Part shown: positions 1 to 64,000 of the stretch, in pieces
Numbering within the stretch: position 1 is the first letter of the stretch
How the letters are laid out: every line of letters starts with the position of its first letter
Assembly (NCBI GenBank): GCA_963747235.1
Contig: CAVVEU010000040.1
Location: forward strand, 320,001 to 384,000
DNA length: 64,000 nucleotides
Source: an uncultured Candidatus Rokubacteria bacterium
Lineage (GTDB): Bacteria > Methylomirabilota > Methylomirabilia > Rokubacteriales > CSP1-6
Reading direction: 5' to 3'
Notes under the pieces: generated by a model
The model's input: only the letters and a program-made list of their open reading frames with translations
Told to the model about the DNA's origin: nothing
Databases searched by the model: none
Program-made: the position numbers and the translations under genes

Positions 1-1110
<1,110 letters not shown>

Positions 1111-1134
1111 TGGAGCGTCTCCCCTTGCTCAAAG

Positions 1135-3378
1135 TTATGTGAGGGCGTTCAAGGCTGAGCCCGCCTTGAACCACCCGATCTGCTCGTCGGTCATCGTCTG
1201 CAGACACTGAATGGTGACGGTCTTGCCGTCCGGCTTGTGGATCACCACCTCCACCGGCTTGCCGGGCGCGAGCGCGGCCAGCCCGCGCACGCTCACGCGG
1301 TCTCCCTGCTCGAAGAGGTCGTAGTCCGACGTCTTGGCGAAGGTCAGGGGCAGGATCCCCTGCTTCTTGAGGTTCGTCTCGTGGATGCGCGCGAAGCTCT
1401 TGACGATGACCACCTTGCAGCCCAGGTAGCGGGGCGACATGGCGGCGTGCTCGCGGCTCGACCCCTCGCCGTAGTTCTCGTCGCCGATCACGATCCAGCT
1501 GATCCCCTTGGCCTTCAGATCCCGCGCGTTCGCGGTGAAGGTCTTGACCTCGCCGGTGATCGGGTTGGCGCCCTTGCCCGCCTCCCCGGTGAACGCGTTG
1601 ACCGCGCCCAGGAACATGTTGTCGCTGATGCGGTCGAGGTGCCCGCGGAAGCGCAGCCAGGCGCCGGCGGGGGAGATGTGGTCGGTGGTGGTCTTGCCCT
1701 TGGTCTTCACCAAGATGGGAAGCTCACCGAAATCTCTGCCATCCCAGCGCGGGAACGGCTGCAGGAGCTGCAGCCGCTCGCTGTTCGGCGCGATCGCGAC
1801 CTGCACGCGGTCGCCGTCGGACGCGGGCGCCTCGAAGCCCGCGTCGCCGCCCGCGAAGCCCTGGGCCGGCAGCTCCTCGCCCTCCGGCGCGGTGAAGCGG
1901 AACGGCTTGCCGTCCGGCCCGGGAATCGTCCCGTGCACCGGGTCGAACTCGAGCGTGCCCCCGAAGGCCAGCGCGGTGACGATCTCCGGGCTGGTCAGGA
2001 ACGAGAGCGTGGAGGCGCTGCCGTCGTTGCGCCCCGGGAAGTTCCGGTTGAACGAGGAGACGATGGTGTTGGTCTCCTCCTTGCCGACGTCGCTGCGCTT
2101 CCACTGCCCGATGCAGGGGCCGCACGCGTTGGCGAGCACGGTGCCCCCGATCTTCTGGAAGGTGTCCACCATGCCGTCGCGCTTGATCGTCTGGTAGATG
2201 CGCTCCGAGCCCGGCGTCACCAGGAACGGGGTCTTGGCCTTGACCCCGGCCTTGAGCGCCTGCATCGCGATGTGGGCGGCCCGCTTCATGTCCTCGTACG
2301 AGGAGTTGGTGCAGGAGCCGATCAGCGCCTGGCGGATGCCCGCGGGCCAGCCTTCCTTCTTCACCTCGGCGGCCAGCTTCGAGATCGGCCGCGCCCGGTC
2401 CGGCGAGTGCGGGCCCACGATGTGCGGCTCGAGCTCCGAGAGGTTGATCTCCACCACCTCGTCGTAGTACTTCTGCGGGTCGCGGATGACCTCGGGATCG
2501 GCCACCAGGTGCTGGCGGTGCTGCTCGGCGAGCCGCGCGATGTCCGCGCGATCGGTGGCGCGCAGGTAGGCGGCCATGCGGTCGTCGAAGTGGAAGAGCG
2601 AGGTGGTGGCGCCCAGCTCCGCGCCCATGTTGCAGATGGTGCCCTTGCCGGTGGCGCTGATGGACTCGGCGCCCGGCCCGAAGTACTCGATGATCTTGTT
2701 GGTGCCGCCCTTGACGGTCAGCAGCCCGCAGAGATAGGTGATGACGTCCTTGGGGGAGCTCCAGCCGGTGAGCTTGCCGGTGAGGTGCACGCCGATCAGC
2801 TTGGGATCGAGGACTTCCCACGCCAGCCCCGCCATGGCCTCGCCGCAGTCCGCGCCGCCGACGCCGATGGCGACCATGCCGAGGCCGCCCGCGTTGGGGG
2901 TGTGGGAGTCCGCGCCGATCATGAGGCCGCCCGGGAAGGCGTAGTTCTCGAGCACCACCTGGTGGATGATGCCGGCGCCCGGCTTCCAGAACCCGATGCC
3001 GTACTTCTTCGAGGTCGAGTGCAGGAAGTCGTAGACCTCGCGGTTCTCGTTGATGGCGCGCTGCATGTCCTCGGCCGCGCCGCTCTCCGCCCGGATCAGG
3101 TGGTCGCAGTGCACCGTGCTGGGCACCGCCACCTGCTTCTTGCCCGCCTGCATGAACTGCAGGAGGGCCATCTGGCCCGTGGCGTCCTGGAGGGCGACCC
3201 GGTCCACCCGCAGCCGGAGCTGGGCCTTGCCCCGGCTCCATTCCTGCTTGGCGAAGTCGTCGGCGTGGGCGACCAGGATCTTCTCGGCCAGGGTGAGGGG
3301 GCGGCCGAAGCGCCGGCGCGCCTGATCGAGCTTGCCGGGCATGGATTCGTACAGCCGCTTGACCTGGTCAACCGACAT
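1135..3378 (-). CDS. acnA: Aconitate hydratase (short, mitochondrial-like AcnA type)
   Basis: 747 aa; QDATGQMA, HCDHLI, GADSHTPNAGG, IGSCTNSSYED, ANACGPCIGQW, TTDHISPAG, GSSREHAA. Confidence 0.93.
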   Translation of the reverse strand: MSVDQVKRLYESMPGKLDQARRRFGRPLTLAEKILVAHADDFAKQEWSRGKAQLRLRVDRVALQDATGQMALLQFMQAGKKQVAVPSTVHCDHLIRAESGAAEDMQRAINENREVYDFLHSTSKKYGIGFWKPGAGIIHQVVLENYAFPGGLMIGADSHTPNAGGLGMVAIGVGGADCGEAMAGLAWEVLDPKLIGVHLTGKLTGWSSPKDVITYLCGLLTVKGGTNKIIEYFGPGAESISATGKGTICNMGAELGATTSLFHFDDRMAAYLRATDRADIARLAEQHRQHLVADPEVIRDPQKYYDEVVEINLSELEPHIVGPHSPDRARPISKLAAEVKKEGWPAGIRQALIGSCTNSSYEDMKRAAHIAMQALKAGVKAKTPFLVTPGSERIYQTIKRDGMVDTFQKIGGTVLANACGPCIGQWKRSDVGKEETNTIVSSFNRNFPGRNDGSASTLSFLTSPEIVTALAFGGTLEFDPVHGTIPGPDGKPFRFTAPEGEELPAQGFAGGDAGFEAPASDGDRVQVAIAPNSERLQLLQPFPRWDGRDFGELPILVKTKGKTTTDHISPAGAWLRFRGHLDRISDNMFLGAVNAFTGEAGKGANPITGEVKTFTANARDLKAKGISWIVIGDENYGEGSSREHAAMSPRYLGCKVVIVKSFARIHETNLKKQGILPLTFAKTSDYDLFEQGDRVSVRGLAALAPGKPVEVVIHKPDGKTVTIQCLQTMTDEQIGWFKAGSALNALT

Positions 3379-3463
3379 GGTGGGCCTCCTCGACCGGCAG
3401 ACATACGTATCGCCTCCAACCCGCGGTCAGGCAGGAGGCGACTAGATAAAATCCGCACTTACG

Positions 3464-3928
3464 CTAACATGACGCCCCGGGGAGGTCAAGGGAACGGGCC
3501 CCGGCGACCGCCTCCGCGATCCGCCGGCGCACGTCCTCCATCTCGGCCGGGTCGGCGTAGCGCCCGCGCGGCCAGAAGAAGCCGCGAAGCCCGTCGCCCC
3601 GCCGCCGCGGCACCACGTGCACGTGGAGATGCGGCACGCTCTGGCTCACCCGGTTGTTGACCGCCACGAAGGAGCCGTCGGCGCCGAGCGCCCCCTCCAC
3701 CGCCCGCGCGAGCACGCGCACCGCGTCCCAGAGCGGCGCGGTCAGCGCGGCGGGCAGATCGCCGATGGTCTCCACGTGCTCGCGGGGGACCACGAGGCAG
3801 TGGCCGGGGAAGAGCGGCCGGTGATCGAGGAACGCCACCACCGCGCGCGTCTCGAGCACGAGGGCGCCCGGCTCTTCCGAGCGCGCGATGCGGCAGAAGA
3901 GGCAGCCCGCGACCGGGTCCGGGCTCAC
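3464..3928 (-). CDS. HIT family protein
   Basis: CLFC N-terminus, GHCLVVP, histidine triad QSVPHLHVHVVPR. Confidence 0.9.
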   Translation of the reverse strand: MSPDPVAGCLFCRIARSEEPGALVLETRAVVAFLDHRPLFPGHCLVVPREHVETIGDLPAALTAPLWDAVRVLARAVEGALGADGSFVAVNNRVSQSVPHLHVHVVPRRRGDGLRGFFWPRGRYADPAEMEDVRRRIAEAVAGARSLDLPGASC

Positions 3929-3938
3929 GGGTCCGCGG

Positions 3939-4634
3939 TCAGCCGAGCAGGCCGCGCACCGCGCGGCGCCGCAGCGCCAGGATGGACTCGGTCGGCGAGA
4001 TCTCCATCGGGCAGACGTCGGTGCAGTTGGCCTGGCTGTGGCAGCGCATCAGCGTGTCCTCCGAGACCAGCACCGCCGCGCGGTCGGCGTGGCCGGCGTC
4101 CCGGCTGTCGGTGGCCACCGTGAAGAGGCGGTTCAGCGCGGCCGGGCCCGGGAAGCGCTCGTCGTTCGCCACCATGGTGCAGGCCGACACGCACATGCCG
4201 CAGCCGATGCACTCGATCGCGGGATCGATGCGCTGCCGCTCCGGCGCGTCCGCGCCGACCGGAGCGAAGGCCGCCGGCTCCTCCTTCGGCACGAAGGTGG
4301 CGCCCACGCGCGCGGTCTGCTCGGCGAGCGGCGCCAGGTCCACCACCAGGTCGCGGATGAGCGGGAAATGGTAGAGCGGGCGCACGGTCACGATGCGGGT
4401 CTTGAGGCTCTTCAGCAGGGTCCGGCAGGCCCAGCGCTCGCGCCCGTTGATGACCATCCCGCACGAGCCGCACATGCCCACGCGGCAGGCGTAGCGGAAG
4501 GCCAGGGTCGGGTCGAGGCGGCGCTGGACGTCCACCAGCGCGTCGAGCACCGTCATGCCCTCCTTGGCGGGCACCCAGAAGCGCTGGATCCGCTCGCGGA
4601 AACCGGGAGACCAGCGGAAGACCTTCAGGACCAT
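3939..4634 (-). CDS. Succinate dehydrogenase/fumarate reductase-type iron-sulfur subunit
   Basis: Starts MVLKVFRW; ACRVGMCGSC..WAC (2Fe-2S), CIGCGMCVSAC (4Fe-4S), CHSQANCTDVCP (3Fe-4S type). Confidence 0.9.
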   Translation of the reverse strand: MVLKVFRWSPGFRERIQRFWVPAKEGMTVLDALVDVQRRLDPTLAFRYACRVGMCGSCGMVINGRERWACRTLLKSLKTRIVTVRPLYHFPLIRDLVVDLAPLAEQTARVGATFVPKEEPAAFAPVGADAPERQRIDPAIECIGCGMCVSACTMVANDERFPGPAALNRLFTVATDSRDAGHADRAAVLVSEDTLMRCHSQANCTDVCPMEISPTESILALRRRAVRGLLG

Positions 4635-4954
4635 CGCCACCCCCACACCGCGGCGAAGATGAGCGCGGCCAGCGCCACCGCGATCACGAGCAGGAGCCGG
4701 TGCCAGCGCACCGGCAGGCCGAAGTCGAGCAGGATGGCCCGCGCGCCGAGCAGGCCGTGCACGAGCACGAGGGCCAGCAGGATCCCCTGCACCGTGCGCC
4801 AGTACGGCGTGCGCACGTGGAGCACGATCACCCCGAGGAGGGCCACCGCGGCGGCGCGCTGCACCAGCCAGGCCCACATCCCGGCCCGCGTGCCGCGCCA
4901 GCCCTCGGTGGTGGCCCACCGGCGCCGCAGGATCCGCCGGGGCCGCTTCGGCAT
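4625..4954 (-). CDS. Small SdhC/D-like membrane anchor (~109 aa)
   Basis: MPKRPRR..GMWAWLVQRAAAVALLGVIVLH..LVHGLLGARAILLDFG; 3 hydrophobic segments, 2 candidate heme His; ATG overlaps the flavoprotein stop. Confidence 0.8.
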   Translation of the reverse strand: MPKRPRRILRRRWATTEGWRGTRAGMWAWLVQRAAAVALLGVIVLHVRTPYWRTVQGILLALVLVHGLLGARAILLDFGLPVRWHRLLLVIAVALAALIFAAVWGWRWS

Positions 4955-6699
4955 CAGTCGCCGACGTCCACCGTCGTGGGCCGGCGCGCCGCGTCCGGCT
5001 TGAGCCGCGTGTAGCGCACCGGCTCGGTCCACACCTTCGGGCCCGCGCCGTCGGCAAAGCCGGCCAGCACCGCCACCGGCTCGCCCGCCGTCGCCGGGAA
5101 GTCGCGCCGGTAGTGCGAGCCGCGGCTCTCGGTGCGCTCGAGCGCGCTGCGGGCGATCAGCCACGACGCGGTGGCCTGGTTCTGGAGATTGATCCAGTCC
5201 TGCCACGCGAGGTTATAGGCCCCGCCGCCCCGGACCGCCACGCTCTCGAGCCGGCTCGAGATGTCCTCGATCTCGGTCAGCGCCAGCTTGAGGCCCTCGC
5301 CGGCGCGGATCAGCCCCACGTGATCCCACATGACCTGCCGGAGCCGCGCCTGCAGGGCGTAGAGGCTCTCGCTCCCCTCGCTGCGCGCGAGCGGCGCGGT
5401 GGTGGCCGCGACGGCCGCGTCCACGTGCGCGCGCGAGAGCTGCGGCAGCGGGCGCCCGACCACCCAGTCCGCCATCACGTCGCCCGCGATGCCGCCGAAC
5501 ACGGTGGACTCCGCGACCCCGTTGCCGCCGAGCCGGTTGGCGCCGTGCACGCCCCCGGTGTCCTCGCCGGCCGCGAAGAGGCCCTCCACGTCGGTGCGGC
5601 AGGCGCGGTCGATCACGATGCCGCCCATCATGAAGTGGGCGGTCGGCCCCACCTCGACCGGCTCGCGCGCGAGGTCGCGGCCGAAGTCGCGGCAGCGCCG
5701 CACCATGCCGCGGAAGCTCTTCTCGACCACCTCGGCGCCCAGGTGCGAGACGTCGATCCACACGCCGCCGTTGGCGGTGCCGCGGCCTTCCAGCACCTCG
5801 GTGTGGCAGGCGCGCGCCACCAGGTCGCGGGTGGACCGCTCGAGGCGCGTGGCGTCGTAGCGCTGCATGAACCGCTCGCCGCGGCCGTTGAGGAGCCGGC
5901 CGCCCGCCCCGCGCAGCCCCTCCTCGAGCAGCGCGCCGGTCATGAGCGAGTTGGGCACGATGAGCCCGGTCGGGTGGAACTGCACCATCTCCATGTCGCG
6001 CAGGCGCACGCCCGCGTGCAGGCCGAGCGCGATGCCGTCGGAGGACTTGTCGGCCGAGCAGGCGATGACCTTGTACATGGTCGGGCCGCCGCCCATCGCG
6101 AGCAGGATGGCGCGGGCGCGCACCACCACGAAGGTGCCGCGGCGCACGTCGAGCAGCAGCACGCCGCCCACCTGGCCGCCGTCGGCGCGGAGCAGCTCCA
6201 CCGCCCGGTGCTCCTCGAGCGGCCGGATGGACGGGCGCCGCCAGACCTGCTCGGTCAGGCGGTTCATGATCTCGATGCCGGTGAGGTCGCCCTTGTGGAT
6301 GGTGCGGTCGTGGCTCTGCCCCGCGAAGGGCTTCTGGTGGATGCGCCCGTCCGGGTGACGGTCGAAGAAGCAGCCGTAGCGCGCCTCCAGCTCGAGCACG
6401 CGGCCGGGCGCCTCGTGGACCAGGGTCCACACCAGCTCCTGGTCGTTGATCCACGCCCCGCCCTGCAGCGTGTCGAGCAGGTGCGCGTCGAGCGAGTCGG
6501 GCGCCGCGAGCACCGCGTTGTACCCGCCCTGCACCATGCGGGTGCAGCCGGCGCGGCCGAGCAGGCCCTTCACCGCCACCGTCACCGTGAGGCGTGGCGC
6601 GCGATCCGCGGCGTGGAGCGCGGCGCAGAGCCCGGCGCCGCCCGCGCCGAGCACGAGGATGTCGGTATCGAGGCTGTCGAGGACGAGATCGGTGGCCAT
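4954..6699 (-). CDS. SdhA/FrdA/TfrA-family flavoprotein (non-canonical)
   Basis: GAGGAG FAD loop, QFHPTG, STRDLVAR, PTAHFMMGG, HGANRLGGN, ESRGSHYR; lacks the covalent-FAD His (GCTRMVQGG). Confidence 0.88.
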   Translation of the reverse strand: MATDLVLDSLDTDILVLGAGGAGLCAALHAADRAPRLTVTVAVKGLLGRAGCTRMVQGGYNAVLAAPDSLDAHLLDTLQGGAWINDQELVWTLVHEAPGRVLELEARYGCFFDRHPDGRIHQKPFAGQSHDRTIHKGDLTGIEIMNRLTEQVWRRPSIRPLEEHRAVELLRADGGQVGGVLLLDVRRGTFVVVRARAILLAMGGGPTMYKVIACSADKSSDGIALGLHAGVRLRDMEMVQFHPTGLIVPNSLMTGALLEEGLRGAGGRLLNGRGERFMQRYDATRLERSTRDLVARACHTEVLEGRGTANGGVWIDVSHLGAEVVEKSFRGMVRRCRDFGRDLAREPVEVGPTAHFMMGGIVIDRACRTDVEGLFAAGEDTGGVHGANRLGGNGVAESTVFGGIAGDVMADWVVGRPLPQLSRAHVDAAVAATTAPLARSEGSESLYALQARLRQVMWDHVGLIRAGEGLKLALTEIEDISSRLESVAVRGGGAYNLAWQDWINLQNQATASWLIARSALERTESRGSHYRRDFPATAGEPVAVLAGFADGAGPKVWTEPVRYTRLKPDAARRPTTVDVGD

Positions 6700-6717
6700 C
6701 GGTCCGTGGCCCCGAGA

Positions 6718-7266
6718 CTACTTCGCCGGCGCGGCCACCAGGGCGTCGAGGAAGGCGCGGCCGGCCTTGCCGTCCCACTCGCGGGTGCCCGCGGCCCGGG
6801 CGACCAGGCGCCCGTCGCGGCCGATCACGATGGTGGTCGGCGTGGCCCGCACCCGGTACTCGCGCGCGACCGCGCCGTCGCCGTCCAGGAGCACGGACGA
6901 GGTCACGCCCGCGCCCTTCACGTAGCTGGCCACCAGGTCCCGCGGCTCCTCGATGCTCACCGCGAGCACCGTGAACGGCTGGCCCTTCCGCTCGCGGACG
7001 ATCTTCTCGATGGCGACGGGCAGCTCCTTGCGGCAGTAGCCGCACCAGGTGGCCCAGAAGTAGACGAGCACGACCTTGCCCTGCTGCTCGGCCAGGGACG
7101 TCTTGCCGCCGCCGTCCACCTTCGGCAGCGAGAAGCCGGGGGCCCGCTCGCCGGGCAGCGCGTTGAGCTGGAGCTCGCGCAGGTACCGGTCGATCTCGTC
7201 GGCCGCCGCGGGCGCGGCCCAGGCGAGGCTTCCGGCCAGCAGCGCGCCCAGCACCACCCGTCTCAC
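6718..7266 (-). CDS. TlpA/ResA-like exported thiol-disulfide oxidoreductase
   Basis: GTG overlaps soxZ stop; signal peptide ending AAA-D; FWATWCGYC, RATPTT. Confidence 0.88.
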   Translation of the reverse strand: MRRVVLGALLAGSLAWAAPAAADEIDRYLRELQLNALPGERAPGFSLPKVDGGGKTSLAEQQGKVVLVYFWATWCGYCRKELPVAIEKIVRERKGQPFTVLAVSIEEPRDLVASYVKGAGVTSSVLLDGDGAVAREYRVRATPTTIVIGRDGRLVARAAGTREWDGKAGRAFLDALVAAPAK

Positions 7267-7592
7267 GTGACCTTGACCTCCGCGGTGCCCTCGAACTTCA
7301 CGCCGTGCGAATCGACGAACGTCACCTTGAGGGGCCCCGCCTCCGTGGCGCGAAAGGGAATCGTGAACATCGGGTTCTCGCTGACCGCCGTGGACGGCTC
7401 GATCACGGCGATCTCGCGGCCGAGGTACGTTACCACGATGCGGTTGACGAAGCGGTAGTTGCGATCCACCGACCGCCCGCCCTGTCGCTCCACCCGCTCC
7501 TGGGGATGGATGACCAGGGCCCGCACCCGCGCCACGCTGCCCCGGCGGACGCTGCCCGGCACGGCCAGCTTCACGGTCCCGATGTCGGCCAT
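7263..7592 (-). CDS. soxZ: SoxZ-like sulfur carrier subunit
   Basis: VRALVIHPQE..AVSENPMFTIPF..LKVTFVDSHG pattern of SoxZ; adjacent to soxY. Confidence 0.8.
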   Translation of the reverse strand: MADIGTVKLAVPGSVRRGSVARVRALVIHPQERVERQGGRSVDRNYRFVNRIVVTYLGREIAVIEPSTAVSENPMFTIPFRATEAGPLKVTFVDSHGVKFEGTAEVKVT

Positions 7593-7595
7593 GGC

Positions 7596-8082
7596 TCAGG
7601 CCGCGCAGCCCGCCACCGTGACGCGGACGTCGCGGGCGGCGATCCAGAGCGTTCCGTCGCCGGTCTCGGCGACGACGCGGACCGGCCCGCTGTCGGCCAG
7701 GCGCAGGTTGGTCGCCACGTAGGCCTGGCCGGCGGCCGGCGTCAGGCTGATCTTCACGTTGAGCGGGCGCGGGTTCTTCTCGGCGAGGATGTAGATCGCC
7801 TTGACGTGGTTCTCCGGCGTCATCGGCGACTTCACCTCGACCGCGATCGGCACCGAGGCGCCGTCCTCCGCGATGAGCGGCATGTCGATCGTGATGAGCG
7901 CGGCGCCGTCCTTGATCGGGCGGCCGCCGAAGAGCCGCTTCATCGTCTCGGCGATCGGCTCTTCCGGCGCCAGGTTGGCGAGGTAGCCCTGCGCGCGGGC
8001 GGGCCACGGGCGCCACGCCGCCGACGGCGGCGCCGAGCGCGGCCAGGCCCAGCCATGCGCGGCGCGTGAGCAGAGAGGTCAT
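7596..8082 (-). CDS. soxY: SoxY-like sulfur carrier protein with Tat signal (frameshift near 8000)
   Basis: MTSLLTRRAWL Tat motif, ARA-Q cleavage after frameshift; PLIAEDGASVPI, EKNPRP, TNLRLA, C-terminal VTVAGCAA. Confidence 0.82.
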
Positions 8083-8089
8083 GGCTCTC

Positions 8090-8117
8090 AGGATGCCTTC
8101 GATCGTAGCCTTGTCAA
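8090..8117 (-). promoter_or_regulatory. Putative sigma70 promoter of soxY (probably leaderless)
   Basis: TTGACA-16 bp-CATCCT, 7 nt before ATG, no SD. Confidence 0.45.
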
Positions 8118-8122
8118 CGCCT

Positions 8123-10894
8123 TCACTCGATGCGGTAGGCCGACGCGTCGGGCTTGAACGCGCGCGGCAGCCAGAGCGGCCGGCGCAGCCCGTCGGGACC
8201 CGGCGCGGGCCGGGCCATCGCGAGCCACTTGCGATAGACCTCGAAGGACTTGTTGGTGTCCACCACCACGTCGCCGTAGCGATCGTTCGGGCCGGGCCGG
8301 CTCACCGTCACCTTCTGATGCCAGCAGTGCTGGCCGCTCACCGGATCGGGATGCACCGGGAACGTCAGGTTCTGGTGCACGCCCGCGTCCTCCCACCACA
8401 CGCGCTGCGAATCGGGATCGGCGCTCTCGAAGGGCCGCACCCCGTGCACGTGACGGAGACGCCACTCGCCCGCCCGCGGGTTCTCGAGCGTCACCAGCGC
8501 GGTGGACCAGCGCTCGCCGCCGGTCTGCTCGGCGAGGCGCCAGCGCCCCAGGTGATGCGAGCACGCGAGCACGCCCGGCCGGATCGACTCGGTCACCCAC
8601 ACCCGGTCCACGAAGTGCCCGATCTCGGTCGTGACCTTCAAAAGGTCGCCGGTCGTCACGTTATGCCGCGCCGCATCCTCCGGATGCAGCCAGAGCGGGT
8701 TGTTGTGGGAGATCTCGTAGAGCCACTTGGCGTTGCCGGAGCGCGAGTGGATCAGGGTCGGCAGCCGGAAGGTGGGCAGGAGCGCCATCTCGCCCGCGGC
8801 CCGGTTCATCTCGCGCCAGTGCACGTGGCTGCGCGCGTAGGTGGGCACCGCGTGCTCCGGCCACTTCCACTCCTTGAGCGTCCGCGAGTAGAACTCGAGC
8901 TTGCGCGACGGCGTCGGGAAGCCGCCCATCCACTGCCCGTCCACCTCCACGCCCTCCCCCGCCGCGACCGGCGTCTCGTGGGTGCGGTAGACGTTCTCCT
9001 GGATCAGGAACGCGCCGTACTTGCGCATGTACGCGAGCGGGGCCAGGCCCTCGCGCTCGGCGGCCGCGGGCAGGCCGGGCACGCTGTGCTCGAAGATCCA
9101 GCGGTAGAACTCCTCGATGCGGAGCTTCTCGCCGGGACGATAGGGCGACTCGAAGTACTTGCGGATCCCGAGCGCGCCGTCCGGATCGATGCGCCACGAC
9201 AGCTCGATCCAGAACTCGTCCTCCTCCCACACCTGCCCGAGCCCCGCCGCCTCGTGCGCCTGCCAGGTGAGGTCGAAGCGCTGGCCCTGCTTCTCGAGCG
9301 CCACCCGCAGCACCGGCTGGCGGAAGCCGATCCAGCGCGCGGCGTGGGTCTCCTGGCTCATGAGGTCGTGGCGCTCGGAGGCGTGCCCCATCGGCAGCAC
9401 GTAGTCGGCGAACCACGCGGTCTCGCTCCACGTGGGGGTGAGGCAGGCGTGGCGCTCCACCTTGGCCTCGTCGGTCAGCATCTCGATCCACGACATGCCG
9501 TCCGGATTGGTCCACACCGGGTTGTAGACGCGGGTGAAGTACATCGCGAGCTTGCCGCGACCTTCCTTCAGGAAATGCGGCAGGAGAAAGCTCATCTCGA
9601 AGAACGCGAGCGGGTACTCCCGCGGCATCAGGAGCTCGCTCCAGATCTTGCCCGGCGGCGGCATCATCGGCGGGGTCGGGCACCGCCTTGTTCCAGCCGG
9701 AGGGCGCGGTGCCGCCCGGCGTGGCCACCGCGCCCGCCAGCACCACCACCAGCTCGAGCGCCCGCGCCACTTCCCAGCCGTGGAGGTTGCCCGCGGCGGC
9801 GTTGCGCCAGACGTGGGTGGAGAGCGCGCTGCCGGCGCGGCCGACCTCGCGCGCCACCTCCTCGATGCGCGCGGCGGGCACCCCCGACTCGCTCTCCGCG
9901 AACGCGGGGGTGTACTCGGCGTAGAGCGTCTTCAGCGCCTCTTCGAAGGAGGCCATGGTGACCGGCAGCTCCGGCCGCTCTTCCCGCAGGTACTGCTCCC
10001 AGTTGACCCAGCGGCGGACGAACTCGCGGTCCCATGTGCCGTCGCGCAGCATGCAGTGGGCGATGGCCAGGAGCAGCGCGGCCTCGGTGCCCGGCCAGGG
10101 CGAGAGCCAGTAGTCGGCCATCGAGGCGGTATTGCTGAGGCGCGTGTCCAGCACGCAGATCTTGGCCCCCGCCATCTTGCCCTCCATGATGCGCTGGGCG
10201 TGCGGGTTGAAGTAGTGGCCGGCCTCGAGGTGCGAGGAGAGCAGCAGGATGAAGCGCGCCTTGCTGTGATCGGGCGAGGGCCGGTCGAGCCCGTGCCAGA
10301 AGGCGTAGCCCGCGCGCGCGGAGGCGGAGCAGACATTGGTGTGGCTGTTGTGGCCGTCGATGCCCCAGGCGTGGAAGACGCGCTGCAGATAGATGAGCTC
10401 GTGGCCCGGCCGCCCGAGGTGATACATCACTTCCTTCTGGCGGCCCTCGACCAGCGCCTTCCGGATGCGCCCGCCGATGTCGTCGAGCACCTCGTCCCAG
10501 GTCACGCGCTCCCACTTGCCCTCGCCGCGCTTCCCGGCCCGCCGCAGCGGGTAGAGGATGCGCTCGGGATCCGTGATCTGGTTGAGCGTCGCGGGCCCCT
10601 TGGCGCAGTTGCGCCCGCGGCTGCCCGGGTGCACCGGGTTGCCCTCGAACTTGTGGATCTGCATCGTCTTGGGATCCACGTAGGCCAGCAGCCCGCAGCC
10701 CGCCTCGCAGTTGAAGCAGATGGTCGGGATGAGCTGGAACCGCCGCTTGACCTTGGCCGGCCACGCCTTGGCGTCGAACTCCTCCCAGTCATCCCACCGC
10801 GCCGCCGGCGGGAACCGCTCGAGGCCGGAGGCCGGCGCCGCCAGCCCCCGCGCCACCGGGTGCAACGGCTCTGCTCTGGGGTCAGGTCTTGCAT
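8123..10894 (-). CDS. DMSO-reductase-family molybdopterin oxidoreductase catalytic subunit, thiosulfate/polysulfide reductase-like (frameshifts near 9670 and probably 10865)
   Basis: TICFNCEAGC..GRNCAKG 4Fe-4S motif, HNSHTNVCS putative Cys ligand, WSETAWFADYVLP, HSRSGNAKWL; no twin-arginine peptide. Confidence 0.85.
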
Positions 10895-10927
10895 TACGAC
10901 ATTTCCTCTGCGGTTTGAGGTTAGGGT

Positions 10928-12493
10928 CTAGCTGAGCGGGAGCATCTGGCCGGCGCGGATCCAGAGCTCCTCCCAGAGCCAGAGGCCGGCCAGCGCCAGG
11001 CCCGCGGCCAGCTCGGAGCCGAAGGGCACCGACGCGCTCAGCAGCAGCACGAGCGGCAGCGCGATGCCCGCGGCCGCCACGCCGCCCCAGAGCGGCGCGC
11101 GCAGCGGGCCGTGCGTCAGGAGCCGCGCCGCACGCCGCGCTTCCTCCGTGCCGTGCGCGCCGAAGAGCTCGGCGCCCAGCACCAGCGCGCTCACCAGCAG
11201 CGAGGCCCAGAGCACGAGCCCCAGGCCGCCCACGATGAACGACGCGCTGCCGACCACGCGCGCGGCGAGCAGCAGGCTGGCCGAGCCCCCGACGAGCGCG
11301 GCCACCAGCAGGTGCGGCAGCAGCAGCGGGCTCTGCCAGAAGTCGCGGCCCTCGGCCTGGCCGAAGAGAAACGCGCTGTAGCCCGCGGTCGCCGCCGCCA
11401 CCACCGCCATGGGCCAGGCCAGCAGGTGCAGCGCCACGAGATTGCCGATGAGGCCGGCCAGCAGCCACAACGTGCCCAGCACGCCGGCCGCGAACAGGAT
11501 GAAGCCGCCCAGCACGAGCCACGAGCGCGGATTCGGCTTGAAGATCAGGAAGAGGAAGCGCTCCGGCCGCTTGAGATCGAGCACGAGGAGCAGCGAGGTC
11601 AGCAGCAGGAAGGCCAGGCCGATCGCGGGCACCGCGAGGCCGGTCAGCGCGTCCGCGGTGAGGAAGCCGGCGCCGATGCCGAGCGAGGCGACCAGGAAGG
11701 CGCCCGCCGCGATGGACTTGGTCCAGAGATACGCGGCGACCTTCCAGCCCCACGGCCGCTCGGGGTGCGCGACATCGTAGACGGTACGCGCCAGCGCCAG
11801 CAGATCCATTCCGTCGGTCGCGGCCGTGACGCGGTCGGCACCGCCGGCTGCGCGACGGGACGATTCGGCTTGCCCGGGATTCGGGATGCGCCCGACCTGC
11901 GAGAACAGGTAGCCGCCGCGCCGCTCCTGCATCTCCGGCGTGAGCGCGGCCGACTCCGCGCCCACGTAGAAGAGCTTCGGCCGCGTCCCCTGCTCCGGCT
12001 TGCGCACCTGGGTCTGCTGCGAGGCCACGAGCCGCGCGATCGTGCTCCCCGGATCGTCGAGATCGCCGGGCACGATGGCCTGCACCGGGCACACCACGAC
12101 GCAGGCCGGCTCGAGCCCCGACTCCACGCGATGGGCGCAGTAGTGGCACTTGGCCGCGGTGTTCGTCTCGGGATCGATGTAGAGCGCGTCGTAGGGGCAC
12201 GCCTGCATGCACGACTTGCAGCCGATGCACCGCGAGCCGTCGAAGTCCACGATGCCGTCGGGCCGGCGGTAGAGCGCCACCGTCGGGCAGATGGTCACGC
12301 AGGGCGCGTTGTCGCAGTGGTTGCAGCGCATCACCGTGAAGTAGCGCCGCGTGTCCGGGAAGGTGCCCTTCTCGATGTACTTCACCCAGGTGCGGTTGAC
12401 GCCCAGCGGAACCTGGTTCTCCTCCTTGCAGGCCACCGTGCAGGCGTGGCAGCCGATGCACTTCCGCTGGTCGATCACGAAGCCGTAGCGCAT
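10928..12493 (-). CDS. Fused 4Fe-4S dicluster (PsrB/NrfC) + NrfD/PsrC membrane subunit
   Basis: CIGCHACTVAC, CNHCDNAPCVTICP, CIGCKSCMQACP, KCHYC..PACVVVCP, then PWGWKVAAYLW, DLKRPERF, RSWLVLG and several TM helices in one frame. Confidence 0.9.
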   Translation of the reverse strand: MRYGFVIDQRKCIGCHACTVACKEENQVPLGVNRTWVKYIEKGTFPDTRRYFTVMRCNHCDNAPCVTICPTVALYRRPDGIVDFDGSRCIGCKSCMQACPYDALYIDPETNTAAKCHYCAHRVESGLEPACVVVCPVQAIVPGDLDDPGSTIARLVASQQTQVRKPEQGTRPKLFYVGAESAALTPEMQERRGGYLFSQVGRIPNPGQAESSRRAAGGADRVTAATDGMDLLALARTVYDVAHPERPWGWKVAAYLWTKSIAAGAFLVASLGIGAGFLTADALTGLAVPAIGLAFLLLTSLLLVLDLKRPERFLFLIFKPNPRSWLVLGGFILFAAGVLGTLWLLAGLIGNLVALHLLAWPMAVVAAATAGYSAFLFGQAEGRDFWQSPLLLPHLLVAALVGGSASLLLAARVVGSASFIVGGLGLVLWASLLVSALVLGAELFGAHGTEEARRAARLLTHGPLRAPLWGGVAAAGIALPLVLLLSASVPFGSELAAGLALAGLWLWEELWIRAGQMLPLS

Positions 12494-12494
12494 G

Positions 12495-13282
12495 TCAGTG
12501 GCCGATCACGTCGTACCAGACGCGGAGCATGACCAGCGTGATGATCCCCGCGAGCACGCCCCGCAGCACCAGCACCGGCACGCGCCGGCTCACCCGGCTG
12601 CCCAGCGGCGCGCCGGTGAGCGAGCCCAGCACCACGGTCAGCGCGGGCCACCACGGGACCTGGCCGGTCAGCGCCTTGCCCAGGAAGCCGGTCACCGCGG
12701 AGATGCCCACCATGGCCAGCGAGGTGCCGATGCTGAGCCGCATCGGGAGGCGCAGCACGCCCACCAGCACCGGCACCACGAGGAACGCCCCGCCCGCGCC
12801 GACGAATCCGGCCACGACGCCGATGGCCCCGAAGAGCGCGATCACGACCGCGCGGCTGAAGGTCATCGGGGCCCGGTCGTCACCGCCCCGCGGATCGGCG
12901 GGTGCGACAAGCATGAGCGGCAGCGCGATCGTGGTCATGAGCGCGAACGTGACGAGGAGCAGCGCGCCCGGACACGTGGGAGGAGAGGATCGCGCCCAGC
13001 CAGCGAGCCCACCGCCATCGCGGCACCCCCGGTCAGCGCCAGCCCGCGGTGCACCAGCGCGTGCCGCCCGTGACTCCACGTGCCCACCGCCGCGGCCGCG
13101 AGCACCTGGGTCATGCTGAGCCCGGCCACCGCCTTGATCGGCAGCTCGCCCGCGCCCACCAGCGGCGGAACGTAGTAGAGCAGCGGGATCATCACGATGG
13201 CGCCGCCCACGCCGACGAGCCCGGAGACGAAGGCGCCGCAGAAGGCGAGGACGAAGAGGGTGATCTCCAGCGTCGGCGTCAC
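12495..13282 (-). CDS. TauE/SafE sulfite exporter family protein (frameshift near 12990)
   Basis: GAFVSGLVGVGGAIVMIPLL and GFVGAGGAFLVVPVL repeats, SIGTSLA. Confidence 0.85.
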
Positions 13283-13356
13283 GCGTGCGCCTGCCGCAGG
13301 GCATGGTGGCTCATGAGGGCCACCATGATAGCGCGACTGGCCCGTTCGAGCGCCGC

Positions 13357-13976
13357 TTACCTGAGGCTCGAGTAGTACGCGGCCAGGTCCCCGAGGGTCT
13401 CGTCGGGGATCGTCTTCAGCAGCGCCTTGAGCGCGGCCAGCGCCGGGTCGCCCGGGCTGCGCCGATCCTGCTTGAACAGCAGCATCTGCTCGCGCAGATA
13501 GCCGGGCGCCTGCCCGGCCAGGTTCGGAATCAGCTTGGCCGCGTCGCCCTGTCCCTGCGGGCCGTGACAGATCGCGCACTGGGCCGCCGCGCTGCCGCCC
13601 GCGGGCCACCGCGTCGGCGGGCGACTGGATGGGCGTGGGCTCGCGTCGGCGGGAGGCGAAGTAGGCCGCGACGTCGTCCACGCCCAGGTTCAGCACCTGC
13701 TTGGCGTAGGGCTCCATCTCGGCCGAGAGCCGCTTGCCCGCCGCGTAGTCCTGCGATCTGCTTCTTCAGATACGCCGCGTCCTGGCCCGCGATGATCGGC
13801 ATCGCGCTCGAGCGGCTATTGCCCGCCTGCCCGTGGCAGGCCGCGCAGGTGACGGACTTGAGCGCGCCGCGCTCGTCGAGCGGGCCCGCGGCGTGAGCGG
13901 CGCCGCCGGCCAGCGCGGCCAGCGTGAGCGCGACGACCAGAGCGAGACCACGTGGCGTGACACGCATGGCGCTCAT
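13357..13976 (-). CDS. Diheme c-type cytochrome (FccA/c4-like; two frameshifts)
   Basis: Signal peptide; CAACHGQAG..PIIAGQDAAYL and, after frameshifts, CAICHGPQG..PNLAGQAPGYL..LAAYYSSLR*. Confidence 0.82.
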
Positions 13977-15242
13977 GCCAGGATGTCCGCCCAGATGGAC
14001 TGGGTCCAGCCGATGGCCCGCTGGGCCACCAGCGGGCTCTGCGCCGGCGTGAGCTTCTGCTCGATCTGCACGACCTTGCCGTTCTCGATGCGGTACGCGT
14101 TCACCACCGCGATGGCCTCCCGGTCGCTGACCCAGCTATAGCAGGTGTTGCCGGGCGCGAGTGTCGGCGCCTCCTTGCCGTTGATCAGGCTGACCACCGA
14201 GGCGGCGGTGATCTTGCCCATCGCATTGGCCACGTTGCCCGACTTCGGCACGGGCAGGCCGATGGTGGCGTCGCCGATCACGTGGATGCCCGGCTGCTTC
14301 ACCGACTCGTAGGTGACGTGGTTGACCTCGCACCAGCGCTTGTCGCCGCCGACCAGGTCGGCCTGCACCGCGATGGCGCCCGCGCGCTGGGGCGGGATCA
14401 CGTTGACCACGTCGTAGCGGATCTTGTCGAACTCGGTGCGGACTTCCTTGTTGCCCGGATCCACCCCGACCACGCGGCTCGCGGCGCGGTAGTCGATGTT
14501 CGGATAGGCCTGCCACGCGGTCCGGAAGAGCGCGGTCTTGGAGATGATGTTCTGGTTGGCGTCCAGCACGATCAGCTTCGACCTGGGCTTGTTGGTCTTG
14601 AGGTACCAGGCCACCATCGAGGTGCGCTCGTAGGGGCCGGGCGGGCACCGGTAGGCCGCGAGCGGGATGCTCAGCACGAACACGCCGCCGTCGGGCATCG
14701 CCGCGAGCTGCTGGGCGAGCTGCACGGTCTGGGGACCCGCCTTCCACGCGTGCAGGACCTTGTCCTGGTTCTGGGCGAGCCCTTCCACCTGCTCCCACTG
14801 GAAGTCCACGCCGGGCGAGACGATGAGGCGGTCGTACTGCGAGATATCCCTCGCCGAGCCGCACGCGCTTCTGGTCGGGCTCGATGGCGGTGGCCGTCTC
14901 GTGGATGATCCGCACCCCGTGCTTGCGCAGGCCGTCGTAGCCCATCGTGAGCGAGTCGATCGAGCGCAGGCCCGCCAGGACCAGATTGCTGAACGGGCAG
15001 GAGATGAACTCGCGGTTGGGCTCGATCAGCACCACCTCGATGTTCGGGTCGAGCAGGCGCACGTACTTGGCCGCCGTCGCCCCGCCCCAGCCGCCGCCGA
15101 TCACGACGACGCGCGGGCCCTTCTTCGGGGCGAAGTCGCCCTTGATCGCGGTGGCGCATCCGGTGAGCCCGGCGCCGGCCAGCACGCCGAGTCCGAGGCC
15201 GGACGACCGCAGGAATGCCCTTCGCGTGACCACGCTCGTCAT
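13973..15242 (-). CDS. fccB: Flavocytochrome c sulfide dehydrogenase flavoprotein (FccB/SoxF; frameshift near 14840)
   Basis: Tat TRRAFL + LTGC lipobox; GGGWGG, SCPFSN, YRCPPGPYER, PKSG, NTCYS. Confidence 0.88.
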
Positions 15243-15326
15243 TGTGCCGCCGCCTCCCTGGTGCCGCGTCGAATTCTCAATTCTTGACCGGGATCGACGA
15301 GAATCTACCGAGGCGACCTGGACCTG

Positions 15327-16577
15327 TCAAGCCGATTGGGCGGTTCCGAGCACCTGCCTGACCCGCTCCAGGATCTCCTCGGGTGCCCCCGCGAGGTGAA
15401 CGGGCGGCGGGAGCGGGGGCGGCGGGTGCTTGATCCCGGCTCCGGTCAGGACGAGCACGATGCGCGCCGTGGCGTCGACCTGGCGCTCGTCCAGCATCTG
15501 GAGGAGGGCGGCCAGGGTCGCGGCGGCCTCGGGTGCCGTCCAGATCCCCTCGACCCGGGCGAGCAGCTGCTGGGCATCCACGATCGCCTGCTCGCTGACC
15601 GTCTGTGGAAAGCCCCCGCTCTCTCGCAGGATGCGCAGCATCTGCCGGCCCGCGAAGGGTCCGGGCACGCGCAGGCCGGGCGCGTTCGTGAACGGGTTCT
15701 CCACCGCGGTGGTGGTCTCGGCCTTGTCTTCCCACGCGCGCGCCAGCGGCGCGCAGCCCTCCGCCTGCACCGCGACGAAGCGCGGCGGCGCGGCCGCGAC
15801 CCAGCCCATGGCCGCGAGCTCCTCGTAGGCTTTCCAGATGCCGACGAGACCGGTGCCTCCGCCGGTCGGGTAGAGGAGCCAGTCCGGAGCATCCCACCCG
15901 AGCTGCTCCGCGAGCTCGAGGCCCATCGTCTTCTTGCCCTCGAGCCGGTACGGCTCCTTGAGCGTGGCCAGATCGAACCAGCCGATCCGCGGCGCGACCG
16001 CGGCGATGGCGCGGCCGGCGGTGGCGATCGTGCCGTCCACGGTGAAGACGTGGGCGCCGGCCAGCATCGCCTCCGCCACCGCGGCCTCCGGCGTGTCGCG
16101 GGGCACCACCACCGCGATCGGAGAGGCCGGCGCGGGCCCCGTAGACCGCGGCGGCGCCGCCCGCGTTGCCCGCCGAGGGGATCATCAGGCCGGTGACGCC
16201 GAGCGTGCGCGCGCGGGTGATGGCCATCCCGAGCCCGCGCGCCTTGAACGTGCCGGTCGGGTTCTGCCCCTCGTCCTTGGCCCAGAGATGCCGCAGGCCC
16301 AGATGCGCGGCGAGCCGGGGCAGCGCGAGCAGCGGCGTGCCGCCCTCGCCGAGCGTGATCGGCTCCTCGCCGTCGGCGAGCGGCAGCAGCTCGCGGAAGC
16401 GGTACATCCCGGGCGGACGGCGCGCGAGATCGTCCCGGGTGAGGGCCGCGGCGACGCGCGGCAGATCGTAGCGGACCGCGAGCATCTGGCCGCACTGCTC
16501 GCAGACGGTGAGCAGGCGGTGGTGGTCGTGGCGCCGGGCGCAGACCGTGCACTCGACGTGCGTGACGAAGCTCGTCT
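15327..16577 (-). CDS. thrC: Threonine synthase-like PLP enzyme (frameshift near 16120; start codon apparently damaged)
   Basis: CTVC..CEQC N-terminal Zn motif, TLGEGGTPL, KDEGQNPTGTFKARG, SAGNAG, RLEGKKTMG, PTGGGTG. Confidence 0.8.
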
Positions 16578-18646
16578 TAGTGCTTCTCTTTCTCGGCCCG
16601 GTGAGAAGCGACGACCTTCTCGGCCTGCTGGTTCGGCACCTCTTCGTAGTGCGAGAACTCCATCGAGTAGCCGCCGCGGCCGCCGGTCATCGAGCGCAGG
16701 CTCGACTCGTAGGTGAGCATCTCCGACATCGGGACCTGCGCGCGCACCGCCACCACGTCGCCGTCCGGCTCCATGCCCACGATGCGGCCGCGCCGGCCGT
16801 TGAGATCGCCGATGACGTCGCCCGCGCCCTCCGACGGCGCGGTGACCTCCACGTTCATCACCGGCTCGAGCAGGCAGGGCTTGGCCTCCATGAAGCCCTT
16901 CTGCAGGCCCATCGAGGCCGCGATCTGGAACGCCATGTCCGAGGAGTCCACGTCGTGATAGGAGCCGTCGTAGAGCGTGACCTTCAGATCCACCACCGGG
17001 TAGCCCGCGAGGATGCCGCGCTTCATGCAGTCGCGCACGCCCTTCTCCACCGAGGGGATGAAGTTGCGCGGAATCGCGCCGCCGAAGATGTCGTCCACGA
17101 ACTCGAAGCCGCCGCCGCGGGTGAGCGGCTCGACGCGGATCCAGGTGTCGCCGTACTGGCCGCGCCCGCCGGTCTGCTTCTTGTACTTGCCCTGCACCTC
17201 GGCGCGGCCCTTGACCGTCTCCCGGTAAGGAATGCGCGGCGGGAGCAGGGACACGTCCACGTTGTACTTCCGCTTCATCCGCTCCACCACGACCTCGACG
17301 TGGAGCTGGCCCATGCCCGAGACCAGGAGCTGCTTGGTCTCCGGGTCGTAGTGGTGGTGCAGCGTGGGGTCTTCCTCGGCCATGCGGTGCAGCGCGGTCG
17401 AGATCTTGTCCTCGTCGCCGCGGGTCTTCGGCTGGATCGCGAAGGAGATCGCGGGCTCCGGGAAGGAGATGCCGGGCAGCACGACCGGATGCGCCTCGTC
17501 GGAGAGCGTGTCGCCGGTGAGCGTGTCCTTGAGCTTGGCCACCACACCGATCTCGCCCGGCCCGAGCGCCTCGACGTGCTTCTGGGTCTTGCCGGAGAGC
17601 CAGCCGAGATGCCCGATCCGCTCGCGGCTGTCGCGGCTCGCGTTGTAGACCTGGCTGTCGGCGCGCAGCGTCCCCGAGTAGACCCGGAAGACGGAGAGCT
17701 TGCCCACGTGCGGGTCCGAGATGGTCTTGAACACCACCGCGCTGAGCGGGGCCTTGGGATCGGCGGCGCGCCGGGCCGCGGCCTTGGTGCGCGGCTCCGT
17801 GCCCTCCACCTCCGCCGCGTCGGCGGGCGACGGGAATTCCTTCACGAGGAGGTCGAGCAGCGGCGCGATCCCGATCCCGCGCGTGGCCGAGCTGGCCAGG
17901 ATGGGCACGAGATCGCCGGACATGATGGCCCGGCGCAGCGCGGCCAGCATCTCGGGCTCGCCGATCGAGCCCTCCTCCAGGTACTTCGCGAGCAGATCGT
18001 CGTCGGTCTCCGCGGCGGCCTCGACCAGCTTCTCGCGGTAGGACTTCGCGGTCTCGACGAGATCGGCCGGGATCTCGGCTTCCTTGACCTTGCCGTCAGC
18101 CAGGACCAGCGCCCGCATCGCGATCAGGTCCACCACCCCAATGAAGCTGTTCTCGGCGCCGATCGGGAGCTGCATTGGGACGAGCCGGCCCTTCAGACGC
18201 TTCTGCAGCGACTCGAGCGTGCGGAAGAAGTCGGCCCGCTCGCGGTCGAGCCGGTTCACCACGATCGCGCGCGGCAGCGCGAAGTCGTTGGCGAACTTCC
18301 AGACCTTCTCGGTCTGCACCTGCACCCCCGCCACCGCGTCCACCACCACCACCGCGGCGCCCGCCACCCGCAGGCCCGCGCGCGCGTCGGCCACGAAGTC
18401 GCCGTAGCCGGGGGTGTCGATGAGGTTGAGCCGGTGGCCCTGGTGATCGGCGAAGCCGACCGCGGTGTTCAGCGAGATCTTGCGCTTGATCTCGTCGGGG
18501 TCGAAGTCGGTGGTCGTGGTCCCGTCGTCCACACGCCCGAGCCGGGTGCTGGCTCCGCACGCGAACAGGATCGCCTCGACCAGGGAGGTCTTGCCCACGC
18601 CGCCGTGGCCAACGAATGCGACATTGCGGATCTTGGCGATGTCCAT
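16577..18646 (-). CDS. fusA: Elongation factor G paralogue (EF-G2 type)
   Basis: 689 aa; GHGGVGKTS, DTPGYGDF, EEDPT, GMGQLH, KKQTGGRGQYG, GSYHDVDSS; outside an rpsL-rpsG-tuf operon. Confidence 0.9.
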   Translation of the reverse strand: MDIAKIRNVAFVGHGGVGKTSLVEAILFACGASTRLGRVDDGTTTTDFDPDEIKRKISLNTAVGFADHQGHRLNLIDTPGYGDFVADARAGLRVAGAAVVVVDAVAGVQVQTEKVWKFANDFALPRAIVVNRLDRERADFFRTLESLQKRLKGRLVPMQLPIGAENSFIGVVDLIAMRALVLADGKVKEAEIPADLVETAKSYREKLVEAAAETDDDLLAKYLEEGSIGEPEMLAALRRAIMSGDLVPILASSATRGIGIAPLLDLLVKEFPSPADAAEVEGTEPRTKAAARRAADPKAPLSAVVFKTISDPHVGKLSVFRVYSGTLRADSQVYNASRDSRERIGHLGWLSGKTQKHVEALGPGEIGVVAKLKDTLTGDTLSDEAHPVVLPGISFPEPAISFAIQPKTRGDEDKISTALHRMAEEDPTLHHHYDPETKQLLVSGMGQLHVEVVVERMKRKYNVDVSLLPPRIPYRETVKGRAEVQGKYKKQTGGRGQYGDTWIRVEPLTRGGGFEFVDDIFGGAIPRNFIPSVEKGVRDCMKRGILAGYPVVDLKVTLYDGSYHDVDSSDMAFQIAASMGLQKGFMEAKPCLLEPVMNVEVTAPSEGAGDVIGDLNGRRGRIVGMEPDGDVVAVRAQVPMSEMLTYESSLRSMTGGRGGYSMEFSHYEEVPNQQAEKVVASHRAEKEKH

Positions 18647-18727
18647 GCCTACCTCCTGGGGAGGAAGAAGGACGATGCGGTCTGTGTGGCGGGGATGCTA
18701 CCACAGCGTTTCGGGGCCTTCCAGCGG

Positions 18728-19724
18728 TCAAGATGATGCGCTGTGCCGTACCTCCGCGCCGACGGCGTGGAGCAGCCGCTCCGGCGTGTCCGGATTGATC
18801 GAGCAATCGGGCCCGAGCAGGAAGCCGCCGGCGCTCATCTCGCGCGTGGCGGCGCGCGCCCGCTCGACGAGGGCGGCCTCGGTCATCCCCGCGATCTCGG
18901 GCTTGGCCGGGAGCCCGCCCACCACCGCGCGGCCGGTGCGCGCGCGCACCTCCGCGAGGGTCGGGTTGCCCGGCACGGTGGCGAAGCTCCACGCGGTGAC
19001 CGGGTAGTCGGCGAACTCCTCGAAGTGGATGCCCGTGCCGCAGACGTGGAGCAGGTTGAACGGAGCGTGCTCGACCGATTTCAGTATGCGCAGGTCCCAC
19101 GGGCGCTGCCAGCGGCGGCACTCCTCCGCGCTCATCAGCGCCCGCGTCGCCACGTTCGTGGCGTAGAAGAGCCCGTCCGCGCCGGCGGCCAGGCAGAGGC
19201 GCGCGTACTCCGCGAGCGTCTCCGCCATCACGTCGAACGCGCGCGCCGGTTTCACGCGGGGCGTCACGGAGGAAGCGCATCGCCTGGTCGCGGCCACCCC
19301 GGGCCAGCATCGGCAGGATCATCGGCGGCGCGAAGATCGTCCAGATGATCGGCACGTCGGGGCCGACCGCGGCGCGGATGAGCCGGAGCGCCTCGAGCTG
19401 CTCGCCGAGCGCGCCCTCGCGGGGATCCACCGCGGGCAGCCGCGCGAGATCGTCCGCCGAGCCCACCGGCGCGTGAGTGACGGTGTACGGCGTCGCCTTC
19501 TCGCCCGACGGCGCGTAGGTGAGCCCCCACATCTCGGCGAAGCACTGGGCGCGCGACTGCGGCTTGAGGAAGTCCCAGTCGAAGGCGCGCGCGAGCCGCA
19601 GCGTCTCGTCGGCCAGGCCCTTGGCCGAGTTCTCGGTCGCGAAGTTGTGGAGCCAGAACGCGAGCGGGATGCGGTCCACCGCCTGGCCCGCGAGCGCCGC
19701 CGTCACCCGCTGACGCTTCGTCAT
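18728..19724 (-). CDS. Uroporphyrinogen decarboxylase (UroD/MetE-like) family protein (frameshift near 19260)
   Basis: MTKRQRVTAALAGQAVDRIP.., TIFAP, AGADGLFYA, LLHVCG, GFLLGPDCS. Confidence 0.8.
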
Positions 19725-19737
19725 CGTGCCGGTCGGC

Positions 19738-19839
19738 TCATCGATCGGGTGATCTGTAGAGGCCGTCCACTTCCGGGATGCTCGTGTAGGTGTAGACCGC
19801 GAGCAGCAGCAGGAGCCCGAGGGCGAGCGATCGCCTCAC
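19738..19839 (-). CDS. Small ORF (33 aa) with signal-peptide-like N-terminus
   Basis: GTG overlaps amidohydrolase stop (GTGA); MRRSLALGLLLLLAVYTYTSIPEVDGLYRSPDR*. Confidence 0.35.
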   Translation of the reverse strand: MRRSLALGLLLLLAVYTYTSIPEVDGLYRSPDR

Positions 19840-21290
19840 GCGCGCGCCCGGTGGATGGGAAAGGCGGGCGGGACGATCTGGTCCACGGTGGCGCCGTCCC
19901 ATCGCCAGCCCGGTACCCGGCTCCAGTAGTGCTGGGTGACCTCGCGCGCCTTCGCGTACACCGCGTCCTCGTCCACGCGCGTGGCCCGCCCACCCTGCAC
20001 CAGCACCTGGCCGTCCACGATGGCGGTGTCCACGTCACGCCCGGACGCCGAGTCCACCAGCGCCTTGATCGGATCCGCGTAGAGCGAGCCGCCGACGTGA
20101 TCCAGGTTGATCAGCAGGATGTCGGCCTTGGCGCCCGGGGCCAGGCGCCCCAGGTCCTCGCGCCCCAGGAAGCGGCAGCCCCCGACGGTGGCCGCGTTGA
20201 AGACGTCGCGGGCGAGGCCGGCCTGGTAGTTGGCGTCGGTGACCCTGGCCAGGATGGACGCCCACCGGAGCTCGGACACCATGTCGAGCGGATAGGTGTC
20301 GGTGCCCAGCGCCAGCGTCACGCCCGCGTCCAGATAGCGCTGGAAGGAGTGGAGCGTCATCGCCATCTTTGCGTACTTGTACGGGCAGTGGCCCACGGTG
20401 GACCCGCGCTCGGCCAGCACGGCCAGGTCGTCGCCGAACGGGTAGCGCGTCCAGTCGTGCGCGGTGGTGAAGACCGCGTGCCCGAGCAGGGTGCGGTCGT
20501 CGAGGAAGCCGATGTCGGCCAGGAAGCGGATCGGCGTCTTGCGGTACTCGTCCATGATGCGCTGGAACTCGACGAGGTTGCCGCCCGCGTGGGTGTGGAT
20601 CGGGGCGTTCTGCGCACGCGCCGCGTCCTTGCCGGCCCGCAGCAGCGGCTCGCTGCACGTCTCGACCTGGGCCGCGTTGAAGAGCACGCGCAGCCGGCCC
20701 CCGGCCGCGCCGTCGAACTTCCGCCCGAAGTCCACCGCCTCCTGCAGGCGCGAGCGGCCCACCGCGGCGTCCTCCTCGTAGTAGAGCCGGCCCTGCGCGT
20801 CCGTGTAGGTGTCGCGGTCGCGGAACGGCGGGCCACCGTAGACCCGGACGCCGAGATCGTCCACCAGACGCGCGTAGCCCTCCCAGTCGCCGCGCAGGCC
20901 GCCCACGTCGATGACGGTGGTGGTCCCGTTCTTCAGCGCGTGCAGGAAGGTGAAGGCGCGGATCGCCGCGGTGGGCTCGGCGGGGGGCGGCGTCATCTTG
21001 CCCTTGAGCGGCGCCGCGAAGGCCATGTAGTTGGCGGTGCGGTAGTCGTTCTTGGCCATGTCGAGCAGCAGGTAGTCACCCCCGCCGCCCGCGGTGTGCA
21101 CGTGGGTATTGATGAAGCCGGGCGAGACCAGCTTGCCACGCGCGGCGATCCTCGCGTCGGCCGTCCCCGTCCACGCGGGCCCCGCGTGCACGACCCGATC
21201 CCCCTCGAACACCACGCTCCCCTGCTCGTGCACCTCGTGGCTCTTCCCATTCCAGGCCACGACCCACCCACCCTCGATCACCGTCCGCAT
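19836..21290 (-). CDS. Amidohydrolase family protein (chlorohydrolase/deaminase-like)
   Basis: PGFINTHVH, GTTTV, IHTHAG, LLGHAV, LGTDT, GRLAPGAKADI. Confidence 0.88.
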   Translation of the reverse strand: MRTVIEGGWVVAWNGKSHEVHEQGSVVFEGDRVVHAGPAWTGTADARIAARGKLVSPGFINTHVHTAGGGGDYLLLDMAKNDYRTANYMAFAAPLKGKMTPPPAEPTAAIRAFTFLHALKNGTTTVIDVGGLRGDWEGYARLVDDLGVRVYGGPPFRDRDTYTDAQGRLYYEEDAAVGRSRLQEAVDFGRKFDGAAGGRLRVLFNAAQVETCSEPLLRAGKDAARAQNAPIHTHAGGNLVEFQRIMDEYRKTPIRFLADIGFLDDRTLLGHAVFTTAHDWTRYPFGDDLAVLAERGSTVGHCPYKYAKMAMTLHSFQRYLDAGVTLALGTDTYPLDMVSELRWASILARVTDANYQAGLARDVFNAATVGGCRFLGREDLGRLAPGAKADILLINLDHVGGSLYADPIKALVDSASGRDVDTAIVDGQVLVQGGRATRVDEDAVYAKAREVTQHYWSRVPGWRWDGATVDQIVPPAFPIHRARA

Positions 21291-21369
21291 GGCCAAGCCC
21301 TCCGGCCCCGCATGCTAGCCCGGCCAAGGCTCACCCGCAATCAGGCCGGAGCACTTGACGGTGGAGGGT

Positions 21370-21501
21370 AACCGGGGCGTCGAGAAGGGTGCAGCTGCGA
21401 GGCGGCGCCCGAAGGCCGGGCGCGAAGCGTACTCCTGTACGTTGAGCGGGCAGTCGAGGGCGCCAACGAAGCAGACGGCCCCTTATCGGCGGCCCGGCCT
21501 A
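21370..21501. mobile_element. MITE-like structured palindromic element
   Basis: Imperfect 25-bp terminal inverted repeats (18/25), nested GGCGCCC/GGGCGCC, central CGTAC-tcct-GTACG hairpin; right end abuts the FAH stop in a CTAG. Confidence 0.55.
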
Positions 21502-22440
21502 GGGGCGGACTATCTTGCTGTGGAGGATGCCGATCTGCTCGACTTCCGCCTCGAGCCGGTCTCCCGCCTTGAGGAAATTCCCGCTCGCCGCGCCGACACC
21601 CTCGGGCGTCCCGGTGGCGATGATGTCCCCGGGCAGGAGCGTCATGCCCTGCGAGAGCACCTCGATGCACTGCGCGACCGGGAAGATCATCTTGGACGTG
21701 TTGCTCGACTGGCGGACCTGGCCGTTGACCCGGAGCGAGATCGCGAGGGCCTGCGGGTCCGGGATCTCGTCGGCGGTGACCAGCACCGGGCCCATCGGGC
21801 AGAAGGTGTCGAGCGACTTGCCCTTGAACCACTGCTGGTGGCGCTTCTGCAGATCCCGCGCGGTCACGTCGTTGATGATGGTGTAGCCGAAGACGTGCTT
21901 GAGCGCTTCGGCGCGCGGGATGTCGCGCCCGCCGGTGCCGATCACCGCGGTGAGCTCGACCTCGTAGTCGAGCTCCTTGGTGATGGCGTGGTGCACCACG
22001 TCGTCGCCCGGCCCCACCACCGCGGTCGCGGGCTTGGTGAAGTACACCGGATGCTCGGGCGCGGCCGCGCCCCGCTCGGCGGCGTGGTCGGCGTAGTTGC
22101 GGCCGAGGCAGAAGACGTTGCGGGCCGGCGACGGGATCGGCGCGAGCAGCCGCACGCGCTTGGCCGGGTAGGCCAGCCGGCGCTGGGCCAGCTCCTCGGC
22201 GGCGGTCTGTCCCACGAGCCGCTGGCCGTACTCCCAGGCCTCGCGGGTGAGCGCCAGCACCGCCTCGCCGCCCTGCACGATCTCGAGGACGGTGCGGGGA
22301 AATCCGCCACGTCCCCGGCGCGCGGTGCCGCGCTGGGTCGCGAGCTCCTTGGCGAGGCCGGTGAGGTCGAGCACGTGCTCCTGCCAGAGCGCGCCCGGCT
22401 TGGGCTCGCCGCGCCCGCGCCGGAAGGTGACGAGCCGCAT
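21499..22440 (-). CDS. Fumarylacetoacetate hydrolase family protein
   Basis: CLGRNYADH, FTKP, LDYEVEL, NDVTARDLQ, WFKGKSLDTF, TGTPEGVG. Confidence 0.92.
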   Translation of the reverse strand: MRLVTFRRGRGEPKPGALWQEHVLDLTGLAKELATQRGTARRGRGGFPRTVLEIVQGGEAVLALTREAWEYGQRLVGQTAAEELAQRRLAYPAKRVRLLAPIPSPARNVFCLGRNYADHAAERGAAAPEHPVYFTKPATAVVGPGDDVVHHAITKELDYEVELTAVIGTGGRDIPRAEALKHVFGYTIINDVTARDLQKRHQQWFKGKSLDTFCPMGPVLVTADEIPDPQALAISLRVNGQVRQSSNTSKMIFPVAQCIEVLSQGMTLLPGDIIATGTPEGVGAASGNFLKAGDRLEAEVEQIGILHSKIVRP

Positions 22441-22443
22441 GGC

Positions 22444-23448
22444 CTAGTGGCTCACCGCCACCGCGCCGCTGCGCGGCGGCAGCGGCTTGCCCGCGGCCTT
22501 GGCGATGTCCTCCAGCTCCCGGGGCAGACCGAAGCGCACGTCCTCCTCGACCACGTGGACCTCCTGCACGTTGGAGCCGCGCTGGCGCCGCAGCTCCTCC
22601 ACCACCTCGGTCACCAGGTGCTCGGGCGTGGAGGCGCCCGCGGTGACCCCGACGCGGTTGGCTCCCTCGAGCCACTCCGGCCGGATGTCGTTCTTGTCGT
22701 TGATCAGATAGGACGGCGTGCCCATGACGGTGGAGACCTCGACGAGGCGGTTGGCGTTCGAGCTGTTGGCCGCGCCGATGACCAGCAGCACGTCCACCGC
22801 GCCCGCGACCGTCTTCACCGCGGCCTGGCGGTTCTGGGTCGCGTAGCAGATGTCGTCCTTGGCGGGCCCGACGATCTTGGGGAAGCGGCGCCGCAGCGCC
22901 TCGATGCAGTCCCGGGTGTCGTCCACCGACAGCGTGGTCTGGGTGAGATAGGCCACCTTGTCGGGATCGGCCACCTTGAGCTTGTCCACGTCCTCCGGGT
23001 GGGCGATCAGGAACATGCGGTCCGGCGCCTCGCCCATGGTGCCCACCACCTCGTCGTGATCGGCGTGGCCGACCAGGATGATGGAGTAGCCCTCGCGCGC
23101 GTAGCGGACGGCCTCCAGATGCACCTTGGTGACGAGCGGGCACGTGGCGTCGATCACCCGCAGCCCGCGCCGGTGGGCCTCCGCGCGCACCGCGGGCGAG
23201 ATGCCGTGGGCGCTGAAGATCACGGTGGCGTCGTCCGGCACCTCGTCCAGCTCGTCCACGAAGTGGGCGCCCTTGGCCCGGAGGGCCTCGACCACGTGCC
23301 GGTTGTGCACGATCTCCTTGCGCACGTACACGGGAGGCGGGCACACCTGGAGCGCGAGCTCGACGATGTCGATGGCGCGGTCCACCCCGGCGCAGAAGCC
23401 CCGGGGGCCGGCCAGCACGATCTGTTGCAGCGGAAGCGGCGTGGTCAT
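22444..23448 (-). CDS. ispH: 4-hydroxy-3-methylbut-2-enyl diphosphate reductase
   Basis: PRGFCAGVDRA, IVHN, FSAHG, DATCPLVTKVH, QTTLS, DICYATQNRQ, NSSN, TAGASTPE. Confidence 0.96.
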   Translation of the reverse strand: MTTPLPLQQIVLAGPRGFCAGVDRAIDIVELALQVCPPPVYVRKEIVHNRHVVEALRAKGAHFVDELDEVPDDATVIFSAHGISPAVRAEAHRRGLRVIDATCPLVTKVHLEAVRYAREGYSIILVGHADHDEVVGTMGEAPDRMFLIAHPEDVDKLKVADPDKVAYLTQTTLSVDDTRDCIEALRRRFPKIVGPAKDDICYATQNRQAAVKTVAGAVDVLLVIGAANSSNANRLVEVSTVMGTPSYLINDKNDIRPEWLEGANRVGVTAGASTPEHLVTEVVEELRRQRGSNVQEVHVVEEDVRFGLPRELEDIAKAAGKPLPPRSGAVAVSH

Positions 23449-23455
23449 CTTGCCC

Positions 23456-24040
23456 TCACTTGAAATAGAACGAAACACCGCCTATCCCCGAGTCGGAGTT
23501 GAACCCCCGGTTCGGGCTCGAGGTGTGTCCGTTCGAGATGTGCTGGAAACGATAGCCCAGATTCAACGCGACCGTGTCCGTGACGAAGTACGACAGCCCC
23601 GCCCCGGCCTCGACCACGAAGACGAACGTCGAGTCGATCTCCCTCACTTTGAGGCTCGTCCCCCCCGCTCCCGCCGTACCCTCGAGATACGGGACCAGCC
23701 GGCCGAAGCCAATCAGATGATACCGCATCGCGACCTTGATGCCCTGAGCGGTTGCCTCGTGCGGCGAGAGGTAGTACTGGAACCACCCCTCGATGCCCGG
23801 CTCGACCGCGCTCCGGAGGAGGCCGCTCCCGAAGGGGGAGAAGAACAGGTGGGACACCCGCGGGGTCGCGGTCAGGAACGAGATGTCGCTGACCGTCCGG
23901 TGGCCCTCGGCATTGTTGGCCGCGCCACCCCCGACCTGCACGCCGAAGATCGTGGTCCCCCGGGCGAACGTGGCGTCCGGGTCAAAAGCCGGCGCCGGGC
24001 GCGCCAGGGCCAGCACGGCCAAGGTGATCGCGGCCGCCAT
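23456..24040 (-). CDS. Lipid A 3-O-deacylase (PagL)/acyloxyacyl hydrolase-like outer-membrane beta-barrel
   Basis: Signal peptide APA-F; PYLEGTAGAG, YRFQHISNG..NRGFN catalytic-type motif, terminal aromatic SFYFK. Confidence 0.78.
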   Translation of the reverse strand: MAAAITLAVLALARPAPAFDPDATFARGTTIFGVQVGGGAANNAEGHRTVSDISFLTATPRVSHLFFSPFGSGLLRSAVEPGIEGWFQYYLSPHEATAQGIKVAMRYHLIGFGRLVPYLEGTAGAGGTSLKVREIDSTFVFVVEAGAGLSYFVTDTVALNLGYRFQHISNGHTSSPNRGFNSDSGIGGVSFYFK

Positions 24041-24070
24041 CGCCCGTGCGTGTCCGGTTCGTGCTTGTCC

Positions 24071-25102
24071 TCATTGCCAGGGGTCCACCAGCACCTTCAT
24101 GGTCTCACCACGCTCCATCAGGGCCAGCGCTTCTTTCACCTGCCCCAGCCCCATGCGATGAGTCAGCAGCCCCGAAGGCTCGATCGCCTTCGATTCAAGG
24201 AGTTCCACCGCGCGTCGGATCATGGCCGGGGTGTGGTGGAAGGCGCCCACCAGCGTGAGCTCTTCGTAGTGCGCCCGACGCGTGTCCACCCGCACCGAGG
24301 TGCCTGGCGCGCAGCCACCAAACAGTAGCACGGTGCCTCCGCGGCCCACGCCATCGATGGCTTGCTCCCAGACCTCCGGCCGGCCGGTCGCGTCCACGGT
24401 GACGTCGGGCCCCGGCCCGCCCGTCAGCCCCCGCAGGTGCTCCACCATGTCCGGGACGGAGAGGGCGTCCACGCAGGTGCCCAGTCCCAGCTCGCGGACC
24501 CGGTCCAGGCGCCAGCCCGCCTTGCCCACGATGACCACCCGGGCCCCGCGCTGCCGGGCCGCCAGGGCCAGCAGGCAGCCCAGGGGACCGTGGCCCCAGA
24601 TCGCCACGGTCATGCCGGCCTCGACCCGGCCCCGCTCGACCCCAAGCAGGGCACAGGCCAGCGGCTCGGCGAAGGCGGCGCTCGAGGCGGCCAGCCCGGG
24701 CCCGATCGGCACCACGTTCCGGGCGACCAGGCGCGGGGGCAGCGCGATGTACTGGCCGTAGGCCCCGTTGACGAAGAGGAGGTCCTCGCAGAGGTTCGGT
24801 CGGCCGGCCGCGCAGAGGCGGCACCGGCCGCACGGCGCCGAGTTGGCGGCGACGATCCGGTCGCCTTCCTTCGCGCCGGGAGCGCCGCGCCCCACCGCGG
24901 TGACCACGCCGGCCAGCTCGTGGCCGAACACGGTGGGCACGTGCGGGATCATCACGGGATGGCCGCGGCGCAGGGTCTTGACGTCGGTGCCGCAGGTGAG
25001 CGCCGCGTCCACCCGCACCACGAGGCCGCCCGGCTCGGGCTCGGGCACCGGGAGCTCCTCGAAGCGGAGATCGCCCGGGCCATGGAACACCTGGGCCCGC
25101 AT
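24071..25102 (-). CDS. Zinc-binding (MDR) polyol/threonine dehydrogenase-like protein
   Basis: CGTD, GHE, CGRCRLC..C, EPLAC, GHGPLG. Confidence 0.9.
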   Translation of the reverse strand: MRAQVFHGPGDLRFEELPVPEPEPGGLVVRVDAALTCGTDVKTLRRGHPVMIPHVPTVFGHELAGVVTAVGRGAPGAKEGDRIVAANSAPCGRCRLCAAGRPNLCEDLLFVNGAYGQYIALPPRLVARNVVPIGPGLAASSAAFAEPLACALLGVERGRVEAGMTVAIWGHGPLGCLLALAARQRGARVVIVGKAGWRLDRVRELGLGTCVDALSVPDMVEHLRGLTGGPGPDVTVDATGRPEVWEQAIDGVGRGGTVLLFGGCAPGTSVRVDTRRAHYEELTLVGAFHHTPAMIRRAVELLESKAIEPSGLLTHRMGLGQVKEALALMERGETMKVLVDPWQ

Positions 25103-25104
25103 GG

Positions 25105-26109
25105 CTACGGGATCACGTAGACCTTCACCGCCTCGTGGCGGCGCATCAGCTCCACACCTTCGCCCAGGCGCCCGAGCGGGAGCCGGTGGCTGATGAGGCC
25201 ATCCACCCGGATCCGGTCCCCCGCCAGCAGCGCGAAGGCCTCCTCGAGCTCGGCGGGCGAGGACGAATAGGTGGCGGTGAGGGTCAGCTCGCGATGGTAG
25301 AGCGCGCCCAGCGACAACGGCAGGCTGTCCCCCGCCCCGCCCGCGAAGTAGTGCAGCGTCCCGCCGTCGCGCACGCGCGCGGCCGCGGCGGGCAGCACGG
25401 CCGCGCCACCCGCGGTGACGATCACCAGGTCGGCGCCGCGCCCCTCGGTGGCCTCGCGCAGCGCCGCGTCCAGCGCCGGGTCGGCCTCGAAGACCCGCGC
25501 GCCCATGCGGCGCCCCAGCGCGCGGCGCGGCTCGAGCAGGTCGGAGGCGAACACCCGCGCGCCCTCGAGCGCCAGGAGCTGCGCGAGCAGGCAGCCGATC
25601 GAGCCCAGGCCCACCACGAGCGCGGTGTCACCCGCGGCCACGCGGCTGCGCTTCACCGCGCGCAGGCAGCAGGCCAGCGGCTCGGTGAAGGACGCGGTCT
25701 CCTCGGTCATCTCCGCGGGCAGGCGGAAGGCGGCGTGCTCCACGTTGGGCGCGGGCACGCGCACCCGCTCCGCGAAGCCGCCCGGATCGAGATTGACGCG
25801 CTTGAAGTGCCGGCACATGGACGGGCTGCCGCGCCGGCAGTAGTGGCAGTGAAAGCACGGCACGTGATGGGCGACGACGAGCCGGTCGCCCGGCGCGAAG
25901 CGCCGTACGCCGGCCCCGACCTCCAAGACCTGGCCCACCACCTCGTGGCCGAGGACGGCCGGCCCGGGCGCGGCCGCGTTGATCTTGAGGATGTCGGACC
26001 CGCAGAGCCCGCAGCCGCTCACGCGCAGCAGGAGCTCGCCGGGGCCCGGGACCGGCTCGGGCCACTCGCGCAGCTCGATGGCGCCCGCGTCGCAGACCGC
26101 GGCCTTCAC
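25105..26109 (-). CDS. Second zinc-binding (MDR) dehydrogenase
   Basis: GTG overlaps hpnD stop; CGSD, GHE, CFHCHYC..C, EPLAC, GLGSIG. Confidence 0.9.
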   Translation of the reverse strand: MKAAVCDAGAIELREWPEPVPGPGELLLRVSGCGLCGSDILKINAAAPGPAVLGHEVVGQVLEVGAGVRRFAPGDRLVVAHHVPCFHCHYCRRGSPSMCRHFKRVNLDPGGFAERVRVPAPNVEHAAFRLPAEMTEETASFTEPLACCLRAVKRSRVAAGDTALVVGLGSIGCLLAQLLALEGARVFASDLLEPRRALGRRMGARVFEADPALDAALREATEGRGADLVIVTAGGAAVLPAAAARVRDGGTLHYFAGGAGDSLPLSLGALYHRELTLTATYSSSPAELEEAFALLAGDRIRVDGLISHRLPLGRLGEGVELMRRHEAVKVYVIP

Positions 26110-26954
26110 GAGGTGGCCAGGCGGGCGCCGAGCCAGCCGCGGAAGGCGATGGCGAGGCGGCGCGGCGTGGACAGGGTCACGCGACGGGCGAAGACGTCGA
26201 AGCGGCGCGCCTCGATCGCCCGGAGCAGCGCGAAGTAGGTACGTCCCATGATCTCGGCCGCGAACAGCCGACGCGCGTCCGCCGCGGGCAGCGCCGCCCA
26301 CGCGCGCGCGTAGTACTCGTGGGCGCGGGCCGCCTCGAAGGTCATGAGCTGGACGAACCCGGGCGTGTACCGGCCCTGGGCCAGATCCTCCGCGGTCACG
26401 CCGAAGCGCCGCAGGTCCGCCTGGGGGAGGTAGACGCGCCCGATGCGCGCGTCCACCTGGACGTCCCGGAGGATGTTGGTGATCTGGAGCGCGACGCCCA
26501 GGTTCACCGCGTACTCGCGCGCCCGCGGGTCCGAGTAGCCGAAGATCTCGATGCAGCAGAGACCCACCGCGGAGGCCACGCGATAGCAGTAGGGATAGAG
26601 CGCGTCGAAGGTCTCGTAGGTGGGATGGTCCATGTCCATCTCCACCCCCGCGATGATCTCCTCGAGCGCGGCGCGCGGGATCGGGAAGCGGCGCACCGCC
26701 ACCTGGAGCCGCTGGCCGGCCGGATGCTCGGGCCGCCCCTCGTAGACGCGCGCGATCTCCTCGCGCCAGCGCCCGAGCTCCGCGCGCTGCTTCTCGCGGT
26801 CCGACACCTCGTCCACCGCGTCGTCCACGATACGGCAGAAGGCATAGCAGGCGTAGATGGCCTCGCGCTGGGCCCGCGGCAGGCAGAGGAACGCGTAGAA
26901 GAAGTTCGAGCGGCTCTTGCGGGTGAGGCGCGAGACGAACTGGTGCGCGTTCAT
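26106..26954 (-). CDS. hpnD: Presqualene diphosphate synthase HpnD (squalene/phytoene synthase family)
   Basis: SRSNFFYAF, YAFCRIVDDAVD, YCYRVASAVG, LQITNILRDV, GRVYLP. Confidence 0.88.
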   Translation of the reverse strand: MNAHQFVSRLTRKSRSNFFYAFLCLPRAQREAIYACYAFCRIVDDAVDEVSDREKQRAELGRWREEIARVYEGRPEHPAGQRLQVAVRRFPIPRAALEEIIAGVEMDMDHPTYETFDALYPYCYRVASAVGLCCIEIFGYSDPRAREYAVNLGVALQITNILRDVQVDARIGRVYLPQADLRRFGVTAEDLAQGRYTPGFVQLMTFEAARAHEYYARAWAALPAADARRLFAAEIMGRTYFALLRAIEARRFDVFARRVTLSTPRRLAIAFRGWLGARLATS

Positions 26955-27992
26955 CTGATATGCGGGGGCCCAGAAATGGCCCCCGCACTCCCCCGATTCC
27001 GTTTGGCGTTCGCATAACCGCGGGCGGTGAACCAAGCAACCGCGTCCTTCAGGGCGGTCTCCGCCGGGGTCTGCGGCAGGCCCAGTTCGCGGATGGCCTT
27101 GTCGGCGCTGAAGTACATGCGCTTGCGGGCCATGCGGACCGCGGTGAGGGGGACGGCGGGCGGGCGGCGCGTGATCAGGGACGACGCCTTCCATCGCCGC
27201 CGCGGCCATCCACGCGACCGCGTAGGGGACGCGGAAGCGGGGGGCGGGCACGCCGGTCAGCGTCGAGAGCATCTGGAAGATCTCGAGGAGAGACAGGTTG
27301 CGGTGGCCCAGGATGTAGCGCTCGCCCACCCGGCCCTTCTCGGCGGCCAGGATGTGACCGCGGGCGACATCGCGCACGTGGACCACGTTGAGCCCGGTGT
27401 CCACCGAGCCGACCATCTTGCCGTTGAGGAAGTCCACGATCATCTGCCCGGTCGGGGTGGGCTTGACGTCCCACGGGCCGATCGGCGCCGACGGGTTGAC
27501 GATGATCACCGGCGCGCCGCGCGCCGCCCATTCGTCGGCCACGCGCTCGGCCAGGAACTTGGACGCCTTGTAGGCGCCCACCATGTCCGCGAGCGACACC
27601 GGCGTCGTCTCGTCGCCCGGCGTGCCGTCCTTGGGAATGCCGACCGCGCCCACCGTCGACGTGTAGACGATGCGCTCGGCGCCCGCCTCGGCCGCCGCGG
27701 CCAGCAGGTGCCGCGTGCCGTCCACGTTCGCGCGGTAGAGCACCTTCAAGTCCGGCGCCCAGAGCCGGTAGTCGGCGGCCACGTGGTAGACGTGACGGGC
27801 GCCGGCCACCGCGACGCGGAGCGAGCGCTCATCCAGCAGATCGCCCTCGACGATGTCCACCGCGCAGCCCTCGAGCGCGCGCCGGTCGCCGCCGGGCCGC
27901 GCCAGGACGCGCACCGTGTGGCCGTCCGCGAGGAGCTCGCGGACCAGGTTGGCCCCCACGAACCCGGTGCCGCCGGTGACGAGGACGTTCAC
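26951..27992 (-). CDS. hpnA: Hopanoid-associated sugar epimerase HpnA (frameshift near 27180)
   Basis: TGGTGFVG, HVAADYRLW, YKASK, DVKPTPTG; true C-terminus MYFSADKAIRELG lies in ORF 26951..27133. Confidence 0.88.
26961..26987. repeat. 10-bp perfect inverted repeat in the hpnA 3' tail
   Basis: TGCGGGGGCC-cagaaat-GGCCCCCGCA; overlapping 15-mer CCCCCGCACTCCCCC recurs at 54652-54666. Confidence 0.5.
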
Positions 27993-28705
27993 GGCCGCGA
28001 AGCGGCCGCGAGCCCGGCGAGCACCCGCGCGACCGCGGTGAGCGCGCGCCGGGTGGCCTGGCCCAGGGCCAGGGCGCGCGGCAGCAGGCGCGGCCGCGTG
28101 ACCGTCAGCGCCAGCGCGCGCACCGGGCGCAGCTTGCCCGCCGGTGTCATCAGCCCGATGAGCTCGAGGGGCACGCTCTCGCTCGCCGCGTCCGACACGC
28201 CGCGCACGACCAGCGTCGGGCAGCCCGCGGCCGCCGCGTGGGCGAGGATGACGGCCGACTCCATGTCCACCGCCACCGCGCCGCTGCTCGCGAAGAGCGC
28301 GGACTTGGCCTCGGCCGTCGCCACCACCTCGCGCGAGGTCACGAGCGTGCCGCCGCGCGCGGTGCCGGCCAGGAGGATGGCCTGCCGGTGCGGCGTGGGC
28401 GTCACGTTGAGCCGCTCGCCGCTGGGCCCGAGCACGCTCTCGGGCAGGACCAGATCGCCCGCGCTCAGATCGGGCGCGAGGCCCCCGCAGACGCCGCCCG
28501 AGACCACGAGCGGATAGTTGAAGCCGGCGAGGAGCCGCGGCCAGCGCGAGACGAGGAGACCGGCCCGGAGGCCGACCGGAGCGACCCGGAGCAGCCCGCG
28601 ACCGAAGGCGGGAAAGGGCAGCACGGTGATGGGCGGGAGCTCGAGCCGGCGGGCCAGGACCCGCGCCTCGAGCTCAACCGCGGTGAGGATCAGGATCCCG
28701 GACAC
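27989..28705 (-). CDS. hpnG: Hopanoid-associated nucleosidase/phosphorylase HpnG
   Basis: GVCGGLAPDLSAGD, AVAVDMES, VRGVSD; lies between hpnH and hpnA. Confidence 0.8.
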   Translation of the reverse strand: MSGILILTAVELEARVLARRLELPPITVLPFPAFGRGLLRVAPVGLRAGLLVSRWPRLLAGFNYPLVVSGGVCGGLAPDLSAGDLVLPESVLGPSGERLNVTPTPHRQAILLAGTARGGTLVTSREVVATAEAKSALFASSGAVAVDMESAVILAHAAAAGCPTLVVRGVSDAASESVPLELIGLMTPAGKLRPVRALALTVTRPRLLPRALALGQATRRALTAVARVLAGLAAASRP

Positions 28706-29033
28706 TCCCGGCGGCCGCGCCCTTCTCGGCCTTCTCCCGCTCCTTGCGCTCGAGCCACGCCCGCCAGCTATTCCCGGCCGCGGTGTCCTTGCCGGAGAAC
28801 TTGATGTTGGCGATCTCGGCGTAGCGGAGCGTGATGGGTCCCTCGCCGCTCTCGTCGAAGTACTCGAGGAAGGGCTCGGGCCCGTAGGTGTTGCGGTTGA
28901 AGATGTACCCGACCACCTCGGTGCCGTCGGTCCGGACGATCGTGGTGTTGCCCCGGTAGTCGAAGGCGAACTCCACCACTTCCGCCAGCGTGAGGTACTG
29001 CCCGACGTCGGGCACCCAGCCCTCGAGGGTCAC
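28674..29033 (-). CDS. Hypothetical protein (119 aa) in hpn operon
   Basis: Normal codon style, tightly packed; AFDYRGNTTIVRTDGTEVVGYIFNR. Confidence 0.7.
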   Translation of the reverse strand: MTLEGWVPDVGQYLTLAEVVEFAFDYRGNTTIVRTDGTEVVGYIFNRNTYGPEPFLEYFDESGEGPITLRYAEIANIKFSGKDTAAGNSWRAWLERKEREKAEKGAAAGSVRDPDPHRG

Positions 29034-29043
29034 GCGGCGCCCC

Positions 29044-30060
29044 CTACAGCTTGCCGGTCAGCGTGACCCCGACCGTTTCCACGAAGCCCTTCATCGAGCT
29101 GAACGTGTAGTCCACGGCCGTGGCCTCGTACCCGCAGTGCACCATGCAGTCCCGGCACTTCTCGTTGCCGCTCTTCTTGCCGTAGTTCTCCCAGGGGGTG
29201 GTGTCCATCAGCTCCCGGAAGGTCTTCGTGTACCCCTCTTGCAGCAGGTAGCACGGGCGCTGCCACCCGAACATGTTGTAGGTCGGGTTGCCCCACGGGG
29301 TGCACTCGAAGTCGTGCTTGCCCATCAGGAACCGGAGGAAGAGCGGCGACTGGTTGAACCGCCAGCGCTTCTTCGGCTGCGAGAGCATCTTGGTGAAGAG
29401 CTCGTGGGTGCGGGACTGCAGCAGGAAGTGCTCCTGGTCGGGCGCCTTCGAGTAGCTGTAGCCCGGGGAGATCATCATGCCCTCGACGCCCAGGGTCATC
29501 ATCTCGTCGAAGAACTCGCGCATCCGCAGCGGCGAGGCCCCGTCGAAGAGCGTGCTGTTCGTCGTCACCCGGAAGCCGCGCGCCACCGCTTCCCGGATCG
29601 CGGGGACCGCCTGGTCGTAGACGCCGTCGCGGCACACCGCCTCGTCGTGCTCCTCGCGCAGGCCGTCCATGTGGACGCTGAACGAGAGGTACTTCGACGG
29701 GGTGAAGAGGTCGAGCTTCTCCTTCAGCAGGATGGCGTTGGTGCACAGATACACGTACTTCTTCCGCTTCACCAGCTCCGCCACCAGACGATCGATCTCC
29801 GGGTACATGAGCGGCTCGCCGCCCGGGATGCTGACCATCGGCGCCCCGCACTCCTCCACCGCGGCGAGGCACTTCTCGACGCTCAGGTGCTTGCGGAGGA
29901 TCTGGGCCGGATACTGGATCTTGCCGCACCCCGCGCAGGCCAGGTTGCAGCGGAAGAGCGGCTCGAGCATCAGAACGAGCGGATAGCGCTTGCGCCCGGC
30001 CAGCTTCTGGCGCAGGACGTACGTCGCCACCGTCCACATCTGAGACACCGGAACGCCCAT
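29044..30060 (-). CDS. hpnH: Adenosyl-hopene transferase HpnH (radical SAM)
   Basis: RYPLVLMLEPLFRCNLACAGCGKI, SIPGGEPL, CTPWGNPT, GWQRPCYL, CRDCMVHCGYE. Confidence 0.95.
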   Translation of the reverse strand: MGVPVSQMWTVATYVLRQKLAGRKRYPLVLMLEPLFRCNLACAGCGKIQYPAQILRKHLSVEKCLAAVEECGAPMVSIPGGEPLMYPEIDRLVAELVKRKKYVYLCTNAILLKEKLDLFTPSKYLSFSVHMDGLREEHDEAVCRDGVYDQAVPAIREAVARGFRVTTNSTLFDGASPLRMREFFDEMMTLGVEGMMISPGYSYSKAPDQEHFLLQSRTHELFTKMLSQPKKRWRFNQSPLFLRFLMGKHDFECTPWGNPTYNMFGWQRPCYLLQEGYTKTFRELMDTTPWENYGKKSGNEKCRDCMVHCGYEATAVDYTFSSMKGFVETVGVTLTGKL

Positions 30061-30082
30061 AGGTGACGGACCCTTTCGTCCT

Positions 30083-30865
30083 TCAGTGGGTGACGGACAG
30101 CCGCCCGGCCGACCGTCGGCCGGGCGCGACCCGACTGAGACTGTACAGTAGCAGAAAGACCACCGACTGGACCACTATTCCCGCGGCGGCAATGAGCAAT
30201 TCGCCGATCCACAGCGTCACGGTCAGGTTGACCGCCAGGACCAGATAGTAGAGCGCGATCCCCAGGCGGGGCGAGCCCAGCCGCCGCTCCCCGACCAGCC
30301 AGACGTAGCCACCCACCGTGGCCCAGCCGACCAGGAGCCAGCCGGCGAAATTGGAGAGCGGGACCCCGAAGTAGAGGCCCCCCTCCGGGTAGGTGAAGAG
30401 ATGGCCGAGGAACCAGCGCTCGCCCCGCACCGCCAGCGGATCGATCACCACGTCCAGCAAGGTCATCAGCACGCCCGACAGGGCCACCAGGCGAAGCCGC
30501 CCCACGCCGCTTCCGGCCCAGCCGGGGCCGAGCGCGCGGCGGGCGAGGCAGAAGGAGGCATAGGCCAGGAACGGGAACGACAGCGGCGAGAAGAACGGGA
30601 CGTTCCCGAGGAACAGCTCCGCGCCCGCGGTCGCGCCGGTGTAGTGGTAGAGCCCGAAGGGCAGCCCCCCGCGCGTGGACGAGAGCTCGGCCACCAGCGC
30701 GACGAGAAAGCCCCAGAGCAGGAACCCGAGGGTGCGGGCGCGTCCAAGGTCACGGATGCCCGCGGACAGGAAGAAGGCCAGGAAGCCGACCACGTACGGT
30801 CGCAGCACGACGGTGCCCCCGAGCAGACTCACGACCGACCAGACCGTGTCCAGTGAGTTCGCCAC
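30083..30865 (-). CDS. CruF-like carotenoid biosynthesis membrane protein (DUF422 type)
   Basis: AELSSTRGGLPFGLYHY, NVPFF, LDVVIDPLAV, YFGVPLSNFAGW. Confidence 0.78.
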   Translation of the reverse strand: MANSLDTVWSVVSLLGGTVVLRPYVVGFLAFFLSAGIRDLGRARTLGFLLWGFLVALVAELSSTRGGLPFGLYHYTGATAGAELFLGNVPFFSPLSFPFLAYASFCLARRALGPGWAGSGVGRLRLVALSGVLMTLLDVVIDPLAVRGERWFLGHLFTYPEGGLYFGVPLSNFAGWLLVGWATVGGYVWLVGERRLGSPRLGIALYYLVLAVNLTVTLWIGELLIAAAGIVVQSVVFLLLYSLSRVAPGRRSAGRLSVTH

Positions 30866-30871
30866 GGATTC

Positions 30872-30900
30872 ACGATACGGAATTGGTCGGTTTTTTTCAA
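30872..30900 (-). promoter_or_regulatory. Putative promoter of the hpn operon (leaderless)
   Basis: TTGAAA-17 bp-TATCGT, 6 nt before GTG start. Confidence 0.6.
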
Positions 30901-30927
30901 GGACGGCGGCTGGTTGGCGCAGCTCTG

Positions 30928-30936
30928 TGCTAGTAT
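30928..30936 (+). promoter_or_regulatory. Extended -10 promoter of the mla operon (leaderless)
   Basis: TGc-TAGTAT, 6 nt before ATG 30943. Confidence 0.5.
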
Positions 30937-30942
30937 CGGGCG

Positions 30943-31749
30943 ATGTTTTCGACGTCCACGCCCGAACTGTGGCCGGCGCCGCTTCGCCCGATCGCGGCGC
31001 TAGGTGGTGTGACGCTCAATCTTGTCTCGGCGCTGGGTCGTTTCGGCCGCTTCTTCGGGCAGGCAGTCGGCTACGTCGTGGTGCCGCCCTTCAAGGTCGG
31101 CCGGCTGATCGACCGCATCCACTTCATCGGCTTCCGGTCGCTGACCATCGTCATCCTGACCGGGGCGTTCACCGGCATGGTGCTGGGCCTGCAGATCTTC
31201 CTCACCCTGTCGCGATTCGGCTCGGAGGCCTATCTGGGCCCCGCGGTGGCCCTGTCCTTGATCCGCGAGCTGGGCCCGGTGCTCTGCGCGGTGTTCGTCA
31301 CCGGCCTCGCCGGCTCGGCGCTGACCGCCGAGATCGGCATCATGAAGATCACCGAGCAGATCGACGCGCTCCACGTCATGGCGCTCAACCCCATGCGCTA
31401 CCTCGTATCGCCGGCCCTCGTGGCGGGCGTGATCACCTTCCCGCTCCTGACCGCGATCTTCGACGTGGTGGGCATCTTCGGTGGCTACCTGGTCGGGGTC
31501 GAGCTCCTCGGGCTCTCGCCCGGCACCTACTTCGGCGAGATGAAGACCTTCGTCAACATGTCCGATCTGATGACCGGGTACTGGAAGGCGATCTCGTTCG
31601 GGATCATCGTGCCCTGGGTCTGCACGTACAAGGGCTTCAACTGCGGGCACGGCGCCGAGGGAGTCGCGCGGGCCACCACCCAGGCGGTGGTCCTGACCTC
31701 CATCCTCATCCTGGTCTGGGACTACTTCCTGGGGTCCGTGCTGCCGTGA
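30943..31749 (+). CDS. mlaE: MlaE family lipid ABC transporter permease
   Basis: IRELGPVL, GSALTAEIGIMKITEQIDAL, GAEGVARATT. Confidence 0.93.
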   Translation: MFSTSTPELWPAPLRPIAALGGVTLNLVSALGRFGRFFGQAVGYVVVPPFKVGRLIDRIHFIGFRSLTIVILTGAFTGMVLGLQIFLTLSRFGSEAYLGPAVALSLIRELGPVLCAVFVTGLAGSALTAEIGIMKITEQIDALHVMALNPMRYLVSPALVAGVITFPLLTAIFDVVGIFGGYLVGVELLGLSPGTYFGEMKTFVNMSDLMTGYWKAISFGIIVPWVCTYKGFNCGHGAEGVARATTQAVVLTSILILVWDYFLGSVLP

Positions 31750-32498
31750 TCCGGGTCCACCGCCTGCACAAGAGCTTCGGCAGCCAGCCGGTCCTGCGCG
31801 GCATCGATCTCGACATCGCCACCGGCGAGATCATGGTGGTGATCGGCCGGAGCGGCGGCGGCAAGTCGGTCCTCCTCAAGCACCTCATCGGGCTGCTCCG
31901 ACCCGACTCGGGCACGATCGCGGTGGACGGCACCGAGATCACGCGCCTGCGCGGGAGCGATCTCGACCGGGTGCGCGAGCGCTACGGGGTGGTCTTCCAG
32001 GGGGGCGCCCTCTTCGATTCCATGTCGGTCGCCGACAACGTGGCCTTCCCTCTCCGAGAGAAAAGCCGCCTGAAGCCGGCCGAGATCAAGAGCCGGGTGG
32101 ACGAGAAGCTGGAGCAGGTCGGGCTGTCCGACATGGGGCACAAGAACCCCGCCGAGATCTCGGGCGGCATGCGCAAGCGCGTGGCGATCGCGCGGGCCCT
32201 GGTCACCGAGCCCGAGATCGTCTTCTTCGACGAGCCGACCACCGGGCTCGATCCGATCCTGGTCAATACCATCCACCACCTCATCGTGGAGCTGCACCGC
32301 AAGTTCCGCTTCACCGCGGTCATGGTCAGCCACGAGATCCCGGAGATCTTCGAGATCGCGGATCGCGTCGCCATGCTCCACGAGGGCGTGATCGTCGAGG
32401 TCGGGCCGCCGGACGCGGTGCGCGCTTCCGCCAATCCCATCGTCCAGCAGTTCATCCGCGGGGACATCGAGATGGTGCCCGCGGGGCAACGGCGCTAG
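31746..32498 (+). CDS. mlaF: MlaF ABC ATPase
   Basis: GRSGGGKS, FQGGALFDS, ISGGMRKRVAIARA, FDEPTTGLDP. Confidence 0.93.
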   Translation: MIRVHRLHKSFGSQPVLRGIDLDIATGEIMVVIGRSGGGKSVLLKHLIGLLRPDSGTIAVDGTEITRLRGSDLDRVRERYGVVFQGGALFDSMSVADNVAFPLREKSRLKPAEIKSRVDEKLEQVGLSDMGHKNPAEISGGMRKRVAIARALVTEPEIVFFDEPTTGLDPILVNTIHHLIVELHRKFRFTAVMVSHEIPEIFEIADRVAMLHEGVIVEVGPPDAVRASANPIVQQFIRGDIEMVPAGQRR

Positions 32499-32511
32499 CC
32501 GGGAGAACAGA

Positions 32512-32952
32512 ATGAAGCGTTCCGTACTGGATCTGAGCGTCGGCGTCTTCGTGCTCGTCGGGCTCCTCGCCCTCGGCTGGATGTCCGTGAAGCTCGGGCG
32601 CGTGGATCTCCTGGGTAACCGGGGCTACGTGATCAGCGCCGATTTCCCGTCGGTGGGCGGCCTCAAGGCGGGGTCCTCCATCGAGATCGCGGGCGTCGAG
32701 ATCGGCCGGGTGGACAAGATCCTGCTGCAGGACTACCAGGCCCGGGTGGTGATGGTCATCCAGCCCGGCATCAAGCTCCAGGACGACTCGATCGCGTCCA
32801 TCAAGACCAAGGGGCTGATCGGCGAGCGGTACGTGCGCATCAGCCCGGGCGGATCGGAGAAGATCATCGGGCCCAACGGGCGGATCCGCGAGGTCGAGCC
32901 GCCCGTCGACATCGAGGAGCTGCTGTCCAAGTACATCTTCGGCAAGGTCTAG
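32512..32952 (+). CDS. mlaD: MlaD (MCE domain) protein
   Basis: N-terminal TM; VGGLKAGS, AGVEIGRV, IKTKGLIGERY, ISPGG. Confidence 0.93.
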   Translation: MKRSVLDLSVGVFVLVGLLALGWMSVKLGRVDLLGNRGYVISADFPSVGGLKAGSSIEIAGVEIGRVDKILLQDYQARVVMVIQPGIKLQDDSIASIKTKGLIGERYVRISPGGSEKIIGPNGRIREVEPPVDIEELLSKYIFGKV

Positions 32953-32978
32953 ACTCGACTCTCCAAGGGAGGCACTCG

Positions 32979-33611
32979 ATGAACTGGCTTCGCATGGGGG
33001 CAATGGTGCTGGCGGGCGCGCTGGTGGTCGGGGTGAGCGCGGCGCCCGCCGCGGCGGGGGTGCCCACCGACCAGCTCAAGGGCGCGGTGGAACGGGTCCT
33101 CAAGACCCTGGACGACCCGACGCTCAAGGGTGAGGCGCGGCTGCCCGAGCGGCGGGTGGCCGTCCGCAAGATCGCCAACGAGATCTTCGACTTCAGCGAG
33201 ATCGCCAAGCGATCCATGGCCCGGCACTGGCAGCCGCTCTCCGAAGCCCAGCGGACCGAGTTCGTGGGCCTGTTCGCCGAGCTGCTCGAGCGCTCCTACA
33301 TCTCCAAGATCGAGACGTACGGCGGCGAGAAGATCCAGTACACCGCCGAGCGCGCGGACGGCGAGTTCGCCACCGTGTCCACCCGCATCATCACCAAGAA
33401 CGGCACCGAGGTCCCGGTGGACTACCGCATGATCAAGCGGGCCGACCGCTGGCTCGTCTACGACGTGAGCATCGAGGGCGTCAGCCTCGTGTCGAACTAC
33501 CGGACCCAGTTCAACAAGATCATCCAGACCACGTCCTACAACGAGCTGGTCTCGAAGCTCCGGAACAAGCAGGACGAGCTGCTCGCCGAGGACAAGAAGA
33601 AGAAGCCGTGA
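32979..33611 (+). CDS. mlaC: MlaC/Ttg2D/HpnM-family periplasmic lipid-binding protein
   Basis: Signal peptide; FDFSEIAKRSMARHW, WLVYDVSIEGVSLVSNYRTQF. Confidence 0.88.
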   Translation: MNWLRMGAMVLAGALVVGVSAAPAAAGVPTDQLKGAVERVLKTLDDPTLKGEARLPERRVAVRKIANEIFDFSEIAKRSMARHWQPLSEAQRTEFVGLFAELLERSYISKIETYGGEKIQYTAERADGEFATVSTRIITKNGTEVPVDYRMIKRADRWLVYDVSIEGVSLVSNYRTQFNKIIQTTSYNELVSKLRNKQDELLAEDKKKKP

Positions 33612-34789
33612 ACGGCGCCGCGTTCGCGGCGCGGCTGGAAGCGCAGGGCTACGACTTCTTCACCGGCGTGCCCTGCTCGATGATCGCGGGCCTCATCGCC
33701 ACGCTGGAGACGCACCCGCGCCTGCCCTATGTCCCGGCGGTGCGCGAGGACGTGGCGGTGGGGCTGGCCGCGGGGGCCTGGCTGGCCGGGCGGCGGCCGA
33801 TGGTCCTCATGCAGAACTCGGGCCTCGGCACGAGCCTCAACGCGCTGGTCTCGCTGTCGCTCATGTACCGCCTCCCCGCGCTGCTGCTCGTGACCTGGCG
33901 CGGCCACGCGGGCAAGGACGCCCCCGAGCACCTGCTGATGGGCGAGATCTCGCCGAGCCTGCTCGAGATGATCCGCATCCCGCACCGCGTGCTCTCGGCC
34001 AAGACCATCGCGGACGACATCGCGTGGGGCCGAGCCGAGTCGGAGCGCCTGAGCCAGCCCGTCGCCCTTCTGTTACCGCCCGGCATGCTCGAAACGGAAG
34101 AACGCGGGGCAGTGGCAGGGCGAGGTGAAGCCGAAGGCGAGCCGAGCGGATATAAAAATAGAGGGCGCCTGTCAGAAGCGCCATGGACTGACCGCACGCC
34201 CACCGCCCGCATCTCCCGCTTCGAAGCCCTGCGCGCCGCGGTCTCGGCGCTGACGTCCGAGCCGGTGGTCCACGCCAACGGCTACGTCTGCCGCGAGTCG
34301 TTCGCGGTCAAGGACCGGATCGAGAACTTCTACATGATCGGCTCGATGGGCATGGCCTCCGCGATCGGCCTGGGCGTGGCGCTCGCGGCGCCGTCGCGCC
34401 CCACCGTGATCTGGGACGGCGACGGCAACCTGCTCATGAGCCTGGGCATCCTGCCGATGATCGGCGGCGGCCCGGTGATGGGGCGCGGCCGGCCGGCCAA
34501 CCTGACGCACGTGGTGTTCGACAACGCCCTCTACGGCTCCACCGGCAACCAGGCGTCGCCCTCGCGCACGGTCGGCCTCCACCACATCGCGCGGGCCGCC
34601 GGCTACGAGCGCGCCACCGCCGTCGCGGGCGCCGACGAGCTGCACGCCGCCGTCGCCACCGCCGTCGCGGGCGGCGGACCGAGCTTCATCCTGGCGCGCG
34701 TGACCGGAGAGGAGCAGCCGGCGCCCCGCATCCCCTACTCCCCGGAAGAGATCCGCGATCGCTTCCGCTCGTCCCTGGTCAACCGGTGA
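33608..34789 (+). CDS. Phosphonopyruvate/sulfopyruvate decarboxylase family TPP enzyme (alpha+beta in one chain)
   Basis: FFTGVPCS, REDVAVGLAAGA, MQNSGLG, NFYMIGSMGMAS, DGDGNLLM..VFDN..STGNQ. Confidence 0.85.
   Translation: MNGAAFAARLEAQGYDFFTGVPCSMIAGLIATLETHPRLPYVPAVREDVAVGLAAGAWLAGRRPMVLMQNSGLGTSLNALVSLSLMYRLPALLLVTWRGHAGKDAPEHLLMGEISPSLLEMIRIPHRVLSAKTIADDIAWGRAESERLSQPVALLLPPGMLETEERGAVAGRGEAEGEPSGYKNRGRLSEAPWTDRTPTARISRFEALRAAVSALTSEPVVHANGYVCRESFAVKDRIENFYMIGSMGMASAIGLGVALAAPSRPTVIWDGDGNLLMSLGILPMIGGGPVMGRGRPANLTHVVFDNALYGSTGNQASPSRTVGLHHIARAAGYERATAVAGADELHAAVATAVAGGGPSFILARVTGEEQPAPRIPYSPEEIRDRFRSSLVNR
34110..34154 (+). repeat. 45-bp intragenic repeat, copy 1
   Basis: 40/45 identical to the reverse complement of 60166-60210; perfect core AGCCGAAGGCGAGCCGAGCGGATATA. 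Confidence 0.8.
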
Positions 34790-35526
34790 AGGCCATCATC
34801 CTGGTCGCCGGCGTCGCGCGGCGGCTGGCGCCGCTCACCGATTCCACCCACAAGGCCCTGCTGGAGGTGGGCGGCCGCTCCCTGCTCGATCGCATGCTGG
34901 AAGGGCTCGCGGCGTGCGGAGTGGAGGAGTCGGTGCTCGTGGTCGGGCACTGCCAGGACCAGGTGCGCCGCGCCGCGGGCGCGTCGCGCGGCGCCATGCG
35001 GATCAGCTACGTCGAGAACCCGGATTATCAAAAGGGCTCGATCCTGTCCCTGTGGCACGCCCGCGAGGCCATGCTGAACGGCTCCACCCTGATCATGGAC
35101 GCCGACGTGCTCTTCCCGGAGCGCTTCCTGACCCGGCTCATCGCCGCGCCCGCGCCGAGCGCGCTGCTCCTCGACCGCGGCTTCGAGGACACCGGCGAGG
35201 AGGTCAAGCTCTACGCGGTGGGCGATCGGGTCATCGCGCTCGGCAAGAAGTTCGTGCCCGAGGCCTGGGACGTGATCGGCGAGGGCATCGGGTTCTTCAA
35301 GTGCGGCGCGGCCCACGCTCCGGAGTACGTGCGCCTCCTGGAGGAATCCATCCAGGAAACGGGCGGGGCCAACGAGTACGAGGACGCCCTGCACCGGCTC
35401 CTCGCGCGGGTGCCCGTGGGCTGGGTGGACGTCACGGGCCTGCCGTGGACCGAGGTGGACTTCACGGAGGACCTGCGCCGGGCCGAGACGCAGGTCCTCC
35501 CCAAGATCGAGAGTCTCGGGCGCTGA
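34786..35526 (+). CDS. Phosphocholine/phosphonate/inositol-phosphate cytidylyltransferase family protein
   Basis: AIILVAGVARRL..HKALLEVGGRSLL, NPDY, MDADV, GEGIG, WTEVDFTEDL. Confidence 0.85.
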   Translation: MKAIILVAGVARRLAPLTDSTHKALLEVGGRSLLDRMLEGLAACGVEESVLVVGHCQDQVRRAAGASRGAMRISYVENPDYQKGSILSLWHAREAMLNGSTLIMDADVLFPERFLTRLIAAPAPSALLLDRGFEDTGEEVKLYAVGDRVIALGKKFVPEAWDVIGEGIGFFKCGAAHAPEYVRLLEESIQETGGANEYEDALHRLLARVPVGWVDVTGLPWTEVDFTEDLRRAETQVLPKIESLGR

Positions 35527-35527
35527 T

Positions 35528-36701
35528 GTGGTCCGCGCCCTTCTCTATCTCCCCGACGACGCGGCGCCGGCCCTAGCCGCCGCCGCCGTCTCCGGACGCC
35601 CGCTCGCCGTCCGCGCCATGGTCGCGGCTCTACGCGCCGGCGCCTCCCTGATCGCGGCGCCCTCGACGCTGCGCGACGCGGAGGCCGAGCGCGCGCTGCG
35701 CCGGATGCCCGCGCTGGCCGCCGCGGTGAGCTGGCTCACGCCGGGCGCACCCGCACCCGCGGAGGAGCCCGGCGCGTGGCTGCTCCTCCCCGCCTCCTCG
35801 CTGATCCACGTGAGCGCCCTCGCCGGCCTCTTCGCCGCGCCCGCGCCGCGGGGCGCGGTGCTGGCGCCCTCGGCCGGCGGGCCGGCGCCGGTGGCGCTCG
35901 TCCCCGCGCCGCTCGTCGCCGAGCTCTGGACGGACCTGGCAGCCGGTCGGCCGGTCGGGGCCCTGCTCGCGCGACGGCTCCTGGACGCCGGGGCCCCGGC
36001 CCGCGAGGCGACGGGCCCCCACGTCGCCGTCCGCGAGGCGTCGGACCTGGCCCGCGCGGAAGCAGCGCTCGAGGCCACGCTGGGCATCGCGGTGGATTCC
36101 GGCGTGGACCGATACCTCCACCGGCGCGGCTCGCGCTGGATCAGCCGGCTCCTGGTGCGCACGCCCGGTGGCGCCGAATCACGTGAGCCTCGTGAGCCTG
36201 GCGATCGGCCTGGTCGCCATCTGGTGCTTCTGGCACGCGACCGCCGCGAGCGCCCTGCTGGGCGTGCTGGTCTACGCGCTCGCCTGCATCGTCGACCATG
36301 CCGACGGCGAGATCGCCCGGCTGACGTTCCAGGAGTCGCGCCTGGGGGCCAACCTCGACTGGACGATCGACACGATCATCCACGCGGGCATCGTGTTCGG
36401 CATCGGCGTCAGCTCGGGAGGACGGCTCATGGCCGTGGTCGGGTTCCTGGCCGCGGTCGGGGTGACATTGAGCGCGGTCTTCGCCCGCTACCTCCCCCGG
36501 GAGATCGAGGTCGGTCCCTCCGTGGGCGGCCTGCTCACGCACATCGCCAACCGGGATCTCTTCTACCTCGTGCTGCTCTCCTTCGCGGCCCTGCGATGGC
36601 TGGCGCCGTCGCTCGTCTTCGTGGTGGCGGTGGTCGTCGCGGTGGGCTCGCAGGTCTACTGGGTGGGCTGCCTCGCCCGTATCTGGAGGCCGCGCCCCTA
36701 G
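35528..36701 (+). CDS. CDP-alcohol phosphatidyltransferase with degenerate N-terminal NTP-transferase-like domain (frameshift near 36165)
   Basis: GVDRYLHRRGS, PNHVS, DHADGEIARLTFQESRLGANLDWTID = DxxDGxxAR..GxxxDxxxD. Confidence 0.82.
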
Positions 36702-37672
36702 TGTCCCGCTGGTTCCGCCCGCTTCTCATCGTCACCGGCCTGGCCCTCGTGGGCTACCTGGTCGCGCAGATCGGCCCTGCCGCGATCTGGTCCTCGTTCG
36801 TCACGCTCGGCTGGCGCCTGCCGATCGTGCTCGCCTTCCCGTACGCGCTGGCCGCGGCGGTGGACACGCTGGCCTGGCGGCTCCTCCTGCCCACGCCGGT
36901 GCCCTTTCTCCTCCTCCTGCGCGCGCGTCTTGCCGGGGAGGCGGTGAGCCTGGCCACGCCCACGATGTCGGTGGGCGGCGATCCGCTCAAGGCCTACCTG
37001 CTGCGGCCGCGGCTCCCCCTGCTCGACGGCTTCGTCTCGGTGATCGCGGACAAGACCACCGTGGTGGCCGGCCAGGTGATCTTCCTCGCCCTGGGGCTCC
37101 TGGCCGCGACGTCTATGGCGGCGCCTCCGGAGGGCCGGCTCCTGCCGGTGATGGCCGGGCTGCTGGTGGTGGAGGTGCTCGCGGTCGGCGGCTTCGCGCT
37201 GGTGCAGGCCAGCGGCGCGCTGGGCGGCGGCGGGCGCCTGCTCGGCCGGCTCGCCAAGCGCGTGGGCGTGGGCGGCGCCGAACGCTTCGAGCAGGGCCTG
37301 GACGACCTGGACCGGGCGCTGGCCGGGCTCTATCGCCACCGGTGGCGGCGCCTCGTCGCCTCCGCGATCGTCCACGCGGTGGCCTGGGCCACCGGCGGCC
37401 TCGAGATCTACCTGGTGCTGAGCCTGCTGGGGACGCCGGCGCCGCTCGGCATCGCCCTGATCGTCGAGTCCTTCGCGAGCGGCGTGAAGTTCGCCAGCTT
37501 CATGGTGCCCGCCTCGCTCGGGGTGCTCGAGGGCGGCTACGTGGTCTTCTTCGAGGCCTTCGGCCTGGGGGCCACCGCCGGCCTCTCCTACGTGCTGGTG
37601 CGGCGGCTCCGCGAGATCACGTGGGCCGTCGTGGGGTTCCTCGCCCTGGGCGCCGAGCGCCCACCGGCCTAG
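36701..37672 (+). CDS. Lysylphosphatidylglycerol synthase TM / flippase-like protein (UPF0104 type)
   Basis: GTG overlaps previous stop; GEAVSLATP..GGDPLKAYLL, VPASLGVLEGG, LVRRLRE. Confidence 0.82.
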   Translation: MSRWFRPLLIVTGLALVGYLVAQIGPAAIWSSFVTLGWRLPIVLAFPYALAAAVDTLAWRLLLPTPVPFLLLLRARLAGEAVSLATPTMSVGGDPLKAYLLRPRLPLLDGFVSVIADKTTVVAGQVIFLALGLLAATSMAAPPEGRLLPVMAGLLVVEVLAVGGFALVQASGALGGGGRLLGRLAKRVGVGGAERFEQGLDDLDRALAGLYRHRWRRLVASAIVHAVAWATGGLEIYLVLSLLGTPAPLGIALIVESFASGVKFASFMVPASLGVLEGGYVVFFEAFGLGATAGLSYVLVRRLREITWAVVGFLALGAERPPA

Positions 37673-37697
37673 GTCTGCGGCCGGCCCTCGGGGCGTG

Positions 37698-37706
37698 TGC
37701 TAGACT
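37698..37706 (+). promoter_or_regulatory. Extended -10 element upstream of ino1
   Basis: TGc-TAGACT; GAGGAGG SD before GTG 37763. Confidence 0.4.
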
Positions 37707-37762
37707 CTGTGGGTCTGACGCGTCGCCGCATGTCGCGGTGACGAAGCGCTGAGGAGGCGGCC

Positions 37763-38836
37763 GTGGGATCTGTTCGCGTTGCGGTGGTCGGTGTCGGTAA
37801 CTGCGCATCCGCCCTCGTCCAGGGTGTCCACTACTACAAGGGTGCGCCCGACGACGGCTTCATCCCTGGTCTCATGCGTCCCCGGCTGGGCGGCTATCAC
37901 GTCGGGGATATCGAGTTCGTGGCCGCCTTCGACATCGACGCCAACAAGGTGGGCCTGGACCTGGGCGAGGCCATCGGGGTCAAGCCCAACAACACCGTCC
38001 GCTTCGCGGAGGTCCCCCGCCTGGGGGTGCCGGTGCAGCGGGGCATGACCCACGACGGGCTCGGGCACTACCTGTCCCAGATCATCACCAAGGCCCCCGG
38101 CAGCACCGCCGACATCAAGAGCATCCTGCGGGAGACCCGCACCGACGTGGTGGTCAACTTTCTGCCGGTGGGCAGCGAGATGGCCACCAAGTGGTACGTC
38201 GAGCAGGTGCTCGACGCGGGCTGCGGCTTCGTCAACTGCATCCCGGTGTTCATCGCCCGGGAGGAGTACTGGCGCCGCCGCTTCGAGGATCGCGGGCTGC
38301 CGGTGGTGGGCGACGACGTGAAGTCGCAGGTGGGCGCCACCATCATCCACCGCATCCTGACCAAGCTCTTCATGGACCGCGGGGTGCGGCTCGAGCGGAC
38401 CAGCCAGCTCAACGTGGGCGGCAACACCGACTTCTACAACATGCTGGAGCGCCAGCGGCTGCACTCCAAGAAGATCTCCAAGACGGACGCGGTCCGCTCC
38501 CAGCTCGCCCACGACATGGCCGACGACAACATCCACATCGGCCCGAGCGACTACGTGCCGTGGCTCGAGGACCGGAAGTGGGCGCACATCCGCCTGGAGG
38601 GCCGCAGCTTCGGGGACCAGCCCATCAACGTCGAGCTGAAGCTCGAGGTGTGGGACTCGCCCAACTCGGCGGGCGTGGTCATCGACGCGATCCGCTCCTG
38701 CAAGATCGCGATGGACCGCGGGATCAAGGGCGCCCTGCTCGCGCCCTCCGCCTACCTGATGAAGTCTCCGCCCGAGCAGTGGTCGGACGAGGTGGCGCAC
38801 ACGCGCCTGGAAACGTTCATCAACGGCGCCGAGTAA
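37763..38836 (+). CDS. ino1: Inositol-3-phosphate synthase
   Basis: [55 protein letters not shown]. Confidence 0.95.
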
Positions 38837-38860
38837 CCGCGCCGTCGTCGGTTCCGCTTC

Positions 38861-41606
38861 ATGATCGCGATTTCCCGGACCGGCCGCGTTCTCCGCCGGC
38901 TGGTTCGGCTGTCCTGCCGCCGGCCCGCCGTCACGGTGGCGATCTCCCTCCTGCTCGCCGCCGCCGCGATCGCCTACACCACCCACGCGCTGACCTTCAA
39001 GACCTCCACCCGCGCCCTGCTGCCCCAGGACGCGGGCTACGTGGTGCGCTACGCGGAGTACGCCAAGGAGTTCGGCGAGCTCGAGGACATCGTGGTGGTG
39101 GTGGAGGCCGGCTCCTTCGAGGGCGCGCGCGCCTACGCGGCGCGCCTCACCGAGGAGCTCCGGCAGGCGCCGGTCAAGTTCCAGCGGGTCGCCTACCGGA
39201 TCGACCCCAAGCGGTTCGAGGGCCGCCAGCTCCTCTACCTGACGACCCCCGAGCTGCGCGAGATCCGCGACAAGATCTTCGACCACCAGGAGTTCATGGA
39301 GAGCTTCGCGGGCGACCCGAGCCTGGCCCGCCTGCTCGAGGGCGTGAACACCCAGATGGCGGCCGCCTTCGTCTCCAACCTCTTCGACATCGGGCTCCAG
39401 GACAAGGACCTGCCGGTGGACACGCGCTTCCTGCGCGTGCTCCTGGACCAGATGGCGAGCCGCCTGGAGCGGCCCGCGCCCTACCGCTCGCCCTGGGGCA
39501 CGCTCTTCTCCTTCGGCGAGGACCCGCCCGACGACGCCGGCTACTTCCTCTCCGAGGACAAGAGCCTGCTCTTCATCCTGGTGGAGACCCCGCCCAGCGA
39601 GAAGGGCAGCTTCATGGGCGACCAGGCCGCCATCGAGACGATTCGCGAGGCGGTCGCCAAGCTGCGGCCCGCCTTCCCGAACGTGCAGGCCGGCGTGACC
39701 GGCGCGCCCGCGCTGTCCAACGACGAGATGACGGCGGCCTTCCACGACAGCAGCATCTCGGACGTGCTGGCCTTCGCCCTCACGCTGCTGGTCATGACCC
39801 TGGCCTTCATGCGGGTGGGCAAGCCGGTGCTCATGCTGGGCGTGCTCGCGGTGACGCTGGCCTGGTCCATGGGCGTGGTCACCCTCACGGTGGGACACCT
39901 CACCCTCTTCTCGGTGATGTTCATCTCCATCGTGGTCGGCATCGGCATCGACTACGGCATCTACTATCTCTTCCGCTACGAGGAGGAGATCTTCCTGGGC
40001 CGGAACCTCCGCGAAGCCCTCGAGCACACCGCGGCGCGCACCGGCCCCGGCATGCTGGCGGGCGCGCTGACCGCGGCCGGGACGTTCTTCGTGCTGATGC
40101 TCACCGATTTCCGGGGCATCCAGGAGCTGGGCTTCATCGCGGGCATCGCGATCCTGATCGCCTGGGTCGGGATGATGACGCTCTTCCCCGCGATCCTGGT
40201 GTTCGTGGACAGCCACCACGCGGACCGCCCGCGGGGGCAGCGGCCCCGCGCGCACCAGCTCGAGCGCATCCGCGTGCCGCTCCTGGACCGCCTGGTCACC
40301 TACCCCCGCACCGTCCTGATCGGCGGCGGGCCTCCTCACCGCGTTCTCGATCTGGGCGGTGCCCCGCGTGGGCTTCGACTACAACGTGCTCAACCTGCAG
40401 GCCAAGGGCACCGAGTCGGTGGCGTGGGAGCGCCGCATCCTCGCGAGCACCGGCCGCTCCGGCTTCAACGCCTTGTCCTCCGCCTCGTCTCTCGAAGAGC
40501 TGCGCGCCAAGCAGGCCGCCTTCGAGAAGCTGCCGTCGGTCTCCGACACCGATTCGGTCCTGCGCGTGATCCCGGACGATCAGGCCGAGAAGATCGCCCT
40601 GATCAAGAGCTTCGGCCCCCTGGTGGCCCCGATCCGCGTCGGCCGCTCGAGCCCGGTGGATCTCGACCGCCTCAAGCAGGCGCTCGCCGACATCAAGCGG
40701 CGCTTCGACGTGGTCGCGGTCGAGGCGGGGGCCAAGCTGCCCGCCGAGATCCGGGTGGTCCGCGACAAGACCATCGCGGTGCAGCGCCTGCTCGCGCGCA
40801 GCAACCGCGACTCGGCGGAGGCGGCGCTGAACTACCTGCAGGCCCAGCTCTACCGGGACTTCGTGAACAAGTTCTACAGCCTCCAGCGCAACCTCAAGCC
40901 CACCTCCGTGACCATCAAGGACGTGCCGGAAGAGCTCCAGCGCAAGTTCATCGGCGAGAACGGCCGCTTCCTCATCCAGATCCATCCCAAGGTGGACATC
41001 TGGGAGAAGGCGGGCGCGGCCCAGTTCGTGCGGGACCTGCGCACGGTGGATCCCGACGTCACCGGCCCGCCCATCATCACCTACGAGGCCACGGTGCTGA
41101 TGGAGCGCGCCTACCTCACCGGGAGCCTCTACGCCTTCGTCCTCGTCGGCGGCCTCAGCATTCTCATGATCCGGCGCATGCGCGAGAGCCTGCTCGGGCT
41201 CGTGCCGATGGTGCTGGGCGTCCTCTGGACCGTGGGCCTGATGCAGGTCTTCGGCATCAAGTTCAACCTGGCCAATATCTGGGGCCTGCCGCTCATCATC
41301 GGCACCGCGGCCGAGTTCGGCCTCAACGTGATCCTGAGCCACCTGGAGGGCCGCGCCCACGGCGGCCCGCTCGTCGCCCGCAGCGCGGTGCTGGGCGTCG
41401 CGCTGAACGGCATCACCACCATGGTGGGCTTCGGCAGCCTCATGATCGCCACCCACCAGGGCATCTTCAGCCTGGGCCTGCTGCTGACCCTGGGCTCGGC
41501 CTGCGGGCTCGTGGCCGCGCTGATCGTCCTGCCGGTGGTGCTCAAGCTGCTGATGAAGCCGGTGGAGCAGCAGGCCGCGCCGATCGAGAAGCCGTCGGCC
41601 GCGTAA
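38861..41606 (+). CDS. hpnN: MMPL/RND transporter HpnN (frameshift near 40325)
   Basis: AGVTGAPAL, GIGIDYGIY, FRGIQELG, second repeat VTGPPI, NLANIW, TTMVGFGSL; located in hpn cluster. Confidence 0.82.
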
Positions 41607-41692
41607 CGCGACCCGCCGGCAGCCCTTCGGCGGTCGCCGGGCGCGATCCGAACAAAGTTGGATCTCATGCGTGGTCGACCTTCCTATCCGCG

Positions 41693-41728
41693 CCCCCTCA
41701 CCCTGCCCTCTCCCCAGAGGGGAGAGGG
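41693..41728. repeat. REP-like palindrome between convergent genes
   Basis: CCCCCTCACCCTG-CCCTCTCCCC-aga-GGGGAGAGGG, 10-bp perfect stem. Confidence 0.6.
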
Positions 41729-41734
41729 AGGTGA

Positions 41735-43443
41735 CTACAGCGCGTCGGGGCCGGTGGCGATGCGGTCGAGGTCGGCGCGCGTGTAGGAGCCGAGGCTGCG
41801 GTAGTCGAGGTCCACGTAGTTCTTGATCCAGCGCTGGGCGATCTTCACCGCCTTGCGGTAGCGCTCCTCGGTCTGGGCGTCGCGGGTCTTCATCAGGCGC
41901 AGGATGTCGTCGCACTCCTCCTGGAGGAGGCGCTTCACCAGCGCCGCGTCGTGGGTCGCCGCGGGGCCTTGAGTGGTCTTCACCGCGATGCCGGATGCGC
42001 TGCGCGATCTGGGCGACCGACATGCGCCCGGTGGCCAGGTCCTCCATCAGGGCCGGGTGCACGCCGGGCTTGCCCGCGAGGCTGTCGATGCCCTTGGCGC
42101 CGCGGCCCTGCAGCCAGCCCTCGACGTACTCGATCGACCATGCGGGCGTTGCGGCGCGTGCCCTCGAGCGTGATCGGGCCCGCCGGCACCTCGATGCGCA
42201 CCGGGTAGCTCTCGGGCTTCAGCCATCTCGGGCCTGGGCTTCCAGGTGCCGCTGCCGTGCACCCGCTTGAAGGGCTCGGCCGCGGTCTTCATGTGGAAGA
42301 TGTGGGCCACCCAGGCGCGGATGAAGCCCTGCTCGGCCTCCCACACCTTGTCGGCCTTGATGGACTCCGCGGCCACCCGGTTCACCTCCGGGTCGGGGTT
42401 GGGCAGGGCGGTGGCCATGCCGCCGATGGGGACGGCGCCGTGCTTGAGGCAGACCGCGACCAGCCGGCGGAAGATGTTCGAGAGGAACGGCGTGGTCTTG
42501 ATGTCCACCCCGAAGCGGTCCGGCCACACCGAGTTGGGATCGGCCATCACGAACTCGAAGATGCTCGCCTTGAGGTCCCAGCGGGCCGCGTTGAGCCCGG
42601 CCGCGTACGGGCCCGAGCGCGTGGAGCATCTCCTCCATCTCGTAGACCGCGGGCAGCGCCTCGACGAGGGGGATCGCGCGGATCGTCGCGTCCTTCAGAA
42701 ACGGCAGGAGCGCGCGGCTCCGGTCGAAGACGTCGCGGTACCAGGCGCACTCCTCGGCCCCGTCCACCTTGGGCAGGTAGAAGTAGATGCCCTGCCCGCG
42801 GCTGGCCTGGGCGCGGCCCGGGTAGTAGAGCGTCAGCGCGGTGCCGAGGATCGCGGCGGAGACCGGCCGGCCGTCCACCGTGACCTCGGGCTCGTCGAGA
42901 TGCAGGCCGCGCTCGCGGTGCATGAAGAACGGCAGCTCGCCGGGCGCGATGCGGTACTCCCGGTTCCGCTCGCGGTCCACGTACTGCAGCTCGTGGTTCA
43001 CCGCGGCGAGCCGGTTGTGGCAGGCGCGCACCGTGTCGATCAGGCGATGCCCGGCCGAGTCCTCGTCGTCGTCGAGGTCGCCCTCGGCGCGCTCGCCCTC
43101 CGGCCCCGGGTTGAGCGCGTTGATGAACATGCTGGTGATCGAGCACGGGCCCGAGATCTCGATGCCGGGGGTGGCCAGGTCCTTCGGCACCGGCGGCACC
43201 TTCCAGTCGGACGTGGTGGCCGCGCTCGGCGGGCAGCGGCTCGGGCAGCCGGCCCTGCTTGAGCGCGCGCACGAGGCGCTCGTCCCGCTTGGCCCGCAGC
43301 GCGTGCGCGCGCGGGGTGAACTCGTCGCACAGGCGGACGAGGTAGTCGCGGAACTCGGGGGTGAAGAGGGCGGCGGCGCCCTCCACCGGGGCGACCTGCA
43401 CCCGGTCGGCCGCGTTGCGAGAGGCTCCTGGATTCGCCGGCAT
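41735..43443 (-). CDS. Divergent malate synthase (several frameshifts)
   Basis: IEISGP..MFINALN, DDEDS, RGLHLDE, YFYLPK, GLNAARWD, GGMATALP, AWVAH, LMEDLAT across frames. Confidence 0.78.
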
Positions 43444-43463
43444 TGGCGTGGCTCCGTTCGGTA

Positions 43464-44240
43464 TCAGGATTCGGCCTGGACGCGGGCCTGGAGGTCGCGC
43501 GCGCGGCCGCGGCCTCGCAGGAGCGCGCGGATCCCGAAGTAGGCGAAGGCGTCCTTGAGGTTGGAGTACAGCCGCTGGAGCGCGCCCCATCTCCTGGCTG
43601 GTCACGTACTCCATCGTGTACACGACGCGGCGCTCGCCCTCCCCGAGACGGGCTCACCCCGTGGTAGACCTTGTCGCCGTTGAAGATGACCAGCGAGCCG
43701 GGCTCGGTGGCCACCGCGAGCTCGAGCGGGGCGCGGCCGGCGGTTCGCGTGTGCAGCCGGCACTGGAGCCGGCTCGCGGAGTCCTGCACGAGCCCGACGA
43801 GCACGGTGTAGCGCGCGCCCCGGTAGTAGGACGTGTCGTAGTGATAGCCCATGTGATCGCCGGGCTCGGTGTAGAAGTAGAGCGCGCAGGCGTGGGGATC
43901 CTCGTCCGGGCAGAGCTTGAGGTCGGCCCGCACCAGCCCGCCGAGGAACCGGCGGAACCGCTCGGAGCGGTAGAAGGCGAGCAGCGCCGGCCCCTCGTCG
44001 GCGATCGCGTAGTGGCTGACGCTGCCGCCCTTCTTGTGGCGCGGGATGTAGTTGCGGTTGAGCCCGGGCTCGAGGCGGCGCACGTCGTCGAGGAGCGCGC
44101 CGACCGCGACCGGCGGCAGGAACCGCGGGATGAACAGGAACTCGTCCTGCGCCCAGTACTCGCGCTCGAGCGCGGGCACGTCGAGGCGGTCGAGCGCCGC
44201 GTCGATCTCGGCCGCGAACGCGCGCGTCGCGGGCGATCAT
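43464..44240 (-). CDS. 2OG-Fe(II) oxygenase family protein (frameshifts)
   Basis: GDHMGYHYD (HxD), GSLVIFNGDKVYHGVSP (distal His), downstream RRVV; ATG overlaps upstream stop. Confidence 0.75.
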
Positions 44241-46293
44241 CCGAGGCGCTCCACCTGCACCAGGTTGGAGTGCAGCGCCGGCCCGCCGCCCATGTCCGCG
44301 GTGCGGTCGTCGGTGAGCGCGTTGACCCCGCGCCCGCCCGGCTGGTGCTTGTTCCACCAGATCCCCTCCACCACCGCCACCCCCTCGCGCGTGTCGTCGG
44401 TCAGCTCGGCGGTGAACCGCGCCTCGCCGCGTGCGCTCCGCACCAGCACCGCGTCGCCGGTCTGGATGCCGCGGGCCGCGCCGTCGGCCGGATGCAGCAG
44501 CACCGCGGGCCCGCGCTGGCGCCGGCGCATGAGCTCGGACTGGCTGAACGAGGAGTTCAGGAAGAAGCGGTTGGGCGGCACGATGCACTGCAGCGGATAG
44601 CGCCGCGTGAGCTCGGCGTGCTCCGGCCCCTCCACCAGCGGCGTGTAGGTGGGCAGCGCGGGCAGGCCCGCCCGGGCCAGCGTCTCCGAGAGGAACTCGA
44701 CCTTGCCGGACGGCGTGGGCGCCCCGTTGGCGAAGGGCAGGTACGGCCGGCCGATGCGGAGTCGCACCGAGTGCTCCGCCTCGAGCCGCTCCAGCGTGAT
44801 GCCCTCGATCGAGGGATCGCCCGAGGCGAGCGCCTCGCGGATGAGATCGTCCTCGCTCTTGCTGAAGTGCGGGTCGCGCAGCCCCATCGCCGGCGCGAGC
44901 AGCCGGGTCACGGCCCAGTTCGAGCGCGCCTCCCCCTCCGGCGCGATGACCGGGCGGGCGAGCTGCACGTAGAAGTGGCCGTAGGACTTGTAGCAGTCGG
45001 TGTGCTCCATGGACGTGGTGGCCGGGAGCACCAGGTCGGCGTAGTCGGTGGTGTCGGTGAGGTGCTGCTCGTGCACCACCGTGAAGAGGTCCTCACGCGC
45101 GAGGCCCCTGGAGCACCAGCTCCTGGTTGGGCACGATCGAGGCCGGGTTGGCGTTGTAGACGTAGAGCGCCTTGACCGGCGGCGTCAGGTCCGGATCGGT
45201 GAGCGCGCGCCCGAGCTGGATCATGTTGATCACCCGCGGCGCCGGCTGCGGGGATCAGGTCCGGCCGCTCGACCACCGCGTTCGAGAGGCCGAACGCGCC
45301 GCTGGACGCCAGCAGGGCGCCGCCCGCGGGATGCGCGTAGGCCCCGGTCAGCGCGGGCAGGCACGCGATGGTCCGGCACGTCATGCCGCCGTTGTCGTGG
45401 CGGGAGAGCCCGATCCCGACGCGGATGAACGCGGCGCGCGTGGCCCCGTAGCGGTGGGCGAAGGCCACGATGTCCGAGACGGTGAGCCCGGTGATCGCGG
45501 CCACGCGCTCGGGATCGTACTGCTTGACGTGCTGGGCCAGCGCCGTGAAGCCGAGCGTGGCGCGCTGGATGTAGTCCTGGTCCACGCGCCCCTCGCCGAT
45601 GAGCACGTGCATGACGCCCAGGGCCAGGGCCCCGTCCGTTCCCGGCCGCGGCATGAGATGCCAGTCGGCCTGGCGCGCGGTCGGGGTCCGGTAGGGATCC
45701 ACGCAGACCACGAAGGCGCCGCGCCGGCGCGCCTGCTTCACCAGCGTCATCGCGTTGATGTGGGTGTGGGAGGCGTTGATGCCCCAGAGCACGATCAGGT
45801 CCGACTCCGCCATCTGCTCGGAGTCGTTGCCGGTCACGGTGCCGAGCGTGCCCTGCCAGCCCGCATAGGCGGTGCTGACGCAGATGGTGCGGTCGAGCCG
45901 CGACGCGCCGAGCGCGTAGAAGAGCGCATGGCCCGCCCGGTTCTGCACGAGGCCGAGCGTGCCGCCGTAGGAGAACGGCAGGATGGCCTCGGCGCCCCAC
46001 TGGGCGATCACGCGCCGCCAGCGGTGGGCGATCTCGTCCACCGCCTCGTCCCAGCCGATCGGCTCGAAGCGTCCCTCGCCCTTGGGCCCGACGCGTCGAA
46101 GGGGCGTCAGCACCCGTGTCGGGCCGTAGACGCGCTCGGCGTAGTCGTGGACCTTGCCGCAGATCACGCCCCGTGTGAAGGGATGCCGGGCATCGCCGAC
46201 GACGTCGGTGATGCGCCCCGCCTCCACCGTGACCTGGAGCGCGCACTGCGACGGGCAGTCGTGCGGACAGACGGACGGCAACGTGGCTCGCAT
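44237..46293 (-). CDS. Molybdopterin oxidoreductase, cytoplasmic single-subunit type (frameshifts near 45110 and 45250)
   Basis: CPHDCPSQC..GVICGK, LDRTIC, WGIN, TDTTDYADLVLPA, FLNSSF, GVNALT. Confidence 0.85.
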
Positions 46294-46317
46294 CGAGACG
46301 CTAGATTATCATGGGCC

Positions 46318-47577
46318 ATGCGCGAGCACCCCTTCCAGAGCCTCGAGGCCCGCCGGCTCGCGCTGCTCTTCGCGATCGTCTACTTCGCCCAGGGCATGAT
46401 CTACCTGCCCGACCAGGTCGTCTCGATCGTGTTCAAGGAGCGCGGCCTCACCGCCGGCCAGCTCGCCGCGTTCACCTGGATCACCACGATCCCGTGGTTC
46501 ATCAAGCCGGTCTACGGCCTGCTGTCGGACTTCGTGCCGCTGTTCGGCACCCGGCGGCGGAGCTACTTCCTGATCATGTCCGCGATGGCCGCGCTGGCCG
46601 CGGTCGCCCTGAGCCTGATGCCCGGCGCGTCCTACGCCCAGCTCGCCGCCATGATCACCCTGCTCTGGCTGGGGGTGGGCTTCACCGACGTCCTGACCGA
46701 CGCGCTCATGGTGGAGAACGGCAAGCGGGTGGGGCTGACCGGCGCGTTCCAGTCCGTGCAGTGGGGCGCGCTGAGCGCGGCCTCGATCCTGGTCGGGGTG
46801 GGCGGCGGCTACCTCGCCGAGCGCCGCGCCTTCGCGGCCGCATTCGCGCTGGTGGCCTGCTTCCCCGTCGTCTCGTTCCTGATGGCCCTCCTCGTGGTGC
46901 GGGAGCCACCCGCGCGCCCGACCCTCGAGGGCTTCGGCGAGACCTGGAGCGCGGTCCGCGCGGCGCTCACGCGGCGCGACCTGTGGGCGGTGGCGGGCTT
47001 CACGTTCTTCTGGGCGTTCAGCCCGTCGTTCGGGCCCGCGTTCTTCTACTACCAGACCGACGTCCTCGGCTTCTCGCAGACGTTCATCGGCGTGCTCTCG
47101 TCGCTGGGGGCCGCCGCGAGCATCGCGGGCGCCTGGGCCTACGCGCGCCTGTCGCGGGCCTACTCGCTGAAGCGCCTGATCGTCTGGTCGATCGGCGCCG
47201 GCGTGGTGGGCACGCTCGCCTATCTCGTCTACCGGGGCCCGGTGTCGGGGATCATCATCACGGTGGTCTTCGGCGCGATCGGCATGACCACCCAGCTCGC
47301 GTTCCTGGACCTGGCCGCCAAGGCCTGCCCGCGTCGCGCGGAGGCCACCTTCTTCGCGCTCCTGATGTCGGTCTACAACCTCGGGATGCGCAGCGCGGAG
47401 TGGACCGGCGCGAACCTGTACGACTGGGTGGGCTACGCGCCGCTGGTGCTGATCTCGACCGCGTTCACCGCGGCCGCGTGGCTCCTGGTGCCGCTCGTGC
47501 CCATCGACGCCATCCAGGCCGCGGCTCAGGAATCCACGCGCTCCTCCCGCTCCACCGCCTCCTTGGCCGACTCGTAG
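46318..47577 (+). CDS. MFS transporter, folate-biopterin (BT1) family-like
   Basis: YFAQG, PWFIKPVYGLLSDFVPLFGTRRRSY, DVLTDALMVE, CPRRAEATFFALLMS. Confidence 0.85.
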   Translation: MREHPFQSLEARRLALLFAIVYFAQGMIYLPDQVVSIVFKERGLTAGQLAAFTWITTIPWFIKPVYGLLSDFVPLFGTRRRSYFLIMSAMAALAAVALSLMPGASYAQLAAMITLLWLGVGFTDVLTDALMVENGKRVGLTGAFQSVQWGALSAASILVGVGGGYLAERRAFAAAFALVACFPVVSFLMALLVVREPPARPTLEGFGETWSAVRAALTRRDLWAVAGFTFFWAFSPSFGPAFFYYQTDVLGFSQTFIGVLSSLGAAASIAGAWAYARLSRAYSLKRLIVWSIGAGVVGTLAYLVYRGPVSGIIITVVFGAIGMTTQLAFLDLAAKACPRRAEATFFALLMSVYNLGMRSAEWTGANLYDWVGYAPLVLISTAFTAAAWLLVPLVPIDAIQAAAQESTRSSRSTASLADS

Positions 47578-47936
47578 GAGCGCCGCAGCCAGCGGATGGC
47601 GCGCCCGGTGTCGCGCGGGTCCTCCACGCGGCACTCGACCCAGCCCATCGCGCTCATGCGCCGGTGGGGCGAGCAGCCCGCCGCGAGCGCGCGCCGCTGG
47701 TCCTCGGGCGTGAGGCGGATCCAGAGATCGCTGTCCTTGGCGCGCAGCGGGAAGCAGGCGAACAGGCGGGGGCCGACGAAGTAGCCCCAGCGCCCGAACA
47801 TCGGGGTGATCCGCACCCGGGGCCACTTGCCGAGCGTCTGGTTCAGCTCGGCGGCCGGCCCGGTCCCGCCGCGCTCGAGCGTCCGGCGAGTCTTCCGCGC
47901 GGAGCCGAGGCCGCGGAACGGCCGGCGGGGATCCAC
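47526..47936 (-). CDS. TfoX N-terminal-domain-like small protein
   Basis: PMFGRWGYFVGPRLFA, MGWV, AIRWLRRSY. Confidence 0.55.
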   Translation of the reverse strand: MDPRRPFRGLGSARKTRRTLERGGTGPAAELNQTLGKWPRVRITPMFGRWGYFVGPRLFACFPLRAKDSDLWIRLTPEDQRRALAAGCSPHRRMSAMGWVECRVEDPRDTGRAIRWLRRSYESAKEAVEREERVDS

Positions 47937-47938
47937 CG

Positions 47939-48719
47939 CTAGCTCAGGGGATTCGTGGGGCCGAGCGCGGTGAGCCCGCCGTCCACGATCGTGGTGTAGC
48001 CGGTCACGGCCCCGTTGGCGAGCAGGAACACCACCGCCTCCGCGACCTCGTCCACCGTCGCGGGTCGGCCGATCGGCGTGAGGCTCCCGATCTGGTCGAG
48101 CAGGTCTCGCGTGATGAGGCCGCCGCCGAAGCCGGTGGCGAGCACGCCCGGGGCCACCGCGTTGACCCGGATGCGCGAGGGCGCCAGCGCGCGGGCCAGC
48201 GATTTCGTCAGCGCGTCGAGGCCGGCCTTGGACGCCGCGTAGGCCATGGACGAGCCGGTGCCGGTGAACGTCGCCACCGAGGTGATGTTGACGATGGCGC
48301 CCGCCGCCCCGCCGCTCCATGTGGGGCACCGCGGCGCGCACGCAGTAGAAGGCGCCGCGCAGGTTGGTGGCCAGGGCGCGGTCCCAGATCTCGTCGGTGA
48401 GGTCCTCGAATCGGCGGTGTGGCACGCGCTGCGTCCAGCCCGCGTTGTTCACCAGGCAGTCGAGGCCGCCCAGCTCGCGCGCGACCAGGTCGGCCATCGC
48501 CCGCACCTCGGCATCGCGCGTGATGTCGGCCTGGACCGGCAGGGCCCGGACGCCGGCCTCCTCGGCGAGCTTGGCCGTCTCGTCGGCCGCCGCCTTCGAC
48601 CTGGAGTAGTTGACCGCCACCGCGGCGCCTTCGCGGGCCAGCGCCAGCACCGTCGCGCGCCCGATGCCGGTGGCGCCCCCGGTGACCAGCGCGACCTTGC
48701 CGGCCAGCCTCGCGATCAG
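47939..48719 (-). CDS. SDR family oxidoreductase (frameshift near 48300; start uncertain)
   Basis: GKVALVTGGATGIG, LVNNAG, YAASK, IRVNAVAPG, VDGG. Confidence 0.88.
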
Positions 48720-49477
48720 GGGAAGTGGTACCGGGAGATGTGGAGATGCACGCCGTGGGAGGACTGGGGCTCGACGGTGAGCTCGCCCGCCCCGAGCAGC
48801 AGCGCGGCCTGCGCTTTCTCCAGGCGCGCGACCAGCGGCGGCATGTCCGGCGCCACCATGGACAGCGCGACCATGCCTTCCATCCCGCCCACCTCGCTCG
48901 CCGGCACCATCAGGAGCGTGCTGCCGCCGGGCCAGCCGAGCATGGTGCGCGGCCCGCCGTTGACCTCGACCTCCGGGAGGCCGAAGAGATCCTGGTAGGT
49001 CTTGGCGGTGTCGTGCGGCGCGGGCGACCCGATCACGAGCCGCTTGAAGCGCACCGGCGACTCCGGGAGGGCCTCCCCGGACGCGGGGGTGGCGAGCTCC
49101 ACGAGCACGCCGTGGCAGGACTTCGGATGCAGGAACCCGATGCGGCCGGCGAGCCCGTCGCGCGGGGCGGTGTCGAGCAGGGCCACGCTCTTGGAGTGGA
49201 GCGCGCTCAGATCGCCCGCCACGTCGGCGGTCTTGAAGCAGAGATGGTGGAGCCCTTCACCGCGCTTGGCCAGGAACTTCCCGATCGGGCTCTCCGCGCC
49301 GAGCGGCTCCAGCAGCTCGATCTCGCTGTCGCCCGCGGCCAGCAGGGCCGCGCGCACGCCCTGTTCCTTGACGGCCGCCTCGCGCACGAGCGGCAGGCCC
49401 AGCGTGTCCCGCCAGAAGCCGTAGGCCTGCGAGAGGCTCTTCACCGCGATACCGACGTGATGGATGCTGGTCACCAT
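48716..49477 (-). CDS. mce: Methylmalonyl-CoA epimerase with extra C-terminal VOC-like domain
   Basis: HHVGIAV, EIELLEP, GEGLHHLCF, FLHPKSCHGVLVEL, then ~120 extra aa. Confidence 0.8.
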   Translation of the reverse strand: MVTSIHHVGIAVKSLSQAYGFWRDTLGLPLVREAAVKEQGVRAALLAAGDSEIELLEPLGAESPIGKFLAKRGEGLHHLCFKTADVAGDLSALHSKSVALLDTAPRDGLAGRIGFLHPKSCHGVLVELATPASGEALPESPVRFKRLVIGSPAPHDTAKTYQDLFGLPEVEVNGGPRTMLGWPGGSTLLMVPASEVGGMEGMVALSMVAPDMPPLVARLEKAQAALLLGAGELTVEPQSSHGVHLHISRYHFP

Positions 49478-49536
49478 GGCGTGGTCACGACGCTCACGCT
49501 AGCCGACGAGGCCCGGATTTTCAAGGTCTTTCGCCC

Positions 49537-50619
49537 TCAGGCCTGGGAAAAGAGCTTCTCGCTCGGCACCGGGGGCACGGCGACCAATCCCGCGTTCTCC
49601 TCGACGTGGGCCAGGCTCCGCATCCCGCAGAGCGCGGTCCCCACCCCGGGCGTGGACCGCACGAACTGCAGCGCGCGCTGCGCGTCCGTCCGCAGCCCTT
49701 CCAGCACCTGGGCGAGGGCCGGCGGCAGGTTCTGGGCCAGCTTGCCCTGGAGAATGGACGCGGAGGTCATCACGTAGAGGCCGAGCTGCTCGGCCGCCTG
49801 CATGATCGGAATGGTGGTCGTGCCGACGCGCTGGTTGGCCACCGTGATCGCCTCGGTCATGGCGAGGTTGTACGGGAGCTGGATCATGCCGAAGTGATGC
49901 CCCTCGCCCGCCACCTCGTGCGCGAGGCCGAGCAGCCCGGGCAGCGAGAGATGATCGGCCGCCGTCGCGGGCTGGCGGAAGCCGGTCCACGTGGCGACCC
50001 CGTAGCAGCGGATCTTGCCGTCGCGCACCGCGCCTTCCAGGAGCTCGAAGGCGGCGCGCATGCGGGTCTGGAAGGTGGCCTGGTCCACCGCGCCGAGCTG
50101 GGTCTCCGGGTTGTGCACGAAGTAGACGTCGATGGTCTCGAGGCCCAGGTTGGCGCGGCTCCGGTCGAGCTGGTCGGCGAGGAAGCGCGGGGCGATGCAG
50201 TGGCCGTCGCCCACGACCTCGTCGGGCTTGACGATCCCGGCCTTCACGTAGGCCTCCACCGGATGCGGCATGAATCCGCCCTTGGTCGCGATCAGCACGT
50301 CCTCGCGCGCGATCCGGACCTCCCGCGCCAGCGCGCGGAGCACCGCGCCCACGTTGCGCTCGCTGCGCTGGTGGCGATAGTTGATCGCGGAGTCCACCAC
50401 GTTGAACCCCAGCTCGAGCGCGCGCCGCACCGAGGCCTGGTAGGCGCGGTCGGTCGCCTCGTCCTCCGCGCCCAGATACGTCCCGATGCCGACCGAGGAC
50501 AGCGTGAGGCCCTGCCACGTCCGGAAATGGCCCTCGCCGGCCCGGGCGCCCCGCCGCGTGCGGTAGCCCGCGGTGCCCTCCACCGTCGCGAAGCCTCGGA
50601 TCAGGGCCGCGTCGGCCAT
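49537..50619 (-). CDS. Aldo/keto reductase
   Basis: SSVGIGTYLG, DSAINYRHQRSE, ATKGG, LGLETIDVYFVHNPE, QLPYN. Confidence 0.88.
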   Translation of the reverse strand: MADAALIRGFATVEGTAGYRTRRGARAGEGHFRTWQGLTLSSVGIGTYLGAEDEATDRAYQASVRRALELGFNVVDSAINYRHQRSERNVGAVLRALAREVRIAREDVLIATKGGFMPHPVEAYVKAGIVKPDEVVGDGHCIAPRFLADQLDRSRANLGLETIDVYFVHNPETQLGAVDQATFQTRMRAAFELLEGAVRDGKIRCYGVATWTGFRQPATAADHLSLPGLLGLAHEVAGEGHHFGMIQLPYNLAMTEAITVANQRVGTTTIPIMQAAEQLGLYVMTSASILQGKLAQNLPPALAQVLEGLRTDAQRALQFVRSTPGVGTALCGMRSLAHVEENAGLVAVPPVPSEKLFSQA

Positions 50620-52239
50620 CACGTCTCCCGGTACACGAGCAGGATCAGCCCGACCGCGGTCATGCACGCGGCCCAGATCCAGCCGGGGATGCGGCCGTCG
50701 GCGGCGGGCAGCCGCACCTCGAGCCAGCGGCCCCAGGCCATGACCACGCCGAGCAGCCCCATGGGCGCGTGCGAGACCTCGGCGAGGAACTCGGTCTTGA
50801 GATTGAACATGGCGTGCGAGTGCGTCAGGAGCAGCGCGCCTCCCGACGCGCAGAGCAGCGGAAACACCAGGCGCCCGCCGGGCCGCGTGAGCCGCGCGGA
50901 GCGCACCATCCACTCGAACACCGCGAGCGCCACCACCAGCAGCACCACCAGCCGGTGCTGCAGCACGTCGGGCAGGACCATGCTCTCCCAGAACCCGGCC
51001 GGCCCCAGCGGCCACGCGCGCGGGTCGTTGCGCACGAACAGGAACGCGGCCAGGCCGAGGAAGCCGAGCGGCCAGTGCCGCGCCCAGCGCGCGCGACCCG
51101 TCCGATCGAGCAGGGCGAGCAGCCCCATGGTGAACACGAAGAAGCCCGCCGCGTGGTGATTGTACTCGGACCACGCGTATTCTTCCGGCTGGCGTGTGGC
51201 CAGGGTGTCTTCCATGGGCGCCGCCGCGGCCAGGAGCTGCGCGATGGGCGGCGAGCTGAGCCGCGGCATCGCGGGCCGGAAGCGGGCGGCCACCTCGGCC
51301 GGCGTGGCGCGATCGGCCACCACGTCCACCGACGGCGGCAGCGACGTCAGCGAGGCGGCCGCCAGCAGGAGCGTGAGGCCCAGGCCCACCTCGGCCTCGA
51401 GCAAGGCCGGCACGCGCGCCGCGATCGCCCCCGCTCCCGCTGTCGCCCCGGCGCAGGACGAGGAAGTTCAGACCGCCCAGGATCAGCGCGCAGCCGAGCA
51501 GCGCCACCTTGGTCAGCACCATGACCCCGTAGCCGGTGCCGATCAGGCCGCCCCACCCGCCCACGTAGCTCCAGGACAGGTAGAGGCCGGGCCCGAGCAC
51601 CAGGACGAGGGCGGCGATGGCCACCACCGAGAAGCGCGCGAGCACGCGCACGCCGAGCGGCTCGGCCGCCGGGCCGCCCGCGCGGCGCCAGAGCAGCGCG
51701 AAGCCGACCAGGTGGAGGAGCCCGCCCACCCACACCATCGCGCCGAGCTGATGCAGCACGGTGCCCACCATGAGCGGGCCGCGATCGTGCAGGCGGCTCA
51801 CCGCGTGGGCGAGCCAGGCCGAATTCGCCATCAACAGGAGACCGAGGCCGAGCGCCACCGTGAAGCCGAGCGTGCGGTCGGGCGCGCGCCGGATCCCGCG
51901 CGCGCACACCGCCAGGGCCAGCGCCAGCGCGACACGGCCGAGCCCCGCGAGGCCGAACTCGGTGGTGAGGAACTCGCGCAGCGGCCAGCGCCCCGAGTCC
52001 TCGGCCAGCGCCCAGGGATGCACGAGCAGCAGGAGGAGCAGCTCGGCGCCCGCCGCGAGCAGCGCGCCCGCCGCGATGAGGGTCAGCGCGCGCCCGCGCG
52101 CGGCGGCCACGAGGCCCCCCGCGCCGGCCGGCGGCCGCAGCACCAGCCACAGGTAGACGAGCCCGCCGACCGCCGCGGCGAGCCCCACCGTCCCGAAGCC
52201 GCGCAGCAGGACGTCGAGAAAGCCCGCCAGCTGCGTCAT
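50619..52239 (-). CDS. copD: CopD family copper resistance/uptake membrane protein (frameshift near 51420)
   Basis: AHA, LHQLGAMVWVGGL, RFS, YGVMVLTK, EVGLG, WSEYNHH. Confidence 0.82.
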
Positions 52240-52243
52240 GCCG

Positions 52244-52636
52244 CTAGCGGCCGGCGCCGACCGTGAAGCGCAGCGCGCCCTCGGTGATGTGGCCGTCCAC
52301 CGCGAGCACGCGATACCGCAGGACGTAGACGCCGGGGCCGAGCGGCTGGAGCGGGATCGTGAGCCGGTCGGGCGTCGCCTCCGCGTCGCCGGGGGGCACC
52401 GCCACCGCCACCGGCGCCCGGTCCGCGAGGGCCAGCGTCACCCGGGTGAAGCGCTTCTCGATCCGGCTATTGAAGCGGAGCGTCACCCGCGCAGGCGGTT
52501 GCGGCAGCACCGCGTCGTGGGTCGGGGACGACTCGAGCACGATGGCGTGCGGGGACGCCGCGCGGGGCGCGGCGAGCGTGAGACAGGCCATCAGCAGCAG
52601 GGCCGCCGCGGAGGCCGGCCGGAACGGGAACGCCAC
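52244..52636 (-). CDS. copC: CopC periplasmic copper-binding protein
   Basis: Signal peptide then mature N-terminal His (HAIVLESSP), LRFNSRIE, YRVLAVDGH. Confidence 0.88.
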   Translation of the reverse strand: MAFPFRPASAAALLLMACLTLAAPRAASPHAIVLESSPTHDAVLPQPPARVTLRFNSRIEKRFTRVTLALADRAPVAVAVPPGDAEATPDRLTIPLQPLGPGVYVLRYRVLAVDGHITEGALRFTVGAGR

Positions 52637-52641
52637 GCGGA

Positions 52642-53671
52642 TCAGCGCCAGTCGTCCAGCACCAGATCGCTGGCGTCCTCGTAGTCCTCCTGCTTGCCCC
52701 GCTTCATGCGGACCATGGTGAAGTCCACGTGGTAGCCGCGCTCGAGGAGCGTCTGGTACGCGGTCCAGTAATACGTGTAGGCAGGCACGACGACGCGCTG
52801 GAGCTGGGCGGAGGCCGCCATCTCCTCCACGCCCGGCGATCAGGGCCTGCAGGTGCTCGGGCTTGCGATGCGCGCTGTCGATCGCCAGCAGCTTGACGTA
52901 GGCGCTGCCGTGGGGCGCCTCGCTGTTGGGCGGCAGGTGGCAGACCGCGAAGCCGATCACCTCCCGGCCCTTCTCGAGCAGGAGCGTGTCGCCCAGGGTG
53001 AGACCGTCCACGATCTCGATCTCCTTGCTCACGTCGAGCCCGCGCCAGAAGTGATTCGTGATGCGCCGGATCTTCTGCATCACCTGCTTCTTGCGCGCTT
53101 CCTCGAGCGTCGAGTACCGGCGCACGCCGGCCCCGGGCTTGGCCGCGGGCTTCGCGACGCCCACCGGCGCTCGATCGAGCGCCTTGCTGGTCACCACCAC
53201 CAGGCCCTTCGGCCGGTAGCCGTACTTCTGGTAGAAGATCAGGTGCTTGGGGCTGTAGGGATAGGTCGCCACGCCCTGCAGCGTCGCCTTGTTCTCGTCG
53301 AAGAACTCCTGGCACGCGGTGAGGAGCTGCTGGCCGATGTCCTGGTTCTGGTAGTGGGTCAGCACCGCCACCGGGCCGATCACGCCCACCGTGCCCCACA
53401 TGACCGCGACGGCGGCGCCGACGATCTTGCCGTCGCCCTCCTCGGCCACGAAGCAGCCCCACGGCTCCATGAGCCAGCGATGGTGCACGTACTGCGCCCC
53501 GCCGAACACCTGGCGCGGCCGCGTGCCCACCTGGCGCTCGAAGAAATCGCCGAAGGCCTGCTCGATGACGTCGCGGACCTTGGAGAGATCGCCCTTCCGG
53601 ACACGGCGGATCTTGATGAGGGGCGAGCGGCCTTGCGAATCGAGGCCCGGGCGGTCGACGGTCGCCCTCAT
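52642..53671 (-). CDS. GNAT family N-acetyltransferase, two-domain (frameshift near 52835)
   Basis: GCFVAEE, GPVAVLTHYQNQDIGQQL, FYQKYGY. Confidence 0.78.
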
Positions 53672-54558
53672 GATTGCTCCGGCACGCCCGCCAGCTCCTC
53701 GAGCAGCGTGATCACGCCGGAGTGGTCGAGCCCGCCCTTGCCCTTGACCCGCATGGCGTTGAACAGCTCCTGCACCACCGCGGTGGTCGGCAGCGGCACG
53801 CCGAGGGCGCGGGACGACTCCATGATGAGGCCCAGGTCCTTGAAGTGCAGATCGATCTTGAAGCCGGGGTTGTAGGTCCCCGCCACGTAGTTGGCCGTCT
53901 TCTGCTCGAGGCACTTCGAGCCGGCGAGGCCGCCGCCGAGCGCCTTGAGGGTGAGCGCGCGATCGAGGCCGGCCTTGCGCGCCAGCGTCAGCGCCTCGCC
54001 CAGCGCGGTGAGATTCACCGCCACGATGATCTGGTTGGCGAGCTTGGTGAACCCGCCCGCGCCCAGCGGCCCGAGGTGCGTGATCGTCTTGCCGAGCGCC
54101 TGGAACACCGGCAGCGCGGCGTCGAAGTCGGCCTTCTCACCCCCGACCATGATGGACAGCGCCGCGTCGATGGCGCCCTTCTCGCCGCCCGAGACCGGCG
54201 CGTCGAGCATGCGCACGCCCTTCGCCCCGAGGGCCTTGCCGACCTTCTGCGAGACCAGCGGCGAGATCGTGGACATGTCGGCGAAGAGCTGCCCACGCTT
54301 GACGCCCTCGATCAGGCCATCCTTGCCGAGCGCCACCAGCTCCACGTCCGGAGAGTTCGGCAGCATGGCGATGATGACGTCGGACTGGGCCGCGACGTCC
54401 TTTGGACTGGAGGCCGCTTTGGCCCCCGCCCCGACCAGCTCCTGCACCGGTCCCTGGCTCCGGCTGTGGACAACCAGTGGATATCCGGCCTTCAGCAAGT
54501 TCTTAGCCATGGGACGGCCCATGATACCAAGCCCAATGAATCCAACGACTTGCGCCAT
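53668..54558 (-). CDS. garR: 2-hydroxy-3-oxopropionate (tartronate semialdehyde) reductase
   Basis: GFIGLGIMGRPMA, MLPNSPDV, DAPVSGG, KLANQ, PGFKIDLHFKDL, LDHSG. Confidence 0.88.
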   Translation of the reverse strand: MAQVVGFIGLGIMGRPMAKNLLKAGYPLVVHSRSQGPVQELVGAGAKAASSPKDVAAQSDVIIAMLPNSPDVELVALGKDGLIEGVKRGQLFADMSTISPLVSQKVGKALGAKGVRMLDAPVSGGEKGAIDAALSIMVGGEKADFDAALPVFQALGKTITHLGPLGAGGFTKLANQIIVAVNLTALGEALTLARKAGLDRALTLKALGGGLAGSKCLEQKTANYVAGTYNPGFKIDLHFKDLGLIMESSRALGVPLPTTAVVQELFNAMRVKGKGGLDHSGVITLLEELAGVPEQS

Positions 54559-54676
54559 GGTGACCTCGTGGGGACCGAATTGGGAGGAGCTGCAGCGGCC
54601 CGGAGGTTGGAGTAACACAGACGCGCGCGGTGAGTCAAGCCATTCCCCAGCCCCCCGCACTCCCCCCGCACTCTTA

Positions 54677-54705
54677 TTGACAGGCGCCGCGGTTCCTGCG
54701 ACTCT
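54677..54705 (+). promoter_or_regulatory. Putative trp promoter
   Basis: TTGACA-17 bp-GACTCT with TG extension; 7 nt before leader GTG. Confidence 0.5.
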
Positions 54706-54712
54706 TCGGCTC

Positions 54713-54763
54713 GTGAAATCGACGCGCGCGGCGGCCTGGTCTTGGTGGTGGCCCTGCCCCTGA
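54713..54763 (+). CDS. trpL: Trp attenuator leader peptide MKSTRAAAWSWWWPCP
   Basis: 16-aa ORF with 4 TGG codons (WSWWW) directly upstream of a terminator and trpE(G). Confidence 0.85.
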   Translation: MKSTRAAAWSWWWPCP

Positions 54764-54809
54764 GGGGTGGGCCCGCCGGCCAGCGCAAGCGCGATCTAGG
54801 CGAGACCGG

Positions 54810-54843
54810 AGCCGCCCCCAGGCTGGGGCGGCTTTTGCGTTTT
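54810..54843 (+). terminator. Intrinsic terminator (attenuator) of trp leader
   Basis: AGCCGCCCC-caggct-GGGGCGGCT followed by TTTGCGTTTT. Confidence 0.85.
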
Positions 54844-54892
54844 CCCGCCCCCGCCTGGGAGCCGGCTCCTCAGGAGAGAGGAGAGTCCGGCC

Positions 54893-57106
54893 ATGAGCAG
54901 TGACAGCTACCTCACGGGTGGGGGCATCCGCGTCCACCGCACGGTGGAGCCCCTCCCGATGGCGAATGCCATCGAGCCGATCGTGGACGCCCTCGACGCG
55001 CGCCGCGGCGTGCTGCTCGCGTCGAGCTACGAGTACCCCGGTCGCTACACCCGCTGGGACATGGGGTTCGTGGATCCGCCGCTCGCCCTCGTGGCTCGCG
55101 GCCGCCGCCTCCGCGCCGAGGCGCTGAACCCCCGCGGCCTCGTCCTGCTCCCCGCCATCGCCCAGGCGCTCCAGAGCCTCGATCAGATCGAAGGCTTCGA
55201 GCGGACGGACGACGCGGTCGCGGTGACGGTGCGCGCCCCGGCGACGGGCTTCGCGGAAGAGGATCGAAGCCGCCAGCCCTCGGTGTTCTCGCTGCTGCGC
55301 GCGCTGATCGCGCTCTTCCGGCACGCCGAGGAGCCGCACCTCGGGCTCTACGGCGCCTTCGGCTACGATCTCGCGTTCCAGTTCGAGCCGATCCGCGCGC
55401 GCCTGCCGCGCCCCGCCGACCAGCGCGACCTGGTCCTCTACCTGCCCGACGAGCTGATCATCGTGGACCACCGGCGCGAGATGGCCCAGCGGCGCCGCTA
55501 CGAGTTCGAGGCGGGCGGCCGCGCCACCGCCGGCCTGCCCCGCGCGGGGGCGGCGTCGCATCCGTTCACGGGCGCCCTCGCCGTGCCGCGCGCGGGCGAC
55601 CACGAGCCGGGCGCGTACGCGGCGGTCGTCCACGTGGCGCGCGAGGCCTTCGCGCGAGGCGATCTCTTCGAGGTGGTCCCCGGCCAGACCTTCTTCGAGC
55701 CCTGCCCCTCGCCGCCGTCGGAGCTGTTCCGTCGCCTGCGCGAGCGCAATCCCGCGCCCTACGGCTTCCTGATGAACCTCGGGGAGGCGGAGTACCTGGT
55801 GGGCGCCTCGCCCGAGATGTACGTGCGCGTGGACGGCGACCGCGTGGAGACCTGCCCGATCTCGGGCACGATCGCGCGCGGCCGCGACGCCATCGCCGAC
55901 GCGGTCCAGATCCAGGCGCTGCTCAACTCGGCCAAGGACGAGTCGGAGCTCACGATGTGCACCGACGTGGACCGCAACGACAAGTCGCGCATCTGCGTGC
56001 CGGGCAGCGTGCGGGTGATCGGGCGGCGCCAGATCGAGATGTACGCGCGCCTCATCCACACCGTGGATCACGTGGAGGGGCGGCTCCGTCCCGAGTTCGA
56101 CGCGCTCGACGCGTTCCTGGCGCACACGTGGGCGGTCACCGTCACCGGAGCGCCGAAGGCCTGGGCCATGCAGTTCATCGAGGATCACGAGCGGTCGCCC
56201 CGCGCCTGGTACGGCGGCGCGGTCGGGCTCCTCGGCTTCGACGGCAACCTGAATACCGGGCTCACCCTCCGGACGATCCGGGTCAAGGACGGTGCCGCCG
56301 AGGTGCGCGCCGGGGCCACGCTCCTCTACGACTCCGATCCAGACGCGGAAGAAGAGGAGACGCGGCTCAAGGCCTCCGCGTTCCTCGACGCGCTCCGGCG
56401 GCCCCGCGGGGTGGAAGCGGGAACGCGGGTGGAGGCGCCGCGCCCAGGCGCGGGGCGCCGCGTGCTCCTGGTGGACCACCAGGATTCGTTCGTCCACACG
56501 CTGGCGAACTATCTCCGCCAGACCGGCGCCGAGGTGACGACGCGGCGGGCCGGCTTCCCGGCGAGCGTGCTCGACGAGCTGCGGCCCGACCTGGTGGTGC
56601 TCTCGCCCGGGCCCGGCACGCCGGGCGACTTCGATCTGTCGGGGACGCTGAAGGCGCTGCTGGAGCGCGGGATCCCGACGTTCGGGGTCTGCCTGGGGCT
56701 GCAGGGCATCGTGGAGCACCTGGGCGGCGAGCTCGGCGTGCTCGACTACCCGATGCACGGCAAGGCCTCGCGCATCCAGGTCCGCGGCGGGCGCCTCTTC
56801 GCCGGGCTGCCCGGCGAGTTCACCGCGGGCCGCTACCACTCCCTCTTCGCGCTCCGCGAGAAGCTGCCCGCCGCGCTCGAGGTGACGGCGGAGAGCGACG
56901 ACGGGATCGTGATGGCGGTGGAGCACGCGCATCTGCCGCTGGCCGCGGTGCAGTTCCATCCGGAGTCCATCATGTCGCTCGAGGGCGACGTCGGGCTGCG
57001 GCTGCTCCGGAACGTGGTGACCGGCCTGGTCGCGGATCGCCCTAGCGGATCCGCGCCGGCTCCTCCTGCGCTCGGCGGCGCACCCATTCCGGGTCGAACT
57101 CGCTGA
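54893..57106 (+). CDS. trpE: Fused anthranilate synthase TrpE(G)
   Basis: SSYEYPGRYTRWD, GDLFEVVP, ASPEM, CPISGT, CTDVDRNDK, TGAPK plus GATase DHQDSF, SPGPG, GVCLG, QFHPES. Confidence 0.93.
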   Translation: MSSDSYLTGGGIRVHRTVEPLPMANAIEPIVDALDARRGVLLASSYEYPGRYTRWDMGFVDPPLALVARGRRLRAEALNPRGLVLLPAIAQALQSLDQIEGFERTDDAVAVTVRAPATGFAEEDRSRQPSVFSLLRALIALFRHAEEPHLGLYGAFGYDLAFQFEPIRARLPRPADQRDLVLYLPDELIIVDHRREMAQRRRYEFEAGGRATAGLPRAGAASHPFTGALAVPRAGDHEPGAYAAVVHVAREAFARGDLFEVVPGQTFFEPCPSPPSELFRRLRERNPAPYGFLMNLGEAEYLVGASPEMYVRVDGDRVETCPISGTIARGRDAIADAVQIQALLNSAKDESELTMCTDVDRNDKSRICVPGSVRVIGRRQIEMYARLIHTVDHVEGRLRPEFDALDAFLAHTWAVTVTGAPKAWAMQFIEDHERSPRAWYGGAVGLLGFDGNLNTGLTLRTIRVKDGAAEVRAGATLLYDSDPDAEEEETRLKASAFLDALRRPRGVEAGTRVEAPRPGAGRRVLLVDHQDSFVHTLANYLRQTGAEVTTRRAGFPASVLDELRPDLVVLSPGPGTPGDFDLSGTLKALLERGIPTFGVCLGLQGIVEHLGGELGVLDYPMHGKASRIQVRGGRLFAGLPGEFTAGRYHSLFALREKLPAALEVTAESDDGIVMAVEHAHLPLAAVQFHPESIMSLEGDVGLRLLRNVVTGLVADRPSGSAPAPPALGGAPIPGRTR

Positions 57107-57614
57107 TCTGCCAGCCGCGGTCGGCCTGGCGGCTCATCCGGAACCGGACCGGGCCCTGGGCGGGATCGCGGTAGGTGACCCAGACGTCGGGCCCGGCGCT
57201 CGAGATCTGGAAGGCCCGGAAGACCGCGATGGCGCCCACCGGCAGCACGAGGGCGGTCGCCTGGATGCCGGCCCGCTCCACGCTGCGCCGGATCTCGAGC
57301 CGGATCCGCGTCACCACCTGCGGCCGCACGCGGCGCTTGGCCATGCTGGCCGCGAGCTGGCGCCCGTTCGACTCGGCGGTGGTGGTGGGCTCGGGCTGGC
57401 GCGCGAGGTAGTCGCCCACGATCACCTCGGCGGCGCGGTCGGCGATCCGCTCCACGTCGAAGTAGCGCTCCGCCGCCGCCACGTCGTGCCGCTGCATGGC
57501 CACGCCCAGGCGGTAGAGCGCGTAGCGGGGCGTGGACGTGGCGTAGAAGCATCCGACGGCGGCCAGCACGAGCACCGCGGCCGGCACGCCCCACGTCCAC
57601 GCGCGTCTCGACAT
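57042..57614 (-). CDS. Hypothetical membrane-anchored protein (DUF2939-like)
   Basis: N-terminal TM then TPRYALYRLGVAMQRHD..YFDVE; codon style consistent. Confidence 0.6.
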   Translation of the reverse strand: MSRRAWTWGVPAAVLVLAAVGCFYATSTPRYALYRLGVAMQRHDVAAAERYFDVERIADRAAEVIVGDYLARQPEPTTTAESNGRQLAASMAKRRVRPQVVTRIRLEIRRSVERAGIQATALVLPVGAIAVFRAFQISSAGPDVWVTYRDPAQGPVRFRMSRQADRGWQISEFDPEWVRRRAQEEPARIR

Positions 57615-57675
57615 CGCCCGGCCACGCTACCGCACCCCCCGCGGCCCGCGCAACCGAGCCCCGGAAAATCGGCCC

Positions 57676-57730
57676 TTGACCGAGCCGGGCTCCGGATGTA
57701 TTAATATTCACTATGAACAATACATATTCA
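57676..57730 (+). promoter_or_regulatory. argR promoter with tandem ARG boxes
   Basis: TTGACC-17-TATTAA; AT-rich TGTATTAATATTCA (57697-57710) and ACAATACATATTCA (57717-57730), 20-bp period. Confidence 0.75.
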
Positions 57731-58189
57731 TCAAGCCGGCGGCGGCGCGAGATCCTGGCCCAGGTCGCGCAGGGCGGGGTGCGCTCCCAGGAGGAGCTGC
57801 AGCGCCGGCTGCGGCGCCGCGGGATCGCGGTCGCCCAGCCGACCCTGTCGCGCGACCTCAAGACGCTCGGGCTCGCCAAGACCCCGACCGGCTACGTGAC
57901 CACGCCCGCGGGCGCCTTCGTGCCCGCCGAGACCCGGCGCGGCGCGCTCGACCGGGCGGTGGGCGAGTTCGTGCTCTCGGTGCGGGCCGCTTCCTCCCTC
58001 GTGGTGGTGCGCACGCCGCCCGCGGGCGCCCATCCCCTGGCCCGGGCCCTCGACGAGGCCGATCTGCCCGAGGTGGTCGGCACCATCGCGGGCGACGACA
58101 CCGTGTTCGTGGCCGCCACCGGGCCGGCGACCGCCCGGCTGCTCGAGCGGCGCCTGCGCGCCCCCCTCGGGGCGAGGAAGGGAGCGTGA
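57713..58189 (+). CDS. argR: Arginine repressor
   Basis: SQEEL, QPTLSRDL, VVRTPPAGA, GTIAGDDT. Confidence 0.93.
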   Translation: MNNTYSSSRRRREILAQVAQGGVRSQEELQRRLRRRGIAVAQPTLSRDLKTLGLAKTPTGYVTTPAGAFVPAETRRGALDRAVGEFVLSVRAASSLVVVRTPPAGAHPLARALDEADLPEVVGTIAGDDTVFVAATGPATARLLERRLRAPLGARKGA

Positions 58190-58674
58190 GCCGCATGCAC
58201 CACGAGCGGCACGACGGCGACATCCTGGTCAGCACGGATCCGGCGCGGCTCGACCTGGACACGATCCACCGCTTCCTCTCCGGGTCGTCCTACTGGGCCA
58301 CCGGAATTCCGCGGGAGACCATGGAGCGGTCCATCCGCCACTCGATCTGCTTCGGCGCCTTCGACGGCGGCCGGCAGGTGGGGTTCGCCCGCGTCATCAG
58401 CGACCACGCGACGTTCGCCTACGTGTGCGACGTCTTCGTGCTGGACAGCCACCGCGGCCGGGGCATCGGCGGGCGGATCATGGCCTGCATCACGAGTCAC
58501 CCGGAGCTACAGAACCTGCGCCTCTGGACCCTGTTCACGCGGGACGCCCACGGGCTGTACCGCCAGCACGGCTTCCGCGACGCGCGCCACCCGGACCGGC
58601 TCATGGAGCGGCGCGCCGAGCGCCCCTATGCCCTGAGCGCGGCCGGCCACTCACAAGAAGAGAGGACCGCATGA
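58186..58674 (+). CDS. GNAT family N-acetyltransferase
   Basis: STDPARLD, SYWA, QVGFARVISD, DVFVLDSHRGRGIG, TRDAHGLY. Confidence 0.88.
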   Translation: MSRMHHERHDGDILVSTDPARLDLDTIHRFLSGSSYWATGIPRETMERSIRHSICFGAFDGGRQVGFARVISDHATFAYVCDVFVLDSHRGRGIGGRIMACITSHPELQNLRLWTLFTRDAHGLYRQHGFRDARHPDRLMERRAERPYALSAAGHSQEERTA

Positions 58675-59837
58675 GCACCGATCTGACCGCAGTCATGAAG
58701 GTGGCGGACCGGCCCCCCGTGGTCATGGTGGAGGGGCACGGATCCTGGCTCCAGGACGAGGACGGCAAGAGCTATCTCGACTTCGTGCAGGGCTGGGCGG
58801 TGAACTGCCTCGGGCACTCCCCGTCCGTCATGACCGAGGCGATCGCGTTCCAGGCCGGGCGCCTGATCAACTGCAGCCCCGCCTACTACAACGCGGAGAT
58901 GGCGCGGCTGGCGCGCCTGCTCGCGGACCGCGCCGGGCTCGCGCAGGTCTTCTTCTGCAACAGCGGCGCGGAGGCCAACGAGGGCGCGATCAAGCTGGCG
59001 CGGAAGTGGGGCGCGCGCTACCGCGACGGCGCGCACGAGATCATCACGATGGATCACGGCTTCCACGGCCGCACGCTGGCCACCATGGCCGCCTCGGGCA
59101 AGCCCGCGTGGGAGGCGCTCTTCGAGCCCAAGGTTGGGGGCTTCACCAAGGTGCCGCTCGGCGATCTCGACGCGGTCAAGCGCGCGATCACCCCGCGCAC
59201 GGTGGCGGTCATGCTCGAGCCCATCCAGGGCGAGGCCGGCGTCTACCCGGCGGGCGACGACTTCATCCGCGGGCTCCGCGCGGTCACGAAGGAGGCCGGC
59301 ATGCTGCTGATCCTCGACGAGATCCAGACCGGCATCGGGCGCACGGGGCGATTCTTCGCCTTCGAGCACGCGGGCGTCGAGCCCGACATCCTGACCCTCG
59401 GCAAGGGGCTGGGCGGCGGCGTGCCGCTCGCGGCCCTGCTGGCCGCCGAGCCCGTGTGCTGCTTCGAGTACGGCGACCAGGGCGGCACCTTCAACGGCTC
59501 CCCGCTCATGACCGCCATCGGCAGCGCGGTGGTCGAGACCGTGGGCCGCCCCGCGTTCCTGGCCGACGTGGTCGCCACCGGCGAGTACCTGGCGGATCGG
59601 CTGCGCGAGCTGTCCGCTGCCCTCGGCCACGGCGAGGTGCGCGGACGTGGTCTTCTGCTCGCGCTCGAGCTCCGGGGCAAGGACGCGGCGAAGGTCGCGC
59701 GCAGCGCGATGGACCACGGCCTGCTGATCAACGCGCCGCGGCCGGACACGCTGCGCTTCATGCCCGCGCTGAACGTGACGCGCGAGGAGATCGACCAGAT
59801 GCTCTTCTTGCTCTCGGGGGTGCTTCGCGAGAGCTAG
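58671..59837 (+). CDS. argD: Acetylornithine aminotransferase
   Basis: YLDFVQGWAVNCLGH, NSGAEANE, FHGRT, EPIQGEAG, DEIQTG, LGKGLGGG. Confidence 0.92.
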   Translation: MSTDLTAVMKVADRPPVVMVEGHGSWLQDEDGKSYLDFVQGWAVNCLGHSPSVMTEAIAFQAGRLINCSPAYYNAEMARLARLLADRAGLAQVFFCNSGAEANEGAIKLARKWGARYRDGAHEIITMDHGFHGRTLATMAASGKPAWEALFEPKVGGFTKVPLGDLDAVKRAITPRTVAVMLEPIQGEAGVYPAGDDFIRGLRAVTKEAGMLLILDEIQTGIGRTGRFFAFEHAGVEPDILTLGKGLGGGVPLAALLAAEPVCCFEYGDQGGTFNGSPLMTAIGSAVVETVGRPAFLADVVATGEYLADRLRELSAALGHGEVRGRGLLLALELRGKDAAKVARSAMDHGLLINAPRPDTLRFMPALNVTREEIDQMLFLLSGVLRES

Positions 59838-59861
59838 CGTGCCGGCGGGGCGGGGGCCCCG

Positions 59862-60222
59862 CTACCCGCCCATGAACTGCCCGAGTAGCGTGATGCGCTC
59901 GCCGCCGATCAGCGGCGTGTCCAGGTCGTAGGTGACGCCGAGGACCTCGTCGTTGACGAGGACTTCGATGTGGGAGCCGAGCTCGGAGTGGTCGGGGCTC
60001 CAGAGGGCGGCGTCGAGCTCGGGGAAGCGGGCGGTGAAGCGGCGGAGGACCGTGCGCGGGGTGTCACCTCGCCCGATCGGCTTCGTCGAAGAGCTTGCTG
60101 CCGGTGCCGTCGCCGCCGGCGTGCTTGGTCACCCATGTGGTGACTTCTATATGCGCTCGGGACGGTATATCCGCTCGGCTCGCCTTCGGCTGCGCCTCGC
60201 CAGGCAACTGCTTGCTCTCCAC
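59862..60222 (-). CDS. MoaD/ThiS-family ubiquitin-like sulfur carrier (frameshift near 60080)
   Basis: Manual: ..FTARFPELDAALW..IEVLVNDEV..DLDTPLIGGERITLLGQFMGG*; C-terminal GG. Confidence 0.78.
60166..60210 (-). repeat. 45-bp intragenic repeat, copy 2
   Basis: Reverse complement CAGTTGCCTGGCGAGGCGCAGCCGAAGGCGAGCCGAGCGGATATA; 40/45 to 34110-34154. Confidence 0.8.
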
Positions 60223-60226
60223 CCGT

Positions 60227-62140
60227 CTACTTCTTGCCGTAGAGGTCCTTGGCGAGCCAGTCGAGGTCGAGGGAGCGCAGGAGCTCTTTCTTGGGCTTGC
60301 CGGTCTTGCGGTCGTAGTTGACCGTCTCGTACCAGACCTCGAGCATGCGGTCCCACTGCTTGCGGACGTCGTGCTCCTTCGCGGGGCCGTCCACCGGCTG
60401 CGAGCCATAGCGGGCCGACGGGTACTCCACCTCGGTGCCGATGCCGCAGCGCAGGTTGAAGGCGCGCAGGATCGCGGCGGTGCGGTTGCCGAAGCGCACC
60501 GCGTCGTTCAGACGATAGTCCCAGCCCGTCGCGGCCGATAGCGCGCTGGCCAGGTTCGCGATGCGGGTGCGGAAGGTGAACGAGCAGCCGCCCAGGGAGT
60601 CCTCGAAGTGGCGCCGGCCGCGAATCATGCCGACCAGCTTGGCCACCTGCTCGCCGTCGAAGGGATTGATGCGGCCGGGGGCGCCCACCTCGGTCTGGAA
60701 CGTCGGGTTGGCGCTCTCCATGGTCCCGTTGGACGACGTGCACGTGTCGAGCATCTCCTCCCACCGGCCCCGGTGATCGTGGCCGCGGGGCGAGGCGCCC
60801 TTCATGGTGTAGACCGCGCACTCGGCCGCCTTGCCGCCGATCTTCTCGGAGGCGCGCTTGACGCCCTCGGCCAGGATGTCGCCGAAGCCCTGCCGATGGC
60901 TGATCATCTGGAGCAGCTTGTTGGCGCCCTCGACGTCGCCCCACGTGAGGCGGAAGCCCACCTGCTTCTCGGTGAGGTAGCCCTTCTCCATGCACTCCAT
61001 CACCCAGCCGCAGACCCAGCCGAACTCGTTGACGTCCACGCAGGCGCGATCGATGCGCGTGTTCAGCCAGGAGACCGGGACCTTGTCGGTGAGGCCGATC
61101 GTCCAGCCCGCACCCGACCAGCCCTCGTACTCCGGCTCGTCGACGCGCTCACCCGCGTGCGGACCGCTCGGGATCACCTGGATGTGGCAGTGGCGCATGC
61201 CGCAGGCGTTGCACTGATGCCCGCGGTGATCGAAGCCCTCGCGGAGCTTCCTGCCTTCCCACTCCTTCATGTCCACGTCGCCGGTGAGATTGGTCGTGTA
61301 GTTCTTGATCGGCAGCGCCCCGAGCCTCGAGAGGTTCACCACGCCCGGGAGCGTCCCCAGGTTGTAGAGCGTGGACGTCGAGGGGTCGGTCTTGAGATCG
61401 TGCGCGATGTCGTCGGCCACCTGGATGAGCCCGCGGGCGTCGTGGGCGGCCAGCGCCTTGGTCCCGCGCACGATGCACACCGCCTTGAGCTTCTTCTTGC
61501 CCATCACCGCGCCGCAGCCGTTCTTGGAGGCCACGTGCCCGTAGTCGCCGTGGATGGCCGCGAAGCGCACCAGGTTCTCGCCCGCGGGCCCGATCCCATA
61601 GACCGAGAGCCGATGGCCGGCGAGGCCGTGCTCGGCCTCGAGCGCCTGCTGCGTTTCCCAGGTGTCCTTGCCGGCCAGATGGGCCGCGTCGCGCACCTCG
61701 ACCACGTCGTCGTTGATGTAGAGGTAGGAGAGCTTCTTGGCCTGCCCCTGCATCACGATGGCGTCGTAGCCCGAGTACTTGAGCGCGGCGCCGAAGAAGC
61801 CGTTGGCCTGCGTGGACGTGGCGCCGCCCGTCAGCGCGCCGCGCGTGATGACGGTGAGCCCGCCCGTCCCCCACACCGGCAGGCCGGCCAGCGGACCGGT
61901 GGCCATGATGAGGCGGTTGTCGGGATGGTCCCACTGCACCTTCGGGCCGACCTCGTCGTAGAGGATCTTGGCGCCGAGCCCGATGCCGCCGACGTACTCG
62001 CGCCGATCCGCCTCGCTCCAGGCCTCGGTCCAGGTCTTGCCGGTGGACAGGTTCACGCGGAGGAGCTTGCCGGCATAGGCGTAGATCGGCGTCGCCGCGG
62101 GCTTGGCGGCGGCGCGGGTCGTGGTCGCGGTCGGGCTCAT
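60227..62140 (-). CDS. Aldehyde:ferredoxin oxidoreductase (AOR/WOR family, W-pterin)
   Basis: YAGKLLRVNLS, ATGPLAG, LKYSGYDAIV, IGPAGENLVRFA, GAVMGKKKLKA, CNACGMRHC, EPEYE, DILAEG. Confidence 0.9.
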   Translation of the reverse strand: MSPTATTTRAAAKPAATPIYAYAGKLLRVNLSTGKTWTEAWSEADRREYVGGIGLGAKILYDEVGPKVQWDHPDNRLIMATGPLAGLPVWGTGGLTVITRGALTGGATSTQANGFFGAALKYSGYDAIVMQGQAKKLSYLYINDDVVEVRDAAHLAGKDTWETQQALEAEHGLAGHRLSVYGIGPAGENLVRFAAIHGDYGHVASKNGCGAVMGKKKLKAVCIVRGTKALAAHDARGLIQVADDIAHDLKTDPSTSTLYNLGTLPGVVNLSRLGALPIKNYTTNLTGDVDMKEWEGRKLREGFDHRGHQCNACGMRHCHIQVIPSGPHAGERVDEPEYEGWSGAGWTIGLTDKVPVSWLNTRIDRACVDVNEFGWVCGWVMECMEKGYLTEKQVGFRLTWGDVEGANKLLQMISHRQGFGDILAEGVKRASEKIGGKAAECAVYTMKGASPRGHDHRGRWEEMLDTCTSSNGTMESANPTFQTEVGAPGRINPFDGEQVAKLVGMIRGRRHFEDSLGGCSFTFRTRIANLASALSAATGWDYRLNDAVRFGNRTAAILRAFNLRCGIGTEVEYPSARYGSQPVDGPAKEHDVRKQWDRMLEVWYETVNYDRKTGKPKKELLRSLDLDWLAKDLYGKK

Positions 62141-63490
62141 AGGGCCACCGTTTGGGGGAGCTGGGGTGATTGAGACGGCCGGCCCAGGATGGTCTGGGGC
62201 AGCAGCCGCGAGGTCGTGTGCAGCGCGATGAACGCGGGCTTGATGTCGAACGGATTCGCCTTGAGGTGCGCCTTCCAGGTCGAGCAATCCACGCCCGAGT
62301 AGACGAGGCCCTTCAGCATGCCGACGTCGTTGGTGGTCCACACCGCCTCGGCCGGCCCGCAGATCACCGCGCCGGTCAGACGCCCGCCGTGGAAGAGCAG
62401 CTTGCGATACTCCGAGCGGCCGGCGCGCAGCGCGGTGTAGACCTCGGCCTTCGGGTCCTCCCACTGGCCGAACGAGGCCACGTCCAGATGCGCGACCTCG
62501 ACGATGTTCATGAGCAGGCTGCCGCGATAGGCCACGTCGCGGCCCGTCATGTTGGCGCCGACCACGCGCCCGTGCTCCTGAGCGGTCGGCTCGATGGCGT
62601 GCACCTCGGCCGCGCCGGTGATCAGGTTGCGCCCGCGCGCCACGTCGCCCGCCGCGTAGACGGTCTTGACGCTCGAGCGCAGGTGATCGTCCACGATGAT
62701 CCCGCCGGGGGCCTCGGTGCCCATCTCGATGCCCGAGCCCTGCAGCCACTCGAGGTTGGTCCGGATGCCGGTGGCCATGATCACCAGGTCGGCGGTGAGC
62801 GGCTCGCCCTTCTTGAAGGAGAGCTTCCGCTTGCCGCCCGCCTGCTCGATCTTGGTCACGGTGGCGCCGGTGCGCACCGCCACGTCGTGGTCCTCGAGCC
62901 ACCGCTGCACGATGCCCGCGCAGGCGTCGTCCACCATGCGGGGCAGGATGCGGGGGGCCACTTCCACGATCGTGAGCTTGGCCCCGCGGGCCAGGATCGC
63001 GTTCAGGATCGTGAACGCGATGAAGCCGGCCCCGATCATGACCACGCGGCTGCCCGGCGCGATGCCGGCCACCACGTCCTTGGCCTCGTCGAGGGTCCAG
63101 AAGCAGTGGATCCCGGGGCCGTCGGCGCCGGGGATGGGCGCCTTGGCGGCCCGCGAGCCGGTGGCGATCAGGCAGTCGTCGAACTCGACCTTGGCGTCGT
63201 CGTCCAGGGTGAGAGTCCGGGCCGCCGGGTCGAGGGCCTTCGCCTTCCGCCCGACCAGCGGTTTCACCTTCCAGGCGGTCAGGGAAGCCGGCGGCGCAGT
63301 ATACACATGGCTCTCGGAGATGGTCCCCCAGAGGTAGTACGGCAGGACCATCCGGGAGTAGGGGCGCTCCGCGGAGACCAGGGTGATCTCGGAAGCGTCC
63401 ATGCCGACGCATCCGCTCTTCTTCTCGGATCGTCCGGATCGCGTTCAGCCCCGCGGTGCCGCCGCCGACGATCAGGTGACGGGCCGGCAT
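62137..63490 (-). CDS. FAD-dependent pyridine nucleotide-disulfide oxidoreductase (AorC-like; frameshift near 63410)
   Basis: IVGGGTAG, PYSRMVLP, LIATGS, IGAGFIA, ATGIRTN, YAAGDVA. Confidence 0.85.
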
Positions 63491-63963
63491 CAGCGGGCCT
63501 CCACCGCGAGCACCCGCGCGGTGCGCTCGGCCGCGAAGTCGCCGATCCAGTCGGCGGTCTCCACGTCCTCGAAGGTGATCGCCTCGGTCGGGCAGGCGGA
63601 GGCGCACGCGGGCGCGCCGCCGCAGAGGTTGCACTTGTAGGCCTTCTGGGTGTCGCCGTCGTAGAACATCGTCCCGTAGGGGCACGCGATCGTACAGAGC
63701 TTGCACCCCACGCAGGTGTCGTCCATCACGTCCTTGGCGCCCGCCGCGTTGATCTGGATCGCGCCCACCGGGCAGGCGGTCATGCACCAGCCCTCGGCGC
63801 ACTGGGTGCAGGTGTACGGCGCGTAGGAGGTGTAGCCCTCGAAGGGCGAGACGCGGATCACCGACTTGGACGGCTGGAAGAGGCCGGTCTGCATGTAGGA
63901 GCAGGCCAGCTCGCACCGGAGGCAGCCGGTGCACTTCTCGGGGTGGAGCGCGAGGACTTTCAC
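63490..63963 (-). CDS. 4Fe-4S dicluster ferredoxin-like subunit (AorA-like)
   Basis: CTGCLRCELAC, CTQC..CMTACP, CVGCKLCTIACP, KCNLC..CASACP. Confidence 0.9.
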   Translation of the reverse strand: MKVLALHPEKCTGCLRCELACSYMQTGLFQPSKSVIRVSPFEGYTSYAPYTCTQCAEGWCMTACPVGAIQINAAGAKDVMDDTCVGCKLCTIACPYGTMFYDGDTQKAYKCNLCGGAPACASACPTEAITFEDVETADWIGDFAAERTARVLAVEAR

Positions 63964-64000
63964 GGTCGGCGACGCTTCCCTTTCCGTCCCGGCGCGGATC

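Follow-up and report, generated by a model that had tools for sequence, protein, structure and literature searches.

A divergent hopanoid locus that carries a partial phosphonate cassette in an uncultured Candidatus Rokubacteria bacterium

In an uncultured Candidatus Rokubacteria bacterium (assembly GCA_963747235.1; genome 88% complete), two back-to-back operons bring together genes for hopanoid synthesis, lipid transport and phosphonate metabolism. Genes of the left arm likely build the side chain of C35 hopanoids. The right arm combines lipid transporters with a partly eroded phosphonate cassette, which likely converts 2-aminoethylphosphonate (AEP) to its activated form, CMP-AEP. In the explanation favored here, to which we give somewhat less than an even chance, the acceptor of AEP is an alcohol group of a membrane lipid, with the C-35 hydroxyl of bacteriohopanetetrol (BHT) as the likeliest site. 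The features of the locus, and one gene beyond it, are given below by position in the window, which is the whole 64,000-nucleotide stretch of DNA that was analysed.

22444..23448, minus strand: ispH (MEP pathway); NF002188, 460 bits (cut-off 420).
23456..24040, minus strand: PagL-like outer-membrane beta-barrel; PF09411, 52 bits.
24071..25102, minus strand: Zn-dependent polyol-type dehydrogenase 2; PF08240 and PF00107.
25105..26109, minus strand: Zn-dependent polyol-type dehydrogenase 1; Pfam and NCBIfam.
26106..26954, minus strand: hpnD, presqualene diphosphate synthase; TIGR03465, 322 bits (cut-off 279).
27000..27992 (3' end approximate), minus strand: hpnA, epimerase-like; TIGR03466, 388 bits (cut-off 368).
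27989..28705, minus strand: hpnG-like phosphorylase; TIGR03468, 120 bits (under the cut-off of 187), syntenic.
28674..29033, minus strand: conserved 119-aa ORF with an Sm/LSm-like fold in its predicted structure.
29044..30060, minus strand: hpnH, adenosylhopane synthase; TIGR03470, 543 bits (cut-off 225).
30083..30865, minus strand: CruF-like membrane protein, possible hydratase; PF04240, 100 bits (CruF models under cut-off).
30866..30942, no strand: divergent gap of 77 bp, the site of shc in other genera.
30943..32952, plus strand: mlaE, mlaF, mlaD; PF02405, PF00005, PF02470/TIGR04430.
32979..33611, plus strand: MlaC/HpnM-like periplasmic shuttle; PF05494, 169 bits; TIGR03481, 95 bits (cut-off 160).
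33608..34789, plus strand: phosphonopyruvate decarboxylase-like protein (Ppd); TIGR03297, 287 bits (cut-off 313).
34786..35526, plus strand: PntC-like phosphonate cytidylyltransferase; best PDB match 6PD1, residues, tree.
35528..36701, plus strand: CDP-alcohol phosphotransferase with N-terminal soluble domain; PF01066.
36698..37672, plus strand: HpnL-like (LPG synthase TM/AglD family) membrane protein; TIGR03476, 155 bits (cut-off 196); PF03706.
37763..38836, plus strand: ino1, inositol-3-phosphate synthase; PF01658; TIGR03450, 524 bits (cut-off 638).
38861..41606, plus strand: hpnN-like RND/MMPL transporter; TIGR03480, 275 and 290 bits in two pieces (cut-off 752).
43649..44209 (matched stretch only), minus strand: 2OG-Fe(II) oxygenase, homologue of the relatives' in-cassette enzyme.

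Reading frames and Pfam and NCBIfam matches confirm every gene named in a preliminary description of this DNA, in the order and orientation given there. The gap between the operons, which it put at 77 bp, measures 77 bp from the cruF-like start (30865) to the mlaE start (30943) and holds a single σ70-like match (9/12, minus strand). The gene that it called flippase-like is present, but the product is HpnL-like, so a named hopanoid-associated family does lie in the window. MlaF, MlaE, MlaD and MlaC are all encoded there, with MlaD at 141 bits (NCBIfam cut-off 135) and the MlaE-family protein at 244 (cut-off 212). The 119-aa ORF has no Pfam or NCBIfam match; its model has a pLDDT of 81, and its best Foldseek match has an E value of 6e-3, with none at 1e-3 or better. 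For Zn dehydrogenase 2 the best NCBIfam match is Tdh/IolM at ~140 bits, far under cut-off. The PagL-like gene also adjoins shc/hpnM in family f6. Relative to 3-4 close relatives, there is an extra (+1) base in hpnA near 27183, which joins hpnA and hpnD into one 628-aa ORF, in the CDP-alcohol transferase gene near 36166, and in hpnN near 40324. These three bases are probably assembly errors, because similar breaks affect malate synthase, the AEP transporter, hpnJ and one of the shc copies in the same genome.

The sequential action of SHC, HpnH and HpnG to give ribosylhopane is established chemistry. The cluster is conserved across Rokubacteriales, and the recurrence of the same arrangement in the same-family loci examined is not chance. 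In 37 of 42 loci shc sits in the divergent gap; it is missing from the five same-genus loci. As the preliminary description held, shc, hpnJ and hpnR are not in the window, and all three are present elsewhere in the genome. In particular, a check for shc found a gene at C30:14867-16747 (610 bits; cut-off 431) and a second, frameshifted copy on contig C6; the genome's SHC is 40-44% identical to the cluster-type SHC and 85-95% identical to same-genus copies. In this 88%-complete genome hpnI, hpnK, hpnE and hpnC were not found. The HpnI/HpnK/HpnJ cyclitol-ether branch is represented by HpnJ only, whose gene lies 17 kb past the window. For squalene supply there is HpnD, and a putative Sqs-like gene has a DTxxD motif (C24:399641-400666; a weak match, 76-98 bits). 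Given that HpnI was not found, the C-35 hydroxyl would not be glycosylated by the known route. For the HpnO amino branch, a scan of 12 class III aminotransferase ORFs brought up no HpnO-named model. One or both Zn dehydrogenases occur in 34 of the 35 same-family loci that show hpnD; the pair are candidates for the unassigned ribosylhopane-to-BHT step, with dehydrogenase 1 a candidate for reduction of ribosylhopane.

The head-group genes of the right arm make up a partial phosphonate cassette: Ppd, PntC, the CDP-alcohol transferase and the HpnL-like protein. This phosphonate reading, one of three head groups suggested at the outset, is supported by the PntC scores and tree and by the structure match of Ppd. 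Ppd scores 287 bits with its own model versus 160 and 120 with those for sulfopyruvate decarboxylase; its best PDB match is 9IZ3, a putative Ppd, and its close homologues adjoin canonical PepM. The PntC profile gives 120 bits to 6PD1, 98 to LicC and 89 to IPCT; residues R13, K23, K155 and E199 match R15, K25, K153 and E196 of 6PD1, and in the tree the protein falls inside the clade of AEP-cassette enzymes with a support of 98, while a support of 100 separates it from the enzyme of the inositol module. Because residue 105 is the Asp of LicC rather than Glu, phosphocholine or another substrate is possible. An intact relative's CDP-alcohol transferase matches AF2299 (4O6M) and IPCT/DIPPS (4MND). 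A homologue (55% over 187 aa) of the 2OG-Fe(II) oxygenase lies 2 kb past hpnN on the opposite strand. Purifying selection acts on every gene of the cassette (dN/dS ~0.07-0.34).

Among 37 relatives' loci, the interval between hpnM and ino1 contains a mutase-PntC fusion in 8, Ppd in 26, an AEP transaminase in 2, PntC in 23, the CDP transferase in 20, HpnL in 21 and the 2OG oxygenase in 11. All seven components are found together in none of the 37, and 15 different cassette states occur; the 8 loci that keep Ppd alone fit no attachment model.

A check for pepM found no PEP mutase in this genome assembly, which leaves de novo phosphonate synthesis unsupported here and would mean reliance on imported AEP. 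The stop of the MlaC/HpnM-like gene overlaps the ppd start, and it is this hpnM/ppd junction that in relatives is occupied by a PepM-like enzyme with the motif EDNxFPKxCS; a mutase-PntC fusion with EDNxFPKx[C/S]S is present in 12 relatives. Compared with PEP mutase (PDB 5UNC, 1M1B), the variant keeps the counterparts of Lys120, Arg159 and His190 but has Asn for Lys116 and Cys for Asn122, and therefore fails the EDKX5NS filter used in surveys. It is predicted to be a PEP mutase, being closest to PepM (280 bits, versus 220 for phosphonopyruvate hydrolase and 116 for methylisocitrate lyase). Whatever the acceptor, this Cys-variant clade thus falls outside the filter by which phosphonate producers are counted, and it reaches a cultured organism, Sorangium cellulosum So ce56. 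As for AEP itself, PhnS2 exceeds its cut-off in 20 of 30 genomes, among them all 6 other same-genus genomes; in this genome the uptake operon (PhnS2/U2) is present but frameshifted. A PhnW-AepZ family transaminase is encoded in trans (C40:227546-228448, over cut-off), with none in the window.

The ino1 gene, present in 71 of 73 same-family genomes, is the sole copy found here and likely feeds an amino-inositol cassette elsewhere in the genome. This second cassette (C31:90923-96717) encodes a HAD protein, an NTP transferase, an ATP-grasp protein, a class III aminotransferase, a Gfo dehydrogenase and a CDP-alcohol transferase, so that MIPS, NTP transferase, HAD and CDP transferase are all available. 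In families f5 and f6 the module shares one operon with a long-form MIPS. In related families the cassette lies in hopanoid operons, either directly after shc (L197, L198, L205) or facing hpnM-hpnN (L195, L196, L206), and it tends not to occur together with PEP mutase, making the two cassettes nearly complementary. The window's own nucleotidyltransferase is unlikely to be an inositol-phosphate cytidylyltransferase, since by both scores and tree it belongs with the enzymes of AEP cassettes.

Taken together, these observations suggest the following pathway. Ribosylhopane would be formed by SHC (in trans), HpnH and HpnG, whose genes are all present, and converted to BHT by one or both Zn dehydrogenases or by HpnA. 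AEP would be taken up through the PhnS2/U2 operon or, alternatively, formed from phosphonopyruvate by Ppd together with the PhnW-type transaminase encoded in trans; in relatives, the Cys-variant mutase would allow its synthesis de novo. Homology and residues suggest that PntC then makes CMP-AEP. The CDP-alcohol transferase would attach AEP, with HpnL as helper or flippase, while Ino1 may supply the in-trans cassette for an alternative amino-inositol-phosphate head group. HpnN and HpnM would move the lipid outward.

The linkage of head-group genes to hpn genes, for which a synteny survey had been proposed, holds in relatives and, with other gene orders, in other phyla. Outside Rokubacteria, 14 of 59 mutase-variant loci lie within 10 kb of an hpn gene. 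A single run of shc-hpnH-ppd-aepZ-CDP-hpnL-hpnA is found in Omnitrophota-like genomes (L184, L185, L187). In families f6 and f8 the cassette is inserted in other orders.

CDP-alcohol transferases usually use glycerol-based acceptors, and the operon also holds mlaFED, which in E. coli transport phospholipids. Both facts favor a different reading, in which the cassette's product is a conventional phosphonolipid, with diacylglycerol or a comparable lipid carrying the AEP, the ino1 branch makes an inositol or amino-inositol phospholipid, and clustering with hopanoid and Mla genes reflects only a common envelope role. This reading has an appreciable chance, well short of even. It draws further strength from complete cassettes without SHC: of 50 non-Rokubacteria genomes that carry the mutase cassette, 29, including the complete So ce56 genome, have no SHC over cut-off, and in 5 of these 29 the cassette is still accompanied by a CDP transferase and HpnL (L107, L114, L136, L137, L155). 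The closest described clusters, moreover, are predicted or shown to yield phospholipids. However, two unrelated supply modules are each inserted among core hpn genes in several lineages and orders; HpnL tracks hopanoid genomes in Alphaproteobacteria, where hpnL occurs only in hpnH-bearing genomes according to the portion of PMC12583986 available; and in the available portion of PMC8942020 the Burkholderiales group has no characterised phosphonolipid. As acceptor, then, a hopanoid has a probability just under one half, and a glycerolipid is a substantial but lesser candidate.

It is improbable that mutase loss has left the cassette to decay as a remnant, in a genome that makes only standard bacteriohopanepolyols (BHPs; BHT and 3-methyl forms). 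The lack of a PEP mutase, the 15 erosion states, the extra base that hpnN and the CDP transferase gene each carry, and a Ppd dN/dS in mutase-less genera (0.27-0.32) somewhat above that in mutase-bearing ones (0.19-0.23) all fit such decay. Nevertheless, the closest relatives, which have neither mutase nor Ppd, keep intact PntC, CDP transferase and HpnL (dN/dS 0.14-0.26 versus the window), AEP uptake and PhnW are present, and frameshifts occur genome-wide. A sulfonate head group such as taurine, raised in the preliminary description and made by the TPP enzyme as a sulfopyruvate decarboxylase, is very improbable: ComD/ComE models do match and many genomes keep Ppd without mutase, but the Ppd score, structure match and PepM-adjoining homologues argue otherwise, ComA is found in 0 of 5 genomes, cysteate synthase exceeds its cut-off in 1 of 30 genomes, this one not included, and cytidylyl activation requires a phosphate or phosphonate.

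If AEP is indeed placed on a hopanoid, the product would be a composite BHP of a new class. Such a lipid, of a type apparently undescribed so far, might serve as a biomarker for uncultured Rokubacteria, and HpnL, whose function is stated as unknown in the parts of PMC12324291 and PMC12583986 available, would gain its first function. No phospho- or phosphono-BHP turned up in the literature search; for Methylomirabilis oxyfera, the only BHPs found cited, in partial text, are BHP-hexol and its 3-methyl form. More tentatively, HpnL and the CDP-alcohol transferase might constitute a general device that caps BHPs with phosphorus-linked amino head groups from two interchangeable supply modules, one for amino-inositol phosphate and one for AEP, either scavenged or made by the overlooked Cys-variant mutase. 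In that case, phosphono- and phospho-cyclitol hopanoids that escape standard BHP analysis would be products of Rokubacteria and of Omnitrophota-like and Binatia-like bacteria, and motif-filtered surveys would undercount phosphonate producers.

Among known systems, described here from partial texts, the seven-gene core of the 'Burkholderiales_CDP-OH' or Group 1 phosphonolipid cluster (Li and Horsman 2022, PMC8942020) comprises a Ppm-PntC fusion, Ppd, an AEP transaminase, a 2OG oxygenase, a second PntC and two phospholipid-type genes. All seven gene types occur in the Rokubacteriales cassette when summed across relatives; this genome has Ppd, stand-alone PntC, the CDP-alcohol transferase and the LPG-synthase-type membrane protein, but neither the mutase-PntC fusion nor any other mutase and no in-cluster transaminase. 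Unlike Group 1, the Rokubacteriales cassette lies inside a hopanoid operon and its mutase has EDNxFPKxCS; the product is uncharacterised in both systems. Canonical hpn clusters with HpnL/HpnM/HpnN (PMC12583986, PMC12324291) have hpnH, hpnG, hpnA, hpnD, hpnN, hpnM-like and hpnL-like genes in common with the locus, whereas here hpnC, hpnE, hpnI and hpnK were not found, shc is displaced, and full mlaFED, Zn dehydrogenases, phosphonate genes and ino1 lie inside; the word 'phosphon' is absent from the main text of both versions of the Lawrence preprint. A published guess at an 'undiscovered terpene-phosphonate', from pepM-terpenoid linkage in Roseomonas/Belnapia, takes up a single sentence, and the available text of PMC8776678 gives no analysis at gene level. 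Treponema denticola PntC (PDB 6PD1/6PD2; Rice et al. 2019, PMC6697681) is the best structural match, and its catalytic Arg15, Lys25 and Lys153 and AEP-binding Glu196 have counterparts here; in contrast, Glu104 is replaced by Asp as in LicC, the overall match is weak (55 bits), and there is no transaminase fusion. The amino-inositol cassette that Ino1 would feed is matched by a putative alternative inositol-lipid cluster of Bacteroides vulgatus and Prevotella (MIPS, NTP transferase, CDP-alcohol transferase, HAD and LPG-synthase-like; Heaver et al. 2022, PMC9246714). That cluster accompanies ordinary PI-DAG and PI-ceramide, which counts against a hopanoid acceptor; the Methylomirabilota cassette differs in adding ATP-grasp, class III aminotransferase, Gfo dehydrogenase and sometimes amidinotransferase, and in sitting in hopanoid operons. 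Finally, the ug2 Zn-alcohol dehydrogenase of acidobacterial hopanoid clusters (PMC5462960) likewise lies beside squalene genes, but here there is a tandem pair, and the likeness is one of gene type and position.

The reading of the divergent cluster at 22444..41606 as hopanoid genes joined to a cassette for phosphonate attachment is well supported, and bacteriohopanetetrol (BHT) is our tentative choice of acceptor. ORF, Pfam, and NCBIfam searches of the window (C40:320001-384000 in the 5.57-Mb, 88% complete source genome, G000) recovered every gene claimed in the preliminary description, and the gap between the two arms measures 77 bp, as reported there. The gene it called flippase-like is present and is now described as HpnL-like (TIGR03476, 155 bits with a cut-off of 196). 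Compared with 3-4 close relatives, there is a single extra base in hpnA (near 27183), in the CDP-alcohol transferase gene (near 36166), and in hpnN (near 40324); assembly error is likely, because comparable frameshifts are found at other places in G000. An HpnA-HpnD fusion was ruled out as the product of a +1 indel. Directly 3' of hpnN, malate synthase A lies in several frameshifted pieces at 41735-43623 of the window, and it follows hpnN in several relatives too. A TolC-family outer-membrane protein adjoins hpnM in families f2, f6, and f8, usually between mlaD and hpnM (loci L021:9853-11298, L046, L050, L161, and L169), and orf119 has weak matches to Sm/LSm/WYL-type folds in structure comparison. 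Named records bearing the same cluster are Ca. Rokubacteria/Methylomirabilota; part of the stretch is present in 21 of 24 listed sequencing runs, with a best share of 0.55 and shares of 0.08-0.14 in RNA runs.

Linkage of the head-group genes to hpn genes, which the preliminary description had proposed to look for in relatives, is seen in several lineages. Omnitrophota-like genomes have a single run, shc-hpnH-ppd-aepZ-CDP-hpnL-hpnA, Binatia-like cassettes face hpnJ, and families f6 and f8 have other gene orders. Among the best 80 of at least 571 loci, gene order and identity mark 21 as Rokubacteria-type (four of these are labelled otherwise), and an hpn gene lies within 10 kb in 14 of the other 59. 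This recurrence beside hpn genes argues against a glycerolipid as the acceptor, a possible, somewhat less likely alternative that draws on two observations: SHC is over the cut-off in only 21 of 50 non-Rokubacteria cassette genomes (a count that leaves out 9 Sorangium/Polyangiaceae loci), which weighs against the hopanoid link, and in five SHC-negative genomes the cassette has a CDP transferase and HpnL next to it. The shc-phosphonate operon of the Omnitrophota-like genomes also contains a small protein with weak squalene-cyclase/prenyltransferase repeat matches (L157:14168-15169, L129:13388-14503).

With BHT as acceptor, a cyclase would be expected in the genome, and SHC is present outside the window (610 bits). 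The gap position is occupied by shc in 37 of 42 same-family loci spanning hpnH to mlaE; the five loci without it all come from the source genus, and one shc is found at another site in 5/5 same-genus genomes. These copies are 85-95% identical to that of G000, cluster-type shc only 40-44%, and the simplest reading would be that the cluster shc was lost and a distant shc is used instead. Two near-identical shc copies of G000 (C30:14798-16810 and C6:34676-36703, 98% over the compared part) lie on short contigs with similar flanks and are possibly a strain duplication in the bin. G000 also encodes HpnR (846 bits) and, 17 kb beyond the window, HpnJ; HpnI, HpnK, HpnE, and HpnC were not found in this 88% complete genome, and a scan of 12 class III aminotransferase ORFs gave no match to an HpnO-named model. 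The hpnJ gene (C40:400831-402226), which thus stands without HpnI/HpnK, adjoins hpnN in relatives L019, L079, L080, and L167. Squalene may be supplied by a Sqs-like gene; HpnCDE and Sqs are described as occurring together irregularly in Rokubacteria (PMC7306690, in part). One or both Zn dehydrogenases are found in 34 of 35 loci showing hpnD. Because ribosylhopane reductase still has no gene assigned to it (PMC12583986, in part), and ug2, a gene similar to these dehydrogenases, is known in Acidobacteria (PMC5462960, in part), the pair are candidates, and candidates only, for that reductase.

For pepM, also proposed for checking, the outcome was negative: TIGR02320, motif, and variant-profile searches found no PEP mutase in G000 (88% complete, covered apart from 16 kb), and the best TIGR02320 match (150 bits) was rejected, having a KKCGH lyase motif. 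Nor was a PEP mutase found in three same-genus genomes (91-100% complete). Since none was found, de novo C-P bond formation cannot be shown for G000. In the window the hpnM stop overlaps the start of ppd, the gene for phosphonopyruvate decarboxylase (Ppd); in relatives the mutase occupies that junction. In the two closest relatives, with proteins mostly 85-99% identical, Ppd is lacking too, but PntC, transferase, and HpnL are intact, with dN/dS of 0.14-0.26 against the window (simple NG86, few pairs; a CDP-transferase value of 0.65 for g16 was left out, as the script probably picked a paralogue). This constraint makes it improbable that the cassette in G000 is a decaying remnant. An ABC binding protein of the 2-aminoethylphosphonate (AEP) type is over the cut-off in 20 of 30 genomes, including 6/6 other same-genus genomes; the AEP transporter operon of G000 is present but frameshifted, and a PhnW-type transaminase over the cut-off lies near a gene that we take to be PhnA-like. 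The transporter and transaminase, the negative mutase searches, and the kept attachment genes together point to salvage as the likely supply of AEP for attachment.

Elsewhere a mutase accompanies the cassette. A PepM-like match is present in 32 of 80 genomes tested, and in 12 of the 80 such a gene directly precedes the cluster Ppd, with the motif EDNxFPKxCS in 11 and EDNxFPKxSS in one. Among solved structures this variant is closest to PepM; it keeps counterparts of Lys120, Arg159, and His190, residues with known roles in PepM, and its dN/dS is 0.07-0.15. The motif EDKX5NS, which two phosphonate surveys state that they used as a filter, is missing in all of the best 80 of at least 571 GTDB relatives; this is not a prevalence estimate, because the search patterns select for the variant clade and 491 relatives fall outside those seen. 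Sorangium cellulosum So ce56, Polyangiaceae, Planctomycetota, Omnitrophota, Blastocatellia, and Binatus are among the hosts. Loci L083, L085, and L094, in records titled Nitrosocosmicus or Verrucomicrobiia, bear a Rokubacteria-type cluster with 75-79% mutase identity, and the titles probably do not reflect contig origin. At a second site the same Ppd clade precedes a canonical PepM-PntC fusion (L018, L057-L059, L061), and in several genomes the mutase there is gone and Ppd kept (L048, L065-L067, L071). In family f8 a PEP mutase was found in 0/3 genomes. Families f6 and f8 have unannotated 310-aa proteins that bear THxxLA as an N-terminal motif and either immediately precede the Ppd alpha subunit or form a fusion with it; they have no Pfam or NCBIfam match and are possibly metal-dependent hydrolases:
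L027:8012-9900, THxxLA protein
L026:8043-8987, THxxLA protein
L025, THxxLA protein
L068-L070, THxxLA proteins

The enzymes of the right arm themselves favor a phosphonate. The TPP enzyme scores 287 bits with the Ppd model, against 160 with ComE and 120 with ComD, and its best structure match is a putative Ppd; the suggestion that it feeds a sulfonate head group was rejected as hardly credible, since a source of sulfopyruvate is lacking (ComA in 0/5 genomes; cysteate synthase over the cut-off in 1 of 30, and not in G000). The nucleotidyltransferase best matches Treponema PntC, sharing counterparts of Arg15, Lys25, Lys153, and Glu196 but having Asp in place of Glu104, and it is nested (FastTree support 98) among AEP-cassette enzymes from cassettes showing no ino1. 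On scores and tree, an identity as IPCT was rejected, and this enzyme is unlikely to activate inositol phosphate. Between mlaD and ino1, 37 same-family loci show 15 gene combinations, drawn from Ppd (26), PntC (23), HpnL (21), CDP transferase (20), 2OG oxygenase (11), mutase-PntC fusion (8), and AEP transaminase (2); Ppd alone is kept in 8 of the 37, with dN/dS of 0.27 in the genus tested. In TIGRFAMs, a connection with AEP lipids is already made for a second homologue of HpnL. That HpnL is tied to one head group is not supported, as copies beside either this cassette or the amino-inositol-type module form one clade (Rokubacteriales, quick tree). A second HpnL-like gene of G000 (C15:91787-92714) is frameshifted and 40-43% identical to that of the window.

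The ino1 gene, present in 71 of 73 same-family genomes, varies far less in its occurrence than the phosphonate genes do. In several relatives the hopanoid cluster is linked to a second module, of amino-inositol type, one copy of which carries an amidinotransferase:
G000 C31:90923-96717 (L221), second module (HAD, NTP transferase, ATP-grasp-like, class III aminotransferase, Gfo dehydrogenase, CDP transferase)
L195-L206, further copies of the second module
L197:12455-13564, amidinotransferase between shc and hpnL in one f6 genome (its two best PDB matches score 348-467 bits, and 1BWD, inosamine-phosphate amidinotransferase, scores 257 bits)
In f6 and in f5 (probably the Methylomirabilis family), hpnL leads the module, a long-form MIPS or MIPS-like ORF lies 3' (flank read at L195, L197, and L206), and the module follows shc or faces hpnM-hpnN. 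We take its chemistry to resemble the streptidine-type aminocyclitol pathway, and the amidinotransferase hints at a guanidino-cyclitol head group. The matches of one protein of the module (RimK, E about 1e-5; best PDB, 1e-3; ITPK1, 0.07) weakly suggest an ATP-grasp enzyme. The second module and PepM-like genes were both looked for in 63 same-family genomes, a selection that rests largely on the presence of Ppd. The module is found in 11 of the 27 that have a PepM-like gene and in 31 of the 36 that do not (hand tally; Fisher p 3e-4, overstated because kin genomes are not independent), and in 2 of the 12 with the mutase variant. This near-complementary distribution would fit two exchangeable head groups, phosphonate and amino-inositol.

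The literature searched, mostly without subscription geochemistry papers and supplements, describes no phospho- or phosphono-BHP. Judged on titles and abstract starts, the PEP mutase and myxobacteria literature contained no report of a Cys-variant PEP mutase, and no relevant paper on a Methylomirabilis hopanoid gene cluster was found. For Roseomonas, one paper offers a terpene-phosphonate as a guess (PMC8776678, in part). The second module bears a resemblance to the alternative inositol cluster of Bacteroides, and the hosts of that cluster, according to part of PMC9246714, make PI lipids and lack hopanoids. The closest counterpart in gene content to the phosphonate cassette is the 'Burkholderiales CDP-OH' phosphonolipid core, described in part of PMC8942020 as having an uncharacterised product: taken together across the 37 loci, the same gene types are present in both.
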